64,000 nt of DNA, taken from a virus. How positions within the stretch are numbered: position 1 is the first letter of the stretch; each line of letters starts with the position of its first letter. Where the stretch lies: IMG/VR virus record IMGVR_UViG_3300032087_005129; one strand, given 5' to 3'. Made by a program: the position numbers and the translations under genes. The notes under the pieces were generated by a model. The model was not told the DNA's origin and did not search any database. It was given only the letters and a program-made list of their open reading frames with translations. This document shows, piece after piece, positions 1 to 64,000 of this stretch.

Positions 1-2
1 CA

Positions 3-896
3 GGTAGAGATGAAAAGTGGAAGAAAGAAACAATTCGAAACACATCACCTGAGCAGTTTCGCACAGAGTTTGAGTGTGAGTTTATCGGTTCGACCAATAC
101 GCTTGTCAACGCATCGAAACTCAAGACTCTCGCATTCAAAACACCACTGAAGAAGACAGATGATGGTCTTTCAATCTATGAAGAACCACAAAAAGATCAC
201 ACATATGCAATGTGCATTGACACATCGAGAGGCACAGGCTCAGACTATCATGCCTTCGTTGTGATCGACACTACGCAGATGCCTTACAACGTGTGTGCAA
301 CATTTCGCAACAACGAGATGTCTCCTATGGTGTACCCAAGTGCTATCAATCGAGTCGCTACAGATTATAACGACGCATCGGTGCTTGTCGAACTCAATGA
401 CATTGGAACTCAAGTAGCAGACATTTTATATGAAGAATATGAATATGAAAACATGATGCTTACGTCACAAAGAGGTAGAGCAGGTCAGGTCATGGATGGT
501 GGTTTTGGTGCTTCTACTACGCAAAGAGGAGTGCGAACAACAACCACGGTAAAGAAAGTTGGCTGCTCAATTTTGAAAGGGTTGATCGAAGAAAACAAAC
601 TGATAATCAACGACTTCAATATCATTCAAGAACTCGTTTCTTTCGTATCAAAGAAAAACTCATTCGAAGCAGATGAGGGCCATCACGACGATTTGGTGAT
701 GAGTCTCGTGCTGTTTTCTTGGATGACAACACAAGCATATTTCAAAGAAATTTCTGACATTGATATTCGTAAGACTCTCTATGAAGAGCAAATCAAGAAA
801 ATGGAGCAAGAAATGACTCCATTTGGCATTATAGATACTGGGCTAAATAATAATACTTTTCGAGATGATGAAGGCACCACTTGGACAGTGGTGTAA
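3..896 (+). CDS. gp17: Terminase large subunit, C-terminal nuclease part (5'-truncated)
   Basis: Frame open from base 3 (GRDEKWKKETIRNTSPEQFRTEFECEFIGS), then DTSRGTGSDY and FEADEGHHDDLVM motifs; directly upstream of gp18. Confidence 0.95.
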   Translation, partial: GRDEKWKKETIRNTSPEQFRTEFECEFIGSTNTLVNASKLKTLAFKTPLKKTDDGLSIYEEPQKDHTYAMCIDTSRGTGSDYHAFVVIDTTQMPYNVCATFRNNEMSPMVYPSAINRVATDYNDASVLVELNDIGTQVADILYEEYEYENMMLTSQRGRAGQVMDGGFGASTTQRGVRTTTTVKKVGCSILKGLIEENKLIINDFNIIQELVSFVSKKNSFEADEGHHDDLVMSLVLFSWMTTQAYFKEISDIDIRKTLYEEQIKKMEQEMTPFGIIDTGLNNNTFRDDEGTTWTVV

Positions 897-950
897 ATAA
901 CATATTTCATAAATATAATCAGATATCGATCTTGATAAGGAGTTAGGCAT

Positions 951-2759
951 ATGGCTTTTCGATTAAGTCCCGGTGTATCCATCACTGAAGTAGATCTTAC
1001 AAGTGTGATTCCAGCAGTCGCTACGACTCCTGCTGGTTTTGCTGGCACGTTCAAAGAAGGTCCTATTGATGAGATTGTCACCATCACATCTGAAGATGAA
1101 CTCAAGTCTATTTTTGGTAGACCAGATAAAAGCAGCACAGTTCAAAATAGAGCATTTCACTCAGCAGCAAACTTCTTAGGTTATGGTAACAACCTTAAAG
1201 TTGTTCGTGTTGCTGATGTGACCAGAGCAAGAAATTCTTTTGCTGGCATCAACGGCTTGACAAATGCCGCGTCAGCAACAGCATCAAATTTAATTATCAA
1301 GAATGAATCTGACTATGATAGTAGAGCAGAATCTCACTTTGATAGTGTATTCACTGATGGTGGTGTAAACGTTGATGCACACTTTATTGCCAGATCAGCC
1401 GGCGCACTTGGCAACGAATTGCAGATTTCTCTTCTGACTCCCGACACATACGCAGGAAGTGGTTTGTCTGGTGAGTTTACTTCTGCACCAAAACAATCTG
1501 ACGCTGTTGCAAACTCAGGTGGCGGCACAGGTGATGATGAAATTCACATTGTTGTTAAAGACAAGAGCGGAAAGATTTCTGGTAAAGTCGGAACAGTTCT
1601 TGAAAAGTTTGGCTTCTTGTCTATTGCATCAAACGCTAAAAACTCTGACGGCACATCAATCTACTGGAAAGATGTTCTACAAAGAGACTCGAAGTTCATT
1701 CTTGGGGGATCTAACTTCCCAACTGCTGGCACCGAAGTATCTGATACTGATCTCTCTACAACTTCGACATACGGTCTAAGTTTCGGTGGTGGCTTCACAA
1801 ATGCTGATTCACTTGTTATGACTGGTGGTATCGACTCACTTACAGCAGGCAGTGGTGACTACTTCACTGAAGGATCAAGAGGATACGGCCTGTTTGCTGG
1901 TGAAGGTGACGATGTGGCAATCGTTATTGCTGGTCAACCTGGTGGAGCGTCTGGTGAATGTGCGACAGTTATTCAAAATCTTGTTGATCAAGCAGATAAA
2001 GATAAAGACTTCATGGTCTTCTTCTCGCCGTTTGTCGATGATGTTGTCGGCCCAACTTCTGGTGCTGCGAAAGATAACGTCATCGCATTTAAAAATCTAG
2101 TAAACAAAAATAGTTCTTATGCTGCTATGGATAGTGGCTATAAGAAGATGTTTGACAAGTTCAACGATCAGTTTGTGAACGTTCCTCTGAACGCAGACAT
2201 CGCTGGTTGCGTAGCAAGATCAGAAGATGTTGCTGATGCTTGGTTCTCTCCTGCAGGATTCAGTAGAGGTCAAGTTAGAGGCGCTGTGAGTTTGCCGTTC
2301 AACCCAAGCGAATCTCTTCGTGATGAGTTGTATCGAAATGGCATCAACCCTGTTGTGTCTTTCCCAGGCGAAGGAACAGTTCTCTTCGGTGACAAGACAT
2401 TGCTTACAAGACCAAGTGCATTCGACAGAATCAATGTTCGTCGATTGTTTATTGTTCTTGAAAAAGCAATCTCAACAGCAGCGAAGTTTAGCCTGTTCGA
2501 ATTCAACGACTCGTTCACACGTTCACAGTTTAGAAATCTCGTTGAGCCATTCTTGCGTGATGTGAAAGGTCGCAGAGGCATCACAGACTTTAAAGTTGTT
2601 TGTGACGATTCAAACAACCCTGCTTCTGTGATTGATAGAAATGAGTTTGTTGCAGATATCTTTGTCAAACCAAACAGATCAATCAACTTCATTACACTCA
2701 GTTTCATCGCTACTGGAACTGGCGTGGCATTCGAAGAAGTTCAAGACGCATTCGCCTAA
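951..2759 (+). CDS. gp18: Tail sheath protein
   Basis: MAFRLSPGVSITEVDLT start; WFSPAG and FDRINVRRLF sheath motifs. Confidence 0.97.
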   Translation: MAFRLSPGVSITEVDLTSVIPAVATTPAGFAGTFKEGPIDEIVTITSEDELKSIFGRPDKSSTVQNRAFHSAANFLGYGNNLKVVRVADVTRARNSFAGINGLTNAASATASNLIIKNESDYDSRAESHFDSVFTDGGVNVDAHFIARSAGALGNELQISLLTPDTYAGSGLSGEFTSAPKQSDAVANSGGGTGDDEIHIVVKDKSGKISGKVGTVLEKFGFLSIASNAKNSDGTSIYWKDVLQRDSKFILGGSNFPTAGTEVSDTDLSTTSTYGLSFGGGFTNADSLVMTGGIDSLTAGSGDYFTEGSRGYGLFAGEGDDVAIVIAGQPGGASGECATVIQNLVDQADKDKDFMVFFSPFVDDVVGPTSGAAKDNVIAFKNLVNKNSSYAAMDSGYKKMFDKFNDQFVNVPLNADIAGCVARSEDVADAWFSPAGFSRGQVRGAVSLPFNPSESLRDELYRNGINPVVSFPGEGTVLFGDKTLLTRPSAFDRINVRRLFIVLEKAISTAAKFSLFEFNDSFTRSQFRNLVEPFLRDVKGRRGITDFKVVCDDSNNPASVIDRNEFVADIFVKPNRSINFITLSFIATGTGVAFEEVQDAFA

Positions 2760-2770
2760 GGAGAAAATAA

Positions 2771-3382
2771 ATGACGCTTAGAATTGACGATTTTAAAGGA
2801 CAGTTGCCAGGCGGTGGTGCAAGACCAAACTTATTCCGTGTCGAGGGTACATTCCCAAGTCCGGTTTCTGGTTTGCTTGCTGAAATCGGCGGTGCTGCTG
2901 CTGGTGCTCAAGGTCGAGCAATTGGCGGTTCAGTTGGTAACACACTCGGTGGTGGCGGTCCATCAAACTTAGTTCGTTTTCTTTGCAAAGGTGCTTCGAT
3001 TCCTGGTATGACTGTTGAGCCAGTTGAAGTGCCTTTCCGTGGTCGTGTTCTCAAAGTTCCTGGTGATCGAACCTTTGAACCATGGGAACTTACGATCATT
3101 AATGATACTGACTTCTCGCTTCGTGATGCTTTTGAAAAGTGGAATCACTTGATCAATAGCATGGAAGGTAACATCGGTTCTGTTTCTCTACAAGAGATTC
3201 AACAAAACTGGAGAGTCACACAACTCGGTAAGAACAATGAAGAATTAAAAACTTATGAGATTGTTGGTTGCTGGCCATCAACAGTGAGTCCTATTGAGTT
3301 GAGTTATGAGTCTACAGGTGCTATTGAAGAATTCACAGTAACCTTAGAATATCAATACTTTAAGACAAATACAACTGACTAA
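2771..3382 (+). CDS. gp19: Tail tube protein
   Basis: GGARPNLF, FRGRVLKVPGDRTFEPW, IEEFTVTLEYQY; follows the sheath gene. Confidence 0.95.
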   Translation: MTLRIDDFKGQLPGGGARPNLFRVEGTFPSPVSGLLAEIGGAAAGAQGRAIGGSVGNTLGGGGPSNLVRFLCKGASIPGMTVEPVEVPFRGRVLKVPGDRTFEPWELTIINDTDFSLRDAFEKWNHLINSMEGNIGSVSLQEIQQNWRVTQLGKNNEELKTYEIVGCWPSTVSPIELSYESTGAIEEFTVTLEYQYFKTNTTD

Positions 3383-3387
3383 ACCTC

Positions 3388-3395
3388 TATAAATA
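3388..3395 (+). promoter_or_regulatory. T4-type late promoter TATAAATA upstream of portal
   Basis: Exact gp55 consensus; a CATAAATA variant lies at 908-915 before gp18. Confidence 0.8.
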
Positions 3396-3418
3396 GTTTT
3401 GTTGTAATGGAGTAACCA

Positions 3419-4930
3419 ATGGCAGTAAAACTATTCGGATTCACTTTTGGTAAAGATGAAGAAAACACAAAACCAAAAAGTGTAATCGCACCAGAAAATG
3501 AAGATGGCGCCTTAACCGTAAGTTCTTCTTACGGTTTTGGGTCTTATGGCTATTATCTTGATCTAGATGGCTATACACAGAACAAATCTGATGTACAACT
3601 TATCAATGAGTATCGAAAGATGTCAATCTATCCTGAGATTGAGCAAGCAATCACAGATATCGTGAATGAAGCAATTGTTCACGATGATCGAAAAATGCCC
3701 GTTGAGATCGTTGTTGATGACATTGAGTATAGCGATAAAGTTAAAAAAGCAATCGCCGAAGAGTTTGTCAATGTTTGCAAATTACTTCGTCTAAAAACAC
3801 GAGCCCATGAAATCTTTCGTCGTTGGTACATTGATGGTCGCCTGTACTTTCATACATTAATTGACGAAGAAAATCAAAAAGATGGTATTCAAGAAATTCG
3901 TTTTATCGATCCTGTTAAAATCAAAAAGGTTCGTGAAATGGATAAAGAAAGAGATCAAGAATCTGGTGTTGAGTTGCAGTCTGTTCGTGAAGAATTCTAT
4001 CTTTACAATCCAGAAGGATTTCATACCTCGTTCAATCAAGATGAGCAAGGTATCAAGATTTCAAAAGACACAATTGTTTATTGCCCATCTGGTTTGCCAG
4101 ATCCTTCAGGCAAGAGAATGCTTTCTTATCTACACAAAGCAATCAAGCCTCTCAATCAATTGAAGATGACAGAAGATGCGATTGTTATCTATCGTATCTC
4201 AAGAGCACCAGAAAGAAGAATCTTTTATATCGATGTCGGTAACTTGCCAAAGGCTCGTGCTGAACAGTATCTTGAAGACATTCAAAAGAAATACAAGAAC
4301 AAACTGACATATGATGTCAACACAGGCGAAGTTAGAGATCAAAGCCATCATCAGTCGATCATGGAAGACTTCTGGTTGCCAAGACGAGAAGGTGGTCGAG
4401 GCACAGAAATTACAACACTTGATGGTGGGCAGAATCTCGGTGAGTTAGAAGATGTCGAATACTTCTTAAAGAAACTTTACAAGTCACTAAATGTGCCACC
4501 GAGTCGTCTTGAAAGTGAGTCACAATTTAACCTTGGAAGAAGCACAGAAATTACTCGTGATGAGTTAAAGTTTACGAAGTTTATTCAACAACTTCGCTCG
4601 AAGTTTTCTGAGTTCTTCTACGATCTTCTCGAAACACAACTTCGACTCAAGGGTATTGTTTCTGCCGAAGACTTTGAAGCCATGAAAGAAGACATCAACT
4701 TTGTATATCTTCGTGATTCGTACTTCTCGGAACTCAAAGAAGCAGAGGTGCAAAGAGAGCGACTTGAATTGCTTCAATCTATCACAGAGTATGCTGGCAA
4801 GTATTACTCACATGATCACATTCGTCGAGTCATTCTACGTCAAGATGACCGCATGATTACGAAAATGGACGAAGAAATCAAATCAGAAAAAGAGAATCCC
4901 CAATATCAGGAAGAAGATGGTGGTTTCTAA
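3419..4930 (+). CDS. gp20: Portal vertex protein
   Basis: RRWYIDGR, YRISRAPERRIFYIDVGNLPK, EDFWLPRREGGRGTEITTL. Confidence 0.97.
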   Translation: MAVKLFGFTFGKDEENTKPKSVIAPENEDGALTVSSSYGFGSYGYYLDLDGYTQNKSDVQLINEYRKMSIYPEIEQAITDIVNEAIVHDDRKMPVEIVVDDIEYSDKVKKAIAEEFVNVCKLLRLKTRAHEIFRRWYIDGRLYFHTLIDEENQKDGIQEIRFIDPVKIKKVREMDKERDQESGVELQSVREEFYLYNPEGFHTSFNQDEQGIKISKDTIVYCPSGLPDPSGKRMLSYLHKAIKPLNQLKMTEDAIVIYRISRAPERRIFYIDVGNLPKARAEQYLEDIQKKYKNKLTYDVNTGEVRDQSHHQSIMEDFWLPRREGGRGTEITTLDGGQNLGELEDVEYFLKKLYKSLNVPPSRLESESQFNLGRSTEITRDELKFTKFIQQLRSKFSEFFYDLLETQLRLKGIVSAEDFEAMKEDINFVYLRDSYFSELKEAEVQRERLELLQSITEYAGKYYSHDHIRRVILRQDDRMITKMDEEIKSEKENPQYQEEDGGF

Positions 4931-4933
4931 ACT

Positions 4934-4941
4934 TATAAATA
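4934..4941 (+). promoter_or_regulatory. Late promoter TATAAATA
   Basis: Exact consensus 20 nt upstream of the ATG at 4961. Confidence 0.8.
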
Positions 4942-4960
4942 GTTTCATTGGAGAAAAACT

Positions 4961-5731
4961 ATGAGCCTGAACCTAAAAAAAGCAATCGCAGAAGCAGTTG
5001 AAGAAAACACATTCAACTTCAAAAACGCAATCGAGAACGAGTTGAACACTCGACTAAACGAAGCGATCAACACATGTCGTTTTCACATTCTAGAAACCCA
5101 CGATGTTCAAAGAACACTTGATCCTTTGGCTGAAAAAGTCGAAGAAAAGGTGACAGACTCTTTGACAGAGGAAATTGTTTCTAAAGTTGTCAATGAAGAG
5201 TTGTCAGAAGAAACAGACTACGAAAAGTTTTTTAAGAGTGCTTTGAAGAAGTTTGGCGTTTCAAATCCTGGCGAGTTAGAGTCAGAAGAAAAGAAAAAAG
5301 AATTCTTCAATTATGTTGACAAGAACTTCAAAGGTAAGAACGAGGGTGTAAAAAAAAAGGTAAGTGAGTCTTACGATTCTCCGACTGACTCAGAAAAAAA
5401 ACTTAAAAAACTTCTCAAGGGAACTGACGTTGAAAAAGTTTTCAAGAAGTTAAGACAAATGAGTGTTAGTCCTAGTGGCCTAGGTTATTATCCTACAAAA
5501 GCAAAGTTAGACCCAAAACAGGTCACTCTTGATAGACCAGCAAACTTAATGGGTCAAGGAGGCCTAGCAGGTTCTGTTGTAACCATCGAAAAATTACTCA
5601 AACAATATAATGGTGATATCAATCAAGTTGCTAAGTACATCAAGAAAAACAAAAACACGATTGAAAAGGCCATCTTTAAAATAGAACATGAAAGTGACGT
5701 TCTATCAAGACTTATTAAAAAATATTCCTAA
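4961..5731 (+). CDS. Prohead core-like modular protein (gp67 position)
   Basis: Lies between gp20 and gp21; acidic N-terminus and several [LV]-x-E sites (VVNE-ELSE, KNE-GVKKKVSE) separating basic modules. Confidence 0.55.
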   Translation: MSLNLKKAIAEAVEENTFNFKNAIENELNTRLNEAINTCRFHILETHDVQRTLDPLAEKVEEKVTDSLTEEIVSKVVNEELSEETDYEKFFKSALKKFGVSNPGELESEEKKKEFFNYVDKNFKGKNEGVKKKVSESYDSPTDSEKKLKKLLKGTDVEKVFKKLRQMSVSPSGLGYYPTKAKLDPKQVTLDRPANLMGQGGLAGSVVTIEKLLKQYNGDINQVAKYIKKNKNTIEKAIFKIEHESDVLSRLIKKYS

Positions 5732-5735
5732 TAAC

Positions 5736-6164
5736 ATGACATACAGGTTCAAATTTAATGATAGAGATAGTTCACAGCGATTTATGGTTGCTGTGAACGA
5801 AGCAAAAATTGGTGTGGCATCAAGAACAGGAAGCCACATCGTTGTGAAACTAAAGAACAACGAAAATAGAAACATTCTTGAGTCGTTAGCAAAAGACACA
5901 AGAGGAAAACTAGACGAGATGTTTGTGACAAAAAATATTTTACCTTTGCTAAGTGAGATTCGAACGAATCATCAAACAGAATCAATCACTTTGAGAAGCG
6001 GCGAAAATATTTCAGTCACTCCTAAAATGGCATCTTACATCTTAAACACACATGATTCTCTTAATGAATCAAATCAAAAACATCTTCGTGATATTACATC
6101 AAAAGACAAAAATAACTTTCTTCGAGTTTTAGACTTCTCAGTTAAGTTAGAAAGAGGATCATAA
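5736..6164 (+). CDS. Head-module hypothetical protein, two domains joined at KLDE
   Basis: ATG at 5736 follows the previous stop; N-domain resembles a module of the 894-aa ORF. Confidence 0.6.
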   Translation: MTYRFKFNDRDSSQRFMVAVNEAKIGVASRTGSHIVVKLKNNENRNILESLAKDTRGKLDEMFVTKNILPLLSEIRTNHQTESITLRSGENISVTPKMASYILNTHDSLNESNQKHLRDITSKDKNNFLRVLDFSVKLERGS

Positions 6165-6592
6165 TGGCAACTTCAAAACAGTACGACAATCTTCAAACCA
6201 GAAACAAATACTCCACATTTGTTGGTTTGAGTGGTCACAACGCTGATATCGTAATTCAAGTAAAAGAAAATTTTAAAAGAGCAGACGTTGGTATTCCCAA
6301 CGGCAGCGGCACAGAGATTAGTGATTTTGCGATCACAGCAGGTGGTCTTACATCCTTCATTAAACTGTCTCGCTTTAATGTTTCGGCTGACAATGTTGAT
6401 ATTGTTTGGGGCGGAACAGAAGATCAAATTATTACTGCAACCGGCACAGGTCAAAACTCTGTCTATGGTAACAATGGTGAACCACCAATTGGTGGTGGAG
6501 ATGACTTGCCTGCAGGCTTTACAGGATGTTGCAGAATTAGAACAAATACATCCGAAGGGTTTGTTTTCTTAGAATTCATCGCAGGAAACTAA
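6164..6592 (+). CDS. Hypothetical virion-module protein (beta/Gly-rich)
   Basis: Translationally coupled ORF inside the head operon. Confidence 0.6.
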   Translation: MATSKQYDNLQTRNKYSTFVGLSGHNADIVIQVKENFKRADVGIPNGSGTEISDFAITAGGLTSFIKLSRFNVSADNVDIVWGGTEDQIITATGTGQNSVYGNNGEPPIGGGDDLPAGFTGCCRIRTNTSEGFVFLEFIAGN

Positions 6593-6593
6593 A

Positions 6594-7004
6594 ATGATAC
6601 GAGAGTCTTATTCATCATTTGATTCGCTGATTCAGGCAGCCCTTGGTGTCATGGGGCAAAATACTGAAGATCATTATGGTAAAGATAAGAAAAAAGATCC
6701 TCAGGCGATGAACTATGATGTTGATACTGATCATCAAATTATAATGATGAGTGAAGATGCAGACCTCGAAGAGATTACAGCAAAGAGAAGATTTGTTGTT
6801 CGTGGTGGTAAAAAAATACGAAAGAAAATCTGCGGTCCAGGCTTTCGTTTAGTTGGTGGCAAGTGTAAAAAGCAAACTGCGAGAGAAAAACTTGCAAGAA
6901 AACTTGCAGCAAAGAAAGCAGCGAGAAGAAGAAAAGGTAAAAACCCTGCCATCGCACGAAGAAGAAAACGATCATTGAGAAAGAGAAGGTCATTCGGGTT
7001 ATGA
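6594..7004 (+). CDS. gp68: Prohead core protein, gp68-like
   Basis: Very Arg/Lys-rich C-terminus (RKLAAKKAARRRK...RKRSLRKRRSFGL) after acidic LEE; position before gp21. Confidence 0.6.
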   Translation: MIRESYSSFDSLIQAALGVMGQNTEDHYGKDKKKDPQAMNYDVDTDHQIIMMSEDADLEEITAKRRFVVRGGKKIRKKICGPGFRLVGGKCKKQTAREKLARKLAAKKAARRRKGKNPAIARRRKRSLRKRRSFGL

Positions 7005-8536
7005 AACGTTACGACTTATACAGATTAGTGTCTGAACAATTAGGTGGTGGAGGAAACCCTCCTGGCGGCGAAGGTGGTGAAGGTGGTGGATCTCGACCAC
7101 CAAAATCACAATTGAACATTGATCCCAAGTTAGTTACACACAGAAGATTTATCGGTAAACCAACAAGACCTGAAATTGGTACAGATGAACGAAGACCTGT
7201 TAATCCTCGTGATGTGTTTGGTGAACTTTTAAAAAGGTCTGAACAGGCTCAAGCATTTTTAAATTTATTCGAGCAATGGTTGGATGGTGATGACAGCATC
7301 AGCGAAGAAGAAATCAGAGAACGTTTTGCGGCCCTAATGACAGGTAATGCTAATGCATCATTCCTTCAAACTATTTTTGATGGGTTGATAGCAACGAGAG
7401 GAATGGAACCAAATGATGAGGGTGTTGTACTTTTACCAAGCGGTCAAACTTTTAACCTAGTTGCAGCAACAATTCTTCTTGGTCTTGCTATACCATTATC
7501 TAGTAATCGTAACGCATTCTCAAATTTTATGAGTGCTGTTTGTTTTGAACTTGGTTTTGAAGCAGGATTTACATGGATAATAAACGAACTTGCAAATGTT
7601 CCACCAGACGAAGCACCCGATCTAATTACAAATTACATTGATGACACAATGGGTTATCTTGAAAATCATCCTGAACTTCAAGAATATTTTGTTGGAATGT
7701 TATCGGAAGCGTATGATTATCTTCAAGAGAATGGCACACTCGAAGGTTATGAACCATCTCAATTGTCAGGTGATATGTTAAGCAACTTGTTCCTTGCCTT
7801 AACACTACAGAATGCTGCCACCATTGATTCGTTTGTTGTTCAGGCGGCTTATTTCTTCAACTATCGTGGAGCACAAGGAGTCGCACCAAACACTTGGAAT
7901 CTGAGAATACACAGAGGAACTTCAGCATCTATACGAAGTCTTTTTGCAGGAGCCAATACTCCAGGTTTTATGGCGTGGCTTAAAAATCTTAAAAGTCTTG
8001 GATGGAGCGGTTCTGGTGGAATGGTAGGCTTCAGAGCCTTCATGGCTTCAATGAGTGGTTTTTTAGTTACTCAAATTTTAGCAATGGTAGCCTTTGAAGC
8101 AGGATTTACGTTCGGTGAAACCCTTAAAGGTGGGATTGCAAGTCTTTTTAACAGTAATCCAGCCATAGTACAGGCTCTTATTGATGCAGGTATTCTAGTT
8201 TCAGATGGTGATCCAAGAACTGACACTGACATTACATGGTCGTGGGATCAAGATATCTTTACCACTATTATTTGGGCTAATTCAAGTGCATTGGTAATTG
8301 CTTCGAATCCTGAACTTTTGAGTGATCCAGATGCACTCGAAGAGGCAATCAGAGAAGCGTATATGGATAACCTACAGATTTGGATTGACATACTCAATAC
8401 TGTATACGGCGCTGGTAGTTGGCTTTGGAATCTAATTATGGGTGAAGATTCTGATATAGATCCTGTGCCTGGTGGTTACATCGGACCAATTGAACGACCA
8501 ACATATGATCCAACGCAACCAACAAGACAACCATAA
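7001..8536 (+). CDS. Hypothetical 511-aa helical protein with hydrophobic segments, candidate head cargo
   Basis: Leader ending LVSE, Gly/Pro-rich linker, hydrophobic helices; inserted between gp68-like and gp21. Confidence 0.6.
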   Translation: MKRYDLYRLVSEQLGGGGNPPGGEGGEGGGSRPPKSQLNIDPKLVTHRRFIGKPTRPEIGTDERRPVNPRDVFGELLKRSEQAQAFLNLFEQWLDGDDSISEEEIRERFAALMTGNANASFLQTIFDGLIATRGMEPNDEGVVLLPSGQTFNLVAATILLGLAIPLSSNRNAFSNFMSAVCFELGFEAGFTWIINELANVPPDEAPDLITNYIDDTMGYLENHPELQEYFVGMLSEAYDYLQENGTLEGYEPSQLSGDMLSNLFLALTLQNAATIDSFVVQAAYFFNYRGAQGVAPNTWNLRIHRGTSASIRSLFAGANTPGFMAWLKNLKSLGWSGSGGMVGFRAFMASMSGFLVTQILAMVAFEAGFTFGETLKGGIASLFNSNPAIVQALIDAGILVSDGDPRTDTDITWSWDQDIFTTIIWANSSALVIASNPELLSDPDALEEAIREAYMDNLQIWIDILNTVYGAGSWLWNLIMGEDSDIDPVPGGYIGPIERPTYDPTQPTRQP

Positions 8537-8550
8537 TCAAGGAAAAAACA

Positions 8551-9195
8551 ATGAAACTGATTACAGAAGTTAATGAATCAATCAAAGTCCTTGAAGAACA
8601 GTTCAACGGTGAAAAAAGATATTTCATCGAGGGTATCTTTCTTCAAGCAGAAAAGAAAAACAGAAACGGAAGAGTCTACCCAAAAGAGACTCTGAGGAAA
8701 GAAGTTAAAAAATACAACAAAGAATTCGTAGAGCAGAATCGTGCGTTTGGCGAACTCGGTCACCCCGATGGCCCAACAGTTAATCTTGAGCGTGTCTCTC
8801 ACATGATTACTGAACTCTACGAAGACGGTGACAACTTTATTGGCAAAGCAAAGATTATGACAACGCCTTATGGCAAGATTGTGGGTAATCTGCTTGCTGA
8901 TGGCGCCAAACTCGGTGTCTCTTCAAGAGGCATGGGATCACTCGAAGAAAAAGGTGGCGCAAACATTGTTCAAGATGACTTTACTCTTGCTACAGCAGCA
9001 GATATTGTTGCTGATCCATCCGCACCTGATGCTTTTGTTAATGGCATTATGGAAGGAAAAGAGTGGGTCTGGGATAATGGTGTTCTTCAAGAGGTGCAAA
9101 TTGATAAATACCATAGATCGATCAAAAAGGCTTCGTCTAGAGACTTGTCCGAAGCAAAAGTTAGAGCGTTCAAAGACTTTATTTCACGGCTCTAA
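8551..9195 (+). CDS. gp21: Prohead protease
   Basis: MKLITE, NRNGRVYP, GELGHP, GVSSRGMGSL, DIVADPSAPDAFV. Confidence 0.97.
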   Translation: MKLITEVNESIKVLEEQFNGEKRYFIEGIFLQAEKKNRNGRVYPKETLRKEVKKYNKEFVEQNRAFGELGHPDGPTVNLERVSHMITELYEDGDNFIGKAKIMTTPYGKIVGNLLADGAKLGVSSRGMGSLEEKGGANIVQDDFTLATAADIVADPSAPDAFVNGIMEGKEWVWDNGVLQEVQIDKYHRSIKKASSRDLSEAKVRAFKDFISRL

Positions 9196-9200
9196 AAACC

Positions 9201-9208
9201 AATAAATA
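9201..9208 (+). promoter_or_regulatory. Late promoter variant AATAAATA before gp22
   Basis: One mismatch to consensus, intergenic. Confidence 0.55.
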
Positions 9209-9235
9209 AGTTTATAAACCACAGGAGTTATTCGA

Positions 9236-10939
9236 ATGAACCCATTAGAAGTTGCCCAGCAGATTCTTGACGAAGAAATTGCTGAAGATGCAAAGGCTCT
9301 ATTCAAGAAGAATAGAGATGAAAAAGGTGTCAAAGGCACCGCAGAGGACGCACATAAAGATGAAGACGACCTCGAACAACTTGACGAGGTTGAGCATGAT
9401 GACGATGATGAGGCTGCGGCTTCTCTTCAGTCAAAGAATGTCTCTGATAAGCAATCTATGAGAACTGAAGGTGTTCACGAAATGGATCACGAAGAGGGTT
9501 ATCACGAAGGCCGTATGAAAGGTCTTATGGCTGGTTATCACGAAGCAATGAAAGAAATGGAACACGAAGAAGGTATGTATGAAGGTGAGCATGATGATGA
9601 CCTAGAAGAAACCGGTCACAGAGAAGGGCCACAAGGGCTTCCACCCTTCGGTGCAGTGGCACCAAATATGCCTGTCCTTCCTCCAGATTTCCCTCCTGGT
9701 GGTGGTCCAAGAACAAGAAGAAGACTTTCTGCTGGGTACCATGAAGACATGCATGATGACCTAGAAGAAGGTGACTACAGAGCAGTGGCACCAAATATGC
9801 CTGTCCTTCCTCCAGATTTCCCTCCTGGTGGTGGTCCAAGGTCAAAAAGAAGAAGAAGACTCTCTGCTGGGTACCATGAAGGTATGCACGAGATGGACCA
9901 TGAAGAGGGCTATCACGAGGGATACCATGAAGGTGTTCATAAAGCAATGAAAGAAATGGGACACGAAGACGAAGAAGAACTGATGGCAGGAATGCACGAA
10001 GGTTTCGAGGAAGCAGGCATCAACTATGGTGAAGAAGAAGAGAAGTCATTCGCTTCTATCAAAGCCGCTATTGAAGGTGGTAAAGGCAGAGCATCACGAG
10101 GTGCTGCTTCTGGCTCAACCGCTAGTCAAGACATTGATACTGACAATCTTCCAGAGAACGTTGAGTTTGAACTTGAAGAAGAACAAATCGGCGCCATGTT
10201 TGAAGGCACTGATCTTGAAGAAGACTTTAAGTTTAGAGCAAAAGTGATCTTTGAAGAAGCGGTCAATGATCGTGTTCGTGAAATTCAATCAGAACTTCAA
10301 GAAAGATACTCTGATTGGGCATCTGATAAAGTTTCATCGATTCGTGACAACCTAGTTGAAAGAGTTGATTCTTATCTCAACTATGTGATCACCGAGTGGG
10401 TGAAAGAAAACGAACTTGCCCTCGAAAACGGCATTCGTAACGAAATCAACGAAAGTTTCATCAATGGTCTTAAGACTCTGTTTGAAACCCACAACATCTC
10501 TTATCCTGATTCACAGGTGAGCGTTGTTGATGGACTCTACGAGCAAATGCAGCAAGAACAACTCAAGAGAGAAGAACTTGCCAAGTATTACGACAACAAG
10601 ATCAATGAAGAACTGCAAAAGAACATTGAACTCAACGAAGAAATTGAAGAACTTCGTAGAGATCAAATTATTCGTGAAGCAACTGAAGATCTACCCCTTT
10701 CGCAAGTCGACCGTTTAGAGTCTCTTGCTGAAGATGTGGACTTTGTTGACGAAAACTCGTTTGCAAAGAGCATGAAGACCCTTCGTGAGTCTTATGTTCC
10801 AAGTAAGCGTAATCTTGTGATTCAAGACGATATCGATATGCTTGCCGAAGGCAACACATCTGAAAATAAAGAAACAGAAAATCTTAGTGAAAGTATGCAA
10901 TCATACTCACAAGCACTTTCAAGATACGGAAAGAATTAA
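9236..10939 (+). CDS. gp22: Prohead scaffolding/core protein with expanded repetitive N-terminal half
   Basis: C-half FKFRAKVIFEEAV, VDSYLNYVITEWVKENELALENG; lies between gp21 and gp23. Confidence 0.9.
   Translation: MNPLEVAQQILDEEIAEDAKALFKKNRDEKGVKGTAEDAHKDEDDLEQLDEVEHDDDDEAAASLQSKNVSDKQSMRTEGVHEMDHEEGYHEGRMKGLMAGYHEAMKEMEHEEGMYEGEHDDDLEETGHREGPQGLPPFGAVAPNMPVLPPDFPPGGGPRTRRRLSAGYHEDMHDDLEEGDYRAVAPNMPVLPPDFPPGGGPRSKRRRRLSAGYHEGMHEMDHEEGYHEGYHEGVHKAMKEMGHEDEEELMAGMHEGFEEAGINYGEEEEKSFASIKAAIEGGKGRASRGAASGSTASQDIDTDNLPENVEFELEEEQIGAMFEGTDLEEDFKFRAKVIFEEAVNDRVREIQSELQERYSDWASDKVSSIRDNLVERVDSYLNYVITEWVKENELALENGIRNEINESFINGLKTLFETHNISYPDSQVSVVDGLYEQMQQEQLKREELAKYYDNKINEELQKNIELNEEIEELRRDQIIREATEDLPLSQVDRLESLAEDVDFVDENSFAKSMKTLRESYVPSKRNLVIQDDIDMLAEGNTSENKETENLSESMQSYSQALSRYGKN
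9653..9840 (+). repeat. 59-bp perfect direct repeat (9653-9711 and 9782-9840) within gp22
   Basis: gcagtggcaccaaatatgcc...ggtggtggtccaag twice, 129-nt period, encoding AVAPNMPVLPPDFPPGGGPR. Confidence 0.95.
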
Positions 10940-10967
10940 TTCGAATTAAATTCAGGAGTAAATTAAA

Positions 10968-12311
10968 ATGGAAACATTAAACGAAAGACTACAATCGAAG
11001 TGGTCGCCAATTCTTGAGCATAACGATCTTTCTCCCATTAAAGACAATTGGAGAAAGACCTGTACAACTCAACTTCTTGAGAACCAAGAGCGGTTCCTCA
11101 AAGAAGCCGCACCAGTGAACTCTGGTTTCGGCACATCGGGTAAACTCGACAAGTGGGATCCTATTCTGATCTCGCTCGTTCGTCGTGCTATGCCTAACCT
11201 AATTGCTTATGACATCGCTGGCGTTCAGCCAATGAGCGGTCCTACCGGCCTCATCTTTGCTATGAGAAGCCGTTATCAAAGCCAAGACGGCGCTGAGGCT
11301 CTCTACTACGAAGCAGACTCACGCTTCTCTGGCGGTACAGGTGCTACTCACACCACTGACTCTGCTGGTGTTGATCCTTTCGCTACTGGTGTTTCTAGCA
11401 CCCTCGGTGGCATCGGTCAAACATCTGGTCAAGGTGGTCAACTTGGTGGCGGTGCTTCTGGCTCTGCTATGTCTACAGCCCTCGGTGAAGCACTCGGTGA
11501 TGCCACTACAAACCCATTCGCTGAAATGGCGTTCACAATTGAGCAGACATCCGTGACTGCTAAGACTCGCGCCCTCAAGGCTGAGTACACCACCGAACTC
11601 GCTCAAGACCTGAAGGCTATTCACGGTCTTGATGCCGAGACTGAACTCGCTAACATCCTCAGCAACGAAATTCTTGCTGAAATCAACCGCGAAGTCATTC
11701 GCAAGATTTACGATGCTGCGAAACTCGGCTGCCGTTCAAGCACCACAACCTCTGAAGGTATCTTTGACCTGAACACAGACTCCAACGGTCGTTGGTCTGT
11801 CGAAAGATTCAAGGGTCTTCTCTTCCAAATCGAAAGAGAAGCAAACTTCATTGCTAAGGATACACGACGCGGTAAGGGCAACTTTGTTCTTTGCTCGTCC
11901 GATGTTGCTTCTGCTCTCGCTATGGCCGGTGTTCTTGATTACACACCTGCTCTCGAAAGCAACCTTGAAGTTGATGACACTGGCAACACATTCGCTGGTA
12001 CAATCAACGGACGACTCAAGGTCTACATCGATCCTTACTTCAGCACCACATCGACCAAAGACTTCGCTCTTGTCGGTTACCGTGGTACAAGCCCATACGA
12101 TGCTGGTCTGTTCTACTGCCCGTATGTGCCGCTGCAAATGGTTCGTGCTGTTGGTGAGGACACCTTCCAGCCTAAGATCGGCTTCAAGACTCGTTACGGT
12201 CTTGTCAGCAACCCGTTTGTCACCAAGGCAGATGGTACAGCCGATGCTGAAGCAATCTCATCTCGTCGTAACCAATACTACAGAATCTTCAGAGTCGATA
12301 ACCTCGTCTGA
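10968..12311 (+). CDS. gp23: Major capsid protein
   Basis: LVRRAMPNLIAYDIAGVQPMSGPTGLIFAMR, KTRALKAEYT, FQPKIGFKTRYG. Confidence 0.98.
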   Translation: METLNERLQSKWSPILEHNDLSPIKDNWRKTCTTQLLENQERFLKEAAPVNSGFGTSGKLDKWDPILISLVRRAMPNLIAYDIAGVQPMSGPTGLIFAMRSRYQSQDGAEALYYEADSRFSGGTGATHTTDSAGVDPFATGVSSTLGGIGQTSGQGGQLGGGASGSAMSTALGEALGDATTNPFAEMAFTIEQTSVTAKTRALKAEYTTELAQDLKAIHGLDAETELANILSNEILAEINREVIRKIYDAAKLGCRSSTTTSEGIFDLNTDSNGRWSVERFKGLLFQIEREANFIAKDTRRGKGNFVLCSSDVASALAMAGVLDYTPALESNLEVDDTGNTFAGTINGRLKVYIDPYFSTTSTKDFALVGYRGTSPYDAGLFYCPYVPLQMVRAVGEDTFQPKIGFKTRYGLVSNPFVTKADGTADAEAISSRRNQYYRIFRVDNLV

Positions 12312-12332
12312 TTCTGCAAACACTTCGGAAGA

Positions 12333-12365
12333 GTGGGGCGAAAGCCCCACCCTTCTCTTTTTTTT
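12333..12365 (+). terminator. Rho-independent terminator after gp23
   Basis: GTGGGGC-GAAA-GCCCCAC stem followed by a T tract. Confidence 0.85.
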
Positions 12366-12376
12366 GGATATAAATT

Positions 12377-12892
12377 ATGACTACAAACGTAAGCCCGATT
12401 TCAACACAACCTGATGCAACAAACCCGTTGCAACCTACGAGTTTTCGATTCTTTTTACAGAAAACACCCGAAGTCACTTACTTTTGTCAGAGTGCGAATA
12501 TTCCTGGAATCTCTGTACCACCGGTGATTCAATCAAATGTCTTTTCAGACATTAAGCAACCAGGAGATCGCGTTGAGTTTGAAGATTTGACTGTTGAATT
12601 TATTGTAAATGAAGACTTAGGTAACTGGCTCGAAATAAAGAACTGGATGACATCGACAGCACCGTATGATTCGATTAACGAAACTTCGGCAAGAAAAGTC
12701 ACAGAAGATATAGAAGATGCAACGCTAGTGATTTTGAACAGTAATTTGAATGAAAGATTTCGAGTGAACTTTAGAGGAGTGTTTCCAACAACCCTATCTG
12801 CAATTGAAATGAGCAGCACGGTAACAGATATGGAGCCACTCACAGCGACAGTTACTTTTTCTTACACTGATTATGAGATCGAAGCACTTTAA
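12377..12892 (+). CDS. gp3: Tail completion/tube terminator protein
   Basis: NPLQPTSFRF...YFCQSANIPGIS, FIVNEDLGNW; position after gp23; TATAAATT at 12369. Confidence 0.8.
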   Translation: MTTNVSPISTQPDATNPLQPTSFRFFLQKTPEVTYFCQSANIPGISVPPVIQSNVFSDIKQPGDRVEFEDLTVEFIVNEDLGNWLEIKNWMTSTAPYDSINETSARKVTEDIEDATLVILNSNLNERFRVNFRGVFPTTLSAIEMSSTVTDMEPLTATVTFSYTDYEIEAL

Positions 12893-12904
12893 GAAGGGAA
12901 ACAA

Positions 12905-13072
12905 ATGAACTATCAACCGAGCAAATTTTTAGAGGGTGTCGATCTTGACGGTCGCACAAAAGCGGTGCGAGAAACAATCAAAAGAATCACAGCAAATAGA
13001 GATAAAAAAGCAAAGAAGAGACAACTTCTTGCCAAGAAAATGAGAAACATCAGCACAAACGAAAAGTATTGA
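12905..13072 (+). CDS. Small basic protein (55 aa), not in the ORF track
   Basis: RBS AAGGGA then MNYQPSKFLE-GVDLDGRTKAVRETIKRITANRDKKAKK... Confidence 0.6.
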   Translation: MNYQPSKFLEGVDLDGRTKAVRETIKRITANRDKKAKKRQLLAKKMRNISTNEKY

Positions 13073-13084
13073 TCGGAGACAAAC

Positions 13085-13489
13085 GTGAATCGTAGACTAA
13101 AAAAACTAATTGAAGAAAAGGCCTGGGAGACCTTAACCGATTATGGTTATAACGATTCCCAACTACTAGAACAACTTACCGATTCTGTTCTACAAAGACT
13201 TAATGAGCAAGTGGTAAACGCACCCAATATGGGAAATCCAATGACCTCTGGGATTCGAACTAAATCGGATGCCCCTGTTATGCCCCAAGATGAGCCGAAG
13301 AAGAAGATGCCTCTCTCGTCCATTATGAGAGATCCTCCACCGGCAGGTGCAGGTCCTGGATATTGGATATGGGACAACAGAGGTTACTATTATAAAGATT
13401 TTAATGGTGGATACTGGTACGACACCAATAATGATGGCAGACCCGATGGTCCACACGCGAATCCTCCACCCGTGCAAATTCCAGGATAA
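13085..13489 (+). CDS. Hypothetical Pro/aromatic-rich protein with L-x-E leader
   Basis: GGAG RBS and GTG start; LIEE/LLEQ/LNEQ sites, then a Pro-rich linker and GYWIWD..YYY..GYWYD. Confidence 0.6.
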   Translation: MNRRLKKLIEEKAWETLTDYGYNDSQLLEQLTDSVLQRLNEQVVNAPNMGNPMTSGIRTKSDAPVMPQDEPKKKMPLSSIMRDPPPAGAGPGYWIWDNRGYYYKDFNGGYWYDTNNDGRPDGPHANPPPVQIPG

Positions 13490-13510
13490 TTGATTTGAAT
13501 AAGATTCATC

Positions 13511-13537
13511 AAACCCCTCCTTGTGAGGGGTTTTTTG
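13511..13537 (+). terminator. Terminator ending the late structural block
   Basis: AAACCCCTC-CTTGT-GAGGGGTTT plus T tract. Confidence 0.85.
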
Positions 13538-13538
13538 T

Positions 13539-13567
13539 TTGACAAGTAGTTTTTTCGGTGCTATACT
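13539..13567 (+). promoter_or_regulatory. Sigma70-type promoter for uvsY
   Basis: TTGACA-17-TATACT with extended TG; ATG 7 nt downstream (leaderless-type). Confidence 0.75.
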
Positions 13568-13573
13568 TTGCAC

Positions 13574-14020
13574 ATGCAGAAACTTACACTCAAAGAAATT
13601 CAAGACATGGTTGATACTGATCTTGCCATTGATCGCACAGAACTCGAAGCAGAGTCAGCAAGAACACCACAGATTCACAACAAGTATCTTCGTTTATTCA
13701 CAGACACAAGAAACTATCTTCACTCGTTGCGTCTTGAAAAGAGTCGCATGAAAAAGTTTAAGTGGCTGTACTACAATGGCAAACTCTCACAAGAAGAACT
13801 TGAAAGCAAAGGTCTTGAACCATTTCAACACAAGGTTCTCAAGACAGATCTTGCCACATTCTTTGATGCTGATGATGACCTACAGAAACTTGATGCAAAG
13901 ATTCTGATGAATCAAGAAGTCGAAAAGTATCTTGAGATTGTGTTGTCGCAGATCTCAAACCGTCAATGGACGATCCGAAACATGATCGAATGGTTGAAAT
14001 TTACCAATGGTGTCAACTAG
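13574..14020 (+). CDS. uvsY: Recombination mediator UvsY
   Basis: DLAIDRTELEAESARTPQIHNKYL, KWLYYNGK, RQWTIRNMIEW; upstream of uvsW. Confidence 0.88.
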   Translation: MQKLTLKEIQDMVDTDLAIDRTELEAESARTPQIHNKYLRLFTDTRNYLHSLRLEKSRMKKFKWLYYNGKLSQEELESKGLEPFQHKVLKTDLATFFDADDDLQKLDAKILMNQEVEKYLEIVLSQISNRQWTIRNMIEWLKFTNGVN

Positions 14021-14053
14021 AATAATTTCACGGCTCATAAATAATAATGACAT

Positions 14054-15535
14054 ATGAGCGAAATTGAAATTCATTCTATTGATTCTGTTTATGTAAAAGC
14101 AAGTTGTGAGCCAAGCATCGCACACGAACTGAGCGACTACTTCACATTCAAAGTACCTGGCGCAGAGTTTACACCATCATATCGAAACAAGATGTGGGAT
14201 GGTCGTATTCGTTTGTACAATCAACATTCGCAAAGAATCTATGCTGGTTTAGTGCCATACATTCATCTGTTTGCTGAAGAGCGAGATTACAAAGTTGTCA
14301 ATCATGCTGCAACAAAACTCAACGTAGAAGAAACAGAACTTCGTGACTACATCGAAGAACTCAAACTGTCTGTATCGGGCAAGGAAATCGAGCCTCACGA
14401 GCACCAGTTTGATGCGATACAACACGCATTATCGAATCGAAGAACTCTCTTGTTGTCTCCTACCGCTTCAGGAAAGTCTCTAATAATCTATGCACTCATG
14501 CGTCGTTGGCTCGACGAGAACCCTGATGAGAAACTGCTGATTATCGTGCCAACAATCTCTCTTGTCTCTCAGTTGTATTCTGACTTTGAAGACTACTCAG
14601 GTCTATCGAATTGGAATGTGCCAGACAATGTGCATCAAATCTTTGGCGGTCAAGACAAGAACACACACAAATCAGTTGTCATCTCAACATGGCAAAGTAT
14701 CTACAAGCAACCAAAGAAATACTTTGAACAGTTTTCTGCTGTGATCGGTGATGAGTGCCATCAATTCAAATCTCAGTCACTTACAAACATTATGACGAAA
14801 CTGACAGATTGTGACTTTCGTGTAGGTCTAACAGGCACTTTAGATGGTACCAAGACTCATAAGTTGGTAATCGAAGGTTTGTTTGGCAGCACACACCGAG
14901 TCGTATCGACCAAGCAACTCATGGACAAAGATCTTTTGTCAAAACTCAAGATTGATTGCATTCAACTCAAGTATGACGATCAGACATGCAAAGAGTGTAA
15001 GAAACTCAAATACTCAGAAGAGGTTGACTATCTCGTTTCAAATCCAAAGAGAAATGATTTCATTGCACGACTGGCGAAACATGCAAAAGGCAACTCACTT
15101 GTTCTTTTTAACTTTGTCGAGAAGCATGGTAAGCCATTGTTTGAACTCATTAAGAAGAACTGTCCAGATCATAACGTCGTATATGTCTCTGGTGAAACAC
15201 CTGTAGAAGAGCGTGAAGCCATTCGTAAGCAGGCAGAGGATCAAAACAATATCATCATCGTGGCATCATACGGTACATTCAGCACAGGAATAAATATAAG
15301 AAGGTTACACAATGTAATCTTTGCTTCACCATCTAAGAGTCGCATTCGAATATTGCAAAGTATTGGGCGACAACTTCGCAAGTCTGAACACAAGGAGGTA
15401 GCGAAACTCTACGACATTGCAGATAACCTTTCATGGAAGAGCCACAAGAACTATACACTTCGGCACTTTCTCGAAAGAATTCGTATTTACAATGAGGAGA
15501 AATTTTCATACAAGATGGTGACAATCAAAACATAG
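14054..15535 (+). CDS. uvsW: DNA helicase UvsW
   Basis: WDGRIRL, SPTASGKS, DECH, QSIGRQLR SF2 motifs. Confidence 0.95.
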   Translation: MSEIEIHSIDSVYVKASCEPSIAHELSDYFTFKVPGAEFTPSYRNKMWDGRIRLYNQHSQRIYAGLVPYIHLFAEERDYKVVNHAATKLNVEETELRDYIEELKLSVSGKEIEPHEHQFDAIQHALSNRRTLLLSPTASGKSLIIYALMRRWLDENPDEKLLIIVPTISLVSQLYSDFEDYSGLSNWNVPDNVHQIFGGQDKNTHKSVVISTWQSIYKQPKKYFEQFSAVIGDECHQFKSQSLTNIMTKLTDCDFRVGLTGTLDGTKTHKLVIEGLFGSTHRVVSTKQLMDKDLLSKLKIDCIQLKYDDQTCKECKKLKYSEEVDYLVSNPKRNDFIARLAKHAKGNSLVLFNFVEKHGKPLFELIKKNCPDHNVVYVSGETPVEEREAIRKQAEDQNNIIIVASYGTFSTGINIRRLHNVIFASPSKSRIRILQSIGRQLRKSEHKEVAKLYDIADNLSWKSHKNYTLRHFLERIRIYNEEKFSYKMVTIKT

Positions 15536-15545
15536 GAGATCAAAC

Positions 15546-16085
15546 ATGGATGAATACAAGATATTTCGACTTCGATCAGGCGAAAACATTATCGCAAAGG
15601 TATCAAAGTCATTTAAATCTCACTATATGGTGAATCGTCCAATGATCATTATGATTAGCATGATTGAGGTCGATGACAACGAAACAGAATCGACAACTGC
15701 CATGGCAGTTACTCTCAAAGACTGGATTGAATTTTCAAAAACACCAGATGTTCGTCTACCAAAAAATCATATTGTTACAGAGGTAGAGCCAACTAAAAGC
15801 ATTCTAACAGACTACAAGAATGCAAAAGTTTCTATCGACAGAATGATGAACAAAAAGACTTCAAAAGAAGTGCTTTTAGAAGAATCAGAGGAAGTTACAG
15901 CCATTCTGTCAAAACTTACAGAAGACGAGGTAGATAAGATCTTTGAATATTTTGATGCTCTTGAACAAACACAAGACGCTGACTTCAATCCAAAACATGA
16001 ATCAATTGATGATCAGTCTGCGATTGATCCTTTTGATGTAAATGATTGGAGAAACTGGAGCAATGACCCGAATGAATACTTATAA
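15546..16085 (+). CDS. T4-like hypothetical protein downstream of uvsW
   Basis: KIFRLRSGENIIAKV start, GGAG RBS; position between uvsW and gp55. Confidence 0.6.
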   Translation: MDEYKIFRLRSGENIIAKVSKSFKSHYMVNRPMIIMISMIEVDDNETESTTAMAVTLKDWIEFSKTPDVRLPKNHIVTEVEPTKSILTDYKNAKVSIDRMMNKKTSKEVLLEESEEVTAILSKLTEDEVDKIFEYFDALEQTQDADFNPKHESIDDQSAIDPFDVNDWRNWSNDPNEYL

Positions 16086-16200
16086 ATTCTTTCTTGGTCC
16101 TAGGCCCTAGAGTGTTTCTTATCAAGGGAGGCACCTGATATTTAGAACTAGTTTTTGTTGCCATCGTAAAAAAAATATAAAAAACCGAGGATAACTCCTC

Positions 16201-16228
16201 TTGACATAAAAAATTTAGCGTGTATACT
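16201..16228 (+). promoter_or_regulatory. Sigma70-type promoter for gp55
   Basis: TTGACA-16-TATACT. Confidence 0.75.
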
Positions 16229-16248
16229 TCAATTCGTTAGGAGAAGCG

Positions 16249-16764
16249 ATGGCCAAAAAAATCAAAGAACATTATGTAGATAATGAAAAACTCTTAGAAG
16301 AGATAATGAAATACAAAGAACAGGTAAAAGAGGCCGAAGAAAATGGTGAAACAAAACCAGGTGTTGGACATTATTTGGGAGAATCATTTCTTAAAATTGC
16401 TTCGCACTTATCAACGAAGCCAAATTTTGCGAATTATACTTTCCGTGACGATATGATTTCAGATGCAGTTGAGAACTGCTTGTCATACGCAACCAATTTT
16501 GATCCTAGCAAAACAAAAAATAAACCTAATCCATTTGCTTACTTCACACAAATATGCTATTATGCTTTTCTGCGAAGAATTGCAAAGGAGAAAAAGCAAA
16601 TGTATATTAAGTACAGAGCGATCCAGGCTGCTGATGCAAGAGGTAGTTTTGAGGAGTGGGCAAAGAATCAAAATTTAGTTGGTGCAGAAAGCACAAACGC
16701 ATACGCTGATTACTTGAAACTCACATCTACAGATCTATCTAAGTTTGAGGACAACAAGCCTTGA
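16249..16764 (+). CDS. gp55: Late-transcription sigma factor
   Basis: HYVDNEKL, KPNFANYTFRDDMISDAVENC, NPFAYFTQICYYAFLRRI. Confidence 0.95.
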   Translation: MAKKIKEHYVDNEKLLEEIMKYKEQVKEAEENGETKPGVGHYLGESFLKIASHLSTKPNFANYTFRDDMISDAVENCLSYATNFDPSKTKNKPNPFAYFTQICYYAFLRRIAKEKKQMYIKYRAIQAADARGSFEEWAKNQNLVGAESTNAYADYLKLTSTDLSKFEDNKP

Positions 16765-17795
16765 AGATAGCGATTATTACTGATACGCATTTTGGTGCGA
16801 GAGGTGATTCTCCTATATTTCTGAATCACTACTTAAACTTTTTCGACAATGTTTTCTTTCCTTGCATTCGTGAAAGAGGCATTAGTAAAGTTATTCATAT
16901 GGGTGACTTTATGGATCGTAGAAAGTTTATTAATTTTCAGACGCTACAAAATGTCAAAGAAAGATTTTTGAAACCACTTGAAGAACTTGGTGTAGAAACA
17001 CATGTCATTATTGGCAACCATGATATTTACTACAAGAATACAAGTAAAGTAAATGCTGTGAGCGAACTCTTTGAAGGTCGTGAAAATTTTCACATTTACA
17101 CAGATCCTAGTCAGATTGAAATCGACGGTACTTCGATTGACTTGATACCTTGGATCAATCGTGAGAATCGTGATCGTGTTCGTGATTTCATCAACACTTC
17201 AAAGTCGAATATTTGTTTCGGTCACCTAGAACTGTATGGTTACTACATGCATCCAGGTATGAAGTGTGAGGCTGGTCTTGATCCAAAAGAGTTTGAGCGA
17301 TACTCAAAAGTTTTTACAGGACACTTTCACACACAGAGTAAGAGTAAGAATATTCACTATCTTGGCACAGCGTATCAAATTACGTTCGGTGATTGGGGCG
17401 AAGAAAAAGGTTTCTGGATCTTTGACACCGACACACACGAACTAGAGTTTATACCAAACCCACATGAAATTTTTCATAAGATTGTTTATAACAATGGGCC
17501 GACAAGAGATGTAGACTTTACTGCTCTTGAAAAATGTTTTGTGAAAGTTATTGTCACAGCAAAAGAAAAGCCAACAGACTTTGAAAACTTTCTTGATAGA
17601 CTTTACGCATCTGGTGTTGAAGATGTAACCATCGTAGAAAAAGAAGATGAGTATGAACCTACAGAAGAAGATGTAGATATCTCAATTGACACAATCACAT
17701 TGATTGAAAACGAGATAGATAATCAAGAAGTTTCTAACAAAGATGATGTTAAAAAACTAGCAAGGGAAATTTATCTAGAAAGTATTGATGAATGA
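16761..17795 (+). CDS. gp47: Recombination nuclease subunit (Mre11/SbcD-like)
   Basis: ITDTHFGAR, GDFMDRRK, GNHD, GHFH. Confidence 0.95.
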   Translation: MKIAIITDTHFGARGDSPIFLNHYLNFFDNVFFPCIRERGISKVIHMGDFMDRRKFINFQTLQNVKERFLKPLEELGVETHVIIGNHDIYYKNTSKVNAVSELFEGRENFHIYTDPSQIEIDGTSIDLIPWINRENRDRVRDFINTSKSNICFGHLELYGYYMHPGMKCEAGLDPKEFERYSKVFTGHFHTQSKSKNIHYLGTAYQITFGDWGEEKGFWIFDTDTHELEFIPNPHEIFHKIVYNNGPTRDVDFTALEKCFVKVIVTAKEKPTDFENFLDRLYASGVEDVTIVEKEDEYEPTEEDVDISIDTITLIENEIDNQEVSNKDDVKKLAREIYLESIDE

Positions 17796-19510
17796 TTATA
17801 TTTGAAAGCGTGACTTGGAAGAATTTTCTTTCAACAGGTAATTATCCAACTACCGTACAACTAAAAAAAGGTCGAACAACTTTGATTGTTGGTGACAACG
17901 GTGCAGGCAAAAGCACGATACTTGATGCCTTGACGTTTGCGTTGTTTGGTAAACCATTTCGTAGAATCACAAAGCCTCGTTTGATCAACAGCGTTAATGA
18001 AAAAGATTCTGTTGTAGAGGTTGTTTTCAAGAAAGGTAAGAATCGTTATCGTGTTGTTCGTGGTCAAAAGCCAGCCATTTTTGAAATCTATAAGAATGAT
18101 GTTCTTGTAAATCAAGAGTCAAAGTCAAAAGACGATCAATCTTATCTTGAGAAAAACATTCTTGGTATGAATCTCAAATCATTCACTCAGGTTGTGATTC
18201 TTGGTAGTTCCTCTTTTGTTCCTTTTATGCAGTTGTCTGCGGCTGATCGTAGAGATGTCGTTGAAGACCTTCTTGACATTAAAGTTTTTAGTCAGATGAA
18301 CGAGAAAATGAAGTCAAGAAACTCTCGCTTGCGTCGTGATCTTGAAGACAACACCGTAGATCAAAAGTTAGCAAAAGAAAAGATTCGCATTCAAAAAGAT
18401 TATGTTGATGGTCTTGAAAAGAAAAGTTTATCAAACATCGAATCACATCGCGGTGAAATTGAAATAACAAGATCTGCCGTTGAAAAGAATAACGTTGAGA
18501 TTGCTAATCTAAAAGTTTTAGAGCAAAAAACAAGAAAAGAGGCAGATAGAATTTTGAAAACTGCCCCTGATGAAACACGAATCAACAACCTTCACTCAAG
18601 ACTTTCACAAAAGTTGTTGACTGAAAAATCAACACACAAGTTTTTCTGTGAAGAAGATAGTTGCCCCACATGTGGTCAGAACATCGACCATGATTTTAAG
18701 TCTGAAAAAATTAGTAAAACAGAAAGTAAGATTACAGAGTTACAAGAAGCAGTAGATAAACTCGACGAAGAAAAGATTGTAATTCGTGATGCAAAACGTT
18801 CTGCACAAAAAACAGTTGAGGCCGCTGATGAATATGAGAAACTTTTGATTGAAAAAGAAAAGTTGGTAGAATCAAATGCCCGTTACATTGAAAAGATGGA
18901 AGAGTTGATTCAGCAGATTGAAAATCAATCAAGCGAAATTTCAGATGAAAAAGAAAAACTTGACACGTTGCGTGGCGAGTTAGAAAAGATCAATACAGAC
19001 CGAGAAGAAATTCTTGAGCGTGCAAATATTCTATCCACACTTAATGATCTACTTAAAGACTCTGGTATAAAAACTAAAATTATTCGACATTATTTGCCAA
19101 CCATGAACAGGTTGATCAATAAATACCTGTCCGATATGGATTTCTTCGTGAACTTCACGATTGATGAAAATTTCAATGAAGTAATCAAGAGTCGCCATCG
19201 TGACGAGTTTAACTATGATAATTTTTCAGAGGGAGAAAAGTTTCGTATTGATGTTGCCTTGCTTTTGACATGGCGAGAAATCGCAAAGCAAAAGAACAGT
19301 GCAAGCACGAACCTTTTGATTCTTGATGAAGTCTTTGATGGTAGCCTCGATAATTCTGGCGCAGATGACTTTATGAAACTTCTTCAGTCGCTTGGTGGTA
19401 AGTCAAACGTGTTTGTGATTTCGCATCGCACCGACACCATCGTTGACAAATTCTCGAATGTCTTGAAGTTTGAGAAGAAGAATAACTTTAGTCAGATAGC
19501 AAAGGATTAA
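17792..19510 (+). CDS. gp46: Recombination ATPase subunit (Rad50/SbcC-like)
   Basis: GDNGAGKS Walker A, CPTC zinc hook, FSEGEK signature, LILDE. Confidence 0.95.
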   Translation: MIIFESVTWKNFLSTGNYPTTVQLKKGRTTLIVGDNGAGKSTILDALTFALFGKPFRRITKPRLINSVNEKDSVVEVVFKKGKNRYRVVRGQKPAIFEIYKNDVLVNQESKSKDDQSYLEKNILGMNLKSFTQVVILGSSSFVPFMQLSAADRRDVVEDLLDIKVFSQMNEKMKSRNSRLRRDLEDNTVDQKLAKEKIRIQKDYVDGLEKKSLSNIESHRGEIEITRSAVEKNNVEIANLKVLEQKTRKEADRILKTAPDETRINNLHSRLSQKLLTEKSTHKFFCEEDSCPTCGQNIDHDFKSEKISKTESKITELQEAVDKLDEEKIVIRDAKRSAQKTVEAADEYEKLLIEKEKLVESNARYIEKMEELIQQIENQSSEISDEKEKLDTLRGELEKINTDREEILERANILSTLNDLLKDSGIKTKIIRHYLPTMNRLINKYLSDMDFFVNFTIDENFNEVIKSRHRDEFNYDNFSEGEKFRIDVALLLTWREIAKQKNSASTNLLILDEVFDGSLDNSGADDFMKLLQSLGGKSNVFVISHRTDTIVDKFSNVLKFEKKNNFSQIAKD

Positions 19511-19512
19511 TT

Positions 19513-20682
19513 ATGGATACAATCGAACAAAAGCCATGGCAAAAAGGTGTGCATATTGACATTATTAATGCCATCAAAGAAAACTACTCAGAGTGGAATC
19601 ATTACTCTCGTTCACCGTTTAGTGAAATGAATGGGCCTGCAATTGCTAGAGCGATTGATGAAGGTAAACTTGAAGAGATTAAACCGTTTGATGAATCTGA
19701 ACCTGTCGGATGGATTGAAACATCAATCGCAAAAACATCCACGACAGTCACAATGTTTTACGACGTAGCGATCACAAAGAGAGCAAAGGGTGATCGTGTG
19801 ATTACACGAATTGCTTGCCCGAAAGAATATGAGCATCTTTTACTCGAAAAGATCAACAGTTACGAAGAGTGTTGCTATCTTCACATTTGGCAAGAAGATG
19901 AATGGCTAAAGTCTATCGCTGAAAAGTGTGGGTTCAAGAGACTCGGTACAAAGATCAACACATTCTCTGAGATGACAGGTATCTATCGTAGAGATGCAAA
20001 AACATCACTGATGCCTTCCCCAGAACTTTTTATTGATGCTGCTGAAGAATCTACTCTGTTGAAACTCAATCTACCCGACTTTACTGAACTGTGTCAGAGC
20101 ATTTCAGATAAACTCTTGAGTGAGGGTGTTGAGTATCAAAATCACTATTCGAAGTACAACAAGAGCAAGTCTTGGGGTGCGATCTCACTTCGTGGTTACT
20201 CGCAAGATCCATCATTCATTGAGAATCCAAAATGCATGAATGACAAATGGCACAAAGAGCATGAAGGTGAAAACTTTGAATTGCAAGACACAGAGATGCG
20301 AGCGTTGTTTCCTGAAGTTGAGAAAATTCTTGAACACATTCCTGGTGTGTATCATCGCATTCGTTTCATGCGTCTGAAGCCTGGCGGTGGTGAACTTCAG
20401 CGTCACACCGATCAAGTTGAGCCAGATGCAGGTGTTCGTGATGAAAGACTCATTCGTTTGCATGTGCCGATCAAGACCAATCCACGAGTTGAGTTTAGTG
20501 CTTGGAACTGTGACGGTGAAAAGCGTTCGACAAATATGGTTCAAGGCTCAACATGGTATCTCGATATTCGAAAACCACACACCGCAATCAATCATGGTGA
20601 CGATGAAAGAATTCATCTTGTGATTGATGTTGAATCAAACGAAAAACTTAGAACATTATTGCGTAGTGGTGTTGAAGCATGA
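19513..20682 (+). CDS. Fusion of a GNAT-like N-domain and an Asp/Asn beta-hydroxylase-type 2OG-Fe(II) oxygenase
   Basis: RIRFMRLKPGGGELQRHTD...RLHVPIKTN...KPHTAINHGDDERIHLVID (HxD...H...R); AEKCGFKRLG in the N-half. Confidence 0.75.
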   Translation: MDTIEQKPWQKGVHIDIINAIKENYSEWNHYSRSPFSEMNGPAIARAIDEGKLEEIKPFDESEPVGWIETSIAKTSTTVTMFYDVAITKRAKGDRVITRIACPKEYEHLLLEKINSYEECCYLHIWQEDEWLKSIAEKCGFKRLGTKINTFSEMTGIYRRDAKTSLMPSPELFIDAAEESTLLKLNLPDFTELCQSISDKLLSEGVEYQNHYSKYNKSKSWGAISLRGYSQDPSFIENPKCMNDKWHKEHEGENFELQDTEMRALFPEVEKILEHIPGVYHRIRFMRLKPGGGELQRHTDQVEPDAGVRDERLIRLHVPIKTNPRVEFSAWNCDGEKRSTNMVQGSTWYLDIRKPHTAINHGDDERIHLVIDVESNEKLRTLLRSGVEA

Positions 20683-21119
20683 ATCATGCCACAATCGAAC
20701 AAAGCAAAGAGATATATGATTTCTTTTTAAAGAATCGTGATATCTTTCCACACATACGAAAAGACTATCTCGAAAGAAATCTAACCAAAGGCAACGTGAT
20801 CTATGAAGATGGTGTAATCGTTGTTTATGGACATTATCAAAGAAAGCAGCGTCTAGGTGAAGTACAAGCACAGAAAGGCGACTACATAATACACCAGATA
20901 CTCAACACTGAAAAGGGTAATGGTAAAGCAGGCGATGTGTTCGAAAGATTCTTTGAGTACATTGATGGTAACTTATGGTTGTGTGTTCGTGATGAGAACG
21001 AAAGAGCCATAAGATTTTACGAAAAAGTTGGTTTTGAAAAAGAAGGTAAGATTTATTGGAAATCAGGTGAACTGCCAGGTACGGTTTTTTGCAAAAGAAA
21101 GTTTGACTTTTTCAGATAA
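20679..21119 (+). CDS. GNAT-family acetyltransferase
   Basis: KGNGKAG acetyl-CoA loop; LCVRDENERAIRFYEKVGF. Confidence 0.85.
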   Translation: MNHATIEQSKEIYDFFLKNRDIFPHIRKDYLERNLTKGNVIYEDGVIVVYGHYQRKQRLGEVQAQKGDYIIHQILNTEKGNGKAGDVFERFFEYIDGNLWLCVRDENERAIRFYEKVGFEKEGKIYWKSGELPGTVFCKRKFDFFR

Positions 21120-21130
21120 TACCGTATAAT
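21103..21130 (+). promoter_or_regulatory. Sigma70-type promoter for uvsX
   Basis: TTGACT-16-TATAAT. Confidence 0.7.
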
Positions 21131-21147
21131 TTGATCAAGGAGATATT

Positions 21148-22206
21148 ATGAGTGATTTACTAAAATCTATGGTGAAGGTGTCGGGTAACACCTACGCAAA
21201 TGTCGTGAATGAAGGTATTGAATCAGACATCAATGGCTTTGTTGATACTGGTTCGTACACGTTCAATGCCCTATTGTCTGGTTCTATCTACGGTGGCATT
21301 CCAGACAACAAGATTCTTGCGATTGCTGGTGAGTCTGCAACAGGTAAAACTTTTTTCACAATTAGTATTGTGCAGAAGTTTTTGATTGACAATCCAGATG
21401 CCGTTGTTCTTTACTTTGATTCAGAGCAGGCTGTTACCTCAGAAATGCTTACATCAAGAGGTGTCGATGCAGAACGCATTGCAGTTTTTCCTGTAGCAAC
21501 TGTCGAAGATTTTAGACATCAGTGCATCCAAATTGTAGATAACTATCGTGAACTACCTAGAGAAGATCAGAAGCCCATGCTTATTGTTCTTGACTCTCTC
21601 GGTATGCTTTCAACTACAAAAGAAATGAAAGACACCGCAGAAGGTAAAGACGTTCGTGATATGACACGAGCCCAAGTTGTGAAGTCTACCTTCAGAACAC
21701 TTACACTCAAACTTGGTGAAGCAGGCATTCCTTTGATTATGACAAATCACACATACAAGGTTGTCGGTGCTTATGTGCCTATGTCTGAGATGGGTGGTGG
21801 TACTGGATTGAAGTATGCTGCTTCTACTATCGTGTATCTCACAAAGAAGAAAGTGAAAGAAGGCACCGACGTTGTTGGTAATATCATTCACTGTAAACTT
21901 TACAAAGGTCGTTTGACGAAAGAAAACTCTGTCGTTGATGTTTTGCTGAACTATGAGTCTGGTGTGAATCCATACTACGGTTTGCTAGACATTGCATTGA
22001 AGCATGGTATTGTGAAGAAGTCTACGACACGATACGAGTTTCCTGATGGATCAAAAGCGTTTGAAAAAGCAATCTACAAAGATCCTGACAAATACTTCAC
22101 AGAAGATATTATGAATCAGATTGATGAAGCATGTAAGAAAGAGTTTCTTTATGGCACTTCAGTAGAGGATGATACAACTGCGACATTGGAGTTAGAAAGC
22201 GAATGA
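21148..22206 (+). CDS. uvsX: RecA-like recombinase
   Basis: AGESATGKT, YFDSE, LDSLGML, MGGGTGLKYAAS. Confidence 0.95.
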   Translation: MSDLLKSMVKVSGNTYANVVNEGIESDINGFVDTGSYTFNALLSGSIYGGIPDNKILAIAGESATGKTFFTISIVQKFLIDNPDAVVLYFDSEQAVTSEMLTSRGVDAERIAVFPVATVEDFRHQCIQIVDNYRELPREDQKPMLIVLDSLGMLSTTKEMKDTAEGKDVRDMTRAQVVKSTFRTLTLKLGEAGIPLIMTNHTYKVVGAYVPMSEMGGGTGLKYAASTIVYLTKKKVKEGTDVVGNIIHCKLYKGRLTKENSVVDVLLNYESGVNPYYGLLDIALKHGIVKKSTTRYEFPDGSKAFEKAIYKDPDKYFTEDIMNQIDEACKKEFLYGTSVEDDTTATLELESE

Positions 22207-23114
22207 AGTGTCTTGTGACAGGTGGCTCCGGATTTATTGGATCACACATTGTTGACTGTCTTGTGTCCAAAGGTCAACATGTTGTGGTCATCGACAATGA
22301 ATCTGCTGACTGTCACGATCACTTCTACCACAATGACAAAGCAGAATACTACAAGTACGACATTTGCGACTTCGACAAAATAAAAAATTTGTTTGATGGT
22401 GTTGATTTTGTTTATCATTGTGCCGCCGAAGCAAGAATACAACCGTCGATTGAAAACCCATTTCTTACAACAAACACAAACGTAAATGGTACGCTGAGTG
22501 TTCTTGAAGCATCGAAGCGGGCTGATGTTAGGCGTGTAATTTATTCTTCTACATCATCGTCTTACGGCCATGGTCATGTGCCAAATCACGAAAGTTTACC
22601 AGAAGACTGTTTGACACCATATTCGGTATCAAAAGTCACAGGCGAAAAACTATGTCGTGTTTACAGTGATCTCTACAATCTTGAAACAGTTGTCTTGCGT
22701 TACTTCAATGTGTATGGTGATCGTTCACCCCTTAGAGGTCACTATGCACCTGTGATTGGTAAATTCTTGATGCAGAAGAAGAACAACATGCCCCTCACAA
22801 TCATTGGTGATGGTTCTCAAACAAGAGACTTCACGCATATTTCTGATGTAGTTGATGCAAATATTCTTGCTTCAGTTTGTGTTCTTCCGATTGCAAAGCA
22901 GCGTGTCTTTAACATCGGTACTGGTAAACCAATCAGCATCAAAGAACTTGCTGACATCATATCAGGTGATCAGGTGCACCTGCGGAAGCGACCAGGTGAG
23001 GTTCAAGACACACAAGCACTAAACGCAAAAGCACGAACTGTGATCGGTAAAGACAAGTATGTTGATCTTCGTGAATGGTTGAAAGAAGAACTGGAGAAAC
23101 AAAATGAAAATTGA
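22203..23114 (+). CDS. NAD-dependent nucleotide-sugar epimerase/dehydratase
   Basis: VTGGSGFIGSH, YSVSK, LRYFNVYG, TRDFTHISD. Confidence 0.92.
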   Translation: MKCLVTGGSGFIGSHIVDCLVSKGQHVVVIDNESADCHDHFYHNDKAEYYKYDICDFDKIKNLFDGVDFVYHCAAEARIQPSIENPFLTTNTNVNGTLSVLEASKRADVRRVIYSSTSSSYGHGHVPNHESLPEDCLTPYSVSKVTGEKLCRVYSDLYNLETVVLRYFNVYGDRSPLRGHYAPVIGKFLMQKKNNMPLTIIGDGSQTRDFTHISDVVDANILASVCVLPIAKQRVFNIGTGKPISIKELADIISGDQVHLRKRPGEVQDTQALNAKARTVIGKDKYVDLREWLKEELEKQNEN

Positions 23115-23760
23115 TTTGTTGAATGAGAGGGTTCGATGGATCAATGTCGAATCTGACAAGATCAAAGCAGAGCAAATGGTTGAACTCTTGGATCGACTTG
23201 AGTTTAAAAATGCAGAGCGATTTAACGCAATTACATCAGTCAACGTAAAAGAAAAAAATGATTTCTATGTCACTCATTGTTGTGGTGAATCACACTTTCA
23301 CACGCTCGAAGACACTATTATTAAAGACGGTAAGCCTGTTTTAATTTTCGAAGATGATATTGAAGTTGAACAAAAAAACTTTAAACCGGTTCTTAATATA
23401 CCAAATGATGCTGACGCACTTTACCTAGGCACATCACATGGTGATGGTAAGTATGAAGCACTGGCAGTAAATGAATATTTGTATAAGATTAAAAGAGTTT
23501 TTGCGTGTCATGCCATTTTGTTTTTAAACCCTGCGTATGCGAAAGCAGTGGTCGAAGATGGTAGAAACACAATCTATAATTTAAATGGGCCTTTTGATGT
23601 AACACTAGCATACAACGTTCAACCAAAATACAATGTTTACGCTGTTCGTGATCCGTTCTTCTTTCAAGCAGATGCAAAGAACACTACAAACATGTATGAA
23701 AATATCACAAGAACACCTTTGTTTCCTAAAAAAGTATTTAATACGGTGATGGGTGCCTGA
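23104..23760 (+). CDS. Glycosyltransferase, GT25-like
   Basis: WINV...ERFNAI, C..SH, VLIFEDD, LYLG, HAILF. Confidence 0.65.
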   Translation: MKIDLLNERVRWINVESDKIKAEQMVELLDRLEFKNAERFNAITSVNVKEKNDFYVTHCCGESHFHTLEDTIIKDGKPVLIFEDDIEVEQKNFKPVLNIPNDADALYLGTSHGDGKYEALAVNEYLYKIKRVFACHAILFLNPAYAKAVVEDGRNTIYNLNGPFDVTLAYNVQPKYNVYAVRDPFFFQADAKNTTNMYENITRTPLFPKKVFNTVMGA

Positions 23761-24557
23761 TGATCACATATTCTAACATCGGTTATTTTGGTAGACTTGG
23801 CAATCAAATGTTTCAATACGCTTCACTTGTAGGTATTGCAACACACAGAAACTTTGATTATGGTATACCATACAAAAATGCCGATATAGAAAAAACAATG
23901 AACGTCAGAACAGGTCCAGAAAAACTTGAACTTACGTCTGTATTTAAAAATTTAAAAGCAAAAGATGTTACAGTCGAAAAACCGAAAACTGTTTACTATG
24001 ATGTTGCCTGCAAGCATGAGCCAATGTATGTTGAACTCATAGAAGATGACATGGATATTCTCGGTTACTTTCAAAGCGAAAAGTATTTTTCACATTGTAA
24101 ACAAAATATTCGTGAGCAGTTTGCTTTTGATACGAGAGAGCATATGATCTCTTGGCATCACGTTAACAAAGGTACTTACGACTATCCAGTGTGTGTCCAT
24201 GTTCGCAGAGGAGACTATGTTCAGTATGAAGGAATACATGACTTTCCTGGCAAGGATTATTACCATGAAGCGATGAAACAATTTCCTGATGGTCGTTTTG
24301 TTTTTTACTCAGATGACTTAGATTGGTGCCGCGAAGAGTTTCCTGGTCACGATTATATGGATCAAAAGAATCCATACCTAGCACTTCAGTCTATGAGTTG
24401 TTGCCGAGGACACATCATTGCAAACAGTAGTTTCAGTTGGTGGGCAGCGTGGCTCAGAGGTGAGAATGGTAAGACTGTAGCACCAGCAAAATGGTTTGGG
24501 CCCAAAGGTCAGCAAGATTGGCAAGATATTTACTGCGAAGGATGGTTAGTTATATGA
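23760..24557 (+). CDS. Alpha-1,2-fucosyl/colitosyltransferase (GT11)
   Basis: GRLGNQMFQYA, GYFQSEKYF, HVRRGDY, IANSSFSWWAAWL. Confidence 0.92.
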   Translation: MITYSNIGYFGRLGNQMFQYASLVGIATHRNFDYGIPYKNADIEKTMNVRTGPEKLELTSVFKNLKAKDVTVEKPKTVYYDVACKHEPMYVELIEDDMDILGYFQSEKYFSHCKQNIREQFAFDTREHMISWHHVNKGTYDYPVCVHVRRGDYVQYEGIHDFPGKDYYHEAMKQFPDGRFVFYSDDLDWCREEFPGHDYMDQKNPYLALQSMSCCRGHIIANSSFSWWAAWLRGENGKTVAPAKWFGPKGQQDWQDIYCEGWLVI

Positions 24558-25381
24558 AAGATAAGCAACTACACTGCATTAATGCATCCTTCGATCACTC
24601 ACACGGGTCTAATCACATTGTAAAACCAAAATTTACATGGTTGCACAATCAATTACCAACAGACAAAAGTAAACCTGTTGTTGTAATCGATTCATTATTG
24701 ATGAAGTTTATGCCTTTGCATGAAAAGCACGATTCGGTATACGCTTGGTTGTGTGAATCAAGTGCCATTATTGAAGACACGATAAAATTTGTAAAGGAAA
24801 ATTTAGATGATGTGATGAGTTGTTATAAAAAAGTTTTTTCTTGTGATCATTCTTTAGTTTCTATGCATGACAGAATTGAATTTTGCCCGTCAGGTAGTAA
24901 CATGCCTTGGGTCGTAGATGAACCAAAAGATAAAACTAACTTGGTTTCAATTATAGCCTCAGGAAAAAATACAACAGATGGTCATAAAAAAAGAAACGCT
25001 TGTGTGCAACATTGTTTGAACAATCCTGGTTTTGATGTGTATGGTAGGTCTTTTAATCCAATTGACAGAAAAGAAGAAGCCATGCTGCCTTACATGTTTT
25101 CGTTGGTGTATGAGAATCATTGCTATGACAAATACTACACCGAAAAAATAACAGACTGTTTTGCAAGTAAAACAATACCAATTTACTGGGGAACAAAACT
25201 TGTATGTGAAGATTTTAATCCTGATGGTATTATGTTTGTTGATGACCTGAACGATACAAAAATATCACCAGAGTTATATCATAGTAAACTTGATGCAATA
25301 AATGATAATTACGAACGAGTCAAAAAACTTGTGCCGGCTGACAATATCATTTATGAAAAAATTACGGGAGATAAACTTTGA
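24554..25381 (+). CDS. GT10-like glycosyltransferase
   Basis: YMFSLVYEN..YYTEKITDCF..TIPIYWG; ATG overlaps the previous stop. Confidence 0.75.
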   Translation: MKDKQLHCINASFDHSHGSNHIVKPKFTWLHNQLPTDKSKPVVVIDSLLMKFMPLHEKHDSVYAWLCESSAIIEDTIKFVKENLDDVMSCYKKVFSCDHSLVSMHDRIEFCPSGSNMPWVVDEPKDKTNLVSIIASGKNTTDGHKKRNACVQHCLNNPGFDVYGRSFNPIDRKEEAMLPYMFSLVYENHCYDKYYTEKITDCFASKTIPIYWGTKLVCEDFNPDGIMFVDDLNDTKISPELYHSKLDAINDNYERVKKLVPADNIIYEKITGDKL

Positions 25382-26301
25382 AATACGATAATGTAATTTT
25401 CTTTAACTATTTTCATTTGGGCGATTTACATATCTCTCGAAACTATATCAAAAAAATAATGTCTAGAATTCCAGCAAACAATTACTTCGAAACTAATCAG
25501 TATGGTGAAGACGTTCTAAAAGACATTGACAATTTACAGTATTTAAGATGGCACTCTTTTACAAACTTTTGCGGTGTTCGTTATGATGTTCCTTTTGCTG
25601 TGAGCATGAATGGTGATCTTAGAACATTGTTTGTAAATACATGGGTTGGTCAAAATCAACCTCTCAATAAAATGCCTAGAGATGATGGTGTTTGTACGTT
25701 TAGAAGAAACAACGAAAACTATAATCTGATACTAAGAGAACTTGGTGTTGAAGAAATACGAGATGATGATGTTGATGTTTTTCCTAGTATCAATTATGAA
25801 AAATATGAAATTGAAAATGTTGATTCGTTCTTAAGCAAGACATTCGGGCCATTTGTTTTATTGTTTAACAACGAGGTAAAATCAGGTCAGTGTGAAAATT
25901 TTGATTTTGATCCCATTGTTGAAAAACTCTGCAAAGAGTTTTCTGAGCATAAGTTTATCTTGAGCAACGACACTGAACTGACCAAAGATAAATCAATCAA
26001 CAACATTTTTTCTGCAAGCGAGATAATTAAAAAAGATTCTATGGATTTAAATGAACTTTCATACCTAAGTACCTTCTGTGATGTTTTGATTGGTCGCAAC
26101 TCAGGGCCACAAACCTTTGCGTATGTCATAGAAAATTTCTTGTGTCCCGATAAAAAGAACATTACAATATGTGATCATAAAAATGAATCTGATTACATGG
26201 CAAGCACATATGAAGAATGCAAAATGAAAACATACTGGATGAAATATGGCGAAAAAGATGTGTTTGAGTTTATAAAGGAATCAATCAATGAAACTAAATG
26301 A
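25378..26301 (+). CDS. Putative glycosyltransferase (GT-B/GT9-like)
   Basis: HLGDL near the N-terminus, CDVLIGRNSGP near the C-terminus; inside the sugar cluster. Confidence 0.45.
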   Translation: MKYDNVIFFNYFHLGDLHISRNYIKKIMSRIPANNYFETNQYGEDVLKDIDNLQYLRWHSFTNFCGVRYDVPFAVSMNGDLRTLFVNTWVGQNQPLNKMPRDDGVCTFRRNNENYNLILRELGVEEIRDDDVDVFPSINYEKYEIENVDSFLSKTFGPFVLLFNNEVKSGQCENFDFDPIVEKLCKEFSEHKFILSNDTELTKDKSINNIFSASEIIKKDSMDLNELSYLSTFCDVLIGRNSGPQTFAYVIENFLCPDKKNITICDHKNESDYMASTYEECKMKTYWMKYGEKDVFEFIKESINETK

Positions 26302-26581
26302 ATATTACGTTTGTGATACCGATGGATACATTGTCGAAAAAGTCAACGCAAACACACTTCTAAACGTCACTCAACCCGATGGTTCTAGTTGTTGGACACT
26401 AAAAAATGTAAACGGTACTGAAGTTTGTCGTGCCGAAGAACCAAATGAAACTTTTTGCCACTACTCTTGTTGGGTTGATCCTGATGCAAAATTTAGTGAC
26501 AAAGTAAGAGAGGGTGCTGAAAAAGAATTTGACTTTTTTATGAAACATGGTTATCATATGAATGAAAGGAAAAGTGAATGA
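26288..26581 (+). CDS. Hypothetical protein
   Basis: Coupled ORF in the operon. Confidence 0.55.
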   Translation: MKLNEYYVCDTDGYIVEKVNANTLLNVTQPDGSSCWTLKNVNGTEVCRAEEPNETFCHYSCWVDPDAKFSDKVREGAEKEFDFFMKHGYHMNERKSE

Positions 26582-26964
26582 AGGTTGAAGTTGCAATTGG
26601 TGAGGTGTTCGACAAAATTACTATTCTTGACATTAAGTTAGAAAGAATCGAAGATGAAGATAGATTGTCTTTCGTAAAGAAAGAGAAAGAGACTTTAGAG
26701 AAGGCGTTAGAAGAAGAGTCTCTAAGAATGAATCCTTTTTTGTATTCTGAACTGCGTGATGTCAACATGAAAATTTGGGACACAGAGGCAGGCTTTCGTG
26801 AGAAAGAGGCAAAGCAAGAATTTGATGATGAGTTTGTTGAGTTTGCAAGACTCAATGCCAAATACAATGACGAAAGATTTTTAATTAAGAAAAGAATCAA
26901 CGAATACTATGAGTGTGAAATAAGAGAACAAAAATCATATGACAGACTTTATACTTCAGATTGA
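26578..26964 (+). CDS. DUF6165-like protein
   Basis: VAIGEVFDKITILDIKLERI...NDERFLIKKRIN...EQKSY. Confidence 0.65.
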   Translation: MKVEVAIGEVFDKITILDIKLERIEDEDRLSFVKKEKETLEKALEEESLRMNPFLYSELRDVNMKIWDTEAGFREKEAKQEFDDEFVEFARLNAKYNDERFLIKKRINEYYECEIREQKSYDRLYTSD

Positions 26965-28063
26965 ACCATGGATTGATAGTGCTGAACTTGATGAACTCAA
27001 AAAGGTTGTTGACTCAACATTTGTAGTTGAGCATGACCTAACAAAAGAGTTTGAACAACGAATATGTGACCTTACAGGCTCAAAGTATGCTGTTGCAATT
27101 ACAAATGGCACGGCTGCTTTGTATTGTTGTATCAAGGCGTTAGGTATTGGTCCTGGTGACGAAGTTATTGTTCCGAACATAACTTTTATTGCTTCTGCTA
27201 ACGCCGTTTTAATGGCAGGGGCCAAGCCTATCATATGTGAAGTAGATGATAAGACATTCTGCATTGATCTCAAAAAAGCAGAAAAGTGTATCAACAAAAA
27301 AACAAAAGCAATTATGCCTGTGCATTTGTATGGGCAAAGTTGTGACATGACAGCCCTCAAAAAATTTGTAAAGAAGCATAAGATTCATATGATTGAAGAC
27401 GCCGCACAAGGCGTTGGTGTTCTTTACAAAGACAAACATGTTGGTACATTTGGTGATCTTGGTGTTCTTTCTTTTTATGGCAACAAAACCATTACATGCG
27501 GTGAGGGTGGTGTGATTATTACAGATGATGAAGAACTAAGAAATGAGTGCTATCGTCTAAAGAATCATGGTCGTGACAAAAAAGGTTTCTTGCACCCTTA
27601 CATCGGATTCAACTTTTGTTTTACTGAAATGCAAGCAGCCATTGGTGTTTCACAAATGAAGAAACTACCTTTTATTCTTGAGAAGAAAAAAAGTATCTAT
27701 GATCTTTATCAAGAACATTTACATGGTATCTCTGATTGTTTTGAGTCTGCTTACATCTCACCAAAATGCACACCTGTTCACTGGTTTACTTCTTTCTTAA
27801 CATCTCACAAAAAAGAATTTATGAACCACATGACAGAAAACAAAATTCAAACAAGAGAGTTTTTCTATCCATTACATATGCAACCATGTTACAATGGTGA
27901 AGTAAAATTTATGCGTGGTAAATATCGTGTAAGCGAAAATGCGTATGAAAAAGGTATTTCTTTACCATCTTCTTACAGTCTCACTAAGAAAGATCAGATG
28001 TATGTCATAAATAAAATTGAACAGTTTATATCAATGAAAGATTCTCTATGCAATGGAAATTAA
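26939..28063 (+). CDS. DegT/DnrJ PLP aminotransferase (perosamine synthase-like)
   Basis: PVHLYGQ, EDAAQ, SFYGNKTITCGEGG with the catalytic Lys. Confidence 0.9.
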   Translation: MTDFILQIEPWIDSAELDELKKVVDSTFVVEHDLTKEFEQRICDLTGSKYAVAITNGTAALYCCIKALGIGPGDEVIVPNITFIASANAVLMAGAKPIICEVDDKTFCIDLKKAEKCINKKTKAIMPVHLYGQSCDMTALKKFVKKHKIHMIEDAAQGVGVLYKDKHVGTFGDLGVLSFYGNKTITCGEGGVIITDDEELRNECYRLKNHGRDKKGFLHPYIGFNFCFTEMQAAIGVSQMKKLPFILEKKKSIYDLYQEHLHGISDCFESAYISPKCTPVHWFTSFLTSHKKEFMNHMTENKIQTREFFYPLHMQPCYNGEVKFMRGKYRVSENAYEKGISLPSSYSLTKKDQMYVINKIEQFISMKDSLCNGN

Positions 28064-29205
28064 TGACTGACGATGCCATTACAGATTATGAAAGATCAAG
28101 AATTTCACAGTTTGTAACCGATTCACCAAAACTCACGCAAGGTAAAGTTGTAAAACAATTTGAAAAAGAATGGTCAGAATGGTTGGGCTGTAAATATTCG
28201 GTCTTCGTAAACTCTGGTTCATCAGCGAACTTAATGATTGTTCGAGCCTTGTCTGGTGGCATACAAGAAAAACAAAAGTGGGTATCTCAGGCTTGCACTT
28301 GGTCTACTGCCGTATCACCAATCATGCAACACGGCGACTTACAACTGTGTGATGTTGACTTGAGAAACTTTGGTCCTGATCTTGAAAATCTAGAGCATAT
28401 ATTCAAAACACAACAGCCAAAATTTTTGTTTCTCACACACCTTCTAGGCTTCTGTTCTCTAACACAAGAACTTTTAGATCTCTGCGAGAAGTATGATGTG
28501 ACAATTGTTGAAGATTGCTGCGAGTCACACGGCGCAAAGTTTGGTGATAAGAAAGTTGGTACGAATGGTATCGCTTCATCTTTTTCATTTTACTATGGGC
28601 ATCACATGACAACAATCGAAGGTGGTATGATTTGCACAAACGATGAGTCTTTGTATCACGAACTTCTTCTTTTGCGATCTCATGGTCTTCTTCGAGAACT
28701 ACCTGAGTCTGAACAAGAGAAAAGAAAGAGTGAGTCGGTAGATCCATTGTTTACGTTTGTTCGTGATGGTTATAACCTGAGAGGAACAGACATTCATGCG
28801 TTTTTAGGAACCATACAGTTGCCTTTGCTTGATCGTTCGATTCAGCATCGAAACGAAAACTACAAAACATTTATTAACAATCTAAATTCAAACTACTACA
28901 AGATTGATTTTAACTCTGAAGGTTGTAGCAACTTTGCTTTTCCAATTTTTACAAAGAAAAACAATGTAGAAAAAATTAAGTCTGTTCTCAGAGAAAACAA
29001 TATTGAATACAGGCCTTGTATTGCTGGTAATCTTTACGAGCATCCCTTTATGAAACAAATCAAACAAGAGAGATTTGATAGTAACGCTAGGCAGATTCAC
29101 GAGAATTGTATCTACGTCGGTAATCACAAGGATGTTACAAGTGAGATGGTAAAAAATCTATGTGAAATACTAAACTCGGTAGGAGAAAATGATAATGCAA
29201 AGTGA
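28048..29205 (+). CDS. DegT-family 3-dehydratase (ColD-like)
   Basis: VNSGSSANL, EDCCESHG, SFYYGHHMTTIEGG with His replacing the Schiff-base Lys. Confidence 0.8.
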   Translation: MQWKLMTDDAITDYERSRISQFVTDSPKLTQGKVVKQFEKEWSEWLGCKYSVFVNSGSSANLMIVRALSGGIQEKQKWVSQACTWSTAVSPIMQHGDLQLCDVDLRNFGPDLENLEHIFKTQQPKFLFLTHLLGFCSLTQELLDLCEKYDVTIVEDCCESHGAKFGDKKVGTNGIASSFSFYYGHHMTTIEGGMICTNDESLYHELLLLRSHGLLRELPESEQEKRKSESVDPLFTFVRDGYNLRGTDIHAFLGTIQLPLLDRSIQHRNENYKTFINNLNSNYYKIDFNSEGCSNFAFPIFTKKNNVEKIKSVLRENNIEYRPCIAGNLYEHPFMKQIKQERFDSNARQIHENCIYVGNHKDVTSEMVKNLCEILNSVGENDNAK

Positions 29206-30259
29206 TTTTTTAAATTATGATCTTGAACAAATAAAAACAAACTACATTCATGGATCATCTTTTCGTACTTTGTCGCACATTGATGTTGATAACAGGCTGC
29301 CTCTTGGATTTCAGACCTATGGTGACCATGACAAACTACCATATTTAAAAAATGGTAAAAGAAAAGCAATTATCTGCACACGACTTGATTGGGAAACAAA
29401 TCTCGGCAATCTAAATGATACTTTTAGATTCATTATGAATCATGCTGATAAGACTAAGTTTATTCTTATCACCTACGGGTCATACATCTCACCACCAAAA
29501 GAATACATTGATAATATTCCTGAGAATGTACACAAGTGGTATGCTGTAAATTCTGAACATGAACATTCTAAAGTCACAGGTATACCTTTGGGTATTGCAA
29601 AGCCTATTTGGGATAATGGGCAGATAAGTTCCTTAGTCGAGAACTGCACAACCGACAAACAAAAACTTTTATACATCAATCACAATGTTCGAACTGATGA
29701 ACGAACTGATCGTGCTGGCGTTCGAAGATCTATTTACGATAGATTTAAAAACGAAAGCGGTGACTGGTTCAAGATCGAAGACATCACAGAGGGTGAGTGT
29801 CCTTTCTATGGTTACAATGGCGGTAAAGATGTCTTGGCTGAGTATGATCTTTCTAATACAGATGACAACGCAAAATGGCAGATCGCACAAGGTATTTCAG
29901 AGCGTGGTGTAAGACGAGTTGAAGATGGCGAATCTTCTGTGACAGACAACACTAAAAACTATCACAAAACATTATCGCAGTATAAGTTTACTCTTGCACC
30001 ATCTGGCATGGGTTACGACACCATGCGTTTGTGGGAGGCACTCTATATGAAGACGATACCGATTGTCACTGACTGCACTGCTCTTCGCCACTTCGAAGAC
30101 TTGCCAATACTTTACTCAAAAGATTTTAGTGAAATAACAGAAGAGTATTTGCTTGAAAAATACGAAGAGATTAGCAACAAGACTTGGAACTTTGACAAGT
30201 TGTTTATGCCTTTCTGGAAGAAACAAATAGAAACCGAGTATGGTTTAATACAAGAATGA
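29189..30259 (+). CDS. Exostosin/GT47-like glycosyltransferase
   Basis: IPLG, YKFTLAPSGMGYDTMRLWEALYMKTIPIV. Confidence 0.7.
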   Translation: MIMQSDFLNYDLEQIKTNYIHGSSFRTLSHIDVDNRLPLGFQTYGDHDKLPYLKNGKRKAIICTRLDWETNLGNLNDTFRFIMNHADKTKFILITYGSYISPPKEYIDNIPENVHKWYAVNSEHEHSKVTGIPLGIAKPIWDNGQISSLVENCTTDKQKLLYINHNVRTDERTDRAGVRRSIYDRFKNESGDWFKIEDITEGECPFYGYNGGKDVLAEYDLSNTDDNAKWQIAQGISERGVRRVEDGESSVTDNTKNYHKTLSQYKFTLAPSGMGYDTMRLWEALYMKTIPIVTDCTALRHFEDLPILYSKDFSEITEEYLLEKYEEISNKTWNFDKLFMPFWKKQIETEYGLIQE

Positions 30260-30261
30260 AC

Positions 30262-30289
30262 TTGACTAATGTAGTAAATGAGGTATACT
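30262..30289 (+). promoter_or_regulatory. Sigma70-type promoter, leaderless-type, for gp41
   Basis: TTGACT-16-TATACT, ATG 8 nt later, no SD. Confidence 0.65.
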
Positions 30290-30296
30290 CTTTTAC

Positions 30297-31667
30297 ATGA
30301 GTATTGAAAGAATCATTCTAAGCAATCTTGTTCAGAAAGACGAGTATTGCCGCAAGACATTGCCATTTCTAAAAGACGAATACTTTCTCAATGAGACTGA
30401 GAAGATTGTGTTTCAAGCCATCAAATCTTTTGTTGAAGAGTTTAATTCTTTACCAACATCTGATGCGTTGAAGATCGCTCTTGACAAAAACAAAAACATT
30501 AACGAGAACATTCATCAAGAATGTGTCACACTCATTGATGAGTTTAGTGATGTTGAGCCAAATGATGAGTGGTTGTTGAAAGAGTCTGAAGCCTTTTGCA
30601 AAGATAAGGCTGTGTACAATGCCATTATGAACTCTATCACCATCATTGATGGTAAAGATGACAAGCAGAGTGAAAATGCGATTCCTCAAATTCTTTCTGA
30701 TGCACTAGCAATCTCTTTTGATTCTCATATTGGTCACGATTATATTGAAGACTCTGATGAGCGATTTGATTTTTATCATCGTGTCGAAACCAGAACTGAG
30801 TTTGACATTGATCTGTTGAACAAGATTACTGGTGGCGGTATTCCGAACAAAACACTTAACGTTGTTATGGCTGGTACAGGTGTCGGCAAGTCAATGTTCC
30901 TCTGTCATCATGCAAGTGCCTGTTTAAAACAAAACAAGCGAGTCTTGTATATCACTTGTGAGATGGCAGAGGAACGAATCGCAGAACGTATTGATGCGAA
31001 CATGATGGACATCACGCTTGACACACTCAAGACTTTGCCTAAAGAAATGTATGATCGTAAACTTCAGAGAGCGACCAAGAACGTGACTGGTCGTTTGATT
31101 GTCAAAGAGTATCCTACTGCTGTAGCCAATGTGATGCACTTTCGATCCTTACTTGAAGAACTAAAGATCAAGAGAAACTTTATACCAGACATCATCTTTA
31201 TTGACTATCTCAACATCTGTGCATCTGCAAGATTCAAAGCAGGTTCGTCTGTGAACTCTTACACGTTTATCAAAGCGATTGCAGAAGAACTGAGGGGGCT
31301 TGCTGTAGAGATGAACGTACCTATTATTACAGCGACACAAACGAATCGCTCAGGCTATTCAAACTCTGATGTGAGTCTTGAAGATACCTCTGAGTCATTC
31401 GGTCTGCCTGCGACGGCTGACTTTATGTTTGCTTTGATCACAACAGAAGAACTTGAAAAACTTGGTCAGATTATGATCAAGCAGTTGAAGAATCGCTATG
31501 GTGATCCTAACATGAACAAAAAGTTTGTGGTCGGTCTTGATAAGCCAAAGATGAAATTCTATGACCTTGAAGACTCGGCACAAACTTTGATTCAATCACC
31601 ACAATCAGAAGATCTTGGTCTTGATAGCAAGTTTGAGAAGACAAACTTCGAAGGGTGGAATATATGA
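30297..31667 (+). CDS. gp41: Replicative DNA helicase
   Basis: AGTGVGKS, EMAEERIAERIDAN, IDYLNIC, SESFGLPATAD, KQLKNRY. Confidence 0.96.
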   Translation: MSIERIILSNLVQKDEYCRKTLPFLKDEYFLNETEKIVFQAIKSFVEEFNSLPTSDALKIALDKNKNINENIHQECVTLIDEFSDVEPNDEWLLKESEAFCKDKAVYNAIMNSITIIDGKDDKQSENAIPQILSDALAISFDSHIGHDYIEDSDERFDFYHRVETRTEFDIDLLNKITGGGIPNKTLNVVMAGTGVGKSMFLCHHASACLKQNKRVLYITCEMAEERIAERIDANMMDITLDTLKTLPKEMYDRKLQRATKNVTGRLIVKEYPTAVANVMHFRSLLEELKIKRNFIPDIIFIDYLNICASARFKAGSSVNSYTFIKAIAEELRGLAVEMNVPIITATQTNRSGYSNSDVSLEDTSESFGLPATADFMFALITTEELEKLGQIMIKQLKNRYGDPNMNKKFVVGLDKPKMKFYDLEDSAQTLIQSPQSEDLGLDSKFEKTNFEGWNI

Positions 31668-31993
31668 TAAAGGTATTCGAGGCTCAGCCCCTCAAGAAAT
31701 TATTCCTAAATATAGTTGAATGGTTTGTTCGAGAGCATAGCCTTGATGACGTAACAATCTATCTTCACCCCGTCAAAGATTTGAACTGTTGGGGCGAGAC
31801 AGAAAAGATAGGTGACAAAGAGTATCGAATCAAAGTATGCACAGAGCAATCTCTTCGTGACACTGTTGCTACAGTAATGCACGAAATGGTTCATGTGCAA
31901 CAATGGTATACAGACAAGTGGCAAGGTGATGGTGAAAAAGAAGCAGAGAAACGTCAGTATCAATTGGCTGATAGGTATTGGAAAGGCAAGTGA
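31664..31993 (+). CDS. Small HExxH zincin-like protein
   Basis: TVMHEMVHVQQW...EKEAE. Confidence 0.65.
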   Translation: MIKVFEAQPLKKLFLNIVEWFVREHSLDDVTIYLHPVKDLNCWGETEKIGDKEYRIKVCTEQSLRDTVATVMHEMVHVQQWYTDKWQGDGEKEAEKRQYQLADRYWKGK

Positions 31994-33594
31994 CAGTGGA
32001 AAAATATTTCTTTGAAAAAAATGAACACGTTCTTCAATCAAGCATCAATGTTTTTTTTGAAGAACTTCTTGATATGTCTCAAGATGAATTTCGGCAGTGG
32101 GTGATTGACTATCGTAAAACTATGCTTGAGTCTTGGGATAGATACGGTTGCCCGCCTCGATCTGGTGCAGACGAAAAGAAAATTGTAAAGTCTTTCAACT
32201 CATTGTCATCGCACCCTGTTCACAAGTTTGAATACACAGACAAACTTGGCTGTTCGTTCGGTAAAAAGAACGATGTTATTCTCAACACAGCGAGAGCAGG
32301 CACAGAAGTTGATCAATTCTTTCCGACTATGATGAAAGCAAGAATCAACTACAACATCAAAAGCGATGGTCACTCTGTATATGACATGTTTAACGATGAT
32401 AAGTTTCTTGAGAGAATGGTCAAGGGTAGTCAACGACATTTCAAACGAGATAGTTTCTATCACTACAGCCACACAATGAAACTTGGTGATCCATCAAACA
32501 TTATTAGTGCAGATAGTGGTTTTGATTTCTGTGAGAAGTGTTGTCAAAACAAAAAACTCATGGAGTCAATGGGTTACGATTATTGGATTAGTGAAAAAGA
32601 AGAGTCTGAAGGATTGTCTACAGGCTATTATCAAATCGATCAATCAAAGCAACTCTCTCTGAGTGCTGAACAAGTCAAAGTATTGTATGATCGAGGTTGC
32701 TTTACAGAACGAAACATTTCTAATATTGATGTGAATGATTTGAAAGCCGATCACGTTTACATTCTTCGTTTATTCAAACTTGGTCACAAGGTGTTTCCGA
32801 AAGCGTTTACTGCATTCAAGATTGGTTACATTCAAGTCGCAGTAAACTTTCCGCCTATGACTGCAAAGTATCTCTATGAAAGGTTCACGGAACATGTCAA
32901 AGATCAAGAAACTATTCGAATTTATGATCCGTCATCGGGCTGGGGCGGTCGTATTCTTGGTGCTATGTCCGTACGGGATGATCGTCGGATTCACTATATT
33001 GGCACAGATCCTAATCCAGAAAATCAGATCCCGAAAGAAGGCATAAGTCGCTACGACTATCTTGCCAACTTCTTCAACGAAAATACATATCGTGGCAATG
33101 GTGTATTCAGTCACTCGAATACATTTGAGACATTCGATGAGTGTGCCGAAGACATCAAGAACAATCCAGACTTTCAGAAGCACAAGGGTAAACTTGATCT
33201 TGTATTCACATCGCCCCCATACTTCAACCGTGAGGGCTACGCAGATGACGCTAAACAGTCGTATCAGCGTTATCCAGGCTATCAAGGGTGGGTAGACGGG
33301 TTCTTGCGACCAACGCTTGAGACGGCGGTTGAGTATCTGCGTCCGCAAAGATATCTTCTCTGGAACATTGCTGACATTCTGATGGGTAAAGAGTACATGC
33401 CACTCGAAGAAGACTCGAAGAAGATTCTTGAATCTCTCGGTATGGAGTACAAAGGTTTTCTTAAGATGGCAATGGCATCAATGCCTGGTCAAAACCGATT
33501 AGATGAAAACGGTATTCCCAAGTGCAAGAATTATTGTCAAGTGAAGGGGCAGTACCTTAAGTACGAGCCAGTGTTTGTTTTCTGGAAACCTTAA
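31990..33594 (+). CDS. DNA amino-methyltransferase (N4-C/N6-A type) with long N-terminal extension
   Basis: YDPSSGWGGR SAM motif, YIGTDPN, FTSPPYFNRE catalytic motif. Confidence 0.8.
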   Translation: MTVEKYFFEKNEHVLQSSINVFFEELLDMSQDEFRQWVIDYRKTMLESWDRYGCPPRSGADEKKIVKSFNSLSSHPVHKFEYTDKLGCSFGKKNDVILNTARAGTEVDQFFPTMMKARINYNIKSDGHSVYDMFNDDKFLERMVKGSQRHFKRDSFYHYSHTMKLGDPSNIISADSGFDFCEKCCQNKKLMESMGYDYWISEKEESEGLSTGYYQIDQSKQLSLSAEQVKVLYDRGCFTERNISNIDVNDLKADHVYILRLFKLGHKVFPKAFTAFKIGYIQVAVNFPPMTAKYLYERFTEHVKDQETIRIYDPSSGWGGRILGAMSVRDDRRIHYIGTDPNPENQIPKEGISRYDYLANFFNENTYRGNGVFSHSNTFETFDECAEDIKNNPDFQKHKGKLDLVFTSPPYFNREGYADDAKQSYQRYPGYQGWVDGFLRPTLETAVEYLRPQRYLLWNIADILMGKEYMPLEEDSKKILESLGMEYKGFLKMAMASMPGQNRLDENGIPKCKNYCQVKGQYLKYEPVFVFWKP

Positions 33595-34634
33595 CCCAAC
33601 TCATCTGGATCGTAAGGGTACATATAGTCGCTCAGATCATCAGGTGGTGGATCTTCACCCAATAGATATCTGATTAGAACACCAAATGGACCGTCATCGT
33701 TTTCGAATTGTGGCGCTGTGAAGTTTTCATAGAAACGTGTAAGGTCACGATACAACTCATCTCGAACGTCGCTAGGCATATCTACATTGTCTAGCAATTC
33801 AACTAAATTGCTAAACATATCTGTAAGTTGTGTTTGATATCTAATCATGTTTTCAAGAACACCGAGAATGTCGCCTTGTCTTATAGACAAGATAAGACTT
33901 TCACGAATGCCTTCAATGGCCTGTGACATTTGGGAAGCATCGCCTGGTAAACCAGAGAGTATAGTTTGAATGTTAGAGATGTAACTTAAAATCTCATCGT
34001 AATTGTCTGGTCGAGGTTGAAGATTCATAAAGGAATCTAAAAAATCATCCAAAGCAGCATTGTTCATAATAAAACTATTCCACCTTTGATCGACATCAAA
34101 ACTTATTTCCCAATTTACTTTAAGATTAAGTTCGTCATAACGTACACCAATACCATATCTCAAAGCAAGATATTGTAATAGATTTTCTTCGCCCATATCA
34201 CTATATTGCAACAGTATTCTAAAAATACTTTGTCCATCACCCACATTTGCAGGAACATCAGGTGAAGCAAAATCTAAGGCTCTTATGAAACGAAGAAGAT
34301 CATTGAGTAGTTGACTGCTAACTGATGGGGAATCCATTTGATTTGGATTTAAAAATTTAGAAAACTGCCGAAAGAATGCCGTCTTGATCGCACTATCTGG
34401 TTGATCTTGTAGAATAGTAGCAATCAGTTCTACCATGTCACGAAAGAAATCGCTTTGTGGAATTGTTATGTCAATTTCTGGAATAGGAACAAACTGTCCG
34501 GCTGGGGTTCTTCCTATTTTTGATGGTTTTGCTCCAGGACGAGGACGAATTGGTGTTGGTTTATCACCAAAAAATCTTCTCGGTGGTGGTATCATCTTTT
34601 CTTGTAAAAGCAATAGTCTTTGTTTCCAATGCAT
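33591..34634 (-). CDS. Helical paralog family member 1 (MHWK leader), candidate head cargo
   Basis: MHWKQRLLLLQE followed by a Pro/Arg-rich segment; clearly similar to 34661-35653. Confidence 0.75.
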   Translation of the reverse strand: MHWKQRLLLLQEKMIPPPRRFFGDKPTPIRPRPGAKPSKIGRTPAGQFVPIPEIDITIPQSDFFRDMVELIATILQDQPDSAIKTAFFRQFSKFLNPNQMDSPSVSSQLLNDLLRFIRALDFASPDVPANVGDGQSIFRILLQYSDMGEENLLQYLALRYGIGVRYDELNLKVNWEISFDVDQRWNSFIMNNAALDDFLDSFMNLQPRPDNYDEILSYISNIQTILSGLPGDASQMSQAIEGIRESLILSIRQGDILGVLENMIRYQTQLTDMFSNLVELLDNVDMPSDVRDELYRDLTRFYENFTAPQFENDDGPFGVLIRYLLGEDPPPDDLSDYMYPYDPDELG

Positions 34635-34660
34635 AGTTATGTTCCTAATAAATGGTAATA

Positions 34661-35653
34661 TTATCTGATAATCTCAAACTCAGGTGGCAAGTCTTCACCC
34701 ATTAGATATCTAATTAGAGCACCGAATGGTGTGTCAGGATCCCCAAATTGTGGCGCCGTAAAGTTTTCATAGAAAGTTTCTAAATTACGAATTACTTCTT
34801 CTCTAACGTCGGCGGGTAAATCTACGGTGTCAAGTAGATCAACCATATCACTCATCATGTCTGTAAGTTGTGCGTGATACCTAATCATATTTTCTAGAAT
34901 GCCAACTACATTACCTGAGTTGATAGATTCAAGAAGTTGATCTCGTATCACTCTCATCGCATCTGCATTTGCTCCTTCACCTCCAAGACCAAGTAGTATG
35001 CTTTGAAGATTGCCAAGTTCGTCAAAAATGTATCTTGGTGGTTCTGGTTCAATGCCTGCAAGATCCTCCATAATTTTGTTAAATGGACCATTTTCTCCGA
35101 TCCAACCCATCCAATCTCTGTACACATCAAATGTTATTTGAGCATTAATTTTGATATCGAGTCTTTCGACGGTGAGTCCGTAACGCAAGGCAAGAAACTG
35201 TAGTAGTTCTGCTGGATTCATATCGCTGTAACTGGTTATTAATTCAAGAAGTCTTGTTGGGTTTCCTAGATTTACTTGGACATCTGTGCCAAAATCTCCT
35301 AAAAGTCTTAGGTGTCTTAGAAGGTCATTTAATTGTTGACTGGTAATTTCTGATGAAGAGCCAGTGGATTTTATAAATTCAGAAAACTGACGGAAGAACG
35401 CCGTTTTTATTGGACTGTTTGGTTGATCTCTATAAATTTGAGCAATCAAACGAATCATGTCCCCAAAGAAACCACTTTGAGGAATTGTAGTGTCAATATC
35501 TGGAATAGGAACAAACTGGCCAGTTGGGGTTCTTCCCAATTTTGGTGGTTTTGGTCGAGGACCAGGACGAATCGGTGTCGGTCTTCCACCAAAATTTCTT
35601 GGTGGTGGTATCGTTACTTCTTGTAGTAGTAGTAGTCTTTGTTTCCAATGCAT
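34661..35653 (-). CDS. Helical paralog family member 2 (MHWK leader)
   Basis: Identical 12-aa leader; shared IKTAFFRQFS, LALRYG, LENMIRY, FYENFTAPQF. Confidence 0.75.
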   Translation of the reverse strand: MHWKQRLLLLQEVTIPPPRNFGGRPTPIRPGPRPKPPKLGRTPTGQFVPIPDIDTTIPQSGFFGDMIRLIAQIYRDQPNSPIKTAFFRQFSEFIKSTGSSSEITSQQLNDLLRHLRLLGDFGTDVQVNLGNPTRLLELITSYSDMNPAELLQFLALRYGLTVERLDIKINAQITFDVYRDWMGWIGENGPFNKIMEDLAGIEPEPPRYIFDELGNLQSILLGLGGEGANADAMRVIRDQLLESINSGNVVGILENMIRYHAQLTDMMSDMVDLLDTVDLPADVREEVIRNLETFYENFTAPQFGDPDTPFGALIRYLMGEDLPPEFEIIR

Positions 35654-35655
35654 AG

Positions 35656-36027
35656 TTATAATCCTATTTGATCACCAATATTTATTCCAATTGTGTCAGC
35701 AACTCCTGAGTTTAGTTCTATTGCGTACATGATTGGTCTGTCAATTGGGTAGTCTGATTGTGTTCGATGATACATGGTTTGTTTGTCAACGACGTAGCCG
35801 TTTGAGTCAAGGCCAAGAATATCTAAATCCATTTTGCAGTTTTTCATCGTGAAACTTCTTGGTTGCTCTTCAGGAAAAACAAAAAGCATACCTCGATTCT
35901 TTGGCATACTTTTTCTAAACATTAAACCGAGTCTTTGCGACGTATCTGTAAGTGCAAGATCAAGAATAAAGTCATAATTCTTAATCTTCATCAAAACTTT
36001 TTTAAGTGGTTTAAAGTAAGATTTCAT
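35656..36027 (-). CDS. DUF192 family protein
   Basis: RLGLMFRKSM...GMLFVF...FTMKN..LDI...YAIELNSG...IGD. Confidence 0.85.
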   Translation of the reverse strand: MKSYFKPLKKVLMKIKNYDFILDLALTDTSQRLGLMFRKSMPKNRGMLFVFPEEQPRSFTMKNCKMDLDILGLDSNGYVVDKQTMYHRTQSDYPIDRPIMYAIELNSGVADTIGINIGDQIGL

Positions 36028-37091
36028 TATATGATATATTCTAAATTTCGAATAAACTTCAACAGTGTAATTATTTGCATTAGTGCATTTAGAGTAAATG
36101 AATCTAAATTACTATCTTTTGCGGGAATCAATTGACCAGTTTTAAGAGATATACGAAAATGCCCCCGGTCTTCTAGTATTTTAATCAAATCATCAACATC
36201 ACCTCCGCTGTTAACCCACTCTGCATATTGATTGCCCAGACCTGCTTCAAGAAAATTACTAAACATGTCATTTCTTCTGATGATTGTCAATGCTGAATCA
36301 TAATTGAAAAATCTTCGTCTTAAATTGTCAATATCTTCTTCGGTAAATCCTAAATCTAAAAGTTCTTGTGGATATCTATCTGAGCCAGTGAATGATCCTC
36401 GTAATAAGGCTTCTATTAACTCTTGCATTGTAAAATCACCTAGAATATCAAAGTTTATATCTCGTCTTATCGTTCCGAAGAAAAGGTTTAAAATAAAACC
36501 AAACTCACCATCTTCATTAATAAAACCTAAACCTCCTGAATACAATTCTAGGTAAGAAAGAAGTTGTGAAATAAAGTCTAGATTAGAAGAAGGATTAATC
36601 AAAAACAAAAGACGTTTTAATAGCAAATCAAACTCTGCTACCTGTGCCTTTGTCATATTCATACCAGCAACAGCATACGGAGATGGCTTGTCGGTTGCCG
36701 CCCTTGTTGGCTGTTTCACAATAAGTTCTATAAGTATCTCTGCAACTGCATCGGCTCTACCGGCATCAAAAGAAAGTGCTAATGCAATCGCCCGCAACTG
36801 CTCTGGTGTAAAAAGTTGTCCAAGACGAACAGTAATTTCTGGTTCACCTACACCAAGCGCCACTAGTCTTTCTAAAAATGTTGTACCATTAATACTGTAT
36901 CCAAGAATAACCCAATAAGGAGAATTTGAACCACCTGAACCATCTGGCATTGACATTCTTTCTGGAGGAGCAATGACTGGTGAATCAGTCGCAAATTTTT
37001 TAGTTGCTTGTGTTTTGGTTAAACCAATTCCAGTATCTTTTGCGATCTGATTTTTAATTATTTGCTCTAATAGTTTTTTTGCTTTTTTCAA
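36027..37091 (-). CDS. Helical protein, distant paralog family member 3
   Basis: TTG start with AGGA RBS; leader ending LLEQ; INFDI motif. Confidence 0.6.
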   Translation of the reverse strand: MKKAKKLLEQIIKNQIAKDTGIGLTKTQATKKFATDSPVIAPPERMSMPDGSGGSNSPYWVILGYSINGTTFLERLVALGVGEPEITVRLGQLFTPEQLRAIALALSFDAGRADAVAEILIELIVKQPTRAATDKPSPYAVAGMNMTKAQVAEFDLLLKRLLFLINPSSNLDFISQLLSYLELYSGGLGFINEDGEFGFILNLFFGTIRRDINFDILGDFTMQELIEALLRGSFTGSDRYPQELLDLGFTEEDIDNLRRRFFNYDSALTIIRRNDMFSNFLEAGLGNQYAEWVNSGGDVDDLIKILEDRGHFRISLKTGQLIPAKDSNLDSFTLNALMQIITLLKFIRNLEYII

Positions 37092-37134
37092 AACACAAGT
37101 CCTATTTTTTTATTTTTTTGTATCTTAGTTATTA

Positions 37135-38223
37135 TCAAAATTCTCGAACTTTTTTGTAGTGTCTAAGATAAAACTTTAGAATTAGTGTTAGTTGTCCATT
37201 GATTGTTTCGGTAGGTCTTCTATCATTCACGAAAAATTCGGGCATTACGTTTGCCACGATTCTATCAATTTCTTCACTTGGAAGATCTAAAGATTCAAGA
37301 TACGTTTTAAGTTGGGTACTCACATGCTGTTCATATTGAGCAAATATGGCTTGAAGTTCTGCCATTTTTGCCATCAATGCAGTTAACTCAAAGTCTTCCC
37401 CATTAGCAAACCCAAGTTTAATTTCTTCAATCACTGTTCGAAGTTTTGTTAAAAGTTCTTGGTCTCCACCAAAAAATCTGTTAAGTCCTCCTGATCTCAC
37501 TATTTCTCTTAGTCTTCTGCGAGTCACATCAAAGGTTATGTACGGATTTATTTCTTGAATTGCCGCTACCATTGAATTCACAATGTCGAGTTCCCAATCC
37601 ATTAAACCAAAACTAGATCCACCATACAGTTTTGAGCCTTGAAGGCCAAACAATTCCAGTATATCTTCAAAAGAGTTGTCTTCTGAAAATATACCTCTAA
37701 GTCTGTTAATCCACTCACCTTGAGAGCCTCTTAACTCATCAAAAAGTGTTGAAACTGGCAAAAATCTACCTCTAGCAAGCATATCTGATGGGCTAAGCAT
37801 ACCTCTTTGAAACTTCAGTATTGTTTCAATTATTAGATACCAACTTGGAATTTGTCGTTGACCTGTTTTACTTGTAAAAAGGTCTAAAATTCTATTACCT
37901 AATTGTGTATTTCCAGCATACTTTTGAACCCATCTTTGAATATTTTTTGACCACTCTCTTGGTGGAAAAAAGGGACCGTCGCCTAAGATTTCGAGCAAAT
38001 CATCAAGAGCCCTTCTTGGTGGGGGAATCATTATTGCAGGAAGGTTTCCACCTGGAAGTGGCATAAGAAATTCCATTTCACCTGGCTCTCCCATACCTTT
38101 CATACCTTTACCCATGCGAGGTTTAGTCATACCGATCTCAGCAGGTCTTCCGCCTAGATCCATTCTTGCTTGCTCAAAGAGCCAGTTTGTGTATTGTTCT
38201 TTTGATACGTCTTCAGGTCTCAT
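37135..38223 (-). CDS. Helical protein, paralog family member 4
   Basis: Leader ending LFEQ; IPPPRR, ITFDV, LESLDLPSE motifs shared with members 1 and 2. Confidence 0.65.
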   Translation of the reverse strand: MRPEDVSKEQYTNWLFEQARMDLGGRPAEIGMTKPRMGKGMKGMGEPGEMEFLMPLPGGNLPAIMIPPPRRALDDLLEILGDGPFFPPREWSKNIQRWVQKYAGNTQLGNRILDLFTSKTGQRQIPSWYLIIETILKFQRGMLSPSDMLARGRFLPVSTLFDELRGSQGEWINRLRGIFSEDNSFEDILELFGLQGSKLYGGSSFGLMDWELDIVNSMVAAIQEINPYITFDVTRRRLREIVRSGGLNRFFGGDQELLTKLRTVIEEIKLGFANGEDFELTALMAKMAELQAIFAQYEQHVSTQLKTYLESLDLPSEEIDRIVANVMPEFFVNDRRPTETINGQLTLILKFYLRHYKKVREF

Positions 38224-38492
38224 TCTGATCTCTCCAATTGTCTACGGATCCATGCAATGTCTGTTTTAATTTCAGCCAGATCAGTAAGAATACGAGTCTG
38301 TGCTGTTTCTGTTTCTTGAATTCTTTGAACCGCGTCATTCAAATCTTCTTCAAGATTCGTGATGCGATTGTCATATGATGTGTTGAGTGAACTTGCTGTC
38401 CATACAAAACCAAGAATCGTAAGCACCCATGTTGTAGATAGGCCAATAATTAGTGGTTTGTGTTCTTGAATCTTAGTTTTTGCTGTGGGCAT
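38220..38492 (-). CDS. Small single-TM coiled-coil protein (possibly lysis-related)
   Basis: One hydrophobic helix then heptad repeats; GGAGG RBS; late promoter upstream. Confidence 0.55.
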   Translation of the reverse strand: MPTAKTKIQEHKPLIIGLSTTWVLTILGFVWTASSLNTSYDNRITNLEEDLNDAVQRIQETETAQTRILTDLAEIKTDIAWIRRQLERSE

Positions 38493-38512
38493 CTAGTCGC
38501 CTCCTGTTCTTG

Positions 38513-38520
38513 TATTTATA
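38513..38520 (-). promoter_or_regulatory. Late promoter TATAAATA (minus strand)
   Basis: tatttata on the + strand; variants AATAAATA at 39132-39139 and CATAAATA at 39752-39759. Confidence 0.75.
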
Positions 38521-38551
38521 AAAAAAGAGCCGCCCGATTGGCGACTCTTTT
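38520..38551 (-). terminator. Terminator after 38574-39107
   Basis: Minus strand AAAAGAGTCGCC-AATCG-GGCGGCTCTTTTTTT. Confidence 0.75.
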
Positions 38552-38573
38552 CATGCTTAAATTTTTAGCGAAT

Positions 38574-39107
38574 TTACATAGGTGGTTGCATTCCGCCACC
38601 AAAACCGCCGCCTGGTCCTTGTTGAATGCCAGGTCTGTTTGCTTGACGCGAAGGACGAGCAAAGTTTGTTCCTGGTCTAATCGTTGAACGTTGAGGTGGT
38701 CGAGGTCCTGCTGGTTGACCACCAGGATTCGGCACTCCAAAGAATTGACCAAGAGCATCAAAGTCAAATTCAACTGTTGGGGGGTTTGTTCTTGCTACAA
38801 CAAGGAATGGTGAGCCATCCATGATATTAATGAAAACGCCACTTGGCAATTGAAGAAGACCAGGAGAACCCTGTCTTATTGTATAATTTATTAAGGCACC
38901 ATATGTGTTGTTTTCACCAAGAAGGCTCAGAATAAACGTATAGTCGTTGAAGTCGAGTGTTCCGTTTCCACCAATTGTTGTTGTTGTGCCACCAGGTGCA
39001 CCACCACCGAATTGTTCTGAAAGATGTGTTGTCTCTTCAAGACCGGCAGCGTATCCTTTTGCATACGCTTCATTAATTCTTTTTTGTAATCGATTATCTC
39101 TGCTCAT
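38574..39107 (-). CDS. Hypothetical protein, EAY..GY leader, Pro/Gly/Arg-rich tail
   Basis: RINEAYAKGYAAGLEE-TTHLSE leader; GGAG RBS. Confidence 0.65.
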   Translation of the reverse strand: MSRDNRLQKRINEAYAKGYAAGLEETTHLSEQFGGGAPGGTTTTIGGNGTLDFNDYTFILSLLGENNTYGALINYTIRQGSPGLLQLPSGVFINIMDGSPFLVVARTNPPTVEFDFDALGQFFGVPNPGGQPAGPRPPQRSTIRPGTNFARPSRQANRPGIQQGPGGGFGGGMQPPM

Positions 39108-39140
39108 TTTTAACTCCTAGGAAGATAAACTTATTTATTT

Positions 39141-39746
39141 TTACATGATTTTTGACACATGCTGATAGATTCGAGCAGAGCATTTTTCATGCGGTTTACA
39201 TCGAAATGTTTTAGGCATCATTTCTGGATCAATCAAAGTAGACCACCTTGCTTTTGGCCATCTTTTTTCTTGAAACGAAACCCAATGTGAGTACAAATAT
39301 GCATTTGCACGAACACGAAAGGTATTTATCTCATTCTGACACTGAAGAAGGCCATACTCTTGTAGCAATTTTTCTGTTCGAATTTCGCAGTCTCGTTCCA
39401 TTTCGATTACTTTTTTCATTGCATCAAAAGCAAGATCTTTATCATCATGTATACCATTCACCCATTCGAGAAATACCATACATGGACATCGACCGTCTTC
39501 TGTTTTTGCTGTGTATTTTGGCTCACCTTCAAGCCACTGACACATGTGGCAGTATTCATGTGCAAGTGTTTGCACCCACTTGCTTGATTTTTTTGCCACT
39601 ACGAGAGATGTCTCATCGAAATAGCCTGATGCTCTGCAACGCTCACCTGTATTTACTGCCTGGTGATTAGAAAGAACAAAGCGAATGCCGTGTTCTTTGC
39701 ATTCGCTTCGTACATAATCGATGAGTTTTTTCTCTTCTGAGAGCAT
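39141..39746 (-). CDS. HExxH metallopeptidase-like protein
   Basis: LAHEYCHMCQW...MERDCE. Confidence 0.6.
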   Translation of the reverse strand: MLSEEKKLIDYVRSECKEHGIRFVLSNHQAVNTGERCRASGYFDETSLVVAKKSSKWVQTLAHEYCHMCQWLEGEPKYTAKTEDGRCPCMVFLEWVNGIHDDKDLAFDAMKKVIEMERDCEIRTEKLLQEYGLLQCQNEINTFRVRANAYLYSHWVSFQEKRWPKARWSTLIDPEMMPKTFRCKPHEKCSARIYQHVSKIM

Positions 39747-39754
39747 ATAATTAT

Positions 39755-40861
39755 TTATGTTTGGCGATCACCTTTTGCAACAGCATCACCAGATCTGTTG
39801 AAGTTGATCATTGTTTGTACTTCAAAGAATTCTTTTGGCAGTTTACCCTTCAAAACATCGATTAACACAGAGGGAACTCTAAGTTTACAGTCAAATGGCC
39901 TTTTGCCAACACGAAGAGATTCGTACTCTTCTTTGCCAACAGATTCGAGTGAATAACGATTAAGCAATTCTGAACTAAACACAAAGTCATCTGGTGTGTA
40001 ATCAATCTCTATGATGATTGGTATTCCTCTTTTTAGAAAAAGATCAACCATCGCAGACTGATATGATTTTTTGTCACGATTGATCAAAGCCTTGAAGTAT
40101 TTCTTGAACAAAGGCATCGATGCTTTTCCTGTTGGTGTCAAAATTGGATATTCTTTCTTCAATTGCTGCAACTCATCCCACCGCCCATAAGATTGATGAA
40201 ACATTTTCCACAAACGCTCTCCTGCATTTGGTAAGTGTGCCTTATTAGTGTTGAATTTTGCTATGGTGTTTTCGTTGTGAACACGAAAAGCGTTATCGAT
40301 GTTTACAGAGGCACCTGCGATTGCACCAGAAAACTCTAGAGCAATTTCTTCTGATATAGTCCAACTTTCAAGTTCTCGTTTCGGTGTGTATCTAAATTTT
40401 TTGACTGCGGTGTTGCCTTCGATTTTGAACTTTGATGGATCACGAAAAAGTTTCATTACATTTTTTCTCATTTTTTCATCGACGCCATATTCTGACATCA
40501 CAATATTTTCCATATTGATACCACGATACAAAACTTTTGATTCTGGAATCAAGTCTTGAGGAAAAACATTTCTAAACTTTTGAAATATGTTGAAGAATGA
40601 AGATGGAAATTTCAAATCGTTGTGACGAACCCATATGTTCATAACATACTCGAAGTAGTCTTCAATGGGTGTGTTTCTTTCTTTGTCTCTTTTGAGTTCA
40701 CCAAAAAAGATTTTACCAAATGCTTCACGAAAATCTTTCTCCGTTTTGATCAGAGATAAAACTTCTTTTGCGGCTTTACTATCCCGAATCTTTGTTAATG
40801 GACTTGCATAGTCGGCTTCAGGATCATAATCATCAGTTAGATAATTGAAGAATTTTTTCAT
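39755..40861 (-). CDS. Putative ADP-ribosyltransferase (R-S-E type) with CTS-like leader
   Basis: VLYRGI ... ESWTISEEIALEFS ... EEYESL; leader MKKFFNYLTD. Confidence 0.6.
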   Translation of the reverse strand: MKKFFNYLTDDYDPEADYASPLTKIRDSKAAKEVLSLIKTEKDFREAFGKIFFGELKRDKERNTPIEDYFEYVMNIWVRHNDLKFPSSFFNIFQKFRNVFPQDLIPESKVLYRGINMENIVMSEYGVDEKMRKNVMKLFRDPSKFKIEGNTAVKKFRYTPKRELESWTISEEIALEFSGAIAGASVNIDNAFRVHNENTIAKFNTNKAHLPNAGERLWKMFHQSYGRWDELQQLKKEYPILTPTGKASMPLFKKYFKALINRDKKSYQSAMVDLFLKRGIPIIIEIDYTPDDFVFSSELLNRYSLESVGKEEYESLRVGKRPFDCKLRVPSVLIDVLKGKLPKEFFEVQTMINFNRSGDAVAKGDRQT

Positions 40862-41187
40862 CGCATTTTCTTTTTGAGATTTGTGAACTTTCTTTTGACT
40901 GATGGTGTCTTCATTTCTTTTTCAACGGCTGTGATTGCATCGACGAACAAACGAACGATACCATCGTCGCTCATTTCTCGTGCAAGGTAATCTGTATCAC
41001 CTTTCTTTTCAAGCCGATCAGCAAGATTGCGAAGTCTTTTTGCGACCTGACTGTTCAATGTTTTGAGTGTCATTGAACCATATCCACGAACAAGAATGTT
41101 AGGATTGTCTACGTCACCGATGTTGCTGAAGTCTATTCTTCCTGCTGGTTGACTTTGTTCGTAGAGGTAGTTGTAGAAGTCTTTCAT
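40858..41187 (-). CDS. Small protein with CTS-like leader
   Basis: MKDFYNYLYE start. Confidence 0.65.
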   Translation of the reverse strand: MKDFYNYLYEQSQPAGRIDFSNIGDVDNPNILVRGYGSMTLKTLNSQVAKRLRNLADRLEKKGDTDYLAREMSDDGIVRLFVDAITAVEKEMKTPSVKRKFTNLKKKMR

Positions 41188-41504
41188 TTGTTCTTTTCTT
41201 TCGTTATCTTTTTCATCTTTTCAATGTACTTTCGATACACAGCGGCTTCTTCTTTCTTGCCCATCACCTTTGCTCTTTGTTCCATGGCGATTGCTGCTTG
41301 AATTTTATGAGCATGTGTTCGATTTGATGACTCAATTTTTTTGACTGATGCTTCGGCGGTTTTTACATCTTTAAACCCAAGACCGTGAATTGTTCCTTTT
41401 GGATTTTCGTCAGTGTAAAGATCGCTGTGAGTATCAGGGTCTTGATTCTTACGAGTCTTGGGTATACGCTTGCCTTCATCAAAATATTCTAGAAATGATT
41501 TCAT
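41184..41504 (-). CDS. Small basic protein with CTS-like leader
   Basis: MKSFLEYFDE, then HSDLYTDENPKGTIHGLGFKD domain. Confidence 0.7.
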   Translation of the reverse strand: MKSFLEYFDEGKRIPKTRKNQDPDTHSDLYTDENPKGTIHGLGFKDVKTAEASVKKIESSNRTHAHKIQAAIAMEQRAKVMGKKEEAAVYRKYIEKMKKITKEKNK

Positions 41505-41514
41505 GCGTGTGTCT

Positions 41515-44199
41515 TTATTTTTTTACGAAGTCTGATCTTTTCTTTGGTGGTCGACCTTTGATCTCATAGCCTCTGAGCAATTTTAACTCTATTTTTGCTT
41601 GTGTTGAAGCATGTGGAATGTCAGCCAAAGCAATAACTATCAAGTCGTTGTTAGAGTAGTTACTGATATAGCGAAGCATTTGCTTTACTGCACCAGGCAA
41701 ATCTTCTTTGTCACCTCTAAAGCCACCCTTGTAACTTTCATTGCCATACGCTTTACTTAGTTTCTTAATGTCTTTGTCGGTGTACAAATCTTTTTTGCTG
41801 TAGTGATCACTTTCATTGATGCTTTCATCCTGCGCACGTCTTACAGCATCCTCATGATCCCGGCGAATTTTTTCGTAATCTACATCAAAGAAATTCTTTG
41901 GAATTTTAATTGGTTTACGGTCTTCATCAGCAATATCTCGTATAAACTTTGCTTTTTTGTGTGCTTGTCTGGCCGTTTTTTCAATTTCTGGAGTTGCCTC
42001 GATTCTACGAAATTTACCACCAACATTTTTCAACACAGTTCCTAATAGTTCAATATGTTTGAGTGAAACTCCACGAACAGGCTTGTATTTAAAGGACACT
42101 TTTCTTCGTTGTATTGTGTAGTCTTTTTCTGACCTTACAATACCATAATCTTTAAGAAAATTAGCATATCTTTTTGGGTTATGCCAAGTATCTAACTCAA
42201 CTACAAAGGTGCTTGCTTTTTGCTCATTGATGCCCATGCTTTCCATGATATCATCAACATCAAGATACATGTCGGTTTGTGGATCGTAATACTTACCAGC
42301 CTTTCTATCATAGTAATAAATCAGACCCGTTTTCTTGGTGCGATACGGTCCTTCAAGACCTTCTCTTTCACGATTTGGGAAACGCTCGCGGTCGATAGGT
42401 GATACACGATTCTTGTTCTTGTATCTTCTATAGTGATCTCTTGCAGACATCTCATCAATTTGTAGGTCCTCATGCAATTCACCTTTGTATTGCTTTGCCA
42501 ACCTTTCAATATCGTTTCTCTCGTAGTCGTTTGGGTGCATGATGACTTGAACAATTTCTTCAGGACTTCTATCCCCGTCATATCGGTCTACTTCACTTGC
42601 GAGTTTATCTCGCATGATTCGTCGCATGAAGGCACCGGCTTTCATTGGGTTTTTAAATTTAAATTCTATTGTGCTGCCTTCATCAAGTTGCACAGACTCA
42701 CTGAATTCAGAAAATGAAACCTCGCTCACAGCCGAGATGCCGAATCGTCGTATCTCTGAACTAAACACTGCACCAGCAAACAACTTGTTTGCTATTTGAT
42801 GTGCTTTTTGATTATTCTTAAAGGAAACATAATAGGTATCTTCGACAGGTCCTTTTTGATTTCCAGCAACAAAGTGGAATTTTATGCCTGCTTTTTTAAG
42901 TTCTCGTTCGAACTCTTTTCGTTTTTTGGCATAATGTGCTTTGTCTTGTTTACTGGCATACTTGCCTGTCTTCATAAACTTATCATTGAACTCAACAATA
43001 TTAGCCTGCTCAAGTTTCATTACCTTATTCATCGCCTTAAGCAAATCTTTAGGTTTGAATTTATGAACGTTGTCTGCTCTTGCTTCGTAGTCACCATAGC
43101 CACTGAGGTTCATGTCATTCAGAACACCTGCAATCTCTTGCTTGGCTTTCTTGTTTAACCCCTTGATCATGCCTTGTATGTCACGGGCTGCTAGTCCTTC
43201 AAATTGAATTGGGGGACCACCAGGATTAACAAGTCCAGGTGCTGGTCTTCGACGACCAATTTCTCGACGGCCAGGACGATATTTTCCTGTTTTTTGTTTC
43301 TGAGCAACTTGAGGTAAAAATGGAAGAGTTGGATTTGTAAGACCTCCACCAAGAGGTCCTTGCTCATCAACATGCACAGATTCTCGATAAAAATCAGGAA
43401 CATTATTTTTTTTGAGAACCTGACCAACTTTTGCACCAGGAAGATTATCAACCATCTGACCAGGCTGCACTAATTTACGGGCTTGTTTTTCTGACAAACC
43501 AACACGAATGATGCTGCCGTATCTATCTACGATTGCAAAACTTTTCTTTCCATAGTAAGCAGAACTATTTTTTGGTGGGTTGTAAACTTTTGATTCATCA
43601 AGTTTCTTAGAACCTTCATAGATGGTATCGACCAATTTCAAGCCGTGCTTCTTGAGCAACTTCTCGAACCTCGGCCAATTTCCTCTTTCCTTACGAAATG
43701 TGAACACAGCCTTTTTCTTCCGAGATTGAAATACTATGTTATGAAGGCCAAGAAAACCTGGTAGTTTCTTAAGTTTGGGATCACGAGTAATACTCTCATA
43801 TGAGTTTTGATCAGCGTCTACAACAAACTTGACAGTCACATTATTTTCGTCAATCTGAACACCTTCTTTGATTGCGATGAGTTTAGCAGTTTTGCCACCG
43901 CCCAAGTCTTGTGTGTCACCAAGTTTCTTGATCTTTGGCCCCATCATCATATCAGCCACGGGGTGAACTTGAAAACCAAGTTCTCTACCACCATCAATAA
44001 AGTAAAAACCATCACCTGGTTTGGCGTGCTTATCGAAGTTTTTTAACATTTTTTTGTATTGTTTTTCAAAGCCAAACTTTTTGAGTTTTGCTAAAAAGAC
44101 TCTTGAGTCCATGTCGAAATCTTTGAACGCGGTTTTCACGGTTTCGTCGATGTGGTGATTTTTGCTTTCATTGAGTGTTTGTTTCATCTTCCAATGCAT
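41515..44199 (-). CDS. 894-aa modular protein; putative gp21-processed polyprotein of about 10 basic domains
   Basis: MHWK leader; recurring linkers EGVQIDE, EGSKKLDE, ESVHVDE, EQANIVE, ESVQLDE, EDLQIDE, ESMGINE, ESINE. Confidence 0.7.
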   Translation of the reverse strand: MHWKMKQTLNESKNHHIDETVKTAFKDFDMDSRVFLAKLKKFGFEKQYKKMLKNFDKHAKPGDGFYFIDGGRELGFQVHPVADMMMGPKIKKLGDTQDLGGGKTAKLIAIKEGVQIDENNVTVKFVVDADQNSYESITRDPKLKKLPGFLGLHNIVFQSRKKKAVFTFRKERGNWPRFEKLLKKHGLKLVDTIYEGSKKLDESKVYNPPKNSSAYYGKKSFAIVDRYGSIIRVGLSEKQARKLVQPGQMVDNLPGAKVGQVLKKNNVPDFYRESVHVDEQGPLGGGLTNPTLPFLPQVAQKQKTGKYRPGRREIGRRRPAPGLVNPGGPPIQFEGLAARDIQGMIKGLNKKAKQEIAGVLNDMNLSGYGDYEARADNVHKFKPKDLLKAMNKVMKLEQANIVEFNDKFMKTGKYASKQDKAHYAKKRKEFERELKKAGIKFHFVAGNQKGPVEDTYYVSFKNNQKAHQIANKLFAGAVFSSEIRRFGISAVSEVSFSEFSESVQLDEGSTIEFKFKNPMKAGAFMRRIMRDKLASEVDRYDGDRSPEEIVQVIMHPNDYERNDIERLAKQYKGELHEDLQIDEMSARDHYRRYKNKNRVSPIDRERFPNREREGLEGPYRTKKTGLIYYYDRKAGKYYDPQTDMYLDVDDIMESMGINEQKASTFVVELDTWHNPKRYANFLKDYGIVRSEKDYTIQRRKVSFKYKPVRGVSLKHIELLGTVLKNVGGKFRRIEATPEIEKTARQAHKKAKFIRDIADEDRKPIKIPKNFFDVDYEKIRRDHEDAVRRAQDESINESDHYSKKDLYTDKDIKKLSKAYGNESYKGGFRGDKEDLPGAVKQMLRYISNYSNNDLIVIALADIPHASTQAKIELKLLRGYEIKGRPPKKRSDFVKK

Positions 44200-44229
44200 T
44201 GTTGATTCCTTGTTGTAAGCACTTAGAAC

Positions 44230-44260
44230 TATTTATTCAAACGCCAAAATCGAATAAATA
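44230..44260. promoter_or_regulatory. Back-to-back divergent late promoters (AATAAATA on both strands)
   Basis: tatttattc-N13-gaataaata inverted repeat between divergent MHWK/MHYL genes. Confidence 0.65.
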
Positions 44261-44344
44261 CTAGTAATCACAATCGTAAAATTGCTCAACAATTACTTGA
44301 CACACATCACTCAGATAGTAGATTGAGTCTAACGGAGATCTAAA

Positions 44345-44707
44345 ATGCATTATCTACAGAAACAACTTCTTGAAGAAGAGAAGAAAAAAGCCAAACTGAA
44401 TGCTGGTCATTGCAAGACCGAAGGAAAGAAAAAGACTAAACTGAATGCTGGTCATTGCAAGACTGAATCTGAAAAACTTGATGAGCAAAAAGGTCAAAAG
44501 TTTAACTTTGCAAGAGCAAGAAAAGTGTTCGAGAAGCACTGGCGCGAAATGGAAAGAAAAGTTGTCAATGAACTTGTTCAACCATACGAGGGTCGAGGTC
44601 CTGTGAATTATGATCTCAAAGCCGAACGTCAAGTCTCTGACTACTTTGAAACCAACACAGAAGATCTTCTTGATTACATCACAGAGAGATTCGAAGACCT
44701 CAACTAA
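44345..44707 (+). CDS. Hypothetical protein, MHYL leader, internal repeat
   Basis: MHYLQKQLLEE; KLNAGHCKTE twice; ESEKLDE linker. Confidence 0.7.
   Translation: MHYLQKQLLEEEKKKAKLNAGHCKTEGKKKTKLNAGHCKTESEKLDEQKGQKFNFARARKVFEKHWREMERKVVNELVQPYEGRGPVNYDLKAERQVSDYFETNTEDLLDYITERFEDLN
44393..44463 (+). repeat. 26-bp direct repeat, 45-nt period
   Basis: aaactgaatgctggtcattgcaagac at 44393 and 44438. Confidence 0.9.
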
Positions 44708-44723
44708 CTAGGGGATAGCATAC

Positions 44724-45005
44724 ATGAACTTTAAAGATAAACTACAAGAAGCATTCGAAGCAGGCTATCTTCAAGGTCTGAGCGAGTCTACTACTATTGA
44801 CACCTCATCATATCGCAGAAGTCACGGTAAGTCACCAAATCCAAATGAGTCAGGTGGCTGGTCTTTTGGCACGAAACCTTTCAGTCGATCTGATGATGAG
44901 ATTGTGTATGAATCGCCCAACAAGATGCCATATAAAGAGGCGAAAAAAGAAGCAGAAAAGATTGCAAAGAAAAAAGGTCTGAAAAAGATCTACGTTCAAT
45001 CGTAA
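44724..45005 (+). CDS. Small protein, LQEAF..GY leader
   Basis: MNFKDKLQEAFEAGYLQGLSE then YRRSHGKSP...GGWSF domain. Confidence 0.7.
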   Translation: MNFKDKLQEAFEAGYLQGLSESTTIDTSSYRRSHGKSPNPNESGGWSFGTKPFSRSDDEIVYESPNKMPYKEAKKEAEKIAKKKGLKKIYVQS

Positions 45006-45014
45006 GGAACAAAA

Positions 45015-45404
45015 ATGAACTTTGAAGACAGACTACAAGAAGCATTTAAAGAGGGCTATCGTCAGGCTATCAACGAGCAAAAGAAACCTCTTGGTCCGAG
45101 GAGGCCTGGTGCTTTACTCAAAAAGGCTTATAATCCCAGAAAGTATTTCACTGCACATGTCGAAAAAGAATTAGTTAGTGTGTATAAAAAACTCATGGCT
45201 CGCCTAAAAAGTGATTATGAAAAGAAAGCGTTTGAACAAACTTTTCCTTTTGAACTTGCTGATGAAATAAAGGAAAGAGTCGAGAATCTTTTCGATGGTT
45301 CTTCTATGAGAGATGAACTGATTGATATGTATCGCAATGACTTCAAGAAAAGGGATAGACTCAAGGATTATGACAATAGGGTAAGACATGGATTTCGTAG
45401 GTAA
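45015..45404 (+). CDS. Small protein, LQEAF..GY leader
   Basis: MNFEDRLQEAFKEGYRQAINE. Confidence 0.7.
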   Translation: MNFEDRLQEAFKEGYRQAINEQKKPLGPRRPGALLKKAYNPRKYFTAHVEKELVSVYKKLMARLKSDYEKKAFEQTFPFELADEIKERVENLFDGSSMRDELIDMYRNDFKKRDRLKDYDNRVRHGFRR

Positions 45405-45413
45405 GGAACAAAA

Positions 45414-45764
45414 ATGAAAAATCTAGAATCATCAATTCAAAATATTCTCAATGAAGAGTACATTGAAGAAAACATCGACAAAGTAAAAGATCTCTATGAC
45501 AATCGAAACATTGTTTCTACACTTAAAGAGGGTGATAGTATCTTTGTTGGTTTTGAATACATCAAACACGATGGATCATCAGAAACAAAGGGGAAGATTT
45601 TTATTGTAGATCAAGTCGAGACATTAAGGAATGGCATAATTAGGGTTTTTCTTGATCATCGAACTTCTGACGATTACGTTCTATTCCTTGATAAAAAAGG
45701 CATGTTGGTTTTTCGGAATCCAAATGGTATGAGATTAGTAGTAAGTAGTATTTCAAAGAAATGA
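45414..45764 (+). CDS. Small protein, MKxLES leader
   Basis: MKNLESSIQNILNE-EYIEE. Confidence 0.7.
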   Translation: MKNLESSIQNILNEEYIEENIDKVKDLYDNRNIVSTLKEGDSIFVGFEYIKHDGSSETKGKIFIVDQVETLRNGIIRVFLDHRTSDDYVLFLDKKGMLVFRNPNGMRLVVSSISKK

Positions 45765-46699
45765 AAAGACTTGAATCAACAATCCGTGGCTTGATCAACG
45801 AAGAGACCATTACAGAAGGTGGTCATCACGACGTTATATCTGCCAAGAATCAAATTAAAATTGCTCGTGATGCATTAGACAAGATGGAAAGAGGACTGTC
45901 AGGGCTTGACGATGAAGGCTCACTACCTTCATGGTGGACAAACAAAGTCGCAATTGCTGTTGACAAACTTGATGGCATGGCAGATTATCTTTCAACACAG
46001 ATCAAAGAAGAAACTATCTCAGAAGCAAAGCGTGGCCGAATCAACGCAGAGTACATATTTCCTCTTCGAACGAAGGCTGCCGTAAAGAGTTTCATTCGAG
46101 ATATTGATGCTGTTGCTGATCGTGTTCGAAATCAAATGCCAGACAAAAGAATCGTAAAGGCTCTTATGATCTATAGAGATTCGAGCAGCACAACGAATAA
46201 TGAATTTAACCCGCCAAACGATAAAGAATATTTCGTGACTGTTCTTGTGACAAGCAAAACTCTTGAACTTGATGAACTCAAAGAGGTTGATCGTTACTTC
46301 AAAGAATTCAAGAAGGGCCTTCTCAAAGCAGCCAAAAGTGATAATCGTATCATTGTAACTGCCAAAGTCAAAAAGAAACTTGGCGAAGCAGCCATTAATG
46401 AAAACCTTCAGAGCATGGACAATGACAAAGCAAAAGACATCTATGACAAACTTCGAAAAGGTAGTATCGTAGAAGTCAAGATCGGTAATGCTATTGCAAG
46501 CCAATTAAAGCCAATTCGCCTTGTAGTTACTAGTGGTCATCGTATTGTAGGTAAGTCAAAAGTAGGACGTATTATTCTCGTAGATGAAAAGAATCCACGT
46601 GGCATGAAATACAAACTATTTGATCGAGATGGTACAATTCGCCTTGCTCAAAGTGATATGGCAACCATTCTCAAAGACATGAAGATAGTCAAGAAGTAA
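45761..46699 (+). CDS. Three-module putative polyprotein, MKxLES leader
   Basis: MKRLESTIRGLINE-ETITE; linkers KE-ETISE and GE-AAINE. Confidence 0.7.
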   Translation: MKRLESTIRGLINEETITEGGHHDVISAKNQIKIARDALDKMERGLSGLDDEGSLPSWWTNKVAIAVDKLDGMADYLSTQIKEETISEAKRGRINAEYIFPLRTKAAVKSFIRDIDAVADRVRNQMPDKRIVKALMIYRDSSSTTNNEFNPPNDKEYFVTVLVTSKTLELDELKEVDRYFKEFKKGLLKAAKSDNRIIVTAKVKKKLGEAAINENLQSMDNDKAKDIYDKLRKGSIVEVKIGNAIASQLKPIRLVVTSGHRIVGKSKVGRIILVDEKNPRGMKYKLFDRDGTIRLAQSDMATILKDMKIVKK

Positions 46700-46722
46700 G
46701 ACAAAACATAGAGCCGAATGAG

Positions 46723-46756
46723 AGAGAACCTCCTAGTGTATAGGGGGTTCTTTTTG
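46723..46756 (+). terminator. Terminator of the plus-strand late block
   Basis: AGAGAACCTCCTA-GTGTA-TAGGGGGTTCTTTTT. Confidence 0.7.
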
Positions 46757-46933
46757 ATTGGGATAGAGTATGAAATAGAGAGAGAAATAGAGCAAAACCC
46801 TTTTTAAAAGGCCAATAAAAATGATTTCCGTATCCTATCAGGGTAAATGGGTTGTGTGATAGGAAGTTGGCGAGATACTCTTGTTGACTGAACCAGCAGG
46901 GTGTTTCGCGGAACATTTCGCGGCCCGCAGACC

Positions 46934-46968
46934 AAAAAAAACCGAGCGAGCCATTATGGCCCGCCCGG
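46934..46968 (-). terminator. Terminator of the vWA gene
   Basis: Minus strand CCGGGCGGGCCA-TAA-TGGCTCGCTCGG followed by a T tract. Confidence 0.75.
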
Positions 46969-46994
46969 CGTACCGAGTGATTCTCAGTTTGGTT

Positions 46995-49328
46995 TTAGGA
47001 AGCAACCGCCGCAATGAATTGATTGGCGAACACGCGGGCAGCCTTGCCGCCACCCAGTTGCTTCTTGAAGGCATTCTTGACTGACTTCAAGCCAGCATTC
47101 TCTTTCAGCCCTTCGAGAGCCTCAGAGTTGTCTTCAATACTGATGTTCTTGGATTCGATTGTGAAGTGAACATCGAAATTCTTGTGATTGTCACGCTTGA
47201 TGAAGCCAGTCTCGGAGAAGTTTTTCAACTGCTCTTCGGACAGGCCCATGCGTTGGAGCCACCACTCACTCGTTTCGCCTTCAGCAGCCTCCTTCATCGC
47301 CTTTTTCAATTGACTCTGGCTGCGGAAGTTGCTGGCGAGATGAATGCCGATCAGATTAGCGCCAGTACGATCACGAATGACTTCGAGCAATGCTTCATCG
47401 CCGTGATTGAACCACTTACGACCTTGAGCCGCATAAGAACTCAATGGGTACAAGTTGCCAGTCACGGGATCACGCAATACGACCTTCTTCGATTGGCCGT
47501 TTTCATCCCAACGAACATAACTCTCATTGCGAATCACTTTCGTTCCGTCGCCGTCAGTCAGAAACAGGACGTTGGTGACTTGCACGCCAGTCTGCTTTTG
47601 AAACTGAGGAACGAGATGAGCGGCCGAAAGCATCGCCTCTTGAAGTGGCGTGCCAGTCAGACCGATCCAGCGAGGTGGGTGACAATCAGAGTAGTGCAAA
47701 CGATTCTTGGCATTGCCGCAATAGTAGTCACGAATGGTCAACAGGTTGCGCCAGCATTGACGCCACTTCGCACCCTTCAAGGATGTCGAAGCAAACTGCC
47801 AAAGTTGAAATTGATTGTTGAATTCATTGCCAGCAAACTTCGATGACCAAAGTTGACGATTGTTTTCATCATCTTCGGGACGGAACGGGTTGCCGTAATA
47901 GCCAGGATCAGCGAAGGCGTAAACTTCACAAGGCAAGCCAGCCTTCTTGCAGAAGGCAATCATATTCAGCAATTGGTCGAGAGTGTCACACATGTAATCA
48001 CTCATCGAGCCTGACCAGTCAAGGAAGAAAACGAAGCCGTGATTCTTGCCATCAGCAACCGTAGTGCGAGACAGGAAGATATTGTCATTGAACTTGTACT
48101 CGTGAAGACGATTCATGTTCAACATGCCAGTGCGAGACTCAGAAGTACGACGATGTTCATCGGCAGCCTTCTTCAATTCGAACTCTTTGACCATTGACAT
48201 GACCAAGGACTTGTTTCGTTTGTCCCAAGCCTTTTCACGCTCTTCTTGGCGATCATCAACAATGTGTTGAGTCAGTGTCTCATGCAACTTGCCAGCAGGA
48301 AGCACAATCTCAGACAGATCAGGAGTTGGCAGATCAAAAGTGCCGACTTGCATAGAGCCGTTCTCTTGTGAAGCCTGCTCAGACTTCGAACGCATTGCCT
48401 GATCGAAGTTTTCTTGAGACCAGCCAGGATCGCCCTTGCCGCCTTCGCCGTCAGCAGAGCCAGTGCTTTCAGTTGACTCGCCTTCATCGCTCTCGGCATT
48501 AGAGCCATCGTCGTTTGAATCTTCGCCTTCGAGAGAAGCATCGCCTTTGCTGTCGCCAGCATCGCCGTCGCTATCGCCTTCAGACTCAGAATCGCCAGAC
48601 TCAGAACTTTCTTGACCAGACTCAGAACCTTCTTGAGAAGAAGACTCACCAGTTTCGCCAGCCATGTCGCCAGCATCGGGGTTGTCACCACTCTCGACAT
48701 CAGAACTTACTTCTGGTTGCTTCTGGTCTTGGTTGCTCTTGGTGTATTCGAACAATTCTTGAGCCAGGGCTTCAACATCAGCCCAGGTATTCAATGAATC
48801 AAACTTCGAAAGCCAGACTTTTTCATCATCAGAGAACTGAACACCCGATTGGGTGCCAGCCTTGAAATGAATATTCAGTCGGTCGAGCAAATGGGCCCCG
48901 TCAGGTGACAGGTCCTTGTCAGAAGCACCGAAGAAGTCTTCCGCCCACAAGTGGCGATACCCATGCACGAATGAACGGCGAAGACCAGGATACTGTTTTT
49001 GAATCATTCGCTCGATCCGAACATCTTCAACAATGTTCAGACAAGTATGAGCCAATTTTTTGTCAGACGAGACTCCTTTAGAGACTCGCTTGACACCCTC
49101 AGACCAATCGTTGCTGTCGGTGTTGAGGGCATGAGAAACCTCGTGAGCAACGAATAGGTCGTAAACTTCGGAGGTCATGCCTTTCAACACTGGCAGAATC
49201 AACTCTCGATTCTCAAGGTCAAAAGCAGCAGTCTGGGCAGCCGAATCGTGCGTGACCTGAAGGTTCTCGCCAGCGAGAAGGCGGGCGAGCAGGTCTTTCG
49301 CAGTAGTGTTAGGGACTCGGGTACTCAT
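46995..49328 (-). CDS. HExxH metallopeptidase + acidic linker + vWA (MIDAS) protein, CobT-like partner of MoxR AAA+
   Basis: AHEVSH, NIVEDVRIE, Ser/Asp/Glu/Gly linker, LDWSGSM, GTPL, FLTDGDG. Confidence 0.88.
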   Translation of the reverse strand: MSTRVPNTTAKDLLARLLAGENLQVTHDSAAQTAAFDLENRELILPVLKGMTSEVYDLFVAHEVSHALNTDSNDWSEGVKRVSKGVSSDKKLAHTCLNIVEDVRIERMIQKQYPGLRRSFVHGYRHLWAEDFFGASDKDLSPDGAHLLDRLNIHFKAGTQSGVQFSDDEKVWLSKFDSLNTWADVEALAQELFEYTKSNQDQKQPEVSSDVESGDNPDAGDMAGETGESSSQEGSESGQESSESGDSESEGDSDGDAGDSKGDASLEGEDSNDDGSNAESDEGESTESTGSADGEGGKGDPGWSQENFDQAMRSKSEQASQENGSMQVGTFDLPTPDLSEIVLPAGKLHETLTQHIVDDRQEEREKAWDKRNKSLVMSMVKEFELKKAADEHRRTSESRTGMLNMNRLHEYKFNDNIFLSRTTVADGKNHGFVFFLDWSGSMSDYMCDTLDQLLNMIAFCKKAGLPCEVYAFADPGYYGNPFRPEDDENNRQLWSSKFAGNEFNNQFQLWQFASTSLKGAKWRQCWRNLLTIRDYYCGNAKNRLHYSDCHPPRWIGLTGTPLQEAMLSAAHLVPQFQKQTGVQVTNVLFLTDGDGTKVIRNESYVRWDENGQSKKVVLRDPVTGNLYPLSSYAAQGRKWFNHGDEALLEVIRDRTGANLIGIHLASNFRSQSQLKKAMKEAAEGETSEWWLQRMGLSEEQLKNFSETGFIKRDNHKNFDVHFTIESKNISIEDNSEALEGLKENAGLKSVKNAFKKQLGGGKAARVFANQFIAAVAS

Positions 49329-49335
49329 CACCTAG

Positions 49336-49363
49336 ATAATACATTCCCTGGCGGGTGTGTCAA
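49336..49363 (-). promoter_or_regulatory. Sigma70-type promoter of the vWA gene
   Basis: Minus strand TTGACA-16-TATTAT; ATG 8 nt downstream. Confidence 0.65.
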
Positions 49364-49402
49364 GTCAATACACTAAAAAAGAACGATTTTTGCTGGGGTT
49401 CT

Positions 49403-49421
49403 ATTGAGAATGAGTCTCAAT
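49403..49421. promoter_or_regulatory. 19-bp palindromic operator, Fur-box-like
   Basis: ATTGAGA-ATGAG-TCTCAAT between the divergent promoters. Confidence 0.5.
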
Positions 49422-49469
49422 CTCAATTACGGAATATACGGAATATTGACATTTTTTTGAGATATTGAT

Positions 49470-49497
49470 TTGACAGACTAGTGGCATACTGTATAAT
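49470..49497 (+). promoter_or_regulatory. Strong sigma70-type promoter of the AAA+ gene
   Basis: TTGACA-16-TATAAT. Confidence 0.8.
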
Positions 49498-49553
49498 CCA
49501 CTTGTGTCGGGGGCGATTGTCGCCCGTGACGTTTCCGTGTCTGAAAAAAAGGA

Positions 49554-50948
49554 GTGATTTCTACCGTGCCACGCCTAGTCGATAAATCTGAGTTCCTGAA
49601 TGCCGCTGCTGCGGCTGGGTTCTCACCCGAATCAACCATGACGCGGGCAGAAGTCAAACAAGTTTGTGCTGAGGCAGGGGTGACTCTTCCTCGGTGGCTC
49701 TTGAATGACGATGCTCACCGTGTCTCGCGTGGTGTTTACGCCCTCACTGCTCAGTCTGCTCCTGCCCCTGTGGCGGCGCCGACTGCACCTGCTCCCGTTG
49801 TCGAGGCTGTTTCAACTGCTACTGCTGCTGTTGAAGTTGTGTCTGAGATGGCTGGTCGGGTTGTTCCTGCCAAAATTCCTAACTACGTCCCGAATGGGCA
49901 TTACGGCGACATCAAGGCTATCCTTGAGTCTGGTCGTTTTTACCCTGCATTCGTGACTGGTCTTTCGGGTAACGGCAAGACTACCATGATCGAGCAAGTG
50001 TGTGCTGCTCTCAATCGAGAGTGTTACCGCGTCAACATCACTAATCTCACCGACGAAGATCAACTTCTCGGTTCGTTTGTCCTCGAAGATGGCAAGACTG
50101 TCTGGAAAGATGGCCCTGTTACTCTCGCTGCCCGTCGTGGCGCTGTGTTGCTGCTTGATGAATACGATCAAGCCACGGCGAAACTGATGTGTTTGCAGCC
50201 AGTTCTCGAAGGCAAGTCATTTATGATTCAGCGAATCAATGAAATCATCACGCCCGCTCCTGGGTTTACGATTGTCGCTACTGCCAACACTAAAGGGCAA
50301 GGCGATGATACGGGTCGATTCATTGGGGCCAACGTGATGAACGAGGCCACGCTTGATCGTTTCCCAGTTTGCCTTGAGCAAGCCTACCCTGCTCGTGCCA
50401 CTGAACGAAAAATCGTTGTTGGCATGATGAAGAATTTGGGCTGCGAAGATCGCAAGTTCGCTGACCTGCTGACCAAGTGGGCCGAGATGACTCGTGAGTT
50501 GTATTACGAGTCGGGCGAAGGCGAGATCATCACGACCCGTCGTCTTGAACACGTTGTCGGTGCGTTCGCCATCTTCGGTGATCGTATGAAGGCAGTCGAG
50601 ATGGCTACTGCTCGCTTCGATGAGGCGACAAAAGAAGCCTTCCGCGATTCCTATCGCGCCTTGGATGCAGAAGTTGACACGGAGACCGAGGCGGGTTCAG
50701 AACCCGCTTCGGCCACTTCTTCTCAATGTGGATCGAATCAACGTGTCCTCTTGAAGTGTTCATACAATGATCGTGACCAAGCGAAAGCATTGGGTGCCAA
50801 GTGGGATCCTAACTGTTCTTTCGGCAATTCGAAAGGCACCTGGGTTGTTGATAGCGAAGTCTACAACAAAGACCCTGAGGCATTCGATCAATGGTCGCCA
50901 ACGTTCGAAAATGTGAAGGAGTACCTGGGTTGCCCAGCACCTTTCTAA
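49554..50948 (+). CDS. MoxR/CobS-like AAA+ ATPase with extra N-terminal domain and C-terminal DUF5710-like domain
   Basis: GLSGNGKT, LLLDEYD, ATANTKGQG, NEATLDRF; tail YNDRDQAKALGAKWD; true start may be the GTG at 49566. Confidence 0.9.
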   Translation: MISTVPRLVDKSEFLNAAAAAGFSPESTMTRAEVKQVCAEAGVTLPRWLLNDDAHRVSRGVYALTAQSAPAPVAAPTAPAPVVEAVSTATAAVEVVSEMAGRVVPAKIPNYVPNGHYGDIKAILESGRFYPAFVTGLSGNGKTTMIEQVCAALNRECYRVNITNLTDEDQLLGSFVLEDGKTVWKDGPVTLAARRGAVLLLDEYDQATAKLMCLQPVLEGKSFMIQRINEIITPAPGFTIVATANTKGQGDDTGRFIGANVMNEATLDRFPVCLEQAYPARATERKIVVGMMKNLGCEDRKFADLLTKWAEMTRELYYESGEGEIITTRRLEHVVGAFAIFGDRMKAVEMATARFDEATKEAFRDSYRALDAEVDTETEAGSEPASATSSQCGSNQRVLLKCSYNDRDQAKALGAKWDPNCSFGNSKGTWVVDSEVYNKDPEAFDQWSPTFENVKEYLGCPAPF

Positions 50949-51024
50949 ATGATCTTCTGGTTGAATTGTCAGCCAGATTTGGAAAGAGAGAGTTTCAATA
51001 CTTTCTCGTGATTGGAGTTCTCTA

Positions 51025-51249
51025 TTGAAACCTACTACTGATGCAATTGTTTCATACAACGGCGATGAAGGCACCTACACTGTTGAGTTTCTGATGGTCT
51101 ACGACCATGCTCATGTGAAGTCTGTCGCCAGCATTGAAGGCTATCTGTCACGGGCAGAAGCCGAGCATGTTGCCGACAACTGGATTCACCGAAATTACAT
51201 TTTGGCGCCTTTGAGCGAGAATCTGCAAGACGGCAAAATTCCCTATTAA
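51025..51249 (+). CDS. Hypothetical protein
   Basis: GGAG RBS before a TTG start. Confidence 0.45.
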   Translation: MKPTTDAIVSYNGDEGTYTVEFLMVYDHAHVKSVASIEGYLSRAEAEHVADNWIHRNYILAPLSENLQDGKIPY

Positions 51250-51253
51250 TTAC

Positions 51254-51281
51254 TTGACACGTACCATTGGGATGGTATATT
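51254..51281 (+). promoter_or_regulatory. Sigma70-type promoter
   Basis: TTGACA-16-TATATT. Confidence 0.65.
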
Positions 51282-51312
51282 GAATCTAACACAAGAAAAG
51301 GAGTCATACAAC

Positions 51313-51528
51313 ATGGCTACACCCGAATACGAATCCGCAGACGAATTCTTTGAATGCATTGAAGACGCCTACGAGTATATGGATCCAGATGATCCTGACA
51401 ATTACGATGATGAGGACTACGAGCCTTATGATCTAGAAGAAGATGCCGATGACTATGAACGGCATCTAGACTATATCGACCATGATGAGTATTATGGCGA
51501 AGAAACCAACTGGCACCGAGACTATTGA
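51313..51528 (+). CDS. Very acidic 71-aa protein
   Basis: AAGGAG RBS; 31 Asp/Glu, 11 Tyr, no Lys. Confidence 0.7.
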   Translation: MATPEYESADEFFECIEDAYEYMDPDDPDNYDDEDYEPYDLEEDADDYERHLDYIDHDEYYGEETNWHRDY

Positions 51529-51542
51529 AAGGAGTCCTACAC

Positions 51543-51878
51543 ATGCCACGTACTGCTACACCTGTTACTGATTTGATCCCTGCCTACATTGCCTCTGCTC
51601 GGCAAGCAGGCTACAACCAAGACACCCTCACTCGTGCAGAGTGCCTTGACATTCGTGAGAAGACTGGTGCTTCTCTTCCTCGATGGCTTATGAAAGACGA
51701 TTCGCGTCGAGTTTCTAAAGGCGTCTATTCGATCCCTGAGTTGGTGAGTGATTCAACTTCGCCAGCCCCTATGACTGAACCTGCTCATACGGAACCAGTC
51801 GTAGAAGAGATGAATACGCCTGAGTCTACTGATGAGTCTCGCTGGGCTGCTGATGAACCAGCCTTTGCTGAGAACTAA
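51543..51878 (+). CDS. Stand-alone copy of the AAA+ N-terminal domain
   Basis: LTRAEC...LPRWLMKDDSRRVSKGVY vs MTRAEV...LPRWLLNDDAHRVSRGVY. Confidence 0.75.
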   Translation: MPRTATPVTDLIPAYIASARQAGYNQDTLTRAECLDIREKTGASLPRWLMKDDSRRVSKGVYSIPELVSDSTSPAPMTEPAHTEPVVEEMNTPESTDESRWAADEPAFAEN

Positions 51879-51929
51879 GTAGACATCGGCAGGGATGCGG
51901 CTGCCAAAACAACGCATACGGCCTAACTA

Positions 51930-52002
51930 GGTTCCGTAACTCAGTTGGTAGAGTAACGGACTTTTAATCCGTGAGTCGTGGGTTCGAGCCCCACCGGAGC
52001 CA
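51930..52002 (+). tRNA. tRNA-Lys(UUU)
   Basis: Acceptor GGTTCCG/CGGAGCC, D arm ACTC-AGTTGGTA-GAGT, anticodon arm ACGGA-CTTTTAA-TCCGT, T loop GGTTCGAG; CCA not encoded. Confidence 0.95.
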
Positions 52003-52096
52003 TTATGGTTTACCCGACAGCAACTCTTTGGACTGACATAGGGCGGAAAACGGTTTCTGCTCCGAGCGTTTGTGCTCCACACGCTTAGATAATTTT

Positions 52097-52124
52097 TTGC
52101 ATTTTACCCTCGGCATGTTATACT
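52097..52124 (+). promoter_or_regulatory. Sigma70-type promoter
   Basis: TTGCAT-16-TATACT with extended TG. Confidence 0.6.
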
Positions 52125-52144
52125 GAATTCAGAAAGGAATCTCA

Positions 52145-52801
52145 ATGTTAGTACCTAAACAGCCACACCCAAATATTTCAAACCCAGAAGTCACGAAGAT
52201 TCGCAAAGCAATGTTCAAGTACATGTCTGAATCTCTCGCAAGAATTCAGAAAGGCAACGAAGAGTACGACGAAGCAAAGACTCAACACTTTCTTCTGCAC
52301 GACATCACTGCACCCGAATCGAAAGTTGGCGTCTTTTTCAGTTTCGTAGAGAACGAAAAAGAATGGGGTCCCGATGAAGCGATTCGAATTGTTCAGCACA
52401 CCATCTATGTGAATGAGTATGGTCACACGAAGCATACAAACAATGGTCACAAAACACCATTCGAACATCCTATTAGATGCAATCGAGTACAAGGTCGTAA
52501 ACTCTGGGATCAATGCGTGAGGGGTGTCTTCACTGATCATGCTATGGTGATGCCTGATATCAAGCCTGCGATGATTGAGTACGCACAAGCAAGAATGGAC
52601 AATCCATACCCTGATCATATCAGCACAGAAGACTTAGAGAAACTTGATGAATCTATTTCACAGTGGGCTGATCGTACAGGTTGGGGTGGAAATGAATTTG
52701 AAGAAAATGTCTATGAAGAAATGATGGAACAATATCGCACATTCGTAAAGAAGTGTGAAGAAGGAGATGATTATGGATCAGACTATGCACTCAACGCCTG
52801 A
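52145..52801 (+). CDS. Hypothetical early protein
   Basis: AGAAAGGA RBS; GRKLWDQCVRG motif. Confidence 0.7.
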   Translation: MLVPKQPHPNISNPEVTKIRKAMFKYMSESLARIQKGNEEYDEAKTQHFLLHDITAPESKVGVFFSFVENEKEWGPDEAIRIVQHTIYVNEYGHTKHTNNGHKTPFEHPIRCNRVQGRKLWDQCVRGVFTDHAMVMPDIKPAMIEYAQARMDNPYPDHISTEDLEKLDESISQWADRTGWGGNEFEENVYEEMMEQYRTFVKKCEEGDDYGSDYALNA

Positions 52802-53054
52802 GGAAACCACTGAACAAATCACTCTGTCACAAGACAGTATGAACCTACTGAAAACAGGTCACTGGTGGCGCATGGTTCTTTCGACGTTTCCAAATGCCAC
52901 AATGTCGGTGAATGAGTGTGGTGAATTCGTGATTCATACAAACGCTTTTGAGAAAGGCTTTCGGCGTACACACAAGAAGTCAACGAGGCTTATTCTGGCT
53001 CTGACTGGACTTGTGACGGTTCTCTTTTGGTTGTTTGGAGGGTTTACTCAATGA
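52773..53054 (+). CDS. Hypothetical protein with C-terminal TM helix
   Basis: AAGGAG RBS; LILALTGLVTVLFWLFGG. Confidence 0.55.
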   Translation: MDQTMHSTPEETTEQITLSQDSMNLLKTGHWWRMVLSTFPNATMSVNECGEFVIHTNAFEKGFRRTHKKSTRLILALTGLVTVLFWLFGGFTQ

Positions 53055-53218
53055 ATCTCAATGATATTGTTTTTCGTGTTGTGACGTTTCTTCTTGGTCT
53101 GCTCTCGATAACTCTTTGTGTTGTCGCTACGGTCGAAGAAAGTCTTGTTGGGGCTGTGCTTGGTGCCTTTATGGTGTATGCTTTCTGGCTCTGGATTACT
53201 GGGGCTTGGCGTAAATGA
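53051..53218 (+). CDS. Small two-TM membrane protein
   Basis: GGAGG RBS; two hydrophobic helices. Confidence 0.6.
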   Translation: MNLNDIVFRVVTFLLGLLSITLCVVATVEESLVGAVLGAFMVYAFWLWITGAWRK

Positions 53219-53817
53219 AAGGACCTCAATTGTCGATGAATGCCCATATGGCGCGAGCATTCCAGAAGCGTGAAAAGAACCTTGAGATTGGAATGCTCTA
53301 TGAAACTCTGAGAGGTGTAGAGTTTGATTGGTCGGTACCTGCTAAGGCTCCAAATGGGTTGAAAAAAATTAACGAATTCATTGGGATGCCAGAAAAGAAA
53401 AAGAAGGCTTTGCTAAAAGGCACTCTAACGAATCCTTCGAAGATACTGGGTGACGAGAAAGCCAAAGAGGAGTTCTATGACTATGTGTGTAAATGGTATC
53501 ATGGCTACGCGGTTGAGAAAGACAACACTTGGGTAGAGTTCGATTGGATGTTGGTGTCGCCTCTTGGAAAGATTGTGACGTTTCGAAAAGGCGAAGACGG
53601 CCCTGTGCATCTTTCGATCAATTACTATGAATGGGATATGCCAGATTATTCTGTGACTTACCCGCATGTGCCAAGTTCGACCTTCGTTCGAATCGCATCA
53701 GAGCAGTATGTTGCAACCGAAGTTGCACGAAAGCGTTGGAATTATCTGGTGAATCTTGGCTTCACAAGAGTCGATGAGACACTTGCAGAAAAGATCAAGG
53801 CGATTCAAAGCCTCTAA
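53215..53817 (+). CDS. Hypothetical protein
   Basis: Coupled start; ARKRWNYLVNLGF motif. Confidence 0.65.
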   Translation: MKGPQLSMNAHMARAFQKREKNLEIGMLYETLRGVEFDWSVPAKAPNGLKKINEFIGMPEKKKKALLKGTLTNPSKILGDEKAKEEFYDYVCKWYHGYAVEKDNTWVEFDWMLVSPLGKIVTFRKGEDGPVHLSINYYEWDMPDYSVTYPHVPSSTFVRIASEQYVATEVARKRWNYLVNLGFTRVDETLAEKIKAIQSL

Positions 53818-53820
53818 AAT

Positions 53821-54288
53821 TTATTTTGGTTGAATCAAGTTCACGGTGAGTTGAATGAAATCATTTGACTCTTTGAGATTGGCTTTGTTTTGCCATTCAG
53901 CAGATTCTTTATCACTTTTGATCGGACCACCTTTTGCCCAAGTATGACATGATCTTGCAGAGTGACATTTGAAATGGTGCATCCAACAATAGCCAAGTTC
54001 ACCATCATCGTCGAAGGTGTCACCAGGCAAACAATCTTTCATTCGAGGTGAGATATCGAAAGCAACGCAGTTTCCACACAAAGATTTCTTGGCAGCCTTC
54101 TCAGTTGTCTTCCAATACTTTGCGATCTTCTCCCAGTAGTCACCAGGCTCGTCAACATTGAGAGGACCATAGTTGTACTTCTTGATCGTCGCATCACGAT
54201 TCTTTGTGTTGAGTTCTAGATCTTTTGCAGCAGGAGGACACTTGAGATCTTTTTCTTGCTCTAGCAGCAGACGTTGTGAAATGTGCAT
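53821..54288 (-). CDS. Cys-rich metal-binding protein with MHxxQRLLLE leader
   Basis: MHISQRLLLEQE; CGNC...C...GYC..HHFKC...C..W; ACTAAATA upstream at about 54323-54330. Confidence 0.7.
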   Translation of the reverse strand: MHISQRLLLEQEKDLKCPPAAKDLELNTKNRDATIKKYNYGPLNVDEPGDYWEKIAKYWKTTEKAAKKSLCGNCVAFDISPRMKDCLPGDTFDDDGELGYCWMHHFKCHSARSCHTWAKGGPIKSDKESAEWQNKANLKESNDFIQLTVNLIQPK

Positions 54289-54384
54289 GATTTCTCCAGA
54301 AAAAAAGTGCGTTTGTCAAGTAATATTTAGTATTTTTTCGTCTGTAGCGATTATTCTATCTGGCAAAAAAAAGCACAAAAAGAC

Positions 54385-54412
54385 TTGCACACCCCCCAAC
54401 AGATGGTATAAT
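54385..54412 (+). promoter_or_regulatory. Sigma70-type promoter
   Basis: TTGCAC-16-TATAAT with extended TG. Confidence 0.7.
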
Positions 54413-54444
54413 GAATATGTGAGGGGGATGAGAAAGGAATTCTG

Positions 54445-54537
54445 ATGTTTGATCTAGTGATATCTCTTCTTCTCTGTGTCGGCTTCTGTGCCGTGATGAC
54501 CTTGATGATGTATCAAGACTTCAAAAACAAGAGATAA
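54445..54537 (+). CDS. 30-aa single-TM peptide
   Basis: AGAAAGGA RBS; MFDLVISLLLCVGFCAVMTLMMYQDFKNKR. Confidence 0.55.
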   Translation: MFDLVISLLLCVGFCAVMTLMMYQDFKNKR

Positions 54538-54572
54538 TCGTTTTTCTGTTTCCCTCTAGAAGAAAGGACCCC

Positions 54573-54677
54573 ATGCTTTACTTGACTCTTTCTGTTCCCG
54601 TTCTCGCAATCGCGACCATTTTGGCTGGAGTTGTCTACGGTAGCACTCCGCACTTCCACCACTTGTCTCATCAGTGA
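54573..54677 (+). CDS. 34-aa single-TM peptide with His-rich tail
   Basis: AGAAAGGA RBS; MLYLTLSVPVLAIATILAGVVYGSTPHFHHLSHQ. Confidence 0.55.
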   Translation: MLYLTLSVPVLAIATILAGVVYGSTPHFHHLSHQ

Positions 54678-54691
54678 AAAGGAGTTTCAAC

Positions 54692-54763
54692 ATGATGACA
54701 CTTTACCTAGCACTTGTTTTCGCCTTCTTTCTTTTCATACCTGTTTTTACGGAGCATGACTAA
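54692..54763 (+). CDS. 23-aa single-TM peptide
   Basis: AAGGAG RBS; MMTLYLALVFAFFLFIPVFTEHD; stop overlaps the next ATG. Confidence 0.5.
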   Translation: MMTLYLALVFAFFLFIPVFTEHD

Positions 54764-55134
54764 TGAATGACATTTACCTTTGCAAATCTGTTGACACCGG
54801 CACCGAGTTCGGATACAAAGTAGCCAAGTTTCGGTTCACTGAAAACAACATGGCTACTGGTCGGCCTCTGATGAGGATTCGAACCTATTGCAGTTCAGAA
54901 GAAGAATACAACAATGAGAAACCTTTCGACCTCGTGAGAGATTACCGAAACGATACCTTTCTCTGGTCACTCAGCGAAGAGGTCATCGAAAAACTCAAAC
55001 GAATCGCTGGCTCGTTGGGCTACTACGAAGAAAGAATTACCCCTTCGGGCGACTACGATCTTGACAATGCCCGCGAGATCTGGAATGCTCTGGTCGAAGA
55101 CGGCTGGACTCGTCAAGATGAATGCCCCTTCTGA
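54763..55134 (+). CDS. Hypothetical protein
   Basis: AREIWNALVEDGW motif. Confidence 0.65.
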   Translation: MNDIYLCKSVDTGTEFGYKVAKFRFTENNMATGRPLMRIRTYCSSEEEYNNEKPFDLVRDYRNDTFLWSLSEEVIEKLKRIAGSLGYYEERITPSGDYDLDNAREIWNALVEDGWTRQDECPF

Positions 55135-55159
55135 ATGTTGATCAAACTGAGGAGAATCA

Positions 55160-55708
55160 ATGACTAATCAAAAACTAGCGGAAACTTTCCTGAGCATCAT
55201 AAACTCTGGTATCAAAATCGTTGAGCGGTATGCCGACGAGATGAAACAGGTTCGTGCGCCGAAGCCTCCTCTAGGCAATTCTAAGTCCAAGAAGTTCCTC
55301 AAGTTGCACAAACAATTTCAAGAAGAGTTGAAGAAGTGGGAAGAAAAATCAGCCAGATCTCTTCCTCGATATGCAAATCATCATGGCTATAGCAAATACG
55401 GGGCTTGTCACAACTTCTTCGGTGGTGGATTTGTTGAGAATCAACCAGACTTCTACAGTGAAGAGGGTGTGCCTGCAGGCTGGATTCAGTACAACGGCTG
55501 CTGTGCTTCTGGTGGAGAGTTCAATCTAATCACTGCTTATCAAGATCTTGATTGGATTGAAATTGATGGAGAGAAAGTTCCTCCTGTTGGCGTTCTTGCT
55601 ATGAAAGAATACGCCACCGATGAGGACTATCACGAGTTGATTCGCATCTGTGCGAAAGCAAGAGAGTTTTGTAAAACAGAGATCGAAAAGATCCTAAACG
55701 GAGAATGA
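55160..55708 (+). CDS. Hypothetical protein
   Basis: GAGGAG RBS. Confidence 0.7.
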   Translation: MTNQKLAETFLSIINSGIKIVERYADEMKQVRAPKPPLGNSKSKKFLKLHKQFQEELKKWEEKSARSLPRYANHHGYSKYGACHNFFGGGFVENQPDFYSEEGVPAGWIQYNGCCASGGEFNLITAYQDLDWIEIDGEKVPPVGVLAMKEYATDEDYHELIRICAKAREFCKTEIEKILNGE

Positions 55709-55935
55709 AAATGAAATTAGCGATTGCACTAGCAATTCTTTATCTGTACACTCTGTATAGATTGAGAGTAGAAAAACGAAGAATGAAAGAACAAATGGAG
55801 TTCTATGATCAAGAGATGAGAAATCTTGATATGTCAATGGATGGTTTTGAAAGTTTGTGGGAAGGCGAAAGAATTACAGGCGCCGAACGACCACATCTTC
55901 GATTGGTAAAGGATGGTTCTCACTATGAACACTGA
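55705..55935 (+). CDS. Small N-anchored membrane protein
   Basis: Hydrophobic N-terminus; coupled start. Confidence 0.55.
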   Translation: MKMKLAIALAILYLYTLYRLRVEKRRMKEQMEFYDQEMRNLDMSMDGFESLWEGERITGAERPHLRLVKDGSHYEH

Positions 55936-56047
55936 ACAATTTGTAGCCATCGTTTGGTGTGTCGTGATGAGCACCGCAATCATCGGTTCTGGTCTTGTTC
56001 TGATCGAAGGCCTCTACTATCTTTTTAAACTTTTTACGAAAAAGTGA
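55925..56047 (+). CDS. 40-aa single-TM peptide
   Basis: MNTEQFVAIVWCVVMSTAIIGSGLVLIEGLYYLFKLFTKK. Confidence 0.5.
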   Translation: MNTEQFVAIVWCVVMSTAIIGSGLVLIEGLYYLFKLFTKK

Positions 56048-56055
56048 TATAAATA
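56048..56055 (+). promoter_or_regulatory. Late promoter TATAAATA
   Basis: Exact consensus; followed by hairpin CCATCTAA-CGT-TTAGATGG. Confidence 0.7.
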
Positions 56056-56107
56056 CTTATCCATCTAACGTTTAGATGGTCGCATTATTCATTATGAAAG
56101 GAAATCT

Positions 56108-56347
56108 ATGAACGCGAAAACTTTTACAAAGTGCCTTGCACTTGGAATCCTAGCCTTGGCGACTGGCTGTACTTCGAATCGCCATACATTCCAAAACGAA
56201 GACGGTTCGGTTTCTGCCCTTGAGCAATCGACTCGATTCAACTGGAGAAACCTTCAGTTTGAAACTGATCACTACTGGACTCCTGATGCTCACACAAATC
56301 AGGATCGTCGGCAACGCGGCCCTCGCCCTGAGCGACAGTCGAGGTAA
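56108..56347 (+). CDS. Small lipoprotein
   Basis: Basic N-terminus, hydrophobic core, lipobox LATG-C. Confidence 0.65.
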   Translation: MNAKTFTKCLALGILALATGCTSNRHTFQNEDGSVSALEQSTRFNWRNLQFETDHYWTPDAHTNQDRRQRGPRPERQSR

Positions 56348-56350
56348 CCG

Positions 56351-56533
56351 ATGAAGTCAAACACCATTTTGGTGATCTTGATGCTTGTGCTGGTGGCTTC
56401 TTTGCCACTAGCCGGCATCTGGTCATTTAACACGTTGTTCAATCTTGGCATTCAATACACATTTGCAACTTGGTCTGCAATGTTGTTCTTGATGCTTCTT
56501 TTTGTACCTAAAAAAACTGGAGATAGCAAATGA
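56351..56533 (+). CDS. Small two-TM membrane protein
   Basis: Two hydrophobic helices, charged tail; GAGG RBS. Confidence 0.6.
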   Translation: MKSNTILVILMLVLVASLPLAGIWSFNTLFNLGIQYTFATWSAMLFLMLLFVPKKTGDSK

Positions 56534-56793
56534 TCTGTGATGTTCTTACGATTGGGTTTTCTTTTGTTTTTGGTTTAGCAGTGATTGTAGAAGTGGTTCA
56601 TCAAATCGCTTCTCTTGCAAACACTCAAGACTTTGCGAAAGATGGCCCACTGGCTATTATGTTTGAAGCGTTCAAGGTTTTGGTTCAGAAGACTGTGATT
56701 GGTTGTACCGTCATAATCAAAGCCCATAACAAATTGACCACCAACGTTTCGTCTGCGGTCAAAAAACTTTTCAAACGAAAAACAGAAAATTGA
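56530..56793 (+). CDS. Membrane-anchored hypothetical protein
   Basis: N-terminal TM, basic C-terminus. Confidence 0.55.
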   Translation: MICDVLTIGFSFVFGLAVIVEVVHQIASLANTQDFAKDGPLAIMFEAFKVLVQKTVIGCTVIIKAHNKLTTNVSSAVKKLFKRKTEN

Positions 56794-57020
56794 CTTGCAA
56801 GGTCTTCATTTTACCTACATAATGTAGAAAGTGAAATGGAGACCTTTTTTAATTTGGTACCTACGACTGGCTAGAAACTGGTCAGATCCTTTCTGTCTCA
56901 CTAGAAAAGAAAAAAACCGCAAAAAGATTTCACTCGAACTTCGAGGAGAAAATCCTTTTGAAAGTCTTGACAGACTCAAACGTGAAGTGTATAGTTTCGA
57001 TAAGAAACAAGGAGTTGATA

Positions 57021-57608
57021 ATGACAACCAGTGAAAACAAAAAGTACATTGACTTTACCCCTGCTGCACGAAACGAATCGGCAGATGAATTGCATGACTC
57101 AGTAACGTATTTTCCTCTTCGGGGATTGTTCACTGGTCACTTTCATTTGTTCACTGGCAGCGAAGCAGACGAATCTGTTTACGAGCGACCAGCAGACTTT
57201 GTGAGACTTGTGGTTGAGTATGATCAATCTGGTCAACCAAGTGTTGTGACATTTGAAGTCTTGGACGATCAAGACACATGGCAAGACATTACGAACGATG
57301 CTGATGATACAGCCTTGTTGAATGCTTTTGAACCATGGATTGAAGAGTTCTATAGCACGTTCATGTTTGTTACAAGCCCTGATGATTGGGAAGTTCTTGA
57401 CGAAGAGATTGTTCCTGAGAATGTCGATGATGTTCCTGGCCAACAAATCTTCAACTTCAACAATGATGGTGATGTGTACTTGAACACCAATAAAGATCAA
57501 TGTTGCAAAAAGAAAGTTTGCGAAAAAGAACAGTGTTGCGATGTGGATCCAACACCTTGGCAAGAAATTGAAAATGACGAGTATCTTCGATACAATGGTC
57601 ACCTTTGA
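57021..57608 (+). CDS. Acidic hypothetical protein with Cys-Cys pairs
   Basis: AAGGAG RBS; promoter TTGACA-17-TATAGT at 56967-56995. Confidence 0.65.
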   Translation: MTTSENKKYIDFTPAARNESADELHDSVTYFPLRGLFTGHFHLFTGSEADESVYERPADFVRLVVEYDQSGQPSVVTFEVLDDQDTWQDITNDADDTALLNAFEPWIEEFYSTFMFVTSPDDWEVLDEEIVPENVDDVPGQQIFNFNNDGDVYLNTNKDQCCKKKVCEKEQCCDVDPTPWQEIENDEYLRYNGHL

Positions 57609-57615
57609 GGAGTAA

Positions 57616-57945
57616 ATGATGATTACTGAAAAAACTGAAATTTCTGATTCGATGAACAAAGTGATCGGTTTGATTCCAGAAGTTGAAAAACTTTTCGACA
57701 ATTACAATCCAGACGAGTTTGATGCTGAAGGTGTTCAAAGTGTTGGTGATCTGATTCTTGAAATGGTTGTTCGATTCGCCATCGCAAAGAATCAACCCGA
57801 AGGATACTTCACCGACAGTGAGTATCAAGAAATGGAATGGTCAATCAAGCCACGACTTCAAGCACTGAGTTCAAATATTAAGAAGTATGGCTATACTGCC
57901 ATCTGTCGTGAAGACGATGAGTGGCTTGATCAGACAATTGACTAA
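57616..57945 (+). CDS. Hypothetical protein
   Basis: GAGGAG RBS. Confidence 0.65.
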   Translation: MMITEKTEISDSMNKVIGLIPEVEKLFDNYNPDEFDAEGVQSVGDLILEMVVRFAIAKNQPEGYFTDSEYQEMEWSIKPRLQALSSNIKKYGYTAICREDDEWLDQTID

Positions 57946-58040
57946 GTAAGGTAAACTATGTAGGAGCAGAGGTGCTTGTCACCTCACGAGATGCCTTTCT
58001 CGATAAACAGGCTTTCCCAGTGACGGAGAGTGAAGTCACC

Positions 58041-58069
58041 AAACAGCGTCCTTGATGGACGCTGTTTTT
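58041..58069 (+). terminator. Rho-independent terminator
   Basis: AAACAGCGTCC-TTGAT-GGACGCTGTTT plus TT. Confidence 0.85.
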
Positions 58070-58070
58070 G

Positions 58071-58078
58071 TATAAATA
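58071..58078 (+). promoter_or_regulatory. Late promoter TATAAATA
   Basis: Exact consensus 5 nt before the ATG at 58084. Confidence 0.8.
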
Positions 58079-58083
58079 CTGGC

Positions 58084-59535
58084 ATGGCAGAATATCAAGG
58101 CAAAGAAGTAGAATTAGATAATCCTTTTCGCTTACCGAAAGGCTCAGACAAAAAGTTTGGCGTCTACGTTAAGAACAAAAAGGGTAATGTGGTCAAGGTT
58201 GAGTTTGGTGATCCAAACATGGAAATCAAACGTGATGACCCAGAAAGACTAAAGAACTTTCGTGCCAGACACAACTGCGATCAAAAGAAAGACAAGACAA
58301 AAGCAGGGTACTGGTCTTGCAAATTCTGGGAGAAGGGCAAGTCTGTGTCTGATCTCCTCAAAGACGAAAAAGAAGGATGTGGCTGCGGCTGCAATAGTTG
58401 TATGAAAGAACAAAAGATTCGAACACAGGTTGAGTTTGACACTCTCAAAGACGCTATAAAGAGCGTGAAGTTTCATCCAACAAGAGACAAGGGGCGTGAA
58501 GTCGCAATCTATCTAATTCCAGCATCAAAGAGAACGATGCGTACCTCAGCAGAAAGGCCGTCAGGAAAACAAGTGGGTTCTGTCGATTTCCTGAAAAAGG
58601 GAGTATACACCCCAGTCACCTTACCAAATGGGCCTTTCGAAAAGATTCTCAAGGCAAAAGGTGCAAAGCGTGTTGCCACAGTAAAGAACGTAGATGGCAA
58701 AACCAAAGTCTTCAAAGAACAAAAACTCAAAGCAACACCACAGAAAAAGTTTCGTGGTCGTTCGCCTGGTGTGAAGAAGACAACAGGTCACAGCCTACGT
58801 TTCAAAGTAACCTCTAAACTAGCACAGAAGATGCAAGAGATTCTGTCTGGCGAAGACAAGGCTGAACTCAAGAGATACAACCGTCTTGTCACAAGCACCG
58901 ACATTGACGGTGACGAAGTTGTTCTAACCTTTGGCTCTGCTGGGGCAAGAACAAAGGTGACACAGATGCTTAAAGAGTCGCAGGTAAACGAGACACGTTA
59001 TCCTAATGCAGCAGCCGCTCTAAGAGAACTTAAAGAATCTCATAGAGGTCTAGATGTTGAATACAGCAGAGGAACGCTTTTTGTTGAGTCTTCATCTTTA
59101 ACCATAGATACCATCACAACAAGAAACGTGGTTGCAAACACCGTTAAACGAATTTTTGAAAGAAATGGTGTTGATGGTATTAAAGTTGTGTTTGAAGACT
59201 TTAGACTAGAGGATCTGCAACTTGCACAATCAAGAGCAAGATTCTTTTCCGAAAAAAAAAATCCTAAAGACACAAAGTATTATACCAAATCGGGCAAGAT
59301 AAAGAAATCACCAGAAGACAAAGAAACTGGTTTGCCTAAAAAGTATGTTTCAAGAATGACAAAGGCTGATGCAAAACAAAAAGCAGCCGAAATCAAAGCA
59401 AGAAAGAAATTTGGCAAAGATGATCCTCGCAGATACGAACCAACCGATGTTGATAAGAAGTATGCAGGCACAGGTCAAAAATCAAAGCACACTAAGAAGT
59501 ATGAAAAAATGTTTGGAAAGAAGGGTAGCAAATGA
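58084..59535 (+). CDS. Modular basic protein (putative polyprotein; N-domain DUF6321-like)
   Basis: FGDPNM...NFRARHNC...AGYWSC domain; junctions CMKE, VFKE, LKE-SQVNE, FFSE. Confidence 0.7.
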   Translation: MAEYQGKEVELDNPFRLPKGSDKKFGVYVKNKKGNVVKVEFGDPNMEIKRDDPERLKNFRARHNCDQKKDKTKAGYWSCKFWEKGKSVSDLLKDEKEGCGCGCNSCMKEQKIRTQVEFDTLKDAIKSVKFHPTRDKGREVAIYLIPASKRTMRTSAERPSGKQVGSVDFLKKGVYTPVTLPNGPFEKILKAKGAKRVATVKNVDGKTKVFKEQKLKATPQKKFRGRSPGVKKTTGHSLRFKVTSKLAQKMQEILSGEDKAELKRYNRLVTSTDIDGDEVVLTFGSAGARTKVTQMLKESQVNETRYPNAAAALRELKESHRGLDVEYSRGTLFVESSSLTIDTITTRNVVANTVKRIFERNGVDGIKVVFEDFRLEDLQLAQSRARFFSEKKNPKDTKYYTKSGKIKKSPEDKETGLPKKYVSRMTKADAKQKAAEIKARKKFGKDDPRRYEPTDVDKKYAGTGQKSKHTKKYEKMFGKKGSK

Positions 59536-59810
59536 ACTTTTTCGAAGGTAAAATCAAAGGTCTAACAAACAAAGCAAAAGCAACTGGTGTTCCATACAAC
59601 ATTCTAAAGAAAGTTTATGATCGTGGTATGGCAGCATGGACTGGTGGTCACAGACCAGGCATCGGTCAACACCAATGGGCGTTTGCAAGAGTGAACTCTT
59701 TTCTAACTGGTGGTAAAACACAGAAGACAGCCGACAAAGACTTGTGGGCTAAGGTGCCTGAGGGTGCTAAAAGAGGTGCGAAAAAGGGTGCAAAAAAAGG
59801 TAAGAAGTAA
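59532..59810 (+). CDS. DUF5824-like small basic protein
   Basis: MNFFE leader; KKVYDRGMAAWTGGHRPG..QWAFARVNSF. Confidence 0.6.
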   Translation: MNFFEGKIKGLTNKAKATGVPYNILKKVYDRGMAAWTGGHRPGIGQHQWAFARVNSFLTGGKTQKTADKDLWAKVPEGAKRGAKKGAKKGKK

Positions 59811-60481
59811 TGTACTGGAAACAAAACAAAGATTATTTGAGTGAAAGTTATCTCGCCGAAAAAATTCCACCCCCGTTTAGAAGACCAGATTTTGATTCAA
59901 AACCTGGTCCAGCAAAAAAGCCTTGGTGGAAAAGATTGTTTGGTGATGGTAGACCGGTGAGAAGAACACCGCAGATCACAACGGCAAGCGATAATGATCG
60001 ACTTTTCGAATTATTTAGGCAACTCATGAGGGAAACAAATAGAACAGCAAGAAGAACCCGTTCCCTTGCGTATGAATGGTATCTTGTTTTGCGAGAATTA
60101 ACTAGCAGCAACAGTCAATCATGGCAAAGATTTCTTCGGGGGTTTGAACAGACAAACTGGCAATTTCAAAATCTTCCAGACGAAGTTCTTGGTTTTATAA
60201 ACAATGTGAATGATTATTTTGCAAATCTTCGTTCGGCACTTTCTCAATTTGCTAATGGTGAAATTTCATATGCCTCATTACATGAACAAATCGATGAAAT
60301 CATAGAACTTTTTGAAGAATTGAGAGGTGGTCGTTATTTCGATAGCAACCAAATGGCAAATGGTTATAATGTACCAATTTGGATGAGAGATGTAGATCCT
60401 GAAGTTTATGAGTACATTAGTCAGTTGTATGTGCTTCTAAGAGAACTTAAAAGAATTGACCAAAGAAACTTGTCAAGATGA
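59810..60481 (+). CDS. Helical paralog family member 5 (MYWK leader)
   Basis: MYWKQ..YLSE-SYLAE-KIPPP; WYL and FANGE shared with 37135-38223. Confidence 0.65.
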   Translation: MYWKQNKDYLSESYLAEKIPPPFRRPDFDSKPGPAKKPWWKRLFGDGRPVRRTPQITTASDNDRLFELFRQLMRETNRTARRTRSLAYEWYLVLRELTSSNSQSWQRFLRGFEQTNWQFQNLPDEVLGFINNVNDYFANLRSALSQFANGEISYASLHEQIDEIIELFEELRGGRYFDSNQMANGYNVPIWMRDVDPEVYEYISQLYVLLRELKRIDQRNLSR

Positions 60482-60768
60482 ATCTAAAAAGTTTTAAAGA
60501 CCACTTCAACGAAGCCTGCTGGGATGGCTACAAACAAGTTGGTATGAAAAAGAAAGGCAAACGCATGGTACCAAACTGTGTGCCAGAGTCTTCAAAAACC
60601 AACGAAAGAAAACTTACTAAAGTCGAACTCAAAGATCGTGAGAAGTATGTCAAGAAGTTGAAGCCAAAACTCAAAGACTTCAAAAAAAGATATGGCGACG
60701 AAGAGGGCAAAGGCGTGATGTATGCCGTAGCCACGAACTTGGCAAAGAAAAAATCTAAAAAAGACTAG
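60478..60768 (+). CDS. Two-module small basic protein with CTS-like leader
   Basis: MNLKSFKDHFNE-ACWDGY...PNCVPE-SSKTNE-RKLT... Confidence 0.7.
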   Translation: MNLKSFKDHFNEACWDGYKQVGMKKKGKRMVPNCVPESSKTNERKLTKVELKDREKYVKKLKPKLKDFKKRYGDEEGKGVMYAVATNLAKKKSKKD

Positions 60769-60800
60769 ACATTAATACAAAATGAAGGTATTATTTGATT

Positions 60801-60992
60801 ATGAACTTAAAGGAATTTCCCATTCGTGTGTGCGTCTTTGAAGATGTAGAACTTATTCACGAAACAATTGTACACGACGAAGATCAACTGTCTGAAACTC
60901 TTCGAGAAGTTTACGAAGAGTACGGCGATGGTAGTCCGTTTACAAAGTGGAAAAAATATGAACTAAAATTAATGGAAGCAGAACATGAATGA
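60801..60992 (+). CDS. Hypothetical acidic protein
   Basis: Follows TAGACA-17-TATTAT promoter (60766-60794). Confidence 0.5.
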   Translation: MNLKEFPIRVCVFEDVELIHETIVHDEDQLSETLREVYEEYGDGSPFTKWKKYELKLMEAEHE

Positions 60993-61281
60993 ATTTTATG
61001 ACTTTCGCTTTCAACAACTGAAAAGCGAAGAGTGGATTGCAAAGATTGATGGAAAGAAAATTGCAGAAACGAAACTTGCGATTGCAGACAACCCTGTTAC
61101 TAACCCGTGGTATGTTAATGAGTCTTTTCAAAAATCTATTACAAAAAGTCTCCAAGAAAGGTATGGAGACAATCTAAATACCCTTATAATAAAGGACCAA
61201 CTCGAACTCGTAGAAGGATACTTGTTTGAATCTTGGAAAAACTACCTGCATGTGCATTCATATTATGAAAGGAGCGAATGA
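60985..61281 (+). CDS. Hypothetical protein
   Basis: Overlapping operon ORF. Confidence 0.55.
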   Translation: MNEFYDFRFQQLKSEEWIAKIDGKKIAETKLAIADNPVTNPWYVNESFQKSITKSLQERYGDNLNTLIIKDQLELVEGYLFESWKNYLHVHSYYERSE

Positions 61282-61511
61282 TGGGTAATACAACTAGTGG
61301 CTTTGGTTTTGGTGGTGCTTCGGTGTCACAGAACTACAAAGAGCAAATTAACAAAACATATGAAGAACTGAGACTTCTAATTCGTGAAGCGTACGAAGAA
61401 GGTATTGCTGAAGGGCGATCTGATAACTTCAACGACAGCGACGGCGAAAGATTTGAAAAGACTTTCGTTTCTGAGAAACTAGAGAAAATTCGATACCCAG
61501 AACTTCCGTAA
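61278..61511 (+). CDS. Hypothetical protein
   Basis: AAGGAG RBS. Confidence 0.55.
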   Translation: MMGNTTSGFGFGGASVSQNYKEQINKTYEELRLLIREAYEEGIAEGRSDNFNDSDGERFEKTFVSEKLEKIRYPELP

Positions 61512-61714
61512 TGGACTGTCCTGTTAAGAATGAGCCTTGTGTTATTGATAAGCAAGGTTATTGTATCGGCTGCTTTCTTACTGAGGAAGAAGCCAAAACT
61601 TATCCTACATTAACGGATGAGCAAAAAGAGGATCTTCATTACGAACTAGATCTTCGTGCGAAAATTATTGAGATTGCGAGACAACGAAATGACGATGCCA
61701 AATCAAACGATTGA
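61511..61714 (+). CDS. DUF1289-like Cys-rich small protein
   Basis: CP....PC.....GYCIGCF.T.EE. Confidence 0.6.
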   Translation: MDCPVKNEPCVIDKQGYCIGCFLTEEEAKTYPTLTDEQKEDLHYELDLRAKIIEIARQRNDDAKSND

Positions 61715-61961
61715 ATACACCTCAACGGAAATGAAAATGAACGGTGAAGTGTTTGCAAGAAAAGAAAATGGTAAGTGGGTTTTAGATCCATTGATTACGT
61801 CTGCTCTCACAAAACCTCAAAGAAATGTTTTAGAAAAAAACTTTGAAAGCCTGGCATCAAACTCGTTTCGTGTTTGCCAGGCTCTTCTTGGTTGTGTTCT
61901 TGGGTATGGAGGAACTTTTCCTAAAGATCCTTCAGAAAAGAACTTTACAAGTGAAAAATAA
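61689..61961 (+). CDS. Hypothetical protein
   Basis: Fills the gap before gp45; start uncertain. Confidence 0.45.
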   Translation: MTMPNQTIEYTSTEMKMNGEVFARKENGKWVLDPLITSALTKPQRNVLEKNFESLASNSFRVCQALLGCVLGYGGTFPKDPSEKNFTSEK

Positions 61962-61997
61962 ACCTTATAATGATCGTTAACTAAGGAGAACTTTATA

Positions 61998-62672
61998 ATG
62001 CAAATTTCTAGTGAGACACTTGCGATTCTGAAAAACTTTGCAAGTATCAACTCAAACATCCTGATTAATTCAGGCAACACACTCAAAACAATCTCTCCTG
62101 TCAAGAACGTTCTGGCAGAAGCAGTTGTTGAAGAGAACTTTCCAACATCGTTTGGTATCTTTGATCTAAACAAATTTTTGTCTACGATCAATCTGTTCGC
62201 AAATCCAATTCTGAACTTTGATGATAACTTTGTCACAATCTCTGAATCTGGTCGAACAAACTCTGTGAAGTACTACTACTCAGAGCCTTCATTGCTTACT
62301 GTGCCTACCAAAGAACTAAATCTTCCTGACTTTGTTATCAACTTTGAGTTGAAGCAAACAGACTTTGGTAAACTTACGCAAGCAGCCTCAACATTGAGTC
62401 TTCCTGATCTCTCTGTTGAAACACAGGGTGACAAGATTGCTCTTCGTGCGTTTGACAAGAGCGACCCGACATCCAATGACTACAGCGTTGTAGTTGGTGA
62501 TAGCGGAGAGAGTGAGAGTTTCTGTATGATCTTCAAGGTCGAAAATCTTAAACTTCTTCCTGGTGATTACACTGTAAACATCTGCGAACGAAGCGTTGCG
62601 AAATTCAACCACAAAGATCACGATGTCAACTATTGTGTCGCATTGGAGCCTGATACTAAGTATGGAAACTAA
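61998..62672 (+). CDS. gp45: Sliding clamp
   Basis: ETLAILKNFASINSNI, FGIFDLNKFLS, KVENLKLLPGDY; promoter TTTACA-16-TATAAT at 61944-61971. Confidence 0.95.
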   Translation: MQISSETLAILKNFASINSNILINSGNTLKTISPVKNVLAEAVVEENFPTSFGIFDLNKFLSTINLFANPILNFDDNFVTISESGRTNSVKYYYSEPSLLTVPTKELNLPDFVINFELKQTDFGKLTQAASTLSLPDLSVETQGDKIALRAFDKSDPTSNDYSVVVGDSGESESFCMIFKVENLKLLPGDYTVNICERSVAKFNHKDHDVNYCVALEPDTKYGN

Positions 62673-63612
62673 TCACTTCAACGAAGTCTTGTTTGTTGAA
62701 AAGTATCGGCCTCAAACAATTGAAGAATGCATCCTTCCCGACTCGGTGAAGGATGTTTTTCTATCAATCGTAAACAGTGGCAAGATGCAGAATCTTCTCT
62801 TGGCTGGTGGTGCAGGTTGTGGTAAAACAACCGTTGCTCGTGCCTTGTGTAAACAAATGGGACAAGAATTTTTGTTTGTCAATGCCTCCGAAGAAAGTGG
62901 CATTGACACTCTTCGTACCAAGATCAAAAACTTTGCAAGCACAGTTTCTCTTGGTGGTGAAAGCAAGGTTGTGATTCTTGATGAGGCTGATTATTTGAAT
63001 CCTCAATCGACACAACCTGCGTTGCGTGGCTTCATTGAAGAGTTTAGTCGTAACTGTCGTTTCATTTTTACTTGTAACTTTAAGAATCGAATCATTTCAC
63101 CACTGCATTCTCGTTGTTCGGTGATTGATTTCAAGATGACTGCGAAGGATAAGAAAAGAGTAAGTGCTGATTTCTTTGTTCGACTAAAAGATATTCTTGC
63201 AAAAGAGTCTATCAAAGCAGATGATCGTGTTCTAGTAAAACTTGTTCAGCGTTATTCACCTGACTGGCGAAGAGTGTTGAATGAAGTGCAACGTTATGGT
63301 CAGTCTGGAACTATTGATGAAGGTATTCTTACTAATTTTTCTGATGTCGCTGTTCAAGATTTAATGGCATCAATGTGTAAGAAAGACTTCAAGACTGTTC
63401 GTAAATGGGTCGTAGACAACATCGACAACGACCCCTCAAGAATCTTCCGAAAGATCTATGATCAACTTAGCGATCACATTGAGCCTGGTTCTATTCCTAG
63501 TGCTATTCTTGTTCTTGCTGAGTATCAATACAAGTCTGCCTTTGTGGTAGATCAAGAGATTAATCTTGTTGCAGCCCTCACAGAAATTATGATGGGTTCA
63601 GAATTTAAATAG
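62662..63612 (+). CDS. gp44: Clamp loader large subunit
   Basis: FVEKYRP, GAGCGKTT, ILDEADYL, PLHSRC. Confidence 0.95.
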   Translation: METNHFNEVLFVEKYRPQTIEECILPDSVKDVFLSIVNSGKMQNLLLAGGAGCGKTTVARALCKQMGQEFLFVNASEESGIDTLRTKIKNFASTVSLGGESKVVILDEADYLNPQSTQPALRGFIEEFSRNCRFIFTCNFKNRIISPLHSRCSVIDFKMTAKDKKRVSADFFVRLKDILAKESIKADDRVLVKLVQRYSPDWRRVLNEVQRYGQSGTIDEGILTNFSDVAVQDLMASMCKKDFKTVRKWVVDNIDNDPSRIFRKIYDQLSDHIEPGSIPSAILVLAEYQYKSAFVVDQEINLVAALTEIMMGSEFK

Positions 63613-63623
63613 AAAGGTTAAAC

Positions 63624-64000
63624 ATGAGTGGTGAAATAGGAATTATTGGAAATGGTTTTGTTGGTGGGGCAGTTGCATATGGCTTCAAAGATAAAAACCC
63701 GCTAGTCTATGATTTGAAACCAGAGTTGTGTAAGAATACACTCGATGAAGTTTTAGGTTGTAAACATATTTTCGTTTGCTTGCCGACACCAATGGTTGAA
63801 GAAACTGGTGGAGAAGCAAACTTAAGCATTGTTGAAAACTGTCTAGAAAATTTAAGCAACCATTTTACAAAGGACTCAGATCAAGTTTTGATTTTGAAGT
63901 CTACTGTTCCTGTTGGCACGACCAATAAACTAGCAGAAAAGTATGATATAAGAAATTTAATTCACTGTCCAGAATTTTTAACTGCTGCTAATGCAAATTA
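63624..64000 (+). CDS. UDP-glucose/GDP-mannose 6-dehydrogenase (3'-truncated), not in the ORF track
   Basis: IGIIGNGFVG, FVCLPTP, ILKSTVPVGTT, CPEFL. Confidence 0.88.
   Translation, partial: MSGEIGIIGNGFVGGAVAYGFKDKNPLVYDLKPELCKNTLDEVLGCKHIFVCLPTPMVEETGGEANLSIVENCLENLSNHFTKDSDQVLILKSTVPVGTTNKLAEKYDIRNLIHCPEFLTAANAN

Follow-up and report, generated by a model that had tools for sequence, protein, structure and literature searches.

The capsid targeting sequence (CTS) of phage T4 is MKTYQEFIAE. These ten residues are enough by themselves for targeting; in mutagenesis, positions 4 and 7 were found to affect targeting and positions 8 and 10 processing, and Asp at the end of the CTS prevents processing (PMC9026906). 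T4 Alt is a head-packaged ADP-ribosyltransferase that is processed by gp21 at I-T-E-6 and L-T-E-619, and in the phiKZ-like giant phages SPN3US and 201phi2-1 ejection proteins are processed by a gp21-related protease (PMC5694885). T4-GC190, a core cytidylyltransferase of cyanophages, has been detected experimentally in purified S-SM1 virions, where its presence is unexplained (Sullivan et al. 2010, PMC3037559).

The DNA analysed here, referred to as the window, is a 64,000-nt stretch from an uncultured marine T4-like myophage (IMG/VR record IMGVR_UViG_3300032087_005129). Between 33.6 and 60.8 kb it has 15 robust leader-bearing ORFs, to which 3-5 weaker ones can be added, with four leader families (classes A to D) in front of bodies that are otherwise unrelated (Table 1). 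Judging from the sequences, we consider it likely that the leaders are T4-type capsid-targeting propeptides that load cargo into the head.

Table 1. Head genes, leader-bearing genes and late-promoter features in the window.
Feature	Position	Strand	Leader, match or context
511-aa acidic ORF	7001..8536	+	class A-like leader ending V-S-E (weak); head module, between gp68-like gene and gp21
gp21-type prohead serine protease, presumed leader-removing enzyme	8551..9195	+	Pfam Peptidase_S77, phrog_207
gp22-type scaffolding core protein, presumed docking partner	9236..10939	+	Pfam T4_CASP
Major capsid protein gp23	10968..12311	+	Pfam Gp23; predicted propeptide cut after L-K-E (residues 44-46)
Tandem paralogues	34661-35653 and 33591-34634	-	class B leader MHWKQRLLLLQE on each; leaders, BLASTP
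TTG-start ORF	36027..37091	-	short L-L-E leader
362-aa Pro-rich helical family member	37135..38223	-	weaker leader, residues 1-17 ending L-F-E
177-aa Gly/Pro-rich protein	38574..39107	-	class C-like leader (residues 1-25, I-N-E and L-E-E sites); own late motif
R-S-E ADP-ribosyltransferase (predicted), 368 aa	39755..40861	-	class A-type leader MKKFFNYLTD (Asp at position 10)
109-aa basic protein	40858..41187	-	class A leader MKDFYNYLYE
106-aa basic protein (mature pI 9.9)	41184..41504	-	class A leader MKSFLEYFDE
894-aa basic polyprotein	41515..44199	-	class B leader (MHWK...L-N-E)
Divergent late-promoter motif pair	44230..44260	both	AATAAATA, each strand; heads two main cargo operons
120-aa Lys-rich protein	44345..44707	+	class B-like leader (MHY...L-L-E-E); first gene of plus-strand cargo operon
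Two class C genes	44724-45005 and 45015-45404	+	only residues 1-21 common; end L-S-E and I-N-E
Two class D genes	45414-45764 and 45761-46699	+	leader residues 1-14, ending L-N-E and I-N-E
Lone class B-like gene, Cys-rich 155-aa domain	53821..54288	-	MHISQRLLLEQE
Late operon	58071..60768	+	headed by TATAAATA
Basic 483-aa protein	58084-59535	+	no leader
DUF5824 protein	59532-59810	+	doubtful 5-aa leader
Leader-bearing gene	59810-60481	+	class B-like leader, two sites
C-W-x-G-Y-K domain protein	60478-60768	+	class A-like leader
Class A leaders (gene starts)	41504, 41187, 40861; 60478	-; +
Class B leaders (gene starts)	34634, 35653, 44199, 54288; 44345, 59810	-; +
Class C leaders (gene starts)	39107; 44724, 45015	-; +
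Class D leaders (gene starts)	45414, 45761	+

The N-terminal 10-mers of the 87 ORFs in the window were compared with internal 10-mers of the same proteins in 300 resamplings. Thirteen N-terminal pairs scored at least 25, where 0.52 were expected and the resampling maximum was 3, and 12 of the 13 fall within classes A-D as first drawn up in the initial annotation. On its own, an [LI]-x-E end within residues 8-25 is frequent (37% seen, 24% expected); the shared leader families, not the tripeptide, constitute the evidence. Similarity within the families ends at the [LI]-x-E site, which is the only feature common to all classes; the exceptions are in class A, where two leaders end F-x-E (Phe at P3) and that of 40861 ends L-T-D. 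Many leaders have double or triple [LI]-x-E sites. Chance together with paralogy could also produce alike N-termini, as remnants of duplications in genes that otherwise diverged fast, and 33591 and 34661 are indeed true paralogues. We rate this as the least probable explanation, given the excess of high-scoring pairs with no body similarity detected, the position of the leader as the most conserved segment next to the least conserved residues, and the swapping of leaders on one cargo family between phages.

The initial annotation had described about 20 late ORFs in four classes, downstream of late promoters and with mostly unrelated sequences behind the leaders. All leaders that it named are present at the gene starts given, and the four families are real; the number of genes had to be reduced to the robust and weaker sets given above. 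The bodies are unrelated as stated: BLASTP links only 33591 and 34661, and 44724 and 45015 align over residues 1-21 only. MNFFE at 59532 had been placed in class A, but is a doubtful leader. The looser leaders said to end L-x-E held up in part, as 7001 ends V-S-E, 12905 ends F-L-E, and 13085 and 37091 need GTG and TTG starts. Late-promoter motifs are found at the operon heads, but not in front of every gene. In brief, HATAAATA occurs 16 times against 6.2 expected (2.6-fold, consensus matches only), and seven of these sites precede a cargo operon head or an internal gene by 12-91 nt. The two motifs of the AATAAATA pair are 37 nt and 91 nt upstream of the starts of 44199(-) and 44345(+), respectively. 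The lone gene 53821-54288 has the late motif only as a one-mismatch version.

Class A and the T4 CTS align in register: both begin M-K and have aromatic residues at positions 4 and 7, and in both position 8 is hydrophobic and position 10 acidic. The early likening of class A to the CTS is therefore upheld at the residues that are important in T4 mutagenesis; classes B-D resemble a T4-type propeptide only in the [LI]-x-E end and the length. In a scan of IMG/VR, 101 of 126 matches to MK.F..YITE began at the first ATG of an ORF with 40 aa or more. In viral metagenomes at least 48 unrelated protein families begin with this leader, three successive genes on one marine contig begin with a leader of class A type, and all five large contigs carrying MK.F..YITE encode a gp21 homologue. 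The class A-type motif recurs among phages with major capsid proteins (MCPs) only ~60% identical. From this distribution, the class A leader type is evidently a true N-terminal signal.

The T4-GC190 cytidylyltransferase has a leader of this type. Of seven orthologues examined, five begin with MKKFS.F[LI][ST]E or a similar sequence (MKKYLEFIIE, or MAMRSFLTFLTE preceded by two extra residues), and in Syn9, S-RIM8, S-SSM4 and S-SSM2 the leader is followed by Ala. The available text of PMC3037559 does not mention it. The presence of T4-GC190 in virions indirectly supports head-cargo addressing. It should be noted that T4-GC190 differs from the genes described here in being a single conserved gene per genome, outside any expanded set.

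Three class A genes lie next to each other on the minus strand. The 41184-41504 product matches the N-terminal part of phrog_727, and in P0139 the same domain forms a fusion with the 155-aa cargo domain, which lies downstream of it. The product of 39755-40861 has 74 remote homologues, which carry several other leader types. In an alignment of 41 members of this family, R113, S166-W167 and E314 are the same throughout, and Y112, G114 and E312 are almost invariant (E312 at least 90%); the Arg, Ser-x-Ser/Thr and Glu-x-Glu motifs occur in that order. No member of the 41 matched a Pfam ADP-ribosyltransferase family, and a profile search of the family against PDB sequences was negative. An AF2 model (pLDDT 73) was compared with 48,161 chains using VIA-align. 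Ranks 1-15 were all ADP-ribosyltransferases with Z 6.8-4.4, each modest, the best being Vis (Z 6.8, rmsd 3.9, 139 aligned), and C3bot2 had Z 5.5. The model has a helical insertion of ~100 residues between the S-x-T and ExE motifs. By modelled fold and motifs we assign the protein as an R-S-E ADP-ribosyltransferase, an analogue of T4 Alt. Its leader ends in Asp, and it may therefore be targeted yet left uncut. In L060 and L070 an MK.F..YITE leader is followed by the C-W-x-G-Y-K domain that 60478-60768 encodes.

In each of the tandem class B proteins the leader is followed by disordered sequence rich in Pro and Arg and then by a helical domain of acidic character; in an AF2 model residues 1-46 are disordered and the remainder helical. 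The 20 nt before the start are common to both genes. The MHWKQRLLLLQE leader is invariant in 9 sequences of 51-89% overall identity and is the sole fully invariant 12-mer; 25% of the next 12 residues are invariant, and the residues directly after the leader Glu are the least conserved part of the protein. Leu and Glu codons in the leader vary synonymously, leaving the amino acids unchanged. The pattern indicates that the leaders are under selection at the peptide level. We did not find the class B leader outside this lineage. Nucleic-acid features without a peptide role, such as recombination boxes, translation-initiation signals or RegA-type operators, could be read into the common upstream 20 nt and the RegA homologue of a close relative (see below). 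This is very improbable for shared starts with invariant amino acids and synonymously differing codons, in which members of the same class differ widely in DNA, similarity stops at the Glu codon and not at a fixed distance, and the same peptide motif occurs in phages with MCPs as diverged as stated above.

The 894-aa polyprotein contains eight double-site linkers of the form [LIY]-x-E, 3-5 residues, [ILV]-[DN]-E. Residues 203-264 form a module behind L-D-E that matches the mature portion of a free-standing class C gene product of L188 (55% identity, E 1e-15). The alignment begins at the cut site, and the L188 mature part follows the L-N-E of its leader.

The paired class C genes diverge exactly at the cut site. 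Four IMG/VR contigs, L183, L188 (three genes), L189 and L191, have leaders of this type in front of different cargo, and the close relative L179 has the leader type too. In orthologues of 38574-39107 the leader is kept, and the stretch behind the site is altered by an indel. The class D leaders have a second site 5 residues on, and the IMG/VR scan gave no convincing match to class D elsewhere. Among the weaker candidates, the N-terminus of 37135-38223 is conserved in three relatives, and the gene sits in an operon behind TATAAATA at 38513-38520. Orthologues of 36027-37091 in relatives begin with a class A-like D-F-Y-N-Y leader ending L-L-E.

The size of the leader-gene set is unusual: two other marine T4-like genomes have only 2-3 leader-type genes, and the description of the set as greatly expanded is borne out. 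Close relatives differ in which of the leader genes they have, and other T4-like genomes lack them. The cargo of one close relative includes a Zeta-type kinase. A RegA homologue is also present in a close relative. Mature cargo has a median pI of 9.2 (6.0 for other ORFs), with values of at least 8.5 in 13 of 18 candidates; ORF 7001 and the two tandem class B proteins depart from this, and from the T4 internal proteins, in being acidic. The leader proteins could instead be assembly or core components like T4 gp67 and gp68, which would still get into the prohead by means of their leaders, build or size the head and then, cut into peptides, be largely expelled and not reach the host. The scaffold-like 894-aa protein with its eight cut-site linkers would fit such a role, as would the acidic Pro-rich helical family (33591-38223), the location of the likewise non-basic ORF 7001 inside the head module, and the enlarged gp22. 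We nevertheless regard it as unlikely. The genes come and go among close relatives, so that accessory cargo fits better than core assembly parts, the polyprotein modules are basic and of folded-domain size, and an ADP-ribosyltransferase and, in a relative, a Zeta-type kinase are among the products.

The window encodes both a gp21-type protease and a gp22-type scaffold. The 8551-9195 product matches Peptidase_S77 with 124.8 bits (cut-off 27) and phrog_207 with E 6e-80. T4_CASP matches residues 316-560 of the gp22-type protein (192 bits), which has an N-terminal extension of ~300 aa and an [LI]-x-E density of 0.041 against a background of 0.015; a late motif precedes its gene at 9201-9208. The Pfam Gp23 match begins at residue 61 of the 10968-12311 product, and the F-L-K-E/A-A site presumably corresponds to the position of the T4 gp23 cut.

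For the T4-type reading, we infer core binding, cleavage, retention in the head and ejection. The leader genes would be transcribed late, and the 10-25-residue N-terminal leader would bind the gp22-based scaffolding core during prohead assembly, thereby enclosing the attached protein. The Peptidase_S77 protease would cut after Glu in [LI]-x-E, often at two close sites, and free the mature protein within the head; cleavage at all eight linkers would split the 894-aa protein into basic modules of small size. The cargo would enter the host along with the DNA, and would comprise mostly small basic domains and the ADP-ribosyltransferase, plus the Zeta-type kinase in a close relative. Alternatively, the leaders might be pro-sequences that only keep proteins inactive or mark them for cleavage, with head targeting by other parts or absent. 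That [LI]-x-E ends alone are common to all classes is in line with this, but a prohead-confined protease cannot reach untargeted substrates, the cargo bodies have nothing in common that could target them, and leader residues 1-9 are invariant, beyond the cut site alone. Since the equivalent 10 residues of T4 are also sufficient for targeting (PMC9026906), we hold a pure pro-sequence role to be quite improbable. Head-cargo addressing with leader removal by a gp21-type protease, as put forward in the initial annotation, agrees with every in-silico test run; classes B and D are included only by analogy, from their [LI]-x-E end, conservation and operon context.

The suggestion of several zip codes is not supported. 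The Cys-rich 155-aa domain of 53821-54288 has 1892 homologues, and in other phages it is preceded by a leader of class A, of class B or of at least three further types, or else by a different small domain. As leaders are swapped on this one cargo family, they appear to be interchangeable variants of one signal, not different destinations, and we lean towards a single permissive docking site shared by the four classes. A code of several channels, in which each class has its own docking partner within an enlarged scaffold core and perhaps imitates propeptides of gp23, gp21 or other core proteins, seems to us doubtful, if worth keeping in mind. If true, the class would set copy number, head position or ejection order, and the N-terminal code, followed through metagenomes, would show directly from sequence which proteins environmental T4-like phages inject, namely ligase-like enzymes, nucleotidyltransferases, ADP-ribosyltransferases, kinases and many uncharacterised proteins.

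The phiKZ-like ejection proteins resemble the system described here in that many head-internal proteins lose N-terminal propeptides after Glu, paralogues have identical N-termini and diverged bodies, and extra sites are found inside propeptides. They differ in that the propeptides are mostly >100 residues, the cut motif is [SAG]-x-E and the genomes are >200 kb; short interchangeable leader families have not been described for them. T4 Alt shares with 39755-40861 the R-S-ExE ADP-ribosyltransferase fold and a short N-terminal head-type leader in a T4-like phage, but is much larger (mature 68.2 kDa), and 39755-40861 has no detectable sequence similarity to it.

The T4 internal proteins likewise have 10-20-residue N-terminal leaders on unrelated, mostly basic proteins, a Peptidase_S77 protease with cleavage after Glu, and a gene set that varies among relatives; their genes are late, as those of the window are predicted to be. 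None of the candidates showed homology to T4 IPI, IPII or IPIII in Pfam or the PHROG internal-protein families; the resemblance is one of mechanism and not of descent of the cargo. T4 has three such genes and one leader family, whereas at least 15 genes and four coexisting families are found here; multiple cut sites in many leaders, polyprotein linkers and some acidic cargo are further differences from T4.

The candidate cargo genes are best read as a capsid-targeting and processing system of the T4 type that has grown to about 15-18 genes and whose leaders have diversified into several families. In brief, the leader would bind the scaffolding core, the protease would cleave it, and the cargo would be retained in the head and then ejected.

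The source is a marine T4-like myophage known only from uncultured material, with a major capsid protein (MCP) 61-63% identical to those of the Pelagibacter phages Mosig and HTVC008M and the Methylophilales phage Melnitz, and 59-60% identical to cyanomyovirus MCPs. A search of the phage collection gave no near-identical DNA, and an IMG/VR search gave no relatives of the class B protein or of the 894-aa polyprotein. Marine metagenomes, those of Tara Oceans among them, contain close relatives, and the class B protein was also found on a 154-kb contig. For the region past the window end, the close relative L179 was used as a stand-in.

The head module also encodes a gp68-like protein. Residues 43-48 of gp23 form an F-L-K-E/A-A site, at the position where T4 gp23 is cut; the Pfam Gp23 domain starts at residue 61. 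The density of [LI]-x-E in the scaffold is 2.7 times background. Given this site and this density, the T4 cut-site rule plausibly applies to the window phage. Ahead of its T4_CASP domain, the scaffold gp22 is longer by about 300 N-terminal residues, which are rich in His, Met and Glu; this extension may be where the enlarged cargo set docks.

Features of the window and of compared genomes (L-numbers are other contigs or genomes; L222 is Syn9)
Feature	Position	Strand	Remark
Prohead protease (Peptidase_S77)	8551-9195		head module
T4-type scaffold	9236-10939		head module
gp22, part with the N-terminal extension	9236-10200	+	
gp23	10968-12311		head module
ORF with orthologues in L044 and L048	36027-37091		TTG start
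90-aa protein	38220-38492	-	own TATAAATA
201-aa ORF in cargo operon	39141-39746	-	own CATAAATA, without leader
Predicted ADP-ribosyltransferase	39755-40861		
G+C-rich block	46995-51878		
155-aa cargo protein	53821-54288		
Third late operon	58.1-60.8 kb		
Zeta-toxin-family P-loop kinase	L179:13992-14819	-	Pfam 28.8 bits; behind GAATAAATA; just past window end
Syn9 gp186	L222:4972-5700		
Syn9 gp183	L222:1272-2234		neighbour of gp186
Split class C gene and truncated 372-aa gene	L046:91-3563		

Every leader listed in the initial annotation was found at its start. For all 87 window ORFs, the N-terminal 10-mers were set against 10-mers from the interior of these proteins, in 300 trials. Thirteen N-terminal pairs reach a score of 25 or more, where 0.52 are expected and no trial gave more than 3, and 12 of the 13 belong to the classes already named. 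Paralogy would make the gene starts alike and explains less of the evidence: by BLASTP the protein bodies are unrelated, the tandem pair 33591/34661 excepted, and for two neighbouring class C genes the alignment is confined to residues 1-21. The bare tripeptide [LI]-x-E is itself common close to the N-terminus (37% seen, 24% expected), so it is the leader families, not the tripeptide, that carry the signal. Against the earlier count of about 20 leader-bearing ORFs, we count 15 robust and 3-5 weak cases; 59532 and several of the loose leaders lack a strict [LI]-x-E end or need GTG or TTG starts.

Among nine class B sequences, 51-89% identical, the 12-residue leader is the sole fully invariant 12-mer, and the 12 positions right after it are 25% invariant, with indels. 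The shared gene starts might instead be nucleic-acid cassettes, which explains less of the evidence; the Leu and Glu codons of the class B leader vary synonymously between copies. The 59810 leader is retained in a relative in which the sequence past the second Glu is altered. These patterns argue that selection on the leaders acts at the peptide level and that the similarity ends at the predicted cut site.

Class A leaders are, by alignment, of the T4 CTS type: MKSFLEYFDE, MKDFYNYLYE and MKKFFNYLTD align in register with the T4 CTS, MKTYQEFIAE. Mutagenesis of the latter assigned positions 4 and 7 to targeting and 8 and 10 to processing, and Asp at position 10 blocked cutting and left targeting intact (PMC9026906). 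On one marine contig three consecutive genes begin MK[ST]F.QYITE, one of them an ADP-ribosyltransferase homologue. A scan of IMG/VR for MK.F..YITE gave at least 126 matches; among the matches listed, 101 of 126 coincide with the first ATG of an ORF 40 aa or longer, and the mature parts represent at least 48 unrelated families. A gp21 homologue (50-65% identity) is encoded by all five large contigs carrying this leader. The largest cargo family behind it in IMG/VR, 21 of 100 among the matches listed, is a ligase-like K-x-D-G family to which Syn9 gp183 belongs. The start of Syn9 gp186 is CTS-like, and near residue 140 the protein repeats it internally as L-L-T-F-K-Q-F-N-E, a hint that gp186 may be a polyprotein of two modules.

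Syn9 gp184 begins MKKFSAFLSE. This leader is kept in four more orthologues (S-RIM8, S-SSM4, S-SSM2 and B23), is preceded by a two-residue N-terminal extension in ACG-2014f, and is not shared by S-BM3, whose N-terminus is divergent and where the orthologue is annotated T4-GC_190. Sullivan et al. 2010 (PMC3037559) found this cytidylyltransferase, T4-GC190, in purified S-SM1 virions, which gives indirect experimental support that the class A leader type leads to the virion. That the leaders are pro-sequences with no targeting role explains less of the evidence.

Leaders and cargo are exchanged between proteins. The 155-aa cargo protein has 1892 homologues, across which the domain is preceded by class B, class A, W-R-x-F-L-x-E, M-R-L-x-E-I-V-E or basic leader types, or is fused behind the domain of 41184 or behind DUF5824. 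Homologues of the ADP-ribosyltransferase likewise bear several leader types. In the 894-aa ORF, eight linkers follow the pattern [LIY]-x-E, 3-5 residues, [ILV]-[DN]-E. The module that comes after L-D-E shares 55% identity (E 1e-15) with the mature portion of a separate class C gene on another contig, and the alignment begins at the Glu, which makes linkers and leader ends equivalent as sites.

Many of the 155-aa protein homologues P0085-P0203 carry the leader M-K-L-[IL]-x-E-x-W-R-x-F-[LIV]-x-E, like residues 5-17 of gp23 here and like the T4 gp23 N-terminus. Cargo leaders may imitate the capsid protein's own propeptide. Mimicry of the window's own gp23, gp21 or ORF 7001 N-termini scored 15-19, within background, and remains speculation.

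The cargo island is structurally plastic among near-identical phages. One relative has a split class C gene and, separately, a truncated version of the 372-aa gene with a 201-aa ORF behind it. Orthologues of 36027-37091 (L044:2380-3498 and L048:2708-3826) begin with a class A-like D-F-Y-N-Y leader; the N-terminus in the window is shorter and different, so the leader was replaced or lost there.

The leader set was described as greatly expanded, and this is borne out: the window has 15 robust ORFs against only 2-3 class A genes in each of two other marine T4-like genomes (proteases 62-65% identical), whose N-terminal similarity is at background (5 pairs, about 2 expected). Among cultured phages, Syn9 has one strict match, at a gene start; HTVC008M has one, but inside an annotated gene on the opposite strand; S-PM2 and Mosig have none. 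Several viral contigs carry the class C leader on different cargo; the MCP of one of them is 65% identical. Scans of IMG/VR and metagenomes with the class B leader gave only chance matches or its own family, and the class D scan of IMG/VR gave mostly internal chance matches; both classes appear restricted to this lineage. One class D match (L201, strand -, start 12951; M-K-K-L-E-S-G-I...V-N-E) lies in the N-terminal region of another phage's gp21-type protease, a hint that class D may be akin to the propeptide of the protease itself; its similarity to the window phage's gp21 N-terminus is weak.

The initial annotation had also proposed several zip codes. Because one cargo family bears interchangeable leaders in different phages, separate addresses are unsupported, and one permissive docking mode would fit better; four leader families and an enlarged scaffold in one phage leave room for separate addresses.

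HATAAATA occurs 16 times in the window (6.2 expected; none of 100 shuffles reached 16), upstream of gp18, gp20, ORF 4961 and gp22 and of the cargo starts 44199(-), 39746(-), 39107(-), 38492(-), 35653(-), 44345(+) and 58084(+). Such sites before cargo genes point to a predicted divergent promoter pair at 44230-44260 driving the two cargo operons that fill 33.6-46.7 kb. Motifs of the late-promoter type head the cargo operons rather than each cargo gene, and the best one at the lone 155-aa gene has one mismatch; all sites are consensus matches. The G+C-rich block (about 50%, roughly 40% elsewhere) between the cargo island and the next region includes genes for an AAA-type ATPase and a 777-aa acidic-linker protein; it has the look of a module gained by horizontal transfer.

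Pfam and PHROGs gave no family or function for most cargo candidates. Mature cargo has a median pI of 9.2, against 6.0 for other ORFs. The tandem class B proteins are acidic and have a disordered, Pro/Arg-rich N-terminal stretch and then a helical domain, for which there was no ESM Atlas neighbour and no BFVD fold match. The proteins might be assembly components rather than cargo, which explains less of the evidence; one of them has a predicted enzyme fold. The AF2 model of 39755-40861 (pLDDT 73), compared with 48,161 chains, gave R-S-E ADP-ribosyltransferases as all top 15 hits (Z 6.8-4.4). Across its 74 remote homologues R, S-W and the second Glu of E-x-E are invariant, and the first Glu is at least 90% conserved. 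PDB searches by sequence and by profile turned up no meaningful match, Foldseek comparisons with PDB and BFVD gave only weak Mod/Alt-like rows, and tblastn against cultured phages gave no match.

In L179, the leader of the Zeta-type kinase is in two parts, the first class A-like and the second class D-like, which suggests that the kinase is packaged; another class C gene there also lies behind GAATAAATA. In the window, the 90-aa protein has I-Q-E at residues 8-10, then a transmembrane-like helix, and relatives show no change in its first 60 residues. The 201-aa ORF contains H-E-x-x-H and matches a SprT-like Pfam family below threshold.

Phage proteins that are injected together with the DNA are at work before phage gene expression begins; those of T4 include anti-restriction and host-takeover factors. 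We know of no present way to recognise genes for injected proteins in uncultured marine phages. If the leaders act as in T4, a 10-residue N-terminal motif would flag injected cargo from sequence alone, its class A form would already mark those 48 or more families in viral metagenomes, and the presence of the cytidylyltransferase in cyanophage virions would be explained. The window phage is an extreme case, and its four leader families and cut-site polyprotein suit study of core-docking permissiveness. The leaders could also provide new tags for loading foreign proteins into T4-type capsids.

In the literature covered, most of it outside subscription journals, we saw neither CTS-type leaders described for marine T4-like phages, nor several leader families side by side, nor a polyprotein with cut sites. 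Diverse internal proteins with only the CTS in common are already known from T-even phages (PMC3012670). T4 Alt is processed by gp21, and its functional analogue in the window is, on the modelled fold, the predicted ADP-ribosyltransferase.

Follow-up and report, generated by a model that had tools for sequence, protein, structure and literature searches.

The window analysed here, a stretch of 64,000 nucleotides from the virus record IMGVR_UViG_3300032087_005129, derives from an uncultured marine T4-like myovirus; its closest relatives in isolation are the pelagiphages Mosig and HTVC008M and the methylophage Melnitz. An open reading frame of 894 amino acids beginning MHWK (P0001) was found where the preliminary description had placed it without a strand; it lies on the minus strand. 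The gene and the features adjoining it are as follows.

44230..44236, minus strand: late-promoter-like motif ATAAATA (context GAATAAATAG), 37 nt upstream of the polyprotein ATG
44206–44211: AAGGAA, ribosome-binding site of the polyprotein gene
41515..44199, minus strand: polyprotein gene, 894 aa, stop codon included in the coordinates
40858..41504, minus strand: two small downstream genes with leaders resembling the T4 CTS, MKSFLEYFDE and MKDFYNYLYE
44345..46699, plus strand: divergent array of leader-bearing putative cargo genes

The placement of a NATAAATA-type motif 5' of the ATG, here at 37 nt, is shared with structural genes; ATAAATA also occurs 17–42 nt upstream of those at 951, 3419 (portal), 4961, 9236 (scaffold) and 14054. 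The possibility that the reading frame is an assembly chimera was rejected because 894-aa copies of identical length are present on six independent contigs. Clustering at 90% identity or above grouped nine sequences from JGI and ENA metagenomes, and at least 70% of sampled P0001 words were recovered from 18 seawater runs belonging to 9 studies. Only small parts of the gene were present as contigs in two metatranscriptome libraries, in which DNA carry-over is possible, and they do not demonstrate transcription.

All ten linkers previously listed were located in the protein. They separate ten modules, given below from the amino to the carboxyl terminus, all on the minus strand.

44143..44199: aa 1–19, a stub of 8 residues (MHWKMKQT) and the first double site LNE-SKNHH-IDE (aa 9–19)
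43873..44142: module 1, aa 20–109, pI 9.7; covered by 63 relatives, elsewhere in their chains
43846..43872: linker IKE-GVQ-IDE, aa 110–118, pLDDT <50
43624..43845: module 2, aa 119–192, alpha/beta domain, pLDDT 71–85, pI 10.1
43594..43623: linker IYE-GSKK-LDE, aa 193–202
43390..43593: module 3, aa 203–270, pI 10.0
43363..43389: linker YRE-SVH-VDE, aa 271–279, bordering a 165-nt skip in wild contigs
43207..43362: module 4, aa 280–331, Gly/Pro/Arg-rich, disordered, pI 11.7
43198..43206: single junction QFE, aa 332–334
43015..43197: module 5, aa 335–395, helical, pLDDT 76–84
42991..43014: junction (K)LE-QAN-IVE, aa 396–403
42706..42990: module 6, aa 404–498, pI 9.8
42679..42705: linker FSE-SVQ-LDE, aa 499–507, the copy nearest to the family consensus
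42478..42678: module 7, aa 508–574, ferredoxin-like beta-alpha-beta-beta-alpha-beta fold, pI 6.2
42451..42477: linker LHE-DLQ-IDE, aa 575–583, pLDDT <50 at aa 578–583 and 579–584
42250..42450: module 8, aa 584–650, OCRE-like beta-meander, the most widespread module, phrog_13298
42223..42249: linker IME-SMG-INE, aa 651–659
41833..42222: module 9, aa 660–789, pI 9.9
41812..41832: short linker QDE-S-INE, aa 790–796, with the spacing of the T4 CTS (..YQE-F-IAE)
41518..41811: module 10, aa 797–894, pI 9.6

The first 19 residues (MHWKMKQTLNE/SKNHHIDE) constitute a leader of approximately 10–20 residues with an L/I-x-E end, as in a T4 CTS, and the same segment can be aligned with the internal linkers (MNESVDLDE) found ahead of module 1 in relatives. 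The earlier view of the modules as about ten small basic domains holds for the charge of nine of them (pI 9.2–11.7, 6–16 kDa), but the pI of module 7 is 6.2, and module 4, rich in Gly, Pro and Arg, is a disordered stretch and not a folded domain. Their proposed designation as effectors or nucleoid proteins is unsupported, since no module has an assignable function. Pfam analysis of the polyprotein returned a single sub-threshold match, to OCRE, and no embedded peptidase, MuF, ArdC-N or other conflict domain. Module 8 scored 18.5–21.2 bits against OCRE (PF17780), under the Pfam gathering cut-off of 24.7, while 26 of 59 of its relatives matched that family at an E value of 0.01 or better; a search of BFVD weakly matched the module to a phage protein that bears the OCRE label, and an Atlas feature search of the module gave no usable result. 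Module 8 is OCRE-like only. Module 7 matched CutA/S6/ACT/HMA-type folds by structure with Z scores of 7–9, a generic range, and the model of the whole polyprotein had no match in the PDB at an E value of 0.001 or better.

Linkers falling inside folded domains had been named beforehand as evidence against a chain of separable units. AlphaFold modelling placed them outside: the low-confidence gaps coincide with the linkers and lie between confident domains. In the model of modules 7 and 8 (mean pLDDT 74), values below 50 were confined, within the interior, to aa 579–584 and 594–597; the C-terminal residues 654–662, which hold the next linker, also fell below 50. Of the full-length model, 60% is of low confidence. 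The last linker (QDE-S-INE) sits in a low-confidence predicted helix and counts against this picture.

The description of the linkers as inter-domain junctions of a modular chain was borne out by comparison with 239 metagenomic relatives, in which 71% of 795 internal BLAST alignment ends lay no more than 6 aa from a linker (21% expected) and whole modules were lost or reordered. Relatives delete, insert and move modules precisely at linkers, so the putative cargo set changes quickly. The median module length among them is approximately 82 aa, and the first module is often a domain of 100–125 aa instead of a short leader. Variants in which module 4 is skipped between linkers (nt 43199–43363, 165 nt, absent) were observed in two DNA studies and one RNA library, the full form being present too. 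Seawater contigs likewise yielded variants that skip module 9 exactly from linker to linker, and module 9 is missing from five relatives (P0004–P0008). In another (P0129) the order is the leader of gene 44345, module 9 of this polyprotein and then the 44345 cargo. Modules were found both alone and in other orders, two arrangements that the preliminary description had proposed to look for; module 2 also occurs in two-module proteins of 203 aa. At 50% identity, 685 clusters match this single polyprotein. A search of a viral contig collection for loci related to P0001 returned no relative, and no homologue of the whole chain was found in a cultured phage among 50,697 phage records; in a tblastn search of these records with P0001 and P0018, the only match was an 84-aa hit to module 8 in Vibrio phage 1.081.O. 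The 81-aa module 8 relative in a KVP40-like Vibrio phage adjoins rIIB. The genome of HTVC008M contained no E-x-V-[QE]-x-D-E coding pattern.

The protease to which cleavage had been attributed is encoded in the same window, as is a second prohead protein.

8551..9195, plus strand: prohead protease of the T4 gp21 type; His71, Ser125 and Asp151 align with the T4 enzyme
6594..7004, plus strand: prohead core/scaffold-type protein (phrog_3503) with a double site MSE-DAD-LEE before a very basic tail

The identification of gp21 was confirmed by matches to phrog_207 (E 6e-80) and to the structure of T4 gp21 (5JBL, E 1.7e-23), and alignment places the enzyme in the gp21 family (S77) with an intact His-Ser-Asp triad. 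T4 gp21 cuts on the C-terminal side of Glu where P3 is hydrophobic (Φ-x-E). Judged by their residues, the linkers fit this rule in the form of a cut after Glu in L/I-x-E, and the propeptide of the major capsid protein of this phage contains FLKE|AAP. At the junction first given as KLE-QANIVE, IVE fits Φ-x-E but KLE, with Lys at P3, does not. A complex prediction for the protease with aa 563–600 of the polyprotein gave a score of 0.00 and was counted neither for nor against cleavage.

Double sites of the form Φ-x-E-x(1-5)-Φ-[DNV]-E occur eight times in the polyprotein; 5000 shuffled sequences had a mean of 0.23 and never more than 4. Across the remaining 56 ORFs of the window, 16 doublets fall in 16,842 aa, making the polyprotein approximately nine times denser. 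The refuting outcome named beforehand, doublets no commoner here than in replication proteins, was assessed against these ORFs and did not arise. Single Φ-x-E sites showed no overall enrichment in the polyprotein (20 against 17.6). Among relatives, 357 distinct linkers gave the consensus Φ-[KRN]-E-[DS]-V-[QE]-L-D-E, which amounts to a pair of L/I-x-E sites, with [LIVM]-x-E-[DS]-V-Q-L-D-E common to relatives. The linkers of this window retain the pattern Φ-x-E...Φ-[DN]-E despite different codons and variable middle residues, which argues that the peptide pattern itself is conserved.

Several modules also exist as single genes. In relatives, the mature portions of three products of the divergent array (44345, 44724 and 45761) are found inside polyproteins as modules, and the second downstream gene (MKDFYNYLYE) corresponds to one module within a protein of 622 aa in the relative L002. 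Stand-alone forms of module 8 carry short leaders; P0282, for instance, starts MAKIFEEVELDE|K and continues into module 8. The stand-alone product of 44724 reads ..GLSE|STTIDTSSYRRSHGK where polyproteins have ..VELDE|NIVSDKLYRASHGK at the same place, and on such alignments the leader of single genes and the linker of polyproteins are equivalent in position. Both MKSFLEYFDE and MKDFYNYLYE resemble the T4 CTS MKTYQEFIAE, itself a YQE-F-IAE doublet. Short leaders ending in Φ-x-E on single-gene modules would be expected if the mature products were the separate modules.

Taken together, these data favour, with reasonable though far from complete confidence, a late-expressed cargo polyprotein that is packaged in the head and cut apart by the prohead protease. 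The full-length chain would be built into the prohead core, where the gp21-type serine protease would cut after Glu at both Φ-x-E sites of each linker. Cleavage would release about ten basic proteins of 6–16 kDa, which would stay with the DNA like the T4 internal proteins, while acidic spacer peptides of 4–8 residues would leave the head; we infer that the retained modules are later ejected. It is plausible that a single leader serves the whole chain. In addition, the linkers are exchange junctions at which modules are lost, gained and moved between genes. Since ten modules are joined by linkers resembling protease sites, one gene probably serves to fill the capsid with an interchangeable set of small proteins.

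Two properties of the sequences would suit a chain that is never cut. In relatives, the synonymous sites of the linker DNA are conserved (Val GTG 12/16, elsewhere 25%; Leu CTT 14/16, elsewhere 34%; Gln CAA 14/14, elsewhere 66%), so linker conservation may partly reflect recombination or shared descent and not protease recognition. Moreover, Φ-x-E is only weakly depleted within modules, with a ratio of 0.93 over 65 proteins (5 against 8.8 expected in this protein); selection against cutting inside modules is therefore not evident, and depletion of [LIVM]-x-E was dropped as a line of evidence. The gene might then encode beads on a string: one long, multi-domain basic protein, for example one that binds or condenses DNA in the head or the cell, with linkers acting as flexible acidic spacers and recombination junctions. 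This is unlikely, given that the linkers of the window keep their Φ-x-E...Φ-[DN]-E pattern with other codons, that single-gene modules have short leaders ending in Φ-x-E at the same boundary and that the same doublet is present in the prohead core protein.

A cargo released by the prohead protease also has to be distinguished from additional scaffold or core material that the same enzyme cuts but which is degraded and expelled. In T4, cleavage reduces gp22, gp67 and gp68 of the core to fragments, and the scaffold gp22 of this phage is rich in Φ-x-E (42 in 567 aa). That scaffold is acidic (16% Glu), whereas the modules are basic, folded and poor in internal sites, and their fast turnover and variation in presence and absence fit accessory cargo better than an essential scaffold; we consider expulsion improbable.

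Two other proteins of the window could supply a different peptidase, acting not necessarily in the head.

39141–39746: HExxH protein of 201 aa, weakly SprT-like (E 0.007, below threshold), transcribed in the same direction as the polyprotein
46995–49331: peptidase-annotated protein of 778 aa

Although one has an HExxH motif and the weak SprT-like match, homologues of both lie near polyprotein genes in L002 and L003 and zincin-type peptidases are thought to process polyvalent phage proteins (PMC5512222), cleavage by either is the most doubtful of these readings, since the linkers provide two sites fitting the T4 gp21 rule and the leaders resemble the T4 CTS. Closeness of the peptidase/AAA+ pair is weak evidence, because marine T4-like phages generally have this pair as a syntenic block.

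A cargo polyprotein cut by the prohead protease would have its closest counterparts in the internal proteins IPI, IPII, IPIII and Alt of T4, which are likewise small and highly basic, with leaders of approximately 10–20 residues and an L/I-x-E end, the same type of prohead protease and a hypervariable locus. In T4, however, each cargo has its own gene, one leader and one cut, whereas here about ten putative cargos are fused, with internal double sites. No homology to these four proteins was detected by Pfam or PHROG matching, and tblastn of the phage records gave no T-even match; the polyprotein would therefore be a functional analogue and not a member of the T4 internal-protein families. In phiKZ, 201phi2-1 and SPN3US, which have a gp21-related protease, many head-internal proteins, among them ejection and inner-body proteins, are cut at x-x-E, often at several sites, and propeptides of more than 100 residues are targeting regions, comparable with the first domains of 100–125 aa in polyprotein relatives. 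The cuts in these giant phages remove propeptides from single proteins, and no account of unrelated modules strung together by one recurring linker was found in the literature on their head processing.

The pp220 and pp62 polyproteins of African swine fever virus and the core precursors of adenovirus are cleaved within the particle, during its assembly, by a protease of the virus. The proteases, motifs and viruses are unrelated to those considered here, and these core chains have a fixed composition, in contrast to shuffled cassettes. Polyvalent proteins also combine many unrelated domains, for which co-delivery with the DNA and proteolytic release have been proposed and which their authors likened to RNA-virus polyproteins (Iyer et al. 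2017, PMC5512222). They carry recognisable enzymatic or anti-defence domains with an embedded zincin-type peptidase or MuF anchor, whereas the present protein has no embedded peptidase and no known domain, a predicted trans-acting capsid protease and a stereotyped linker. Outside the subscription journals, no description of such polyprotein genes was found in the literature.

A broader proposal, which we put at slightly under an even chance, is that marine T4-like phages have turned the one-gene-one-leader system of T4 into a cassette system. The linker, 7–11 residues long, would serve as a double protease site, a conserved DNA recombination junction and possibly a repeated capsid-targeting signal, and whatever small protein lies between linkers could be inserted in a polyprotein, co-packaged equally and freed in the head. 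The cassette reading, if true, would represent a natural modular delivery platform and, for tailed phages, the first polyprotein strategy based on processing in the capsid. Should cleavage and packaging indeed occur, the use of polyproteins, known from RNA viruses and some eukaryotic dsDNA viruses, would extend to tailed phages, here as a means of filling the capsid with small proteins that can be exchanged rapidly. This would explain how abundant ocean phages diversify the first wave of injected proteins, among which there may be anti-defence or host-takeover factors. Linker-flanked modules would then offer a simple sequence rule by which hundreds of virion cargo domains could be recognised, and the arrangement would provide a natural model for loading a T4-type capsid with several foreign proteins encoded by a single gene.

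The preliminary description of this locus proposed a polyprotein of about ten parts cut by a prohead protease. The open reading frame is real (41515-44199, minus strand; 894 aa, here P0001), and all of the linkers quoted, the acidic junctions between modules, were found in the order given. P0001 comprises ten modules of 52-130 aa, numbered from the N-terminus, nine of which are basic (pI 9.2-11.7, 6-16 kDa); module 7 is slightly acidic and module 4 is a Gly/Pro/Arg-rich disordered stretch. Single [LIVMFY]-x-E sites were not enriched in P0001, with 20 counted against an expected 17.6. Eight copies of the double site Phi-x-E-x(1-5)-Phi-[DNV]-E, where Phi is a hydrophobic residue, are present; 5000 shuffles averaged 0.23 and reached at most 4, and the remaining 56 ORFs of the window contain 16 copies in 16,842 aa. 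The spacers separating the two Glu of each linker are acidic.

The window is part of the genome of an uncultured marine T4-like myovirus, the closest isolates by capsid protein being Pelagibacter phages Mosig and HTVC008M and Methylophilales phage Melnitz (61-63% identity).

Head-assembly genes of the window
3419-4930, portal (phrog_213)
8551-9195, prohead protease (phrog_207, E 6e-80)
9236-10939, plus strand, gp22-type scaffold (567 aa)
10968-12311, gp23-type major capsid protein

The T4 gp21 structure 5JBL matches the prohead protease (E 1.7e-23), with His71, Ser125 and Asp151 all in place. FLKE/AAP was found in the N-terminal region of the major capsid protein, and a prohead core-type protein (6594-7004, phrog_3503) carries MSE-DAD-LEE followed by a very basic tail. 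In T4, gp21 removes leaders of 10-20 residues from internal proteins, Alt and gp24, and cleaves core proteins at several sites.

The suggestion that modules might also occur alone was borne out in both the window and relatives, with the leaders of single genes standing where polyproteins have linkers. Window gene 44724-45005 begins MNFKDKLQEAFEAGYLQGLSE/STTIDTSSYRRSHGK..., and inside the polyproteins of relatives its homologue follows ...IFEETVELDE/NIVSDKLYRASHGK... or ...GESVEIDE/ATVDTSHYRSDHGR... and is succeeded by the next linker. Stand-alone module-8 genes start MAKIFEEVELDE/K..., MKTFKEFAV... or MKSFHELRKELGE.... Both ends of P0129, a metagenomic relative, are 94-96% identical to window gene 44345, the order being leader of 44345, module 9 of P0001, further modules and 44345 cargo. 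Genes directly downstream of the polyprotein gene begin MKSFLEYFDE and MKDFYNYLYE, closely resembling MKTYQEFIAE, the capsid targeting sequence (CTS) of T4. This CTS is in its own right a YQE-F-IAE doublet, spaced like the short linkers QDE-S-INE (P0001) and LRE-D-INE (relatives).

A second polyprotein of the window, of three modules, is the 312-aa product of 45761-46699 (plus strand), with leader MKRLESTIRGLINE and internal sites IKE-ETISE and LGE-AAINE; its last module (aa 212-312) lies inside the polyproteins of many relatives at 65-75% identity. Two paralogues lie in tandem on the minus strand (33591-34634 and 34661-35653). Both begin MHWKQRLLLLQE, with the same initial MHWK as P0001, and continue with Pro/Arg-rich stretches (IPPPRNFGGRPTPIRPGPRPKPP). 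They matched no family in Pfam or PHROG and are probably further leader-bearing head cargo. A DUF192 protein (PF02643, E 1.7e-25) at 35656-36027 (minus strand) sits among the leader-bearing genes.

The case is at its strongest in the comparative evidence. A word-indexed search yielded metagenomic relatives of P0001, 108 of them longer and 140 shorter, and exhaustive phmmer yielded 685 clusters (50% identity) at E 1e-3 or better and 141 at E 1e-10 or better, all marine. Each local alignment spans one to a few modules, with breaks at aa 119, 202, 334, about 400, about 501, 577-587, 653-660 and 794; 71% of 795 internal alignment ends lie no more than 6 residues from a linker, compared with 21% of positions. 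Close relatives (79-95% identical) are without modules 3 and 4, module 9, or both, or have an extra module after module 1. The linker is very uniform in relatives (consensus Phi-[KRN]-E-[DS]-V-[QE]-L-D-E, 357 distinct copies), with a median spacing of 82 aa. Near-identical copies of the polyprotein gene were present in 18 seawater runs from nine studies. In assembled contigs a joint skipping nt 43199-43363 removes exactly module 4, after VDE279 to QFE334; two DNA studies and an RNA library contain this joint together with the unskipped form. Module 9, between the two INE linkers, is left out by a weaker joint (nt 41813-42223). Three T4-like contigs each have a tandem set of two or three polyprotein genes, encoding up to 1353 aa, and two of the three have recognised T4-type genes (gp32, gp19, baseplate protein or Thy1).

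Tandem polyprotein genes on metagenomic contigs
L003, 6945-18709
L001, 8640-12373
L002, 8133-12877

In several tandem polyproteins a conserved N-terminal domain (MYFNPPQPGNNPANPFWHPLN..; roughly 120 aa) precedes the first linker; by analogy with giant-phage ejection proteins, this domain may be a long targeting propeptide.

Structure prediction supports the linkers as true domain boundaries. The full-length AlphaFold model of P0001 (67-sequence alignment) was poor overall, with a mean pLDDT of 48.7, and its confident islands (aa 121-194, 341-396, 509-577 and 584-653) have edges a few residues from linkers. A separate model of aa 504-662 (mean pLDDT 74) predicted two domains, one a ferredoxin-like beta-alpha-beta-beta-alpha-beta fold and the other a helix followed by a beta-meander. 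In this model pLDDT fell below 50 at the first three residues and at aa 579-584, 594-597 and 654-662, of which 579-584 and 654-662 are linkers and 594-597 is not.

The only Pfam or PHROGs matches to P0001 were a sub-threshold OCRE-like match and phrog_13298, both in module 8. Fold searches matched module 7 to generic ferredoxin-like structures and module 8 to small phage proteins. Since these searches gave no functional match, the labels 'effector' and 'nucleoid protein' in the preliminary description are guesses. The scaffold is unusually long, and its N-terminal extension has two repeats of APNMPVLPPDFPPGGGPR(T/S)(R/K)RR and numerous [YM]HEG units. Eukaryotic OCRE domains bind Pro-rich motifs and module 8 resembles OCRE, so these repeats could be candidate docking sites for cargo. 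The sole cultured-phage relative found was an 81-aa stand-alone module-8 homologue (MKGFNDYHKKGEVKLQE...; 3908-4153 of L005) in the KVP40-like Vibrio phage 1.081.O (MG592456.1); it adjoins rIIB and so does not lie in a late structural cluster.

The polyprotein ATG has GAATAAATAG 37 nt upstream, and after that motif comes a ribosome-binding site, AAGGAA; the late-promoter box of T4 is TATAAATA. ATAAATA also occurs 17-42 nt upstream of gene 951, the portal, the scaffold and other structural genes. Two back-to-back copies at 44230-44260, one per strand (minus at 44236, plus at 44254), lie in the gap separating the polyprotein gene from the divergent cargo array and look like a divergent late-promoter pair.

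The most likely mechanism, in which cleavage, packaging and ejection of the P0001 chain are inferred, is as follows. The polyprotein would be a late gene product built into the prohead core, where the prohead protease would cut after both Glu of each linker, releasing about ten small basic proteins retained with the DNA, while the acidic spacers of 4-8 residues would be lost. Two results weaken this case. Phi-x-E sites inside the modules are hardly depleted (ratio 0.93, 65 proteins), and linker DNA of relatives is conserved at silent positions (Val GTG 12/16 versus 25% elsewhere, Leu CTT 14/16 versus 34%, Gln CAA 14/14 versus 66%), so linker conservation in relatives is probably due in part to recombination or shared descent. 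P0001 might thus be an uncut multi-domain protein in which linkers merely act as spacers and recombination sites, an explanation we regard as unlikely. Window linkers keep the two Glu sites despite differing codons and middle residues, which favours a peptide-level constraint; we read the linker as both putative cut site and exchange junction. The basic charge of the modules is compatible with DNA-associated internal proteins, and it is improbable that they are degradable scaffold material and not retained cargo. Processing by a nearby HExxH protein or a 778-aa peptidase-annotated protein is more doubtful still. The former (39141-39746, minus strand; 201 aa) bears the HExxH sequence HEYCH and shows weak SprT-like similarity (E 0.007), making it a possible zinc peptidase, and homologues lie near the polyprotein genes of L002 and L003.

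A literature search found no description of such polyprotein genes. The concepts nearest to it are T4 CTS cargo, giant-phage ejection proteins that undergo multiple processing (PMC5694885) and the polyvalent proteins described by Iyer et al., which depend on embedded peptidases and known domains (PMC5512222). We regard the polyprotein as a probable variant form of T4-type head cargo processing.
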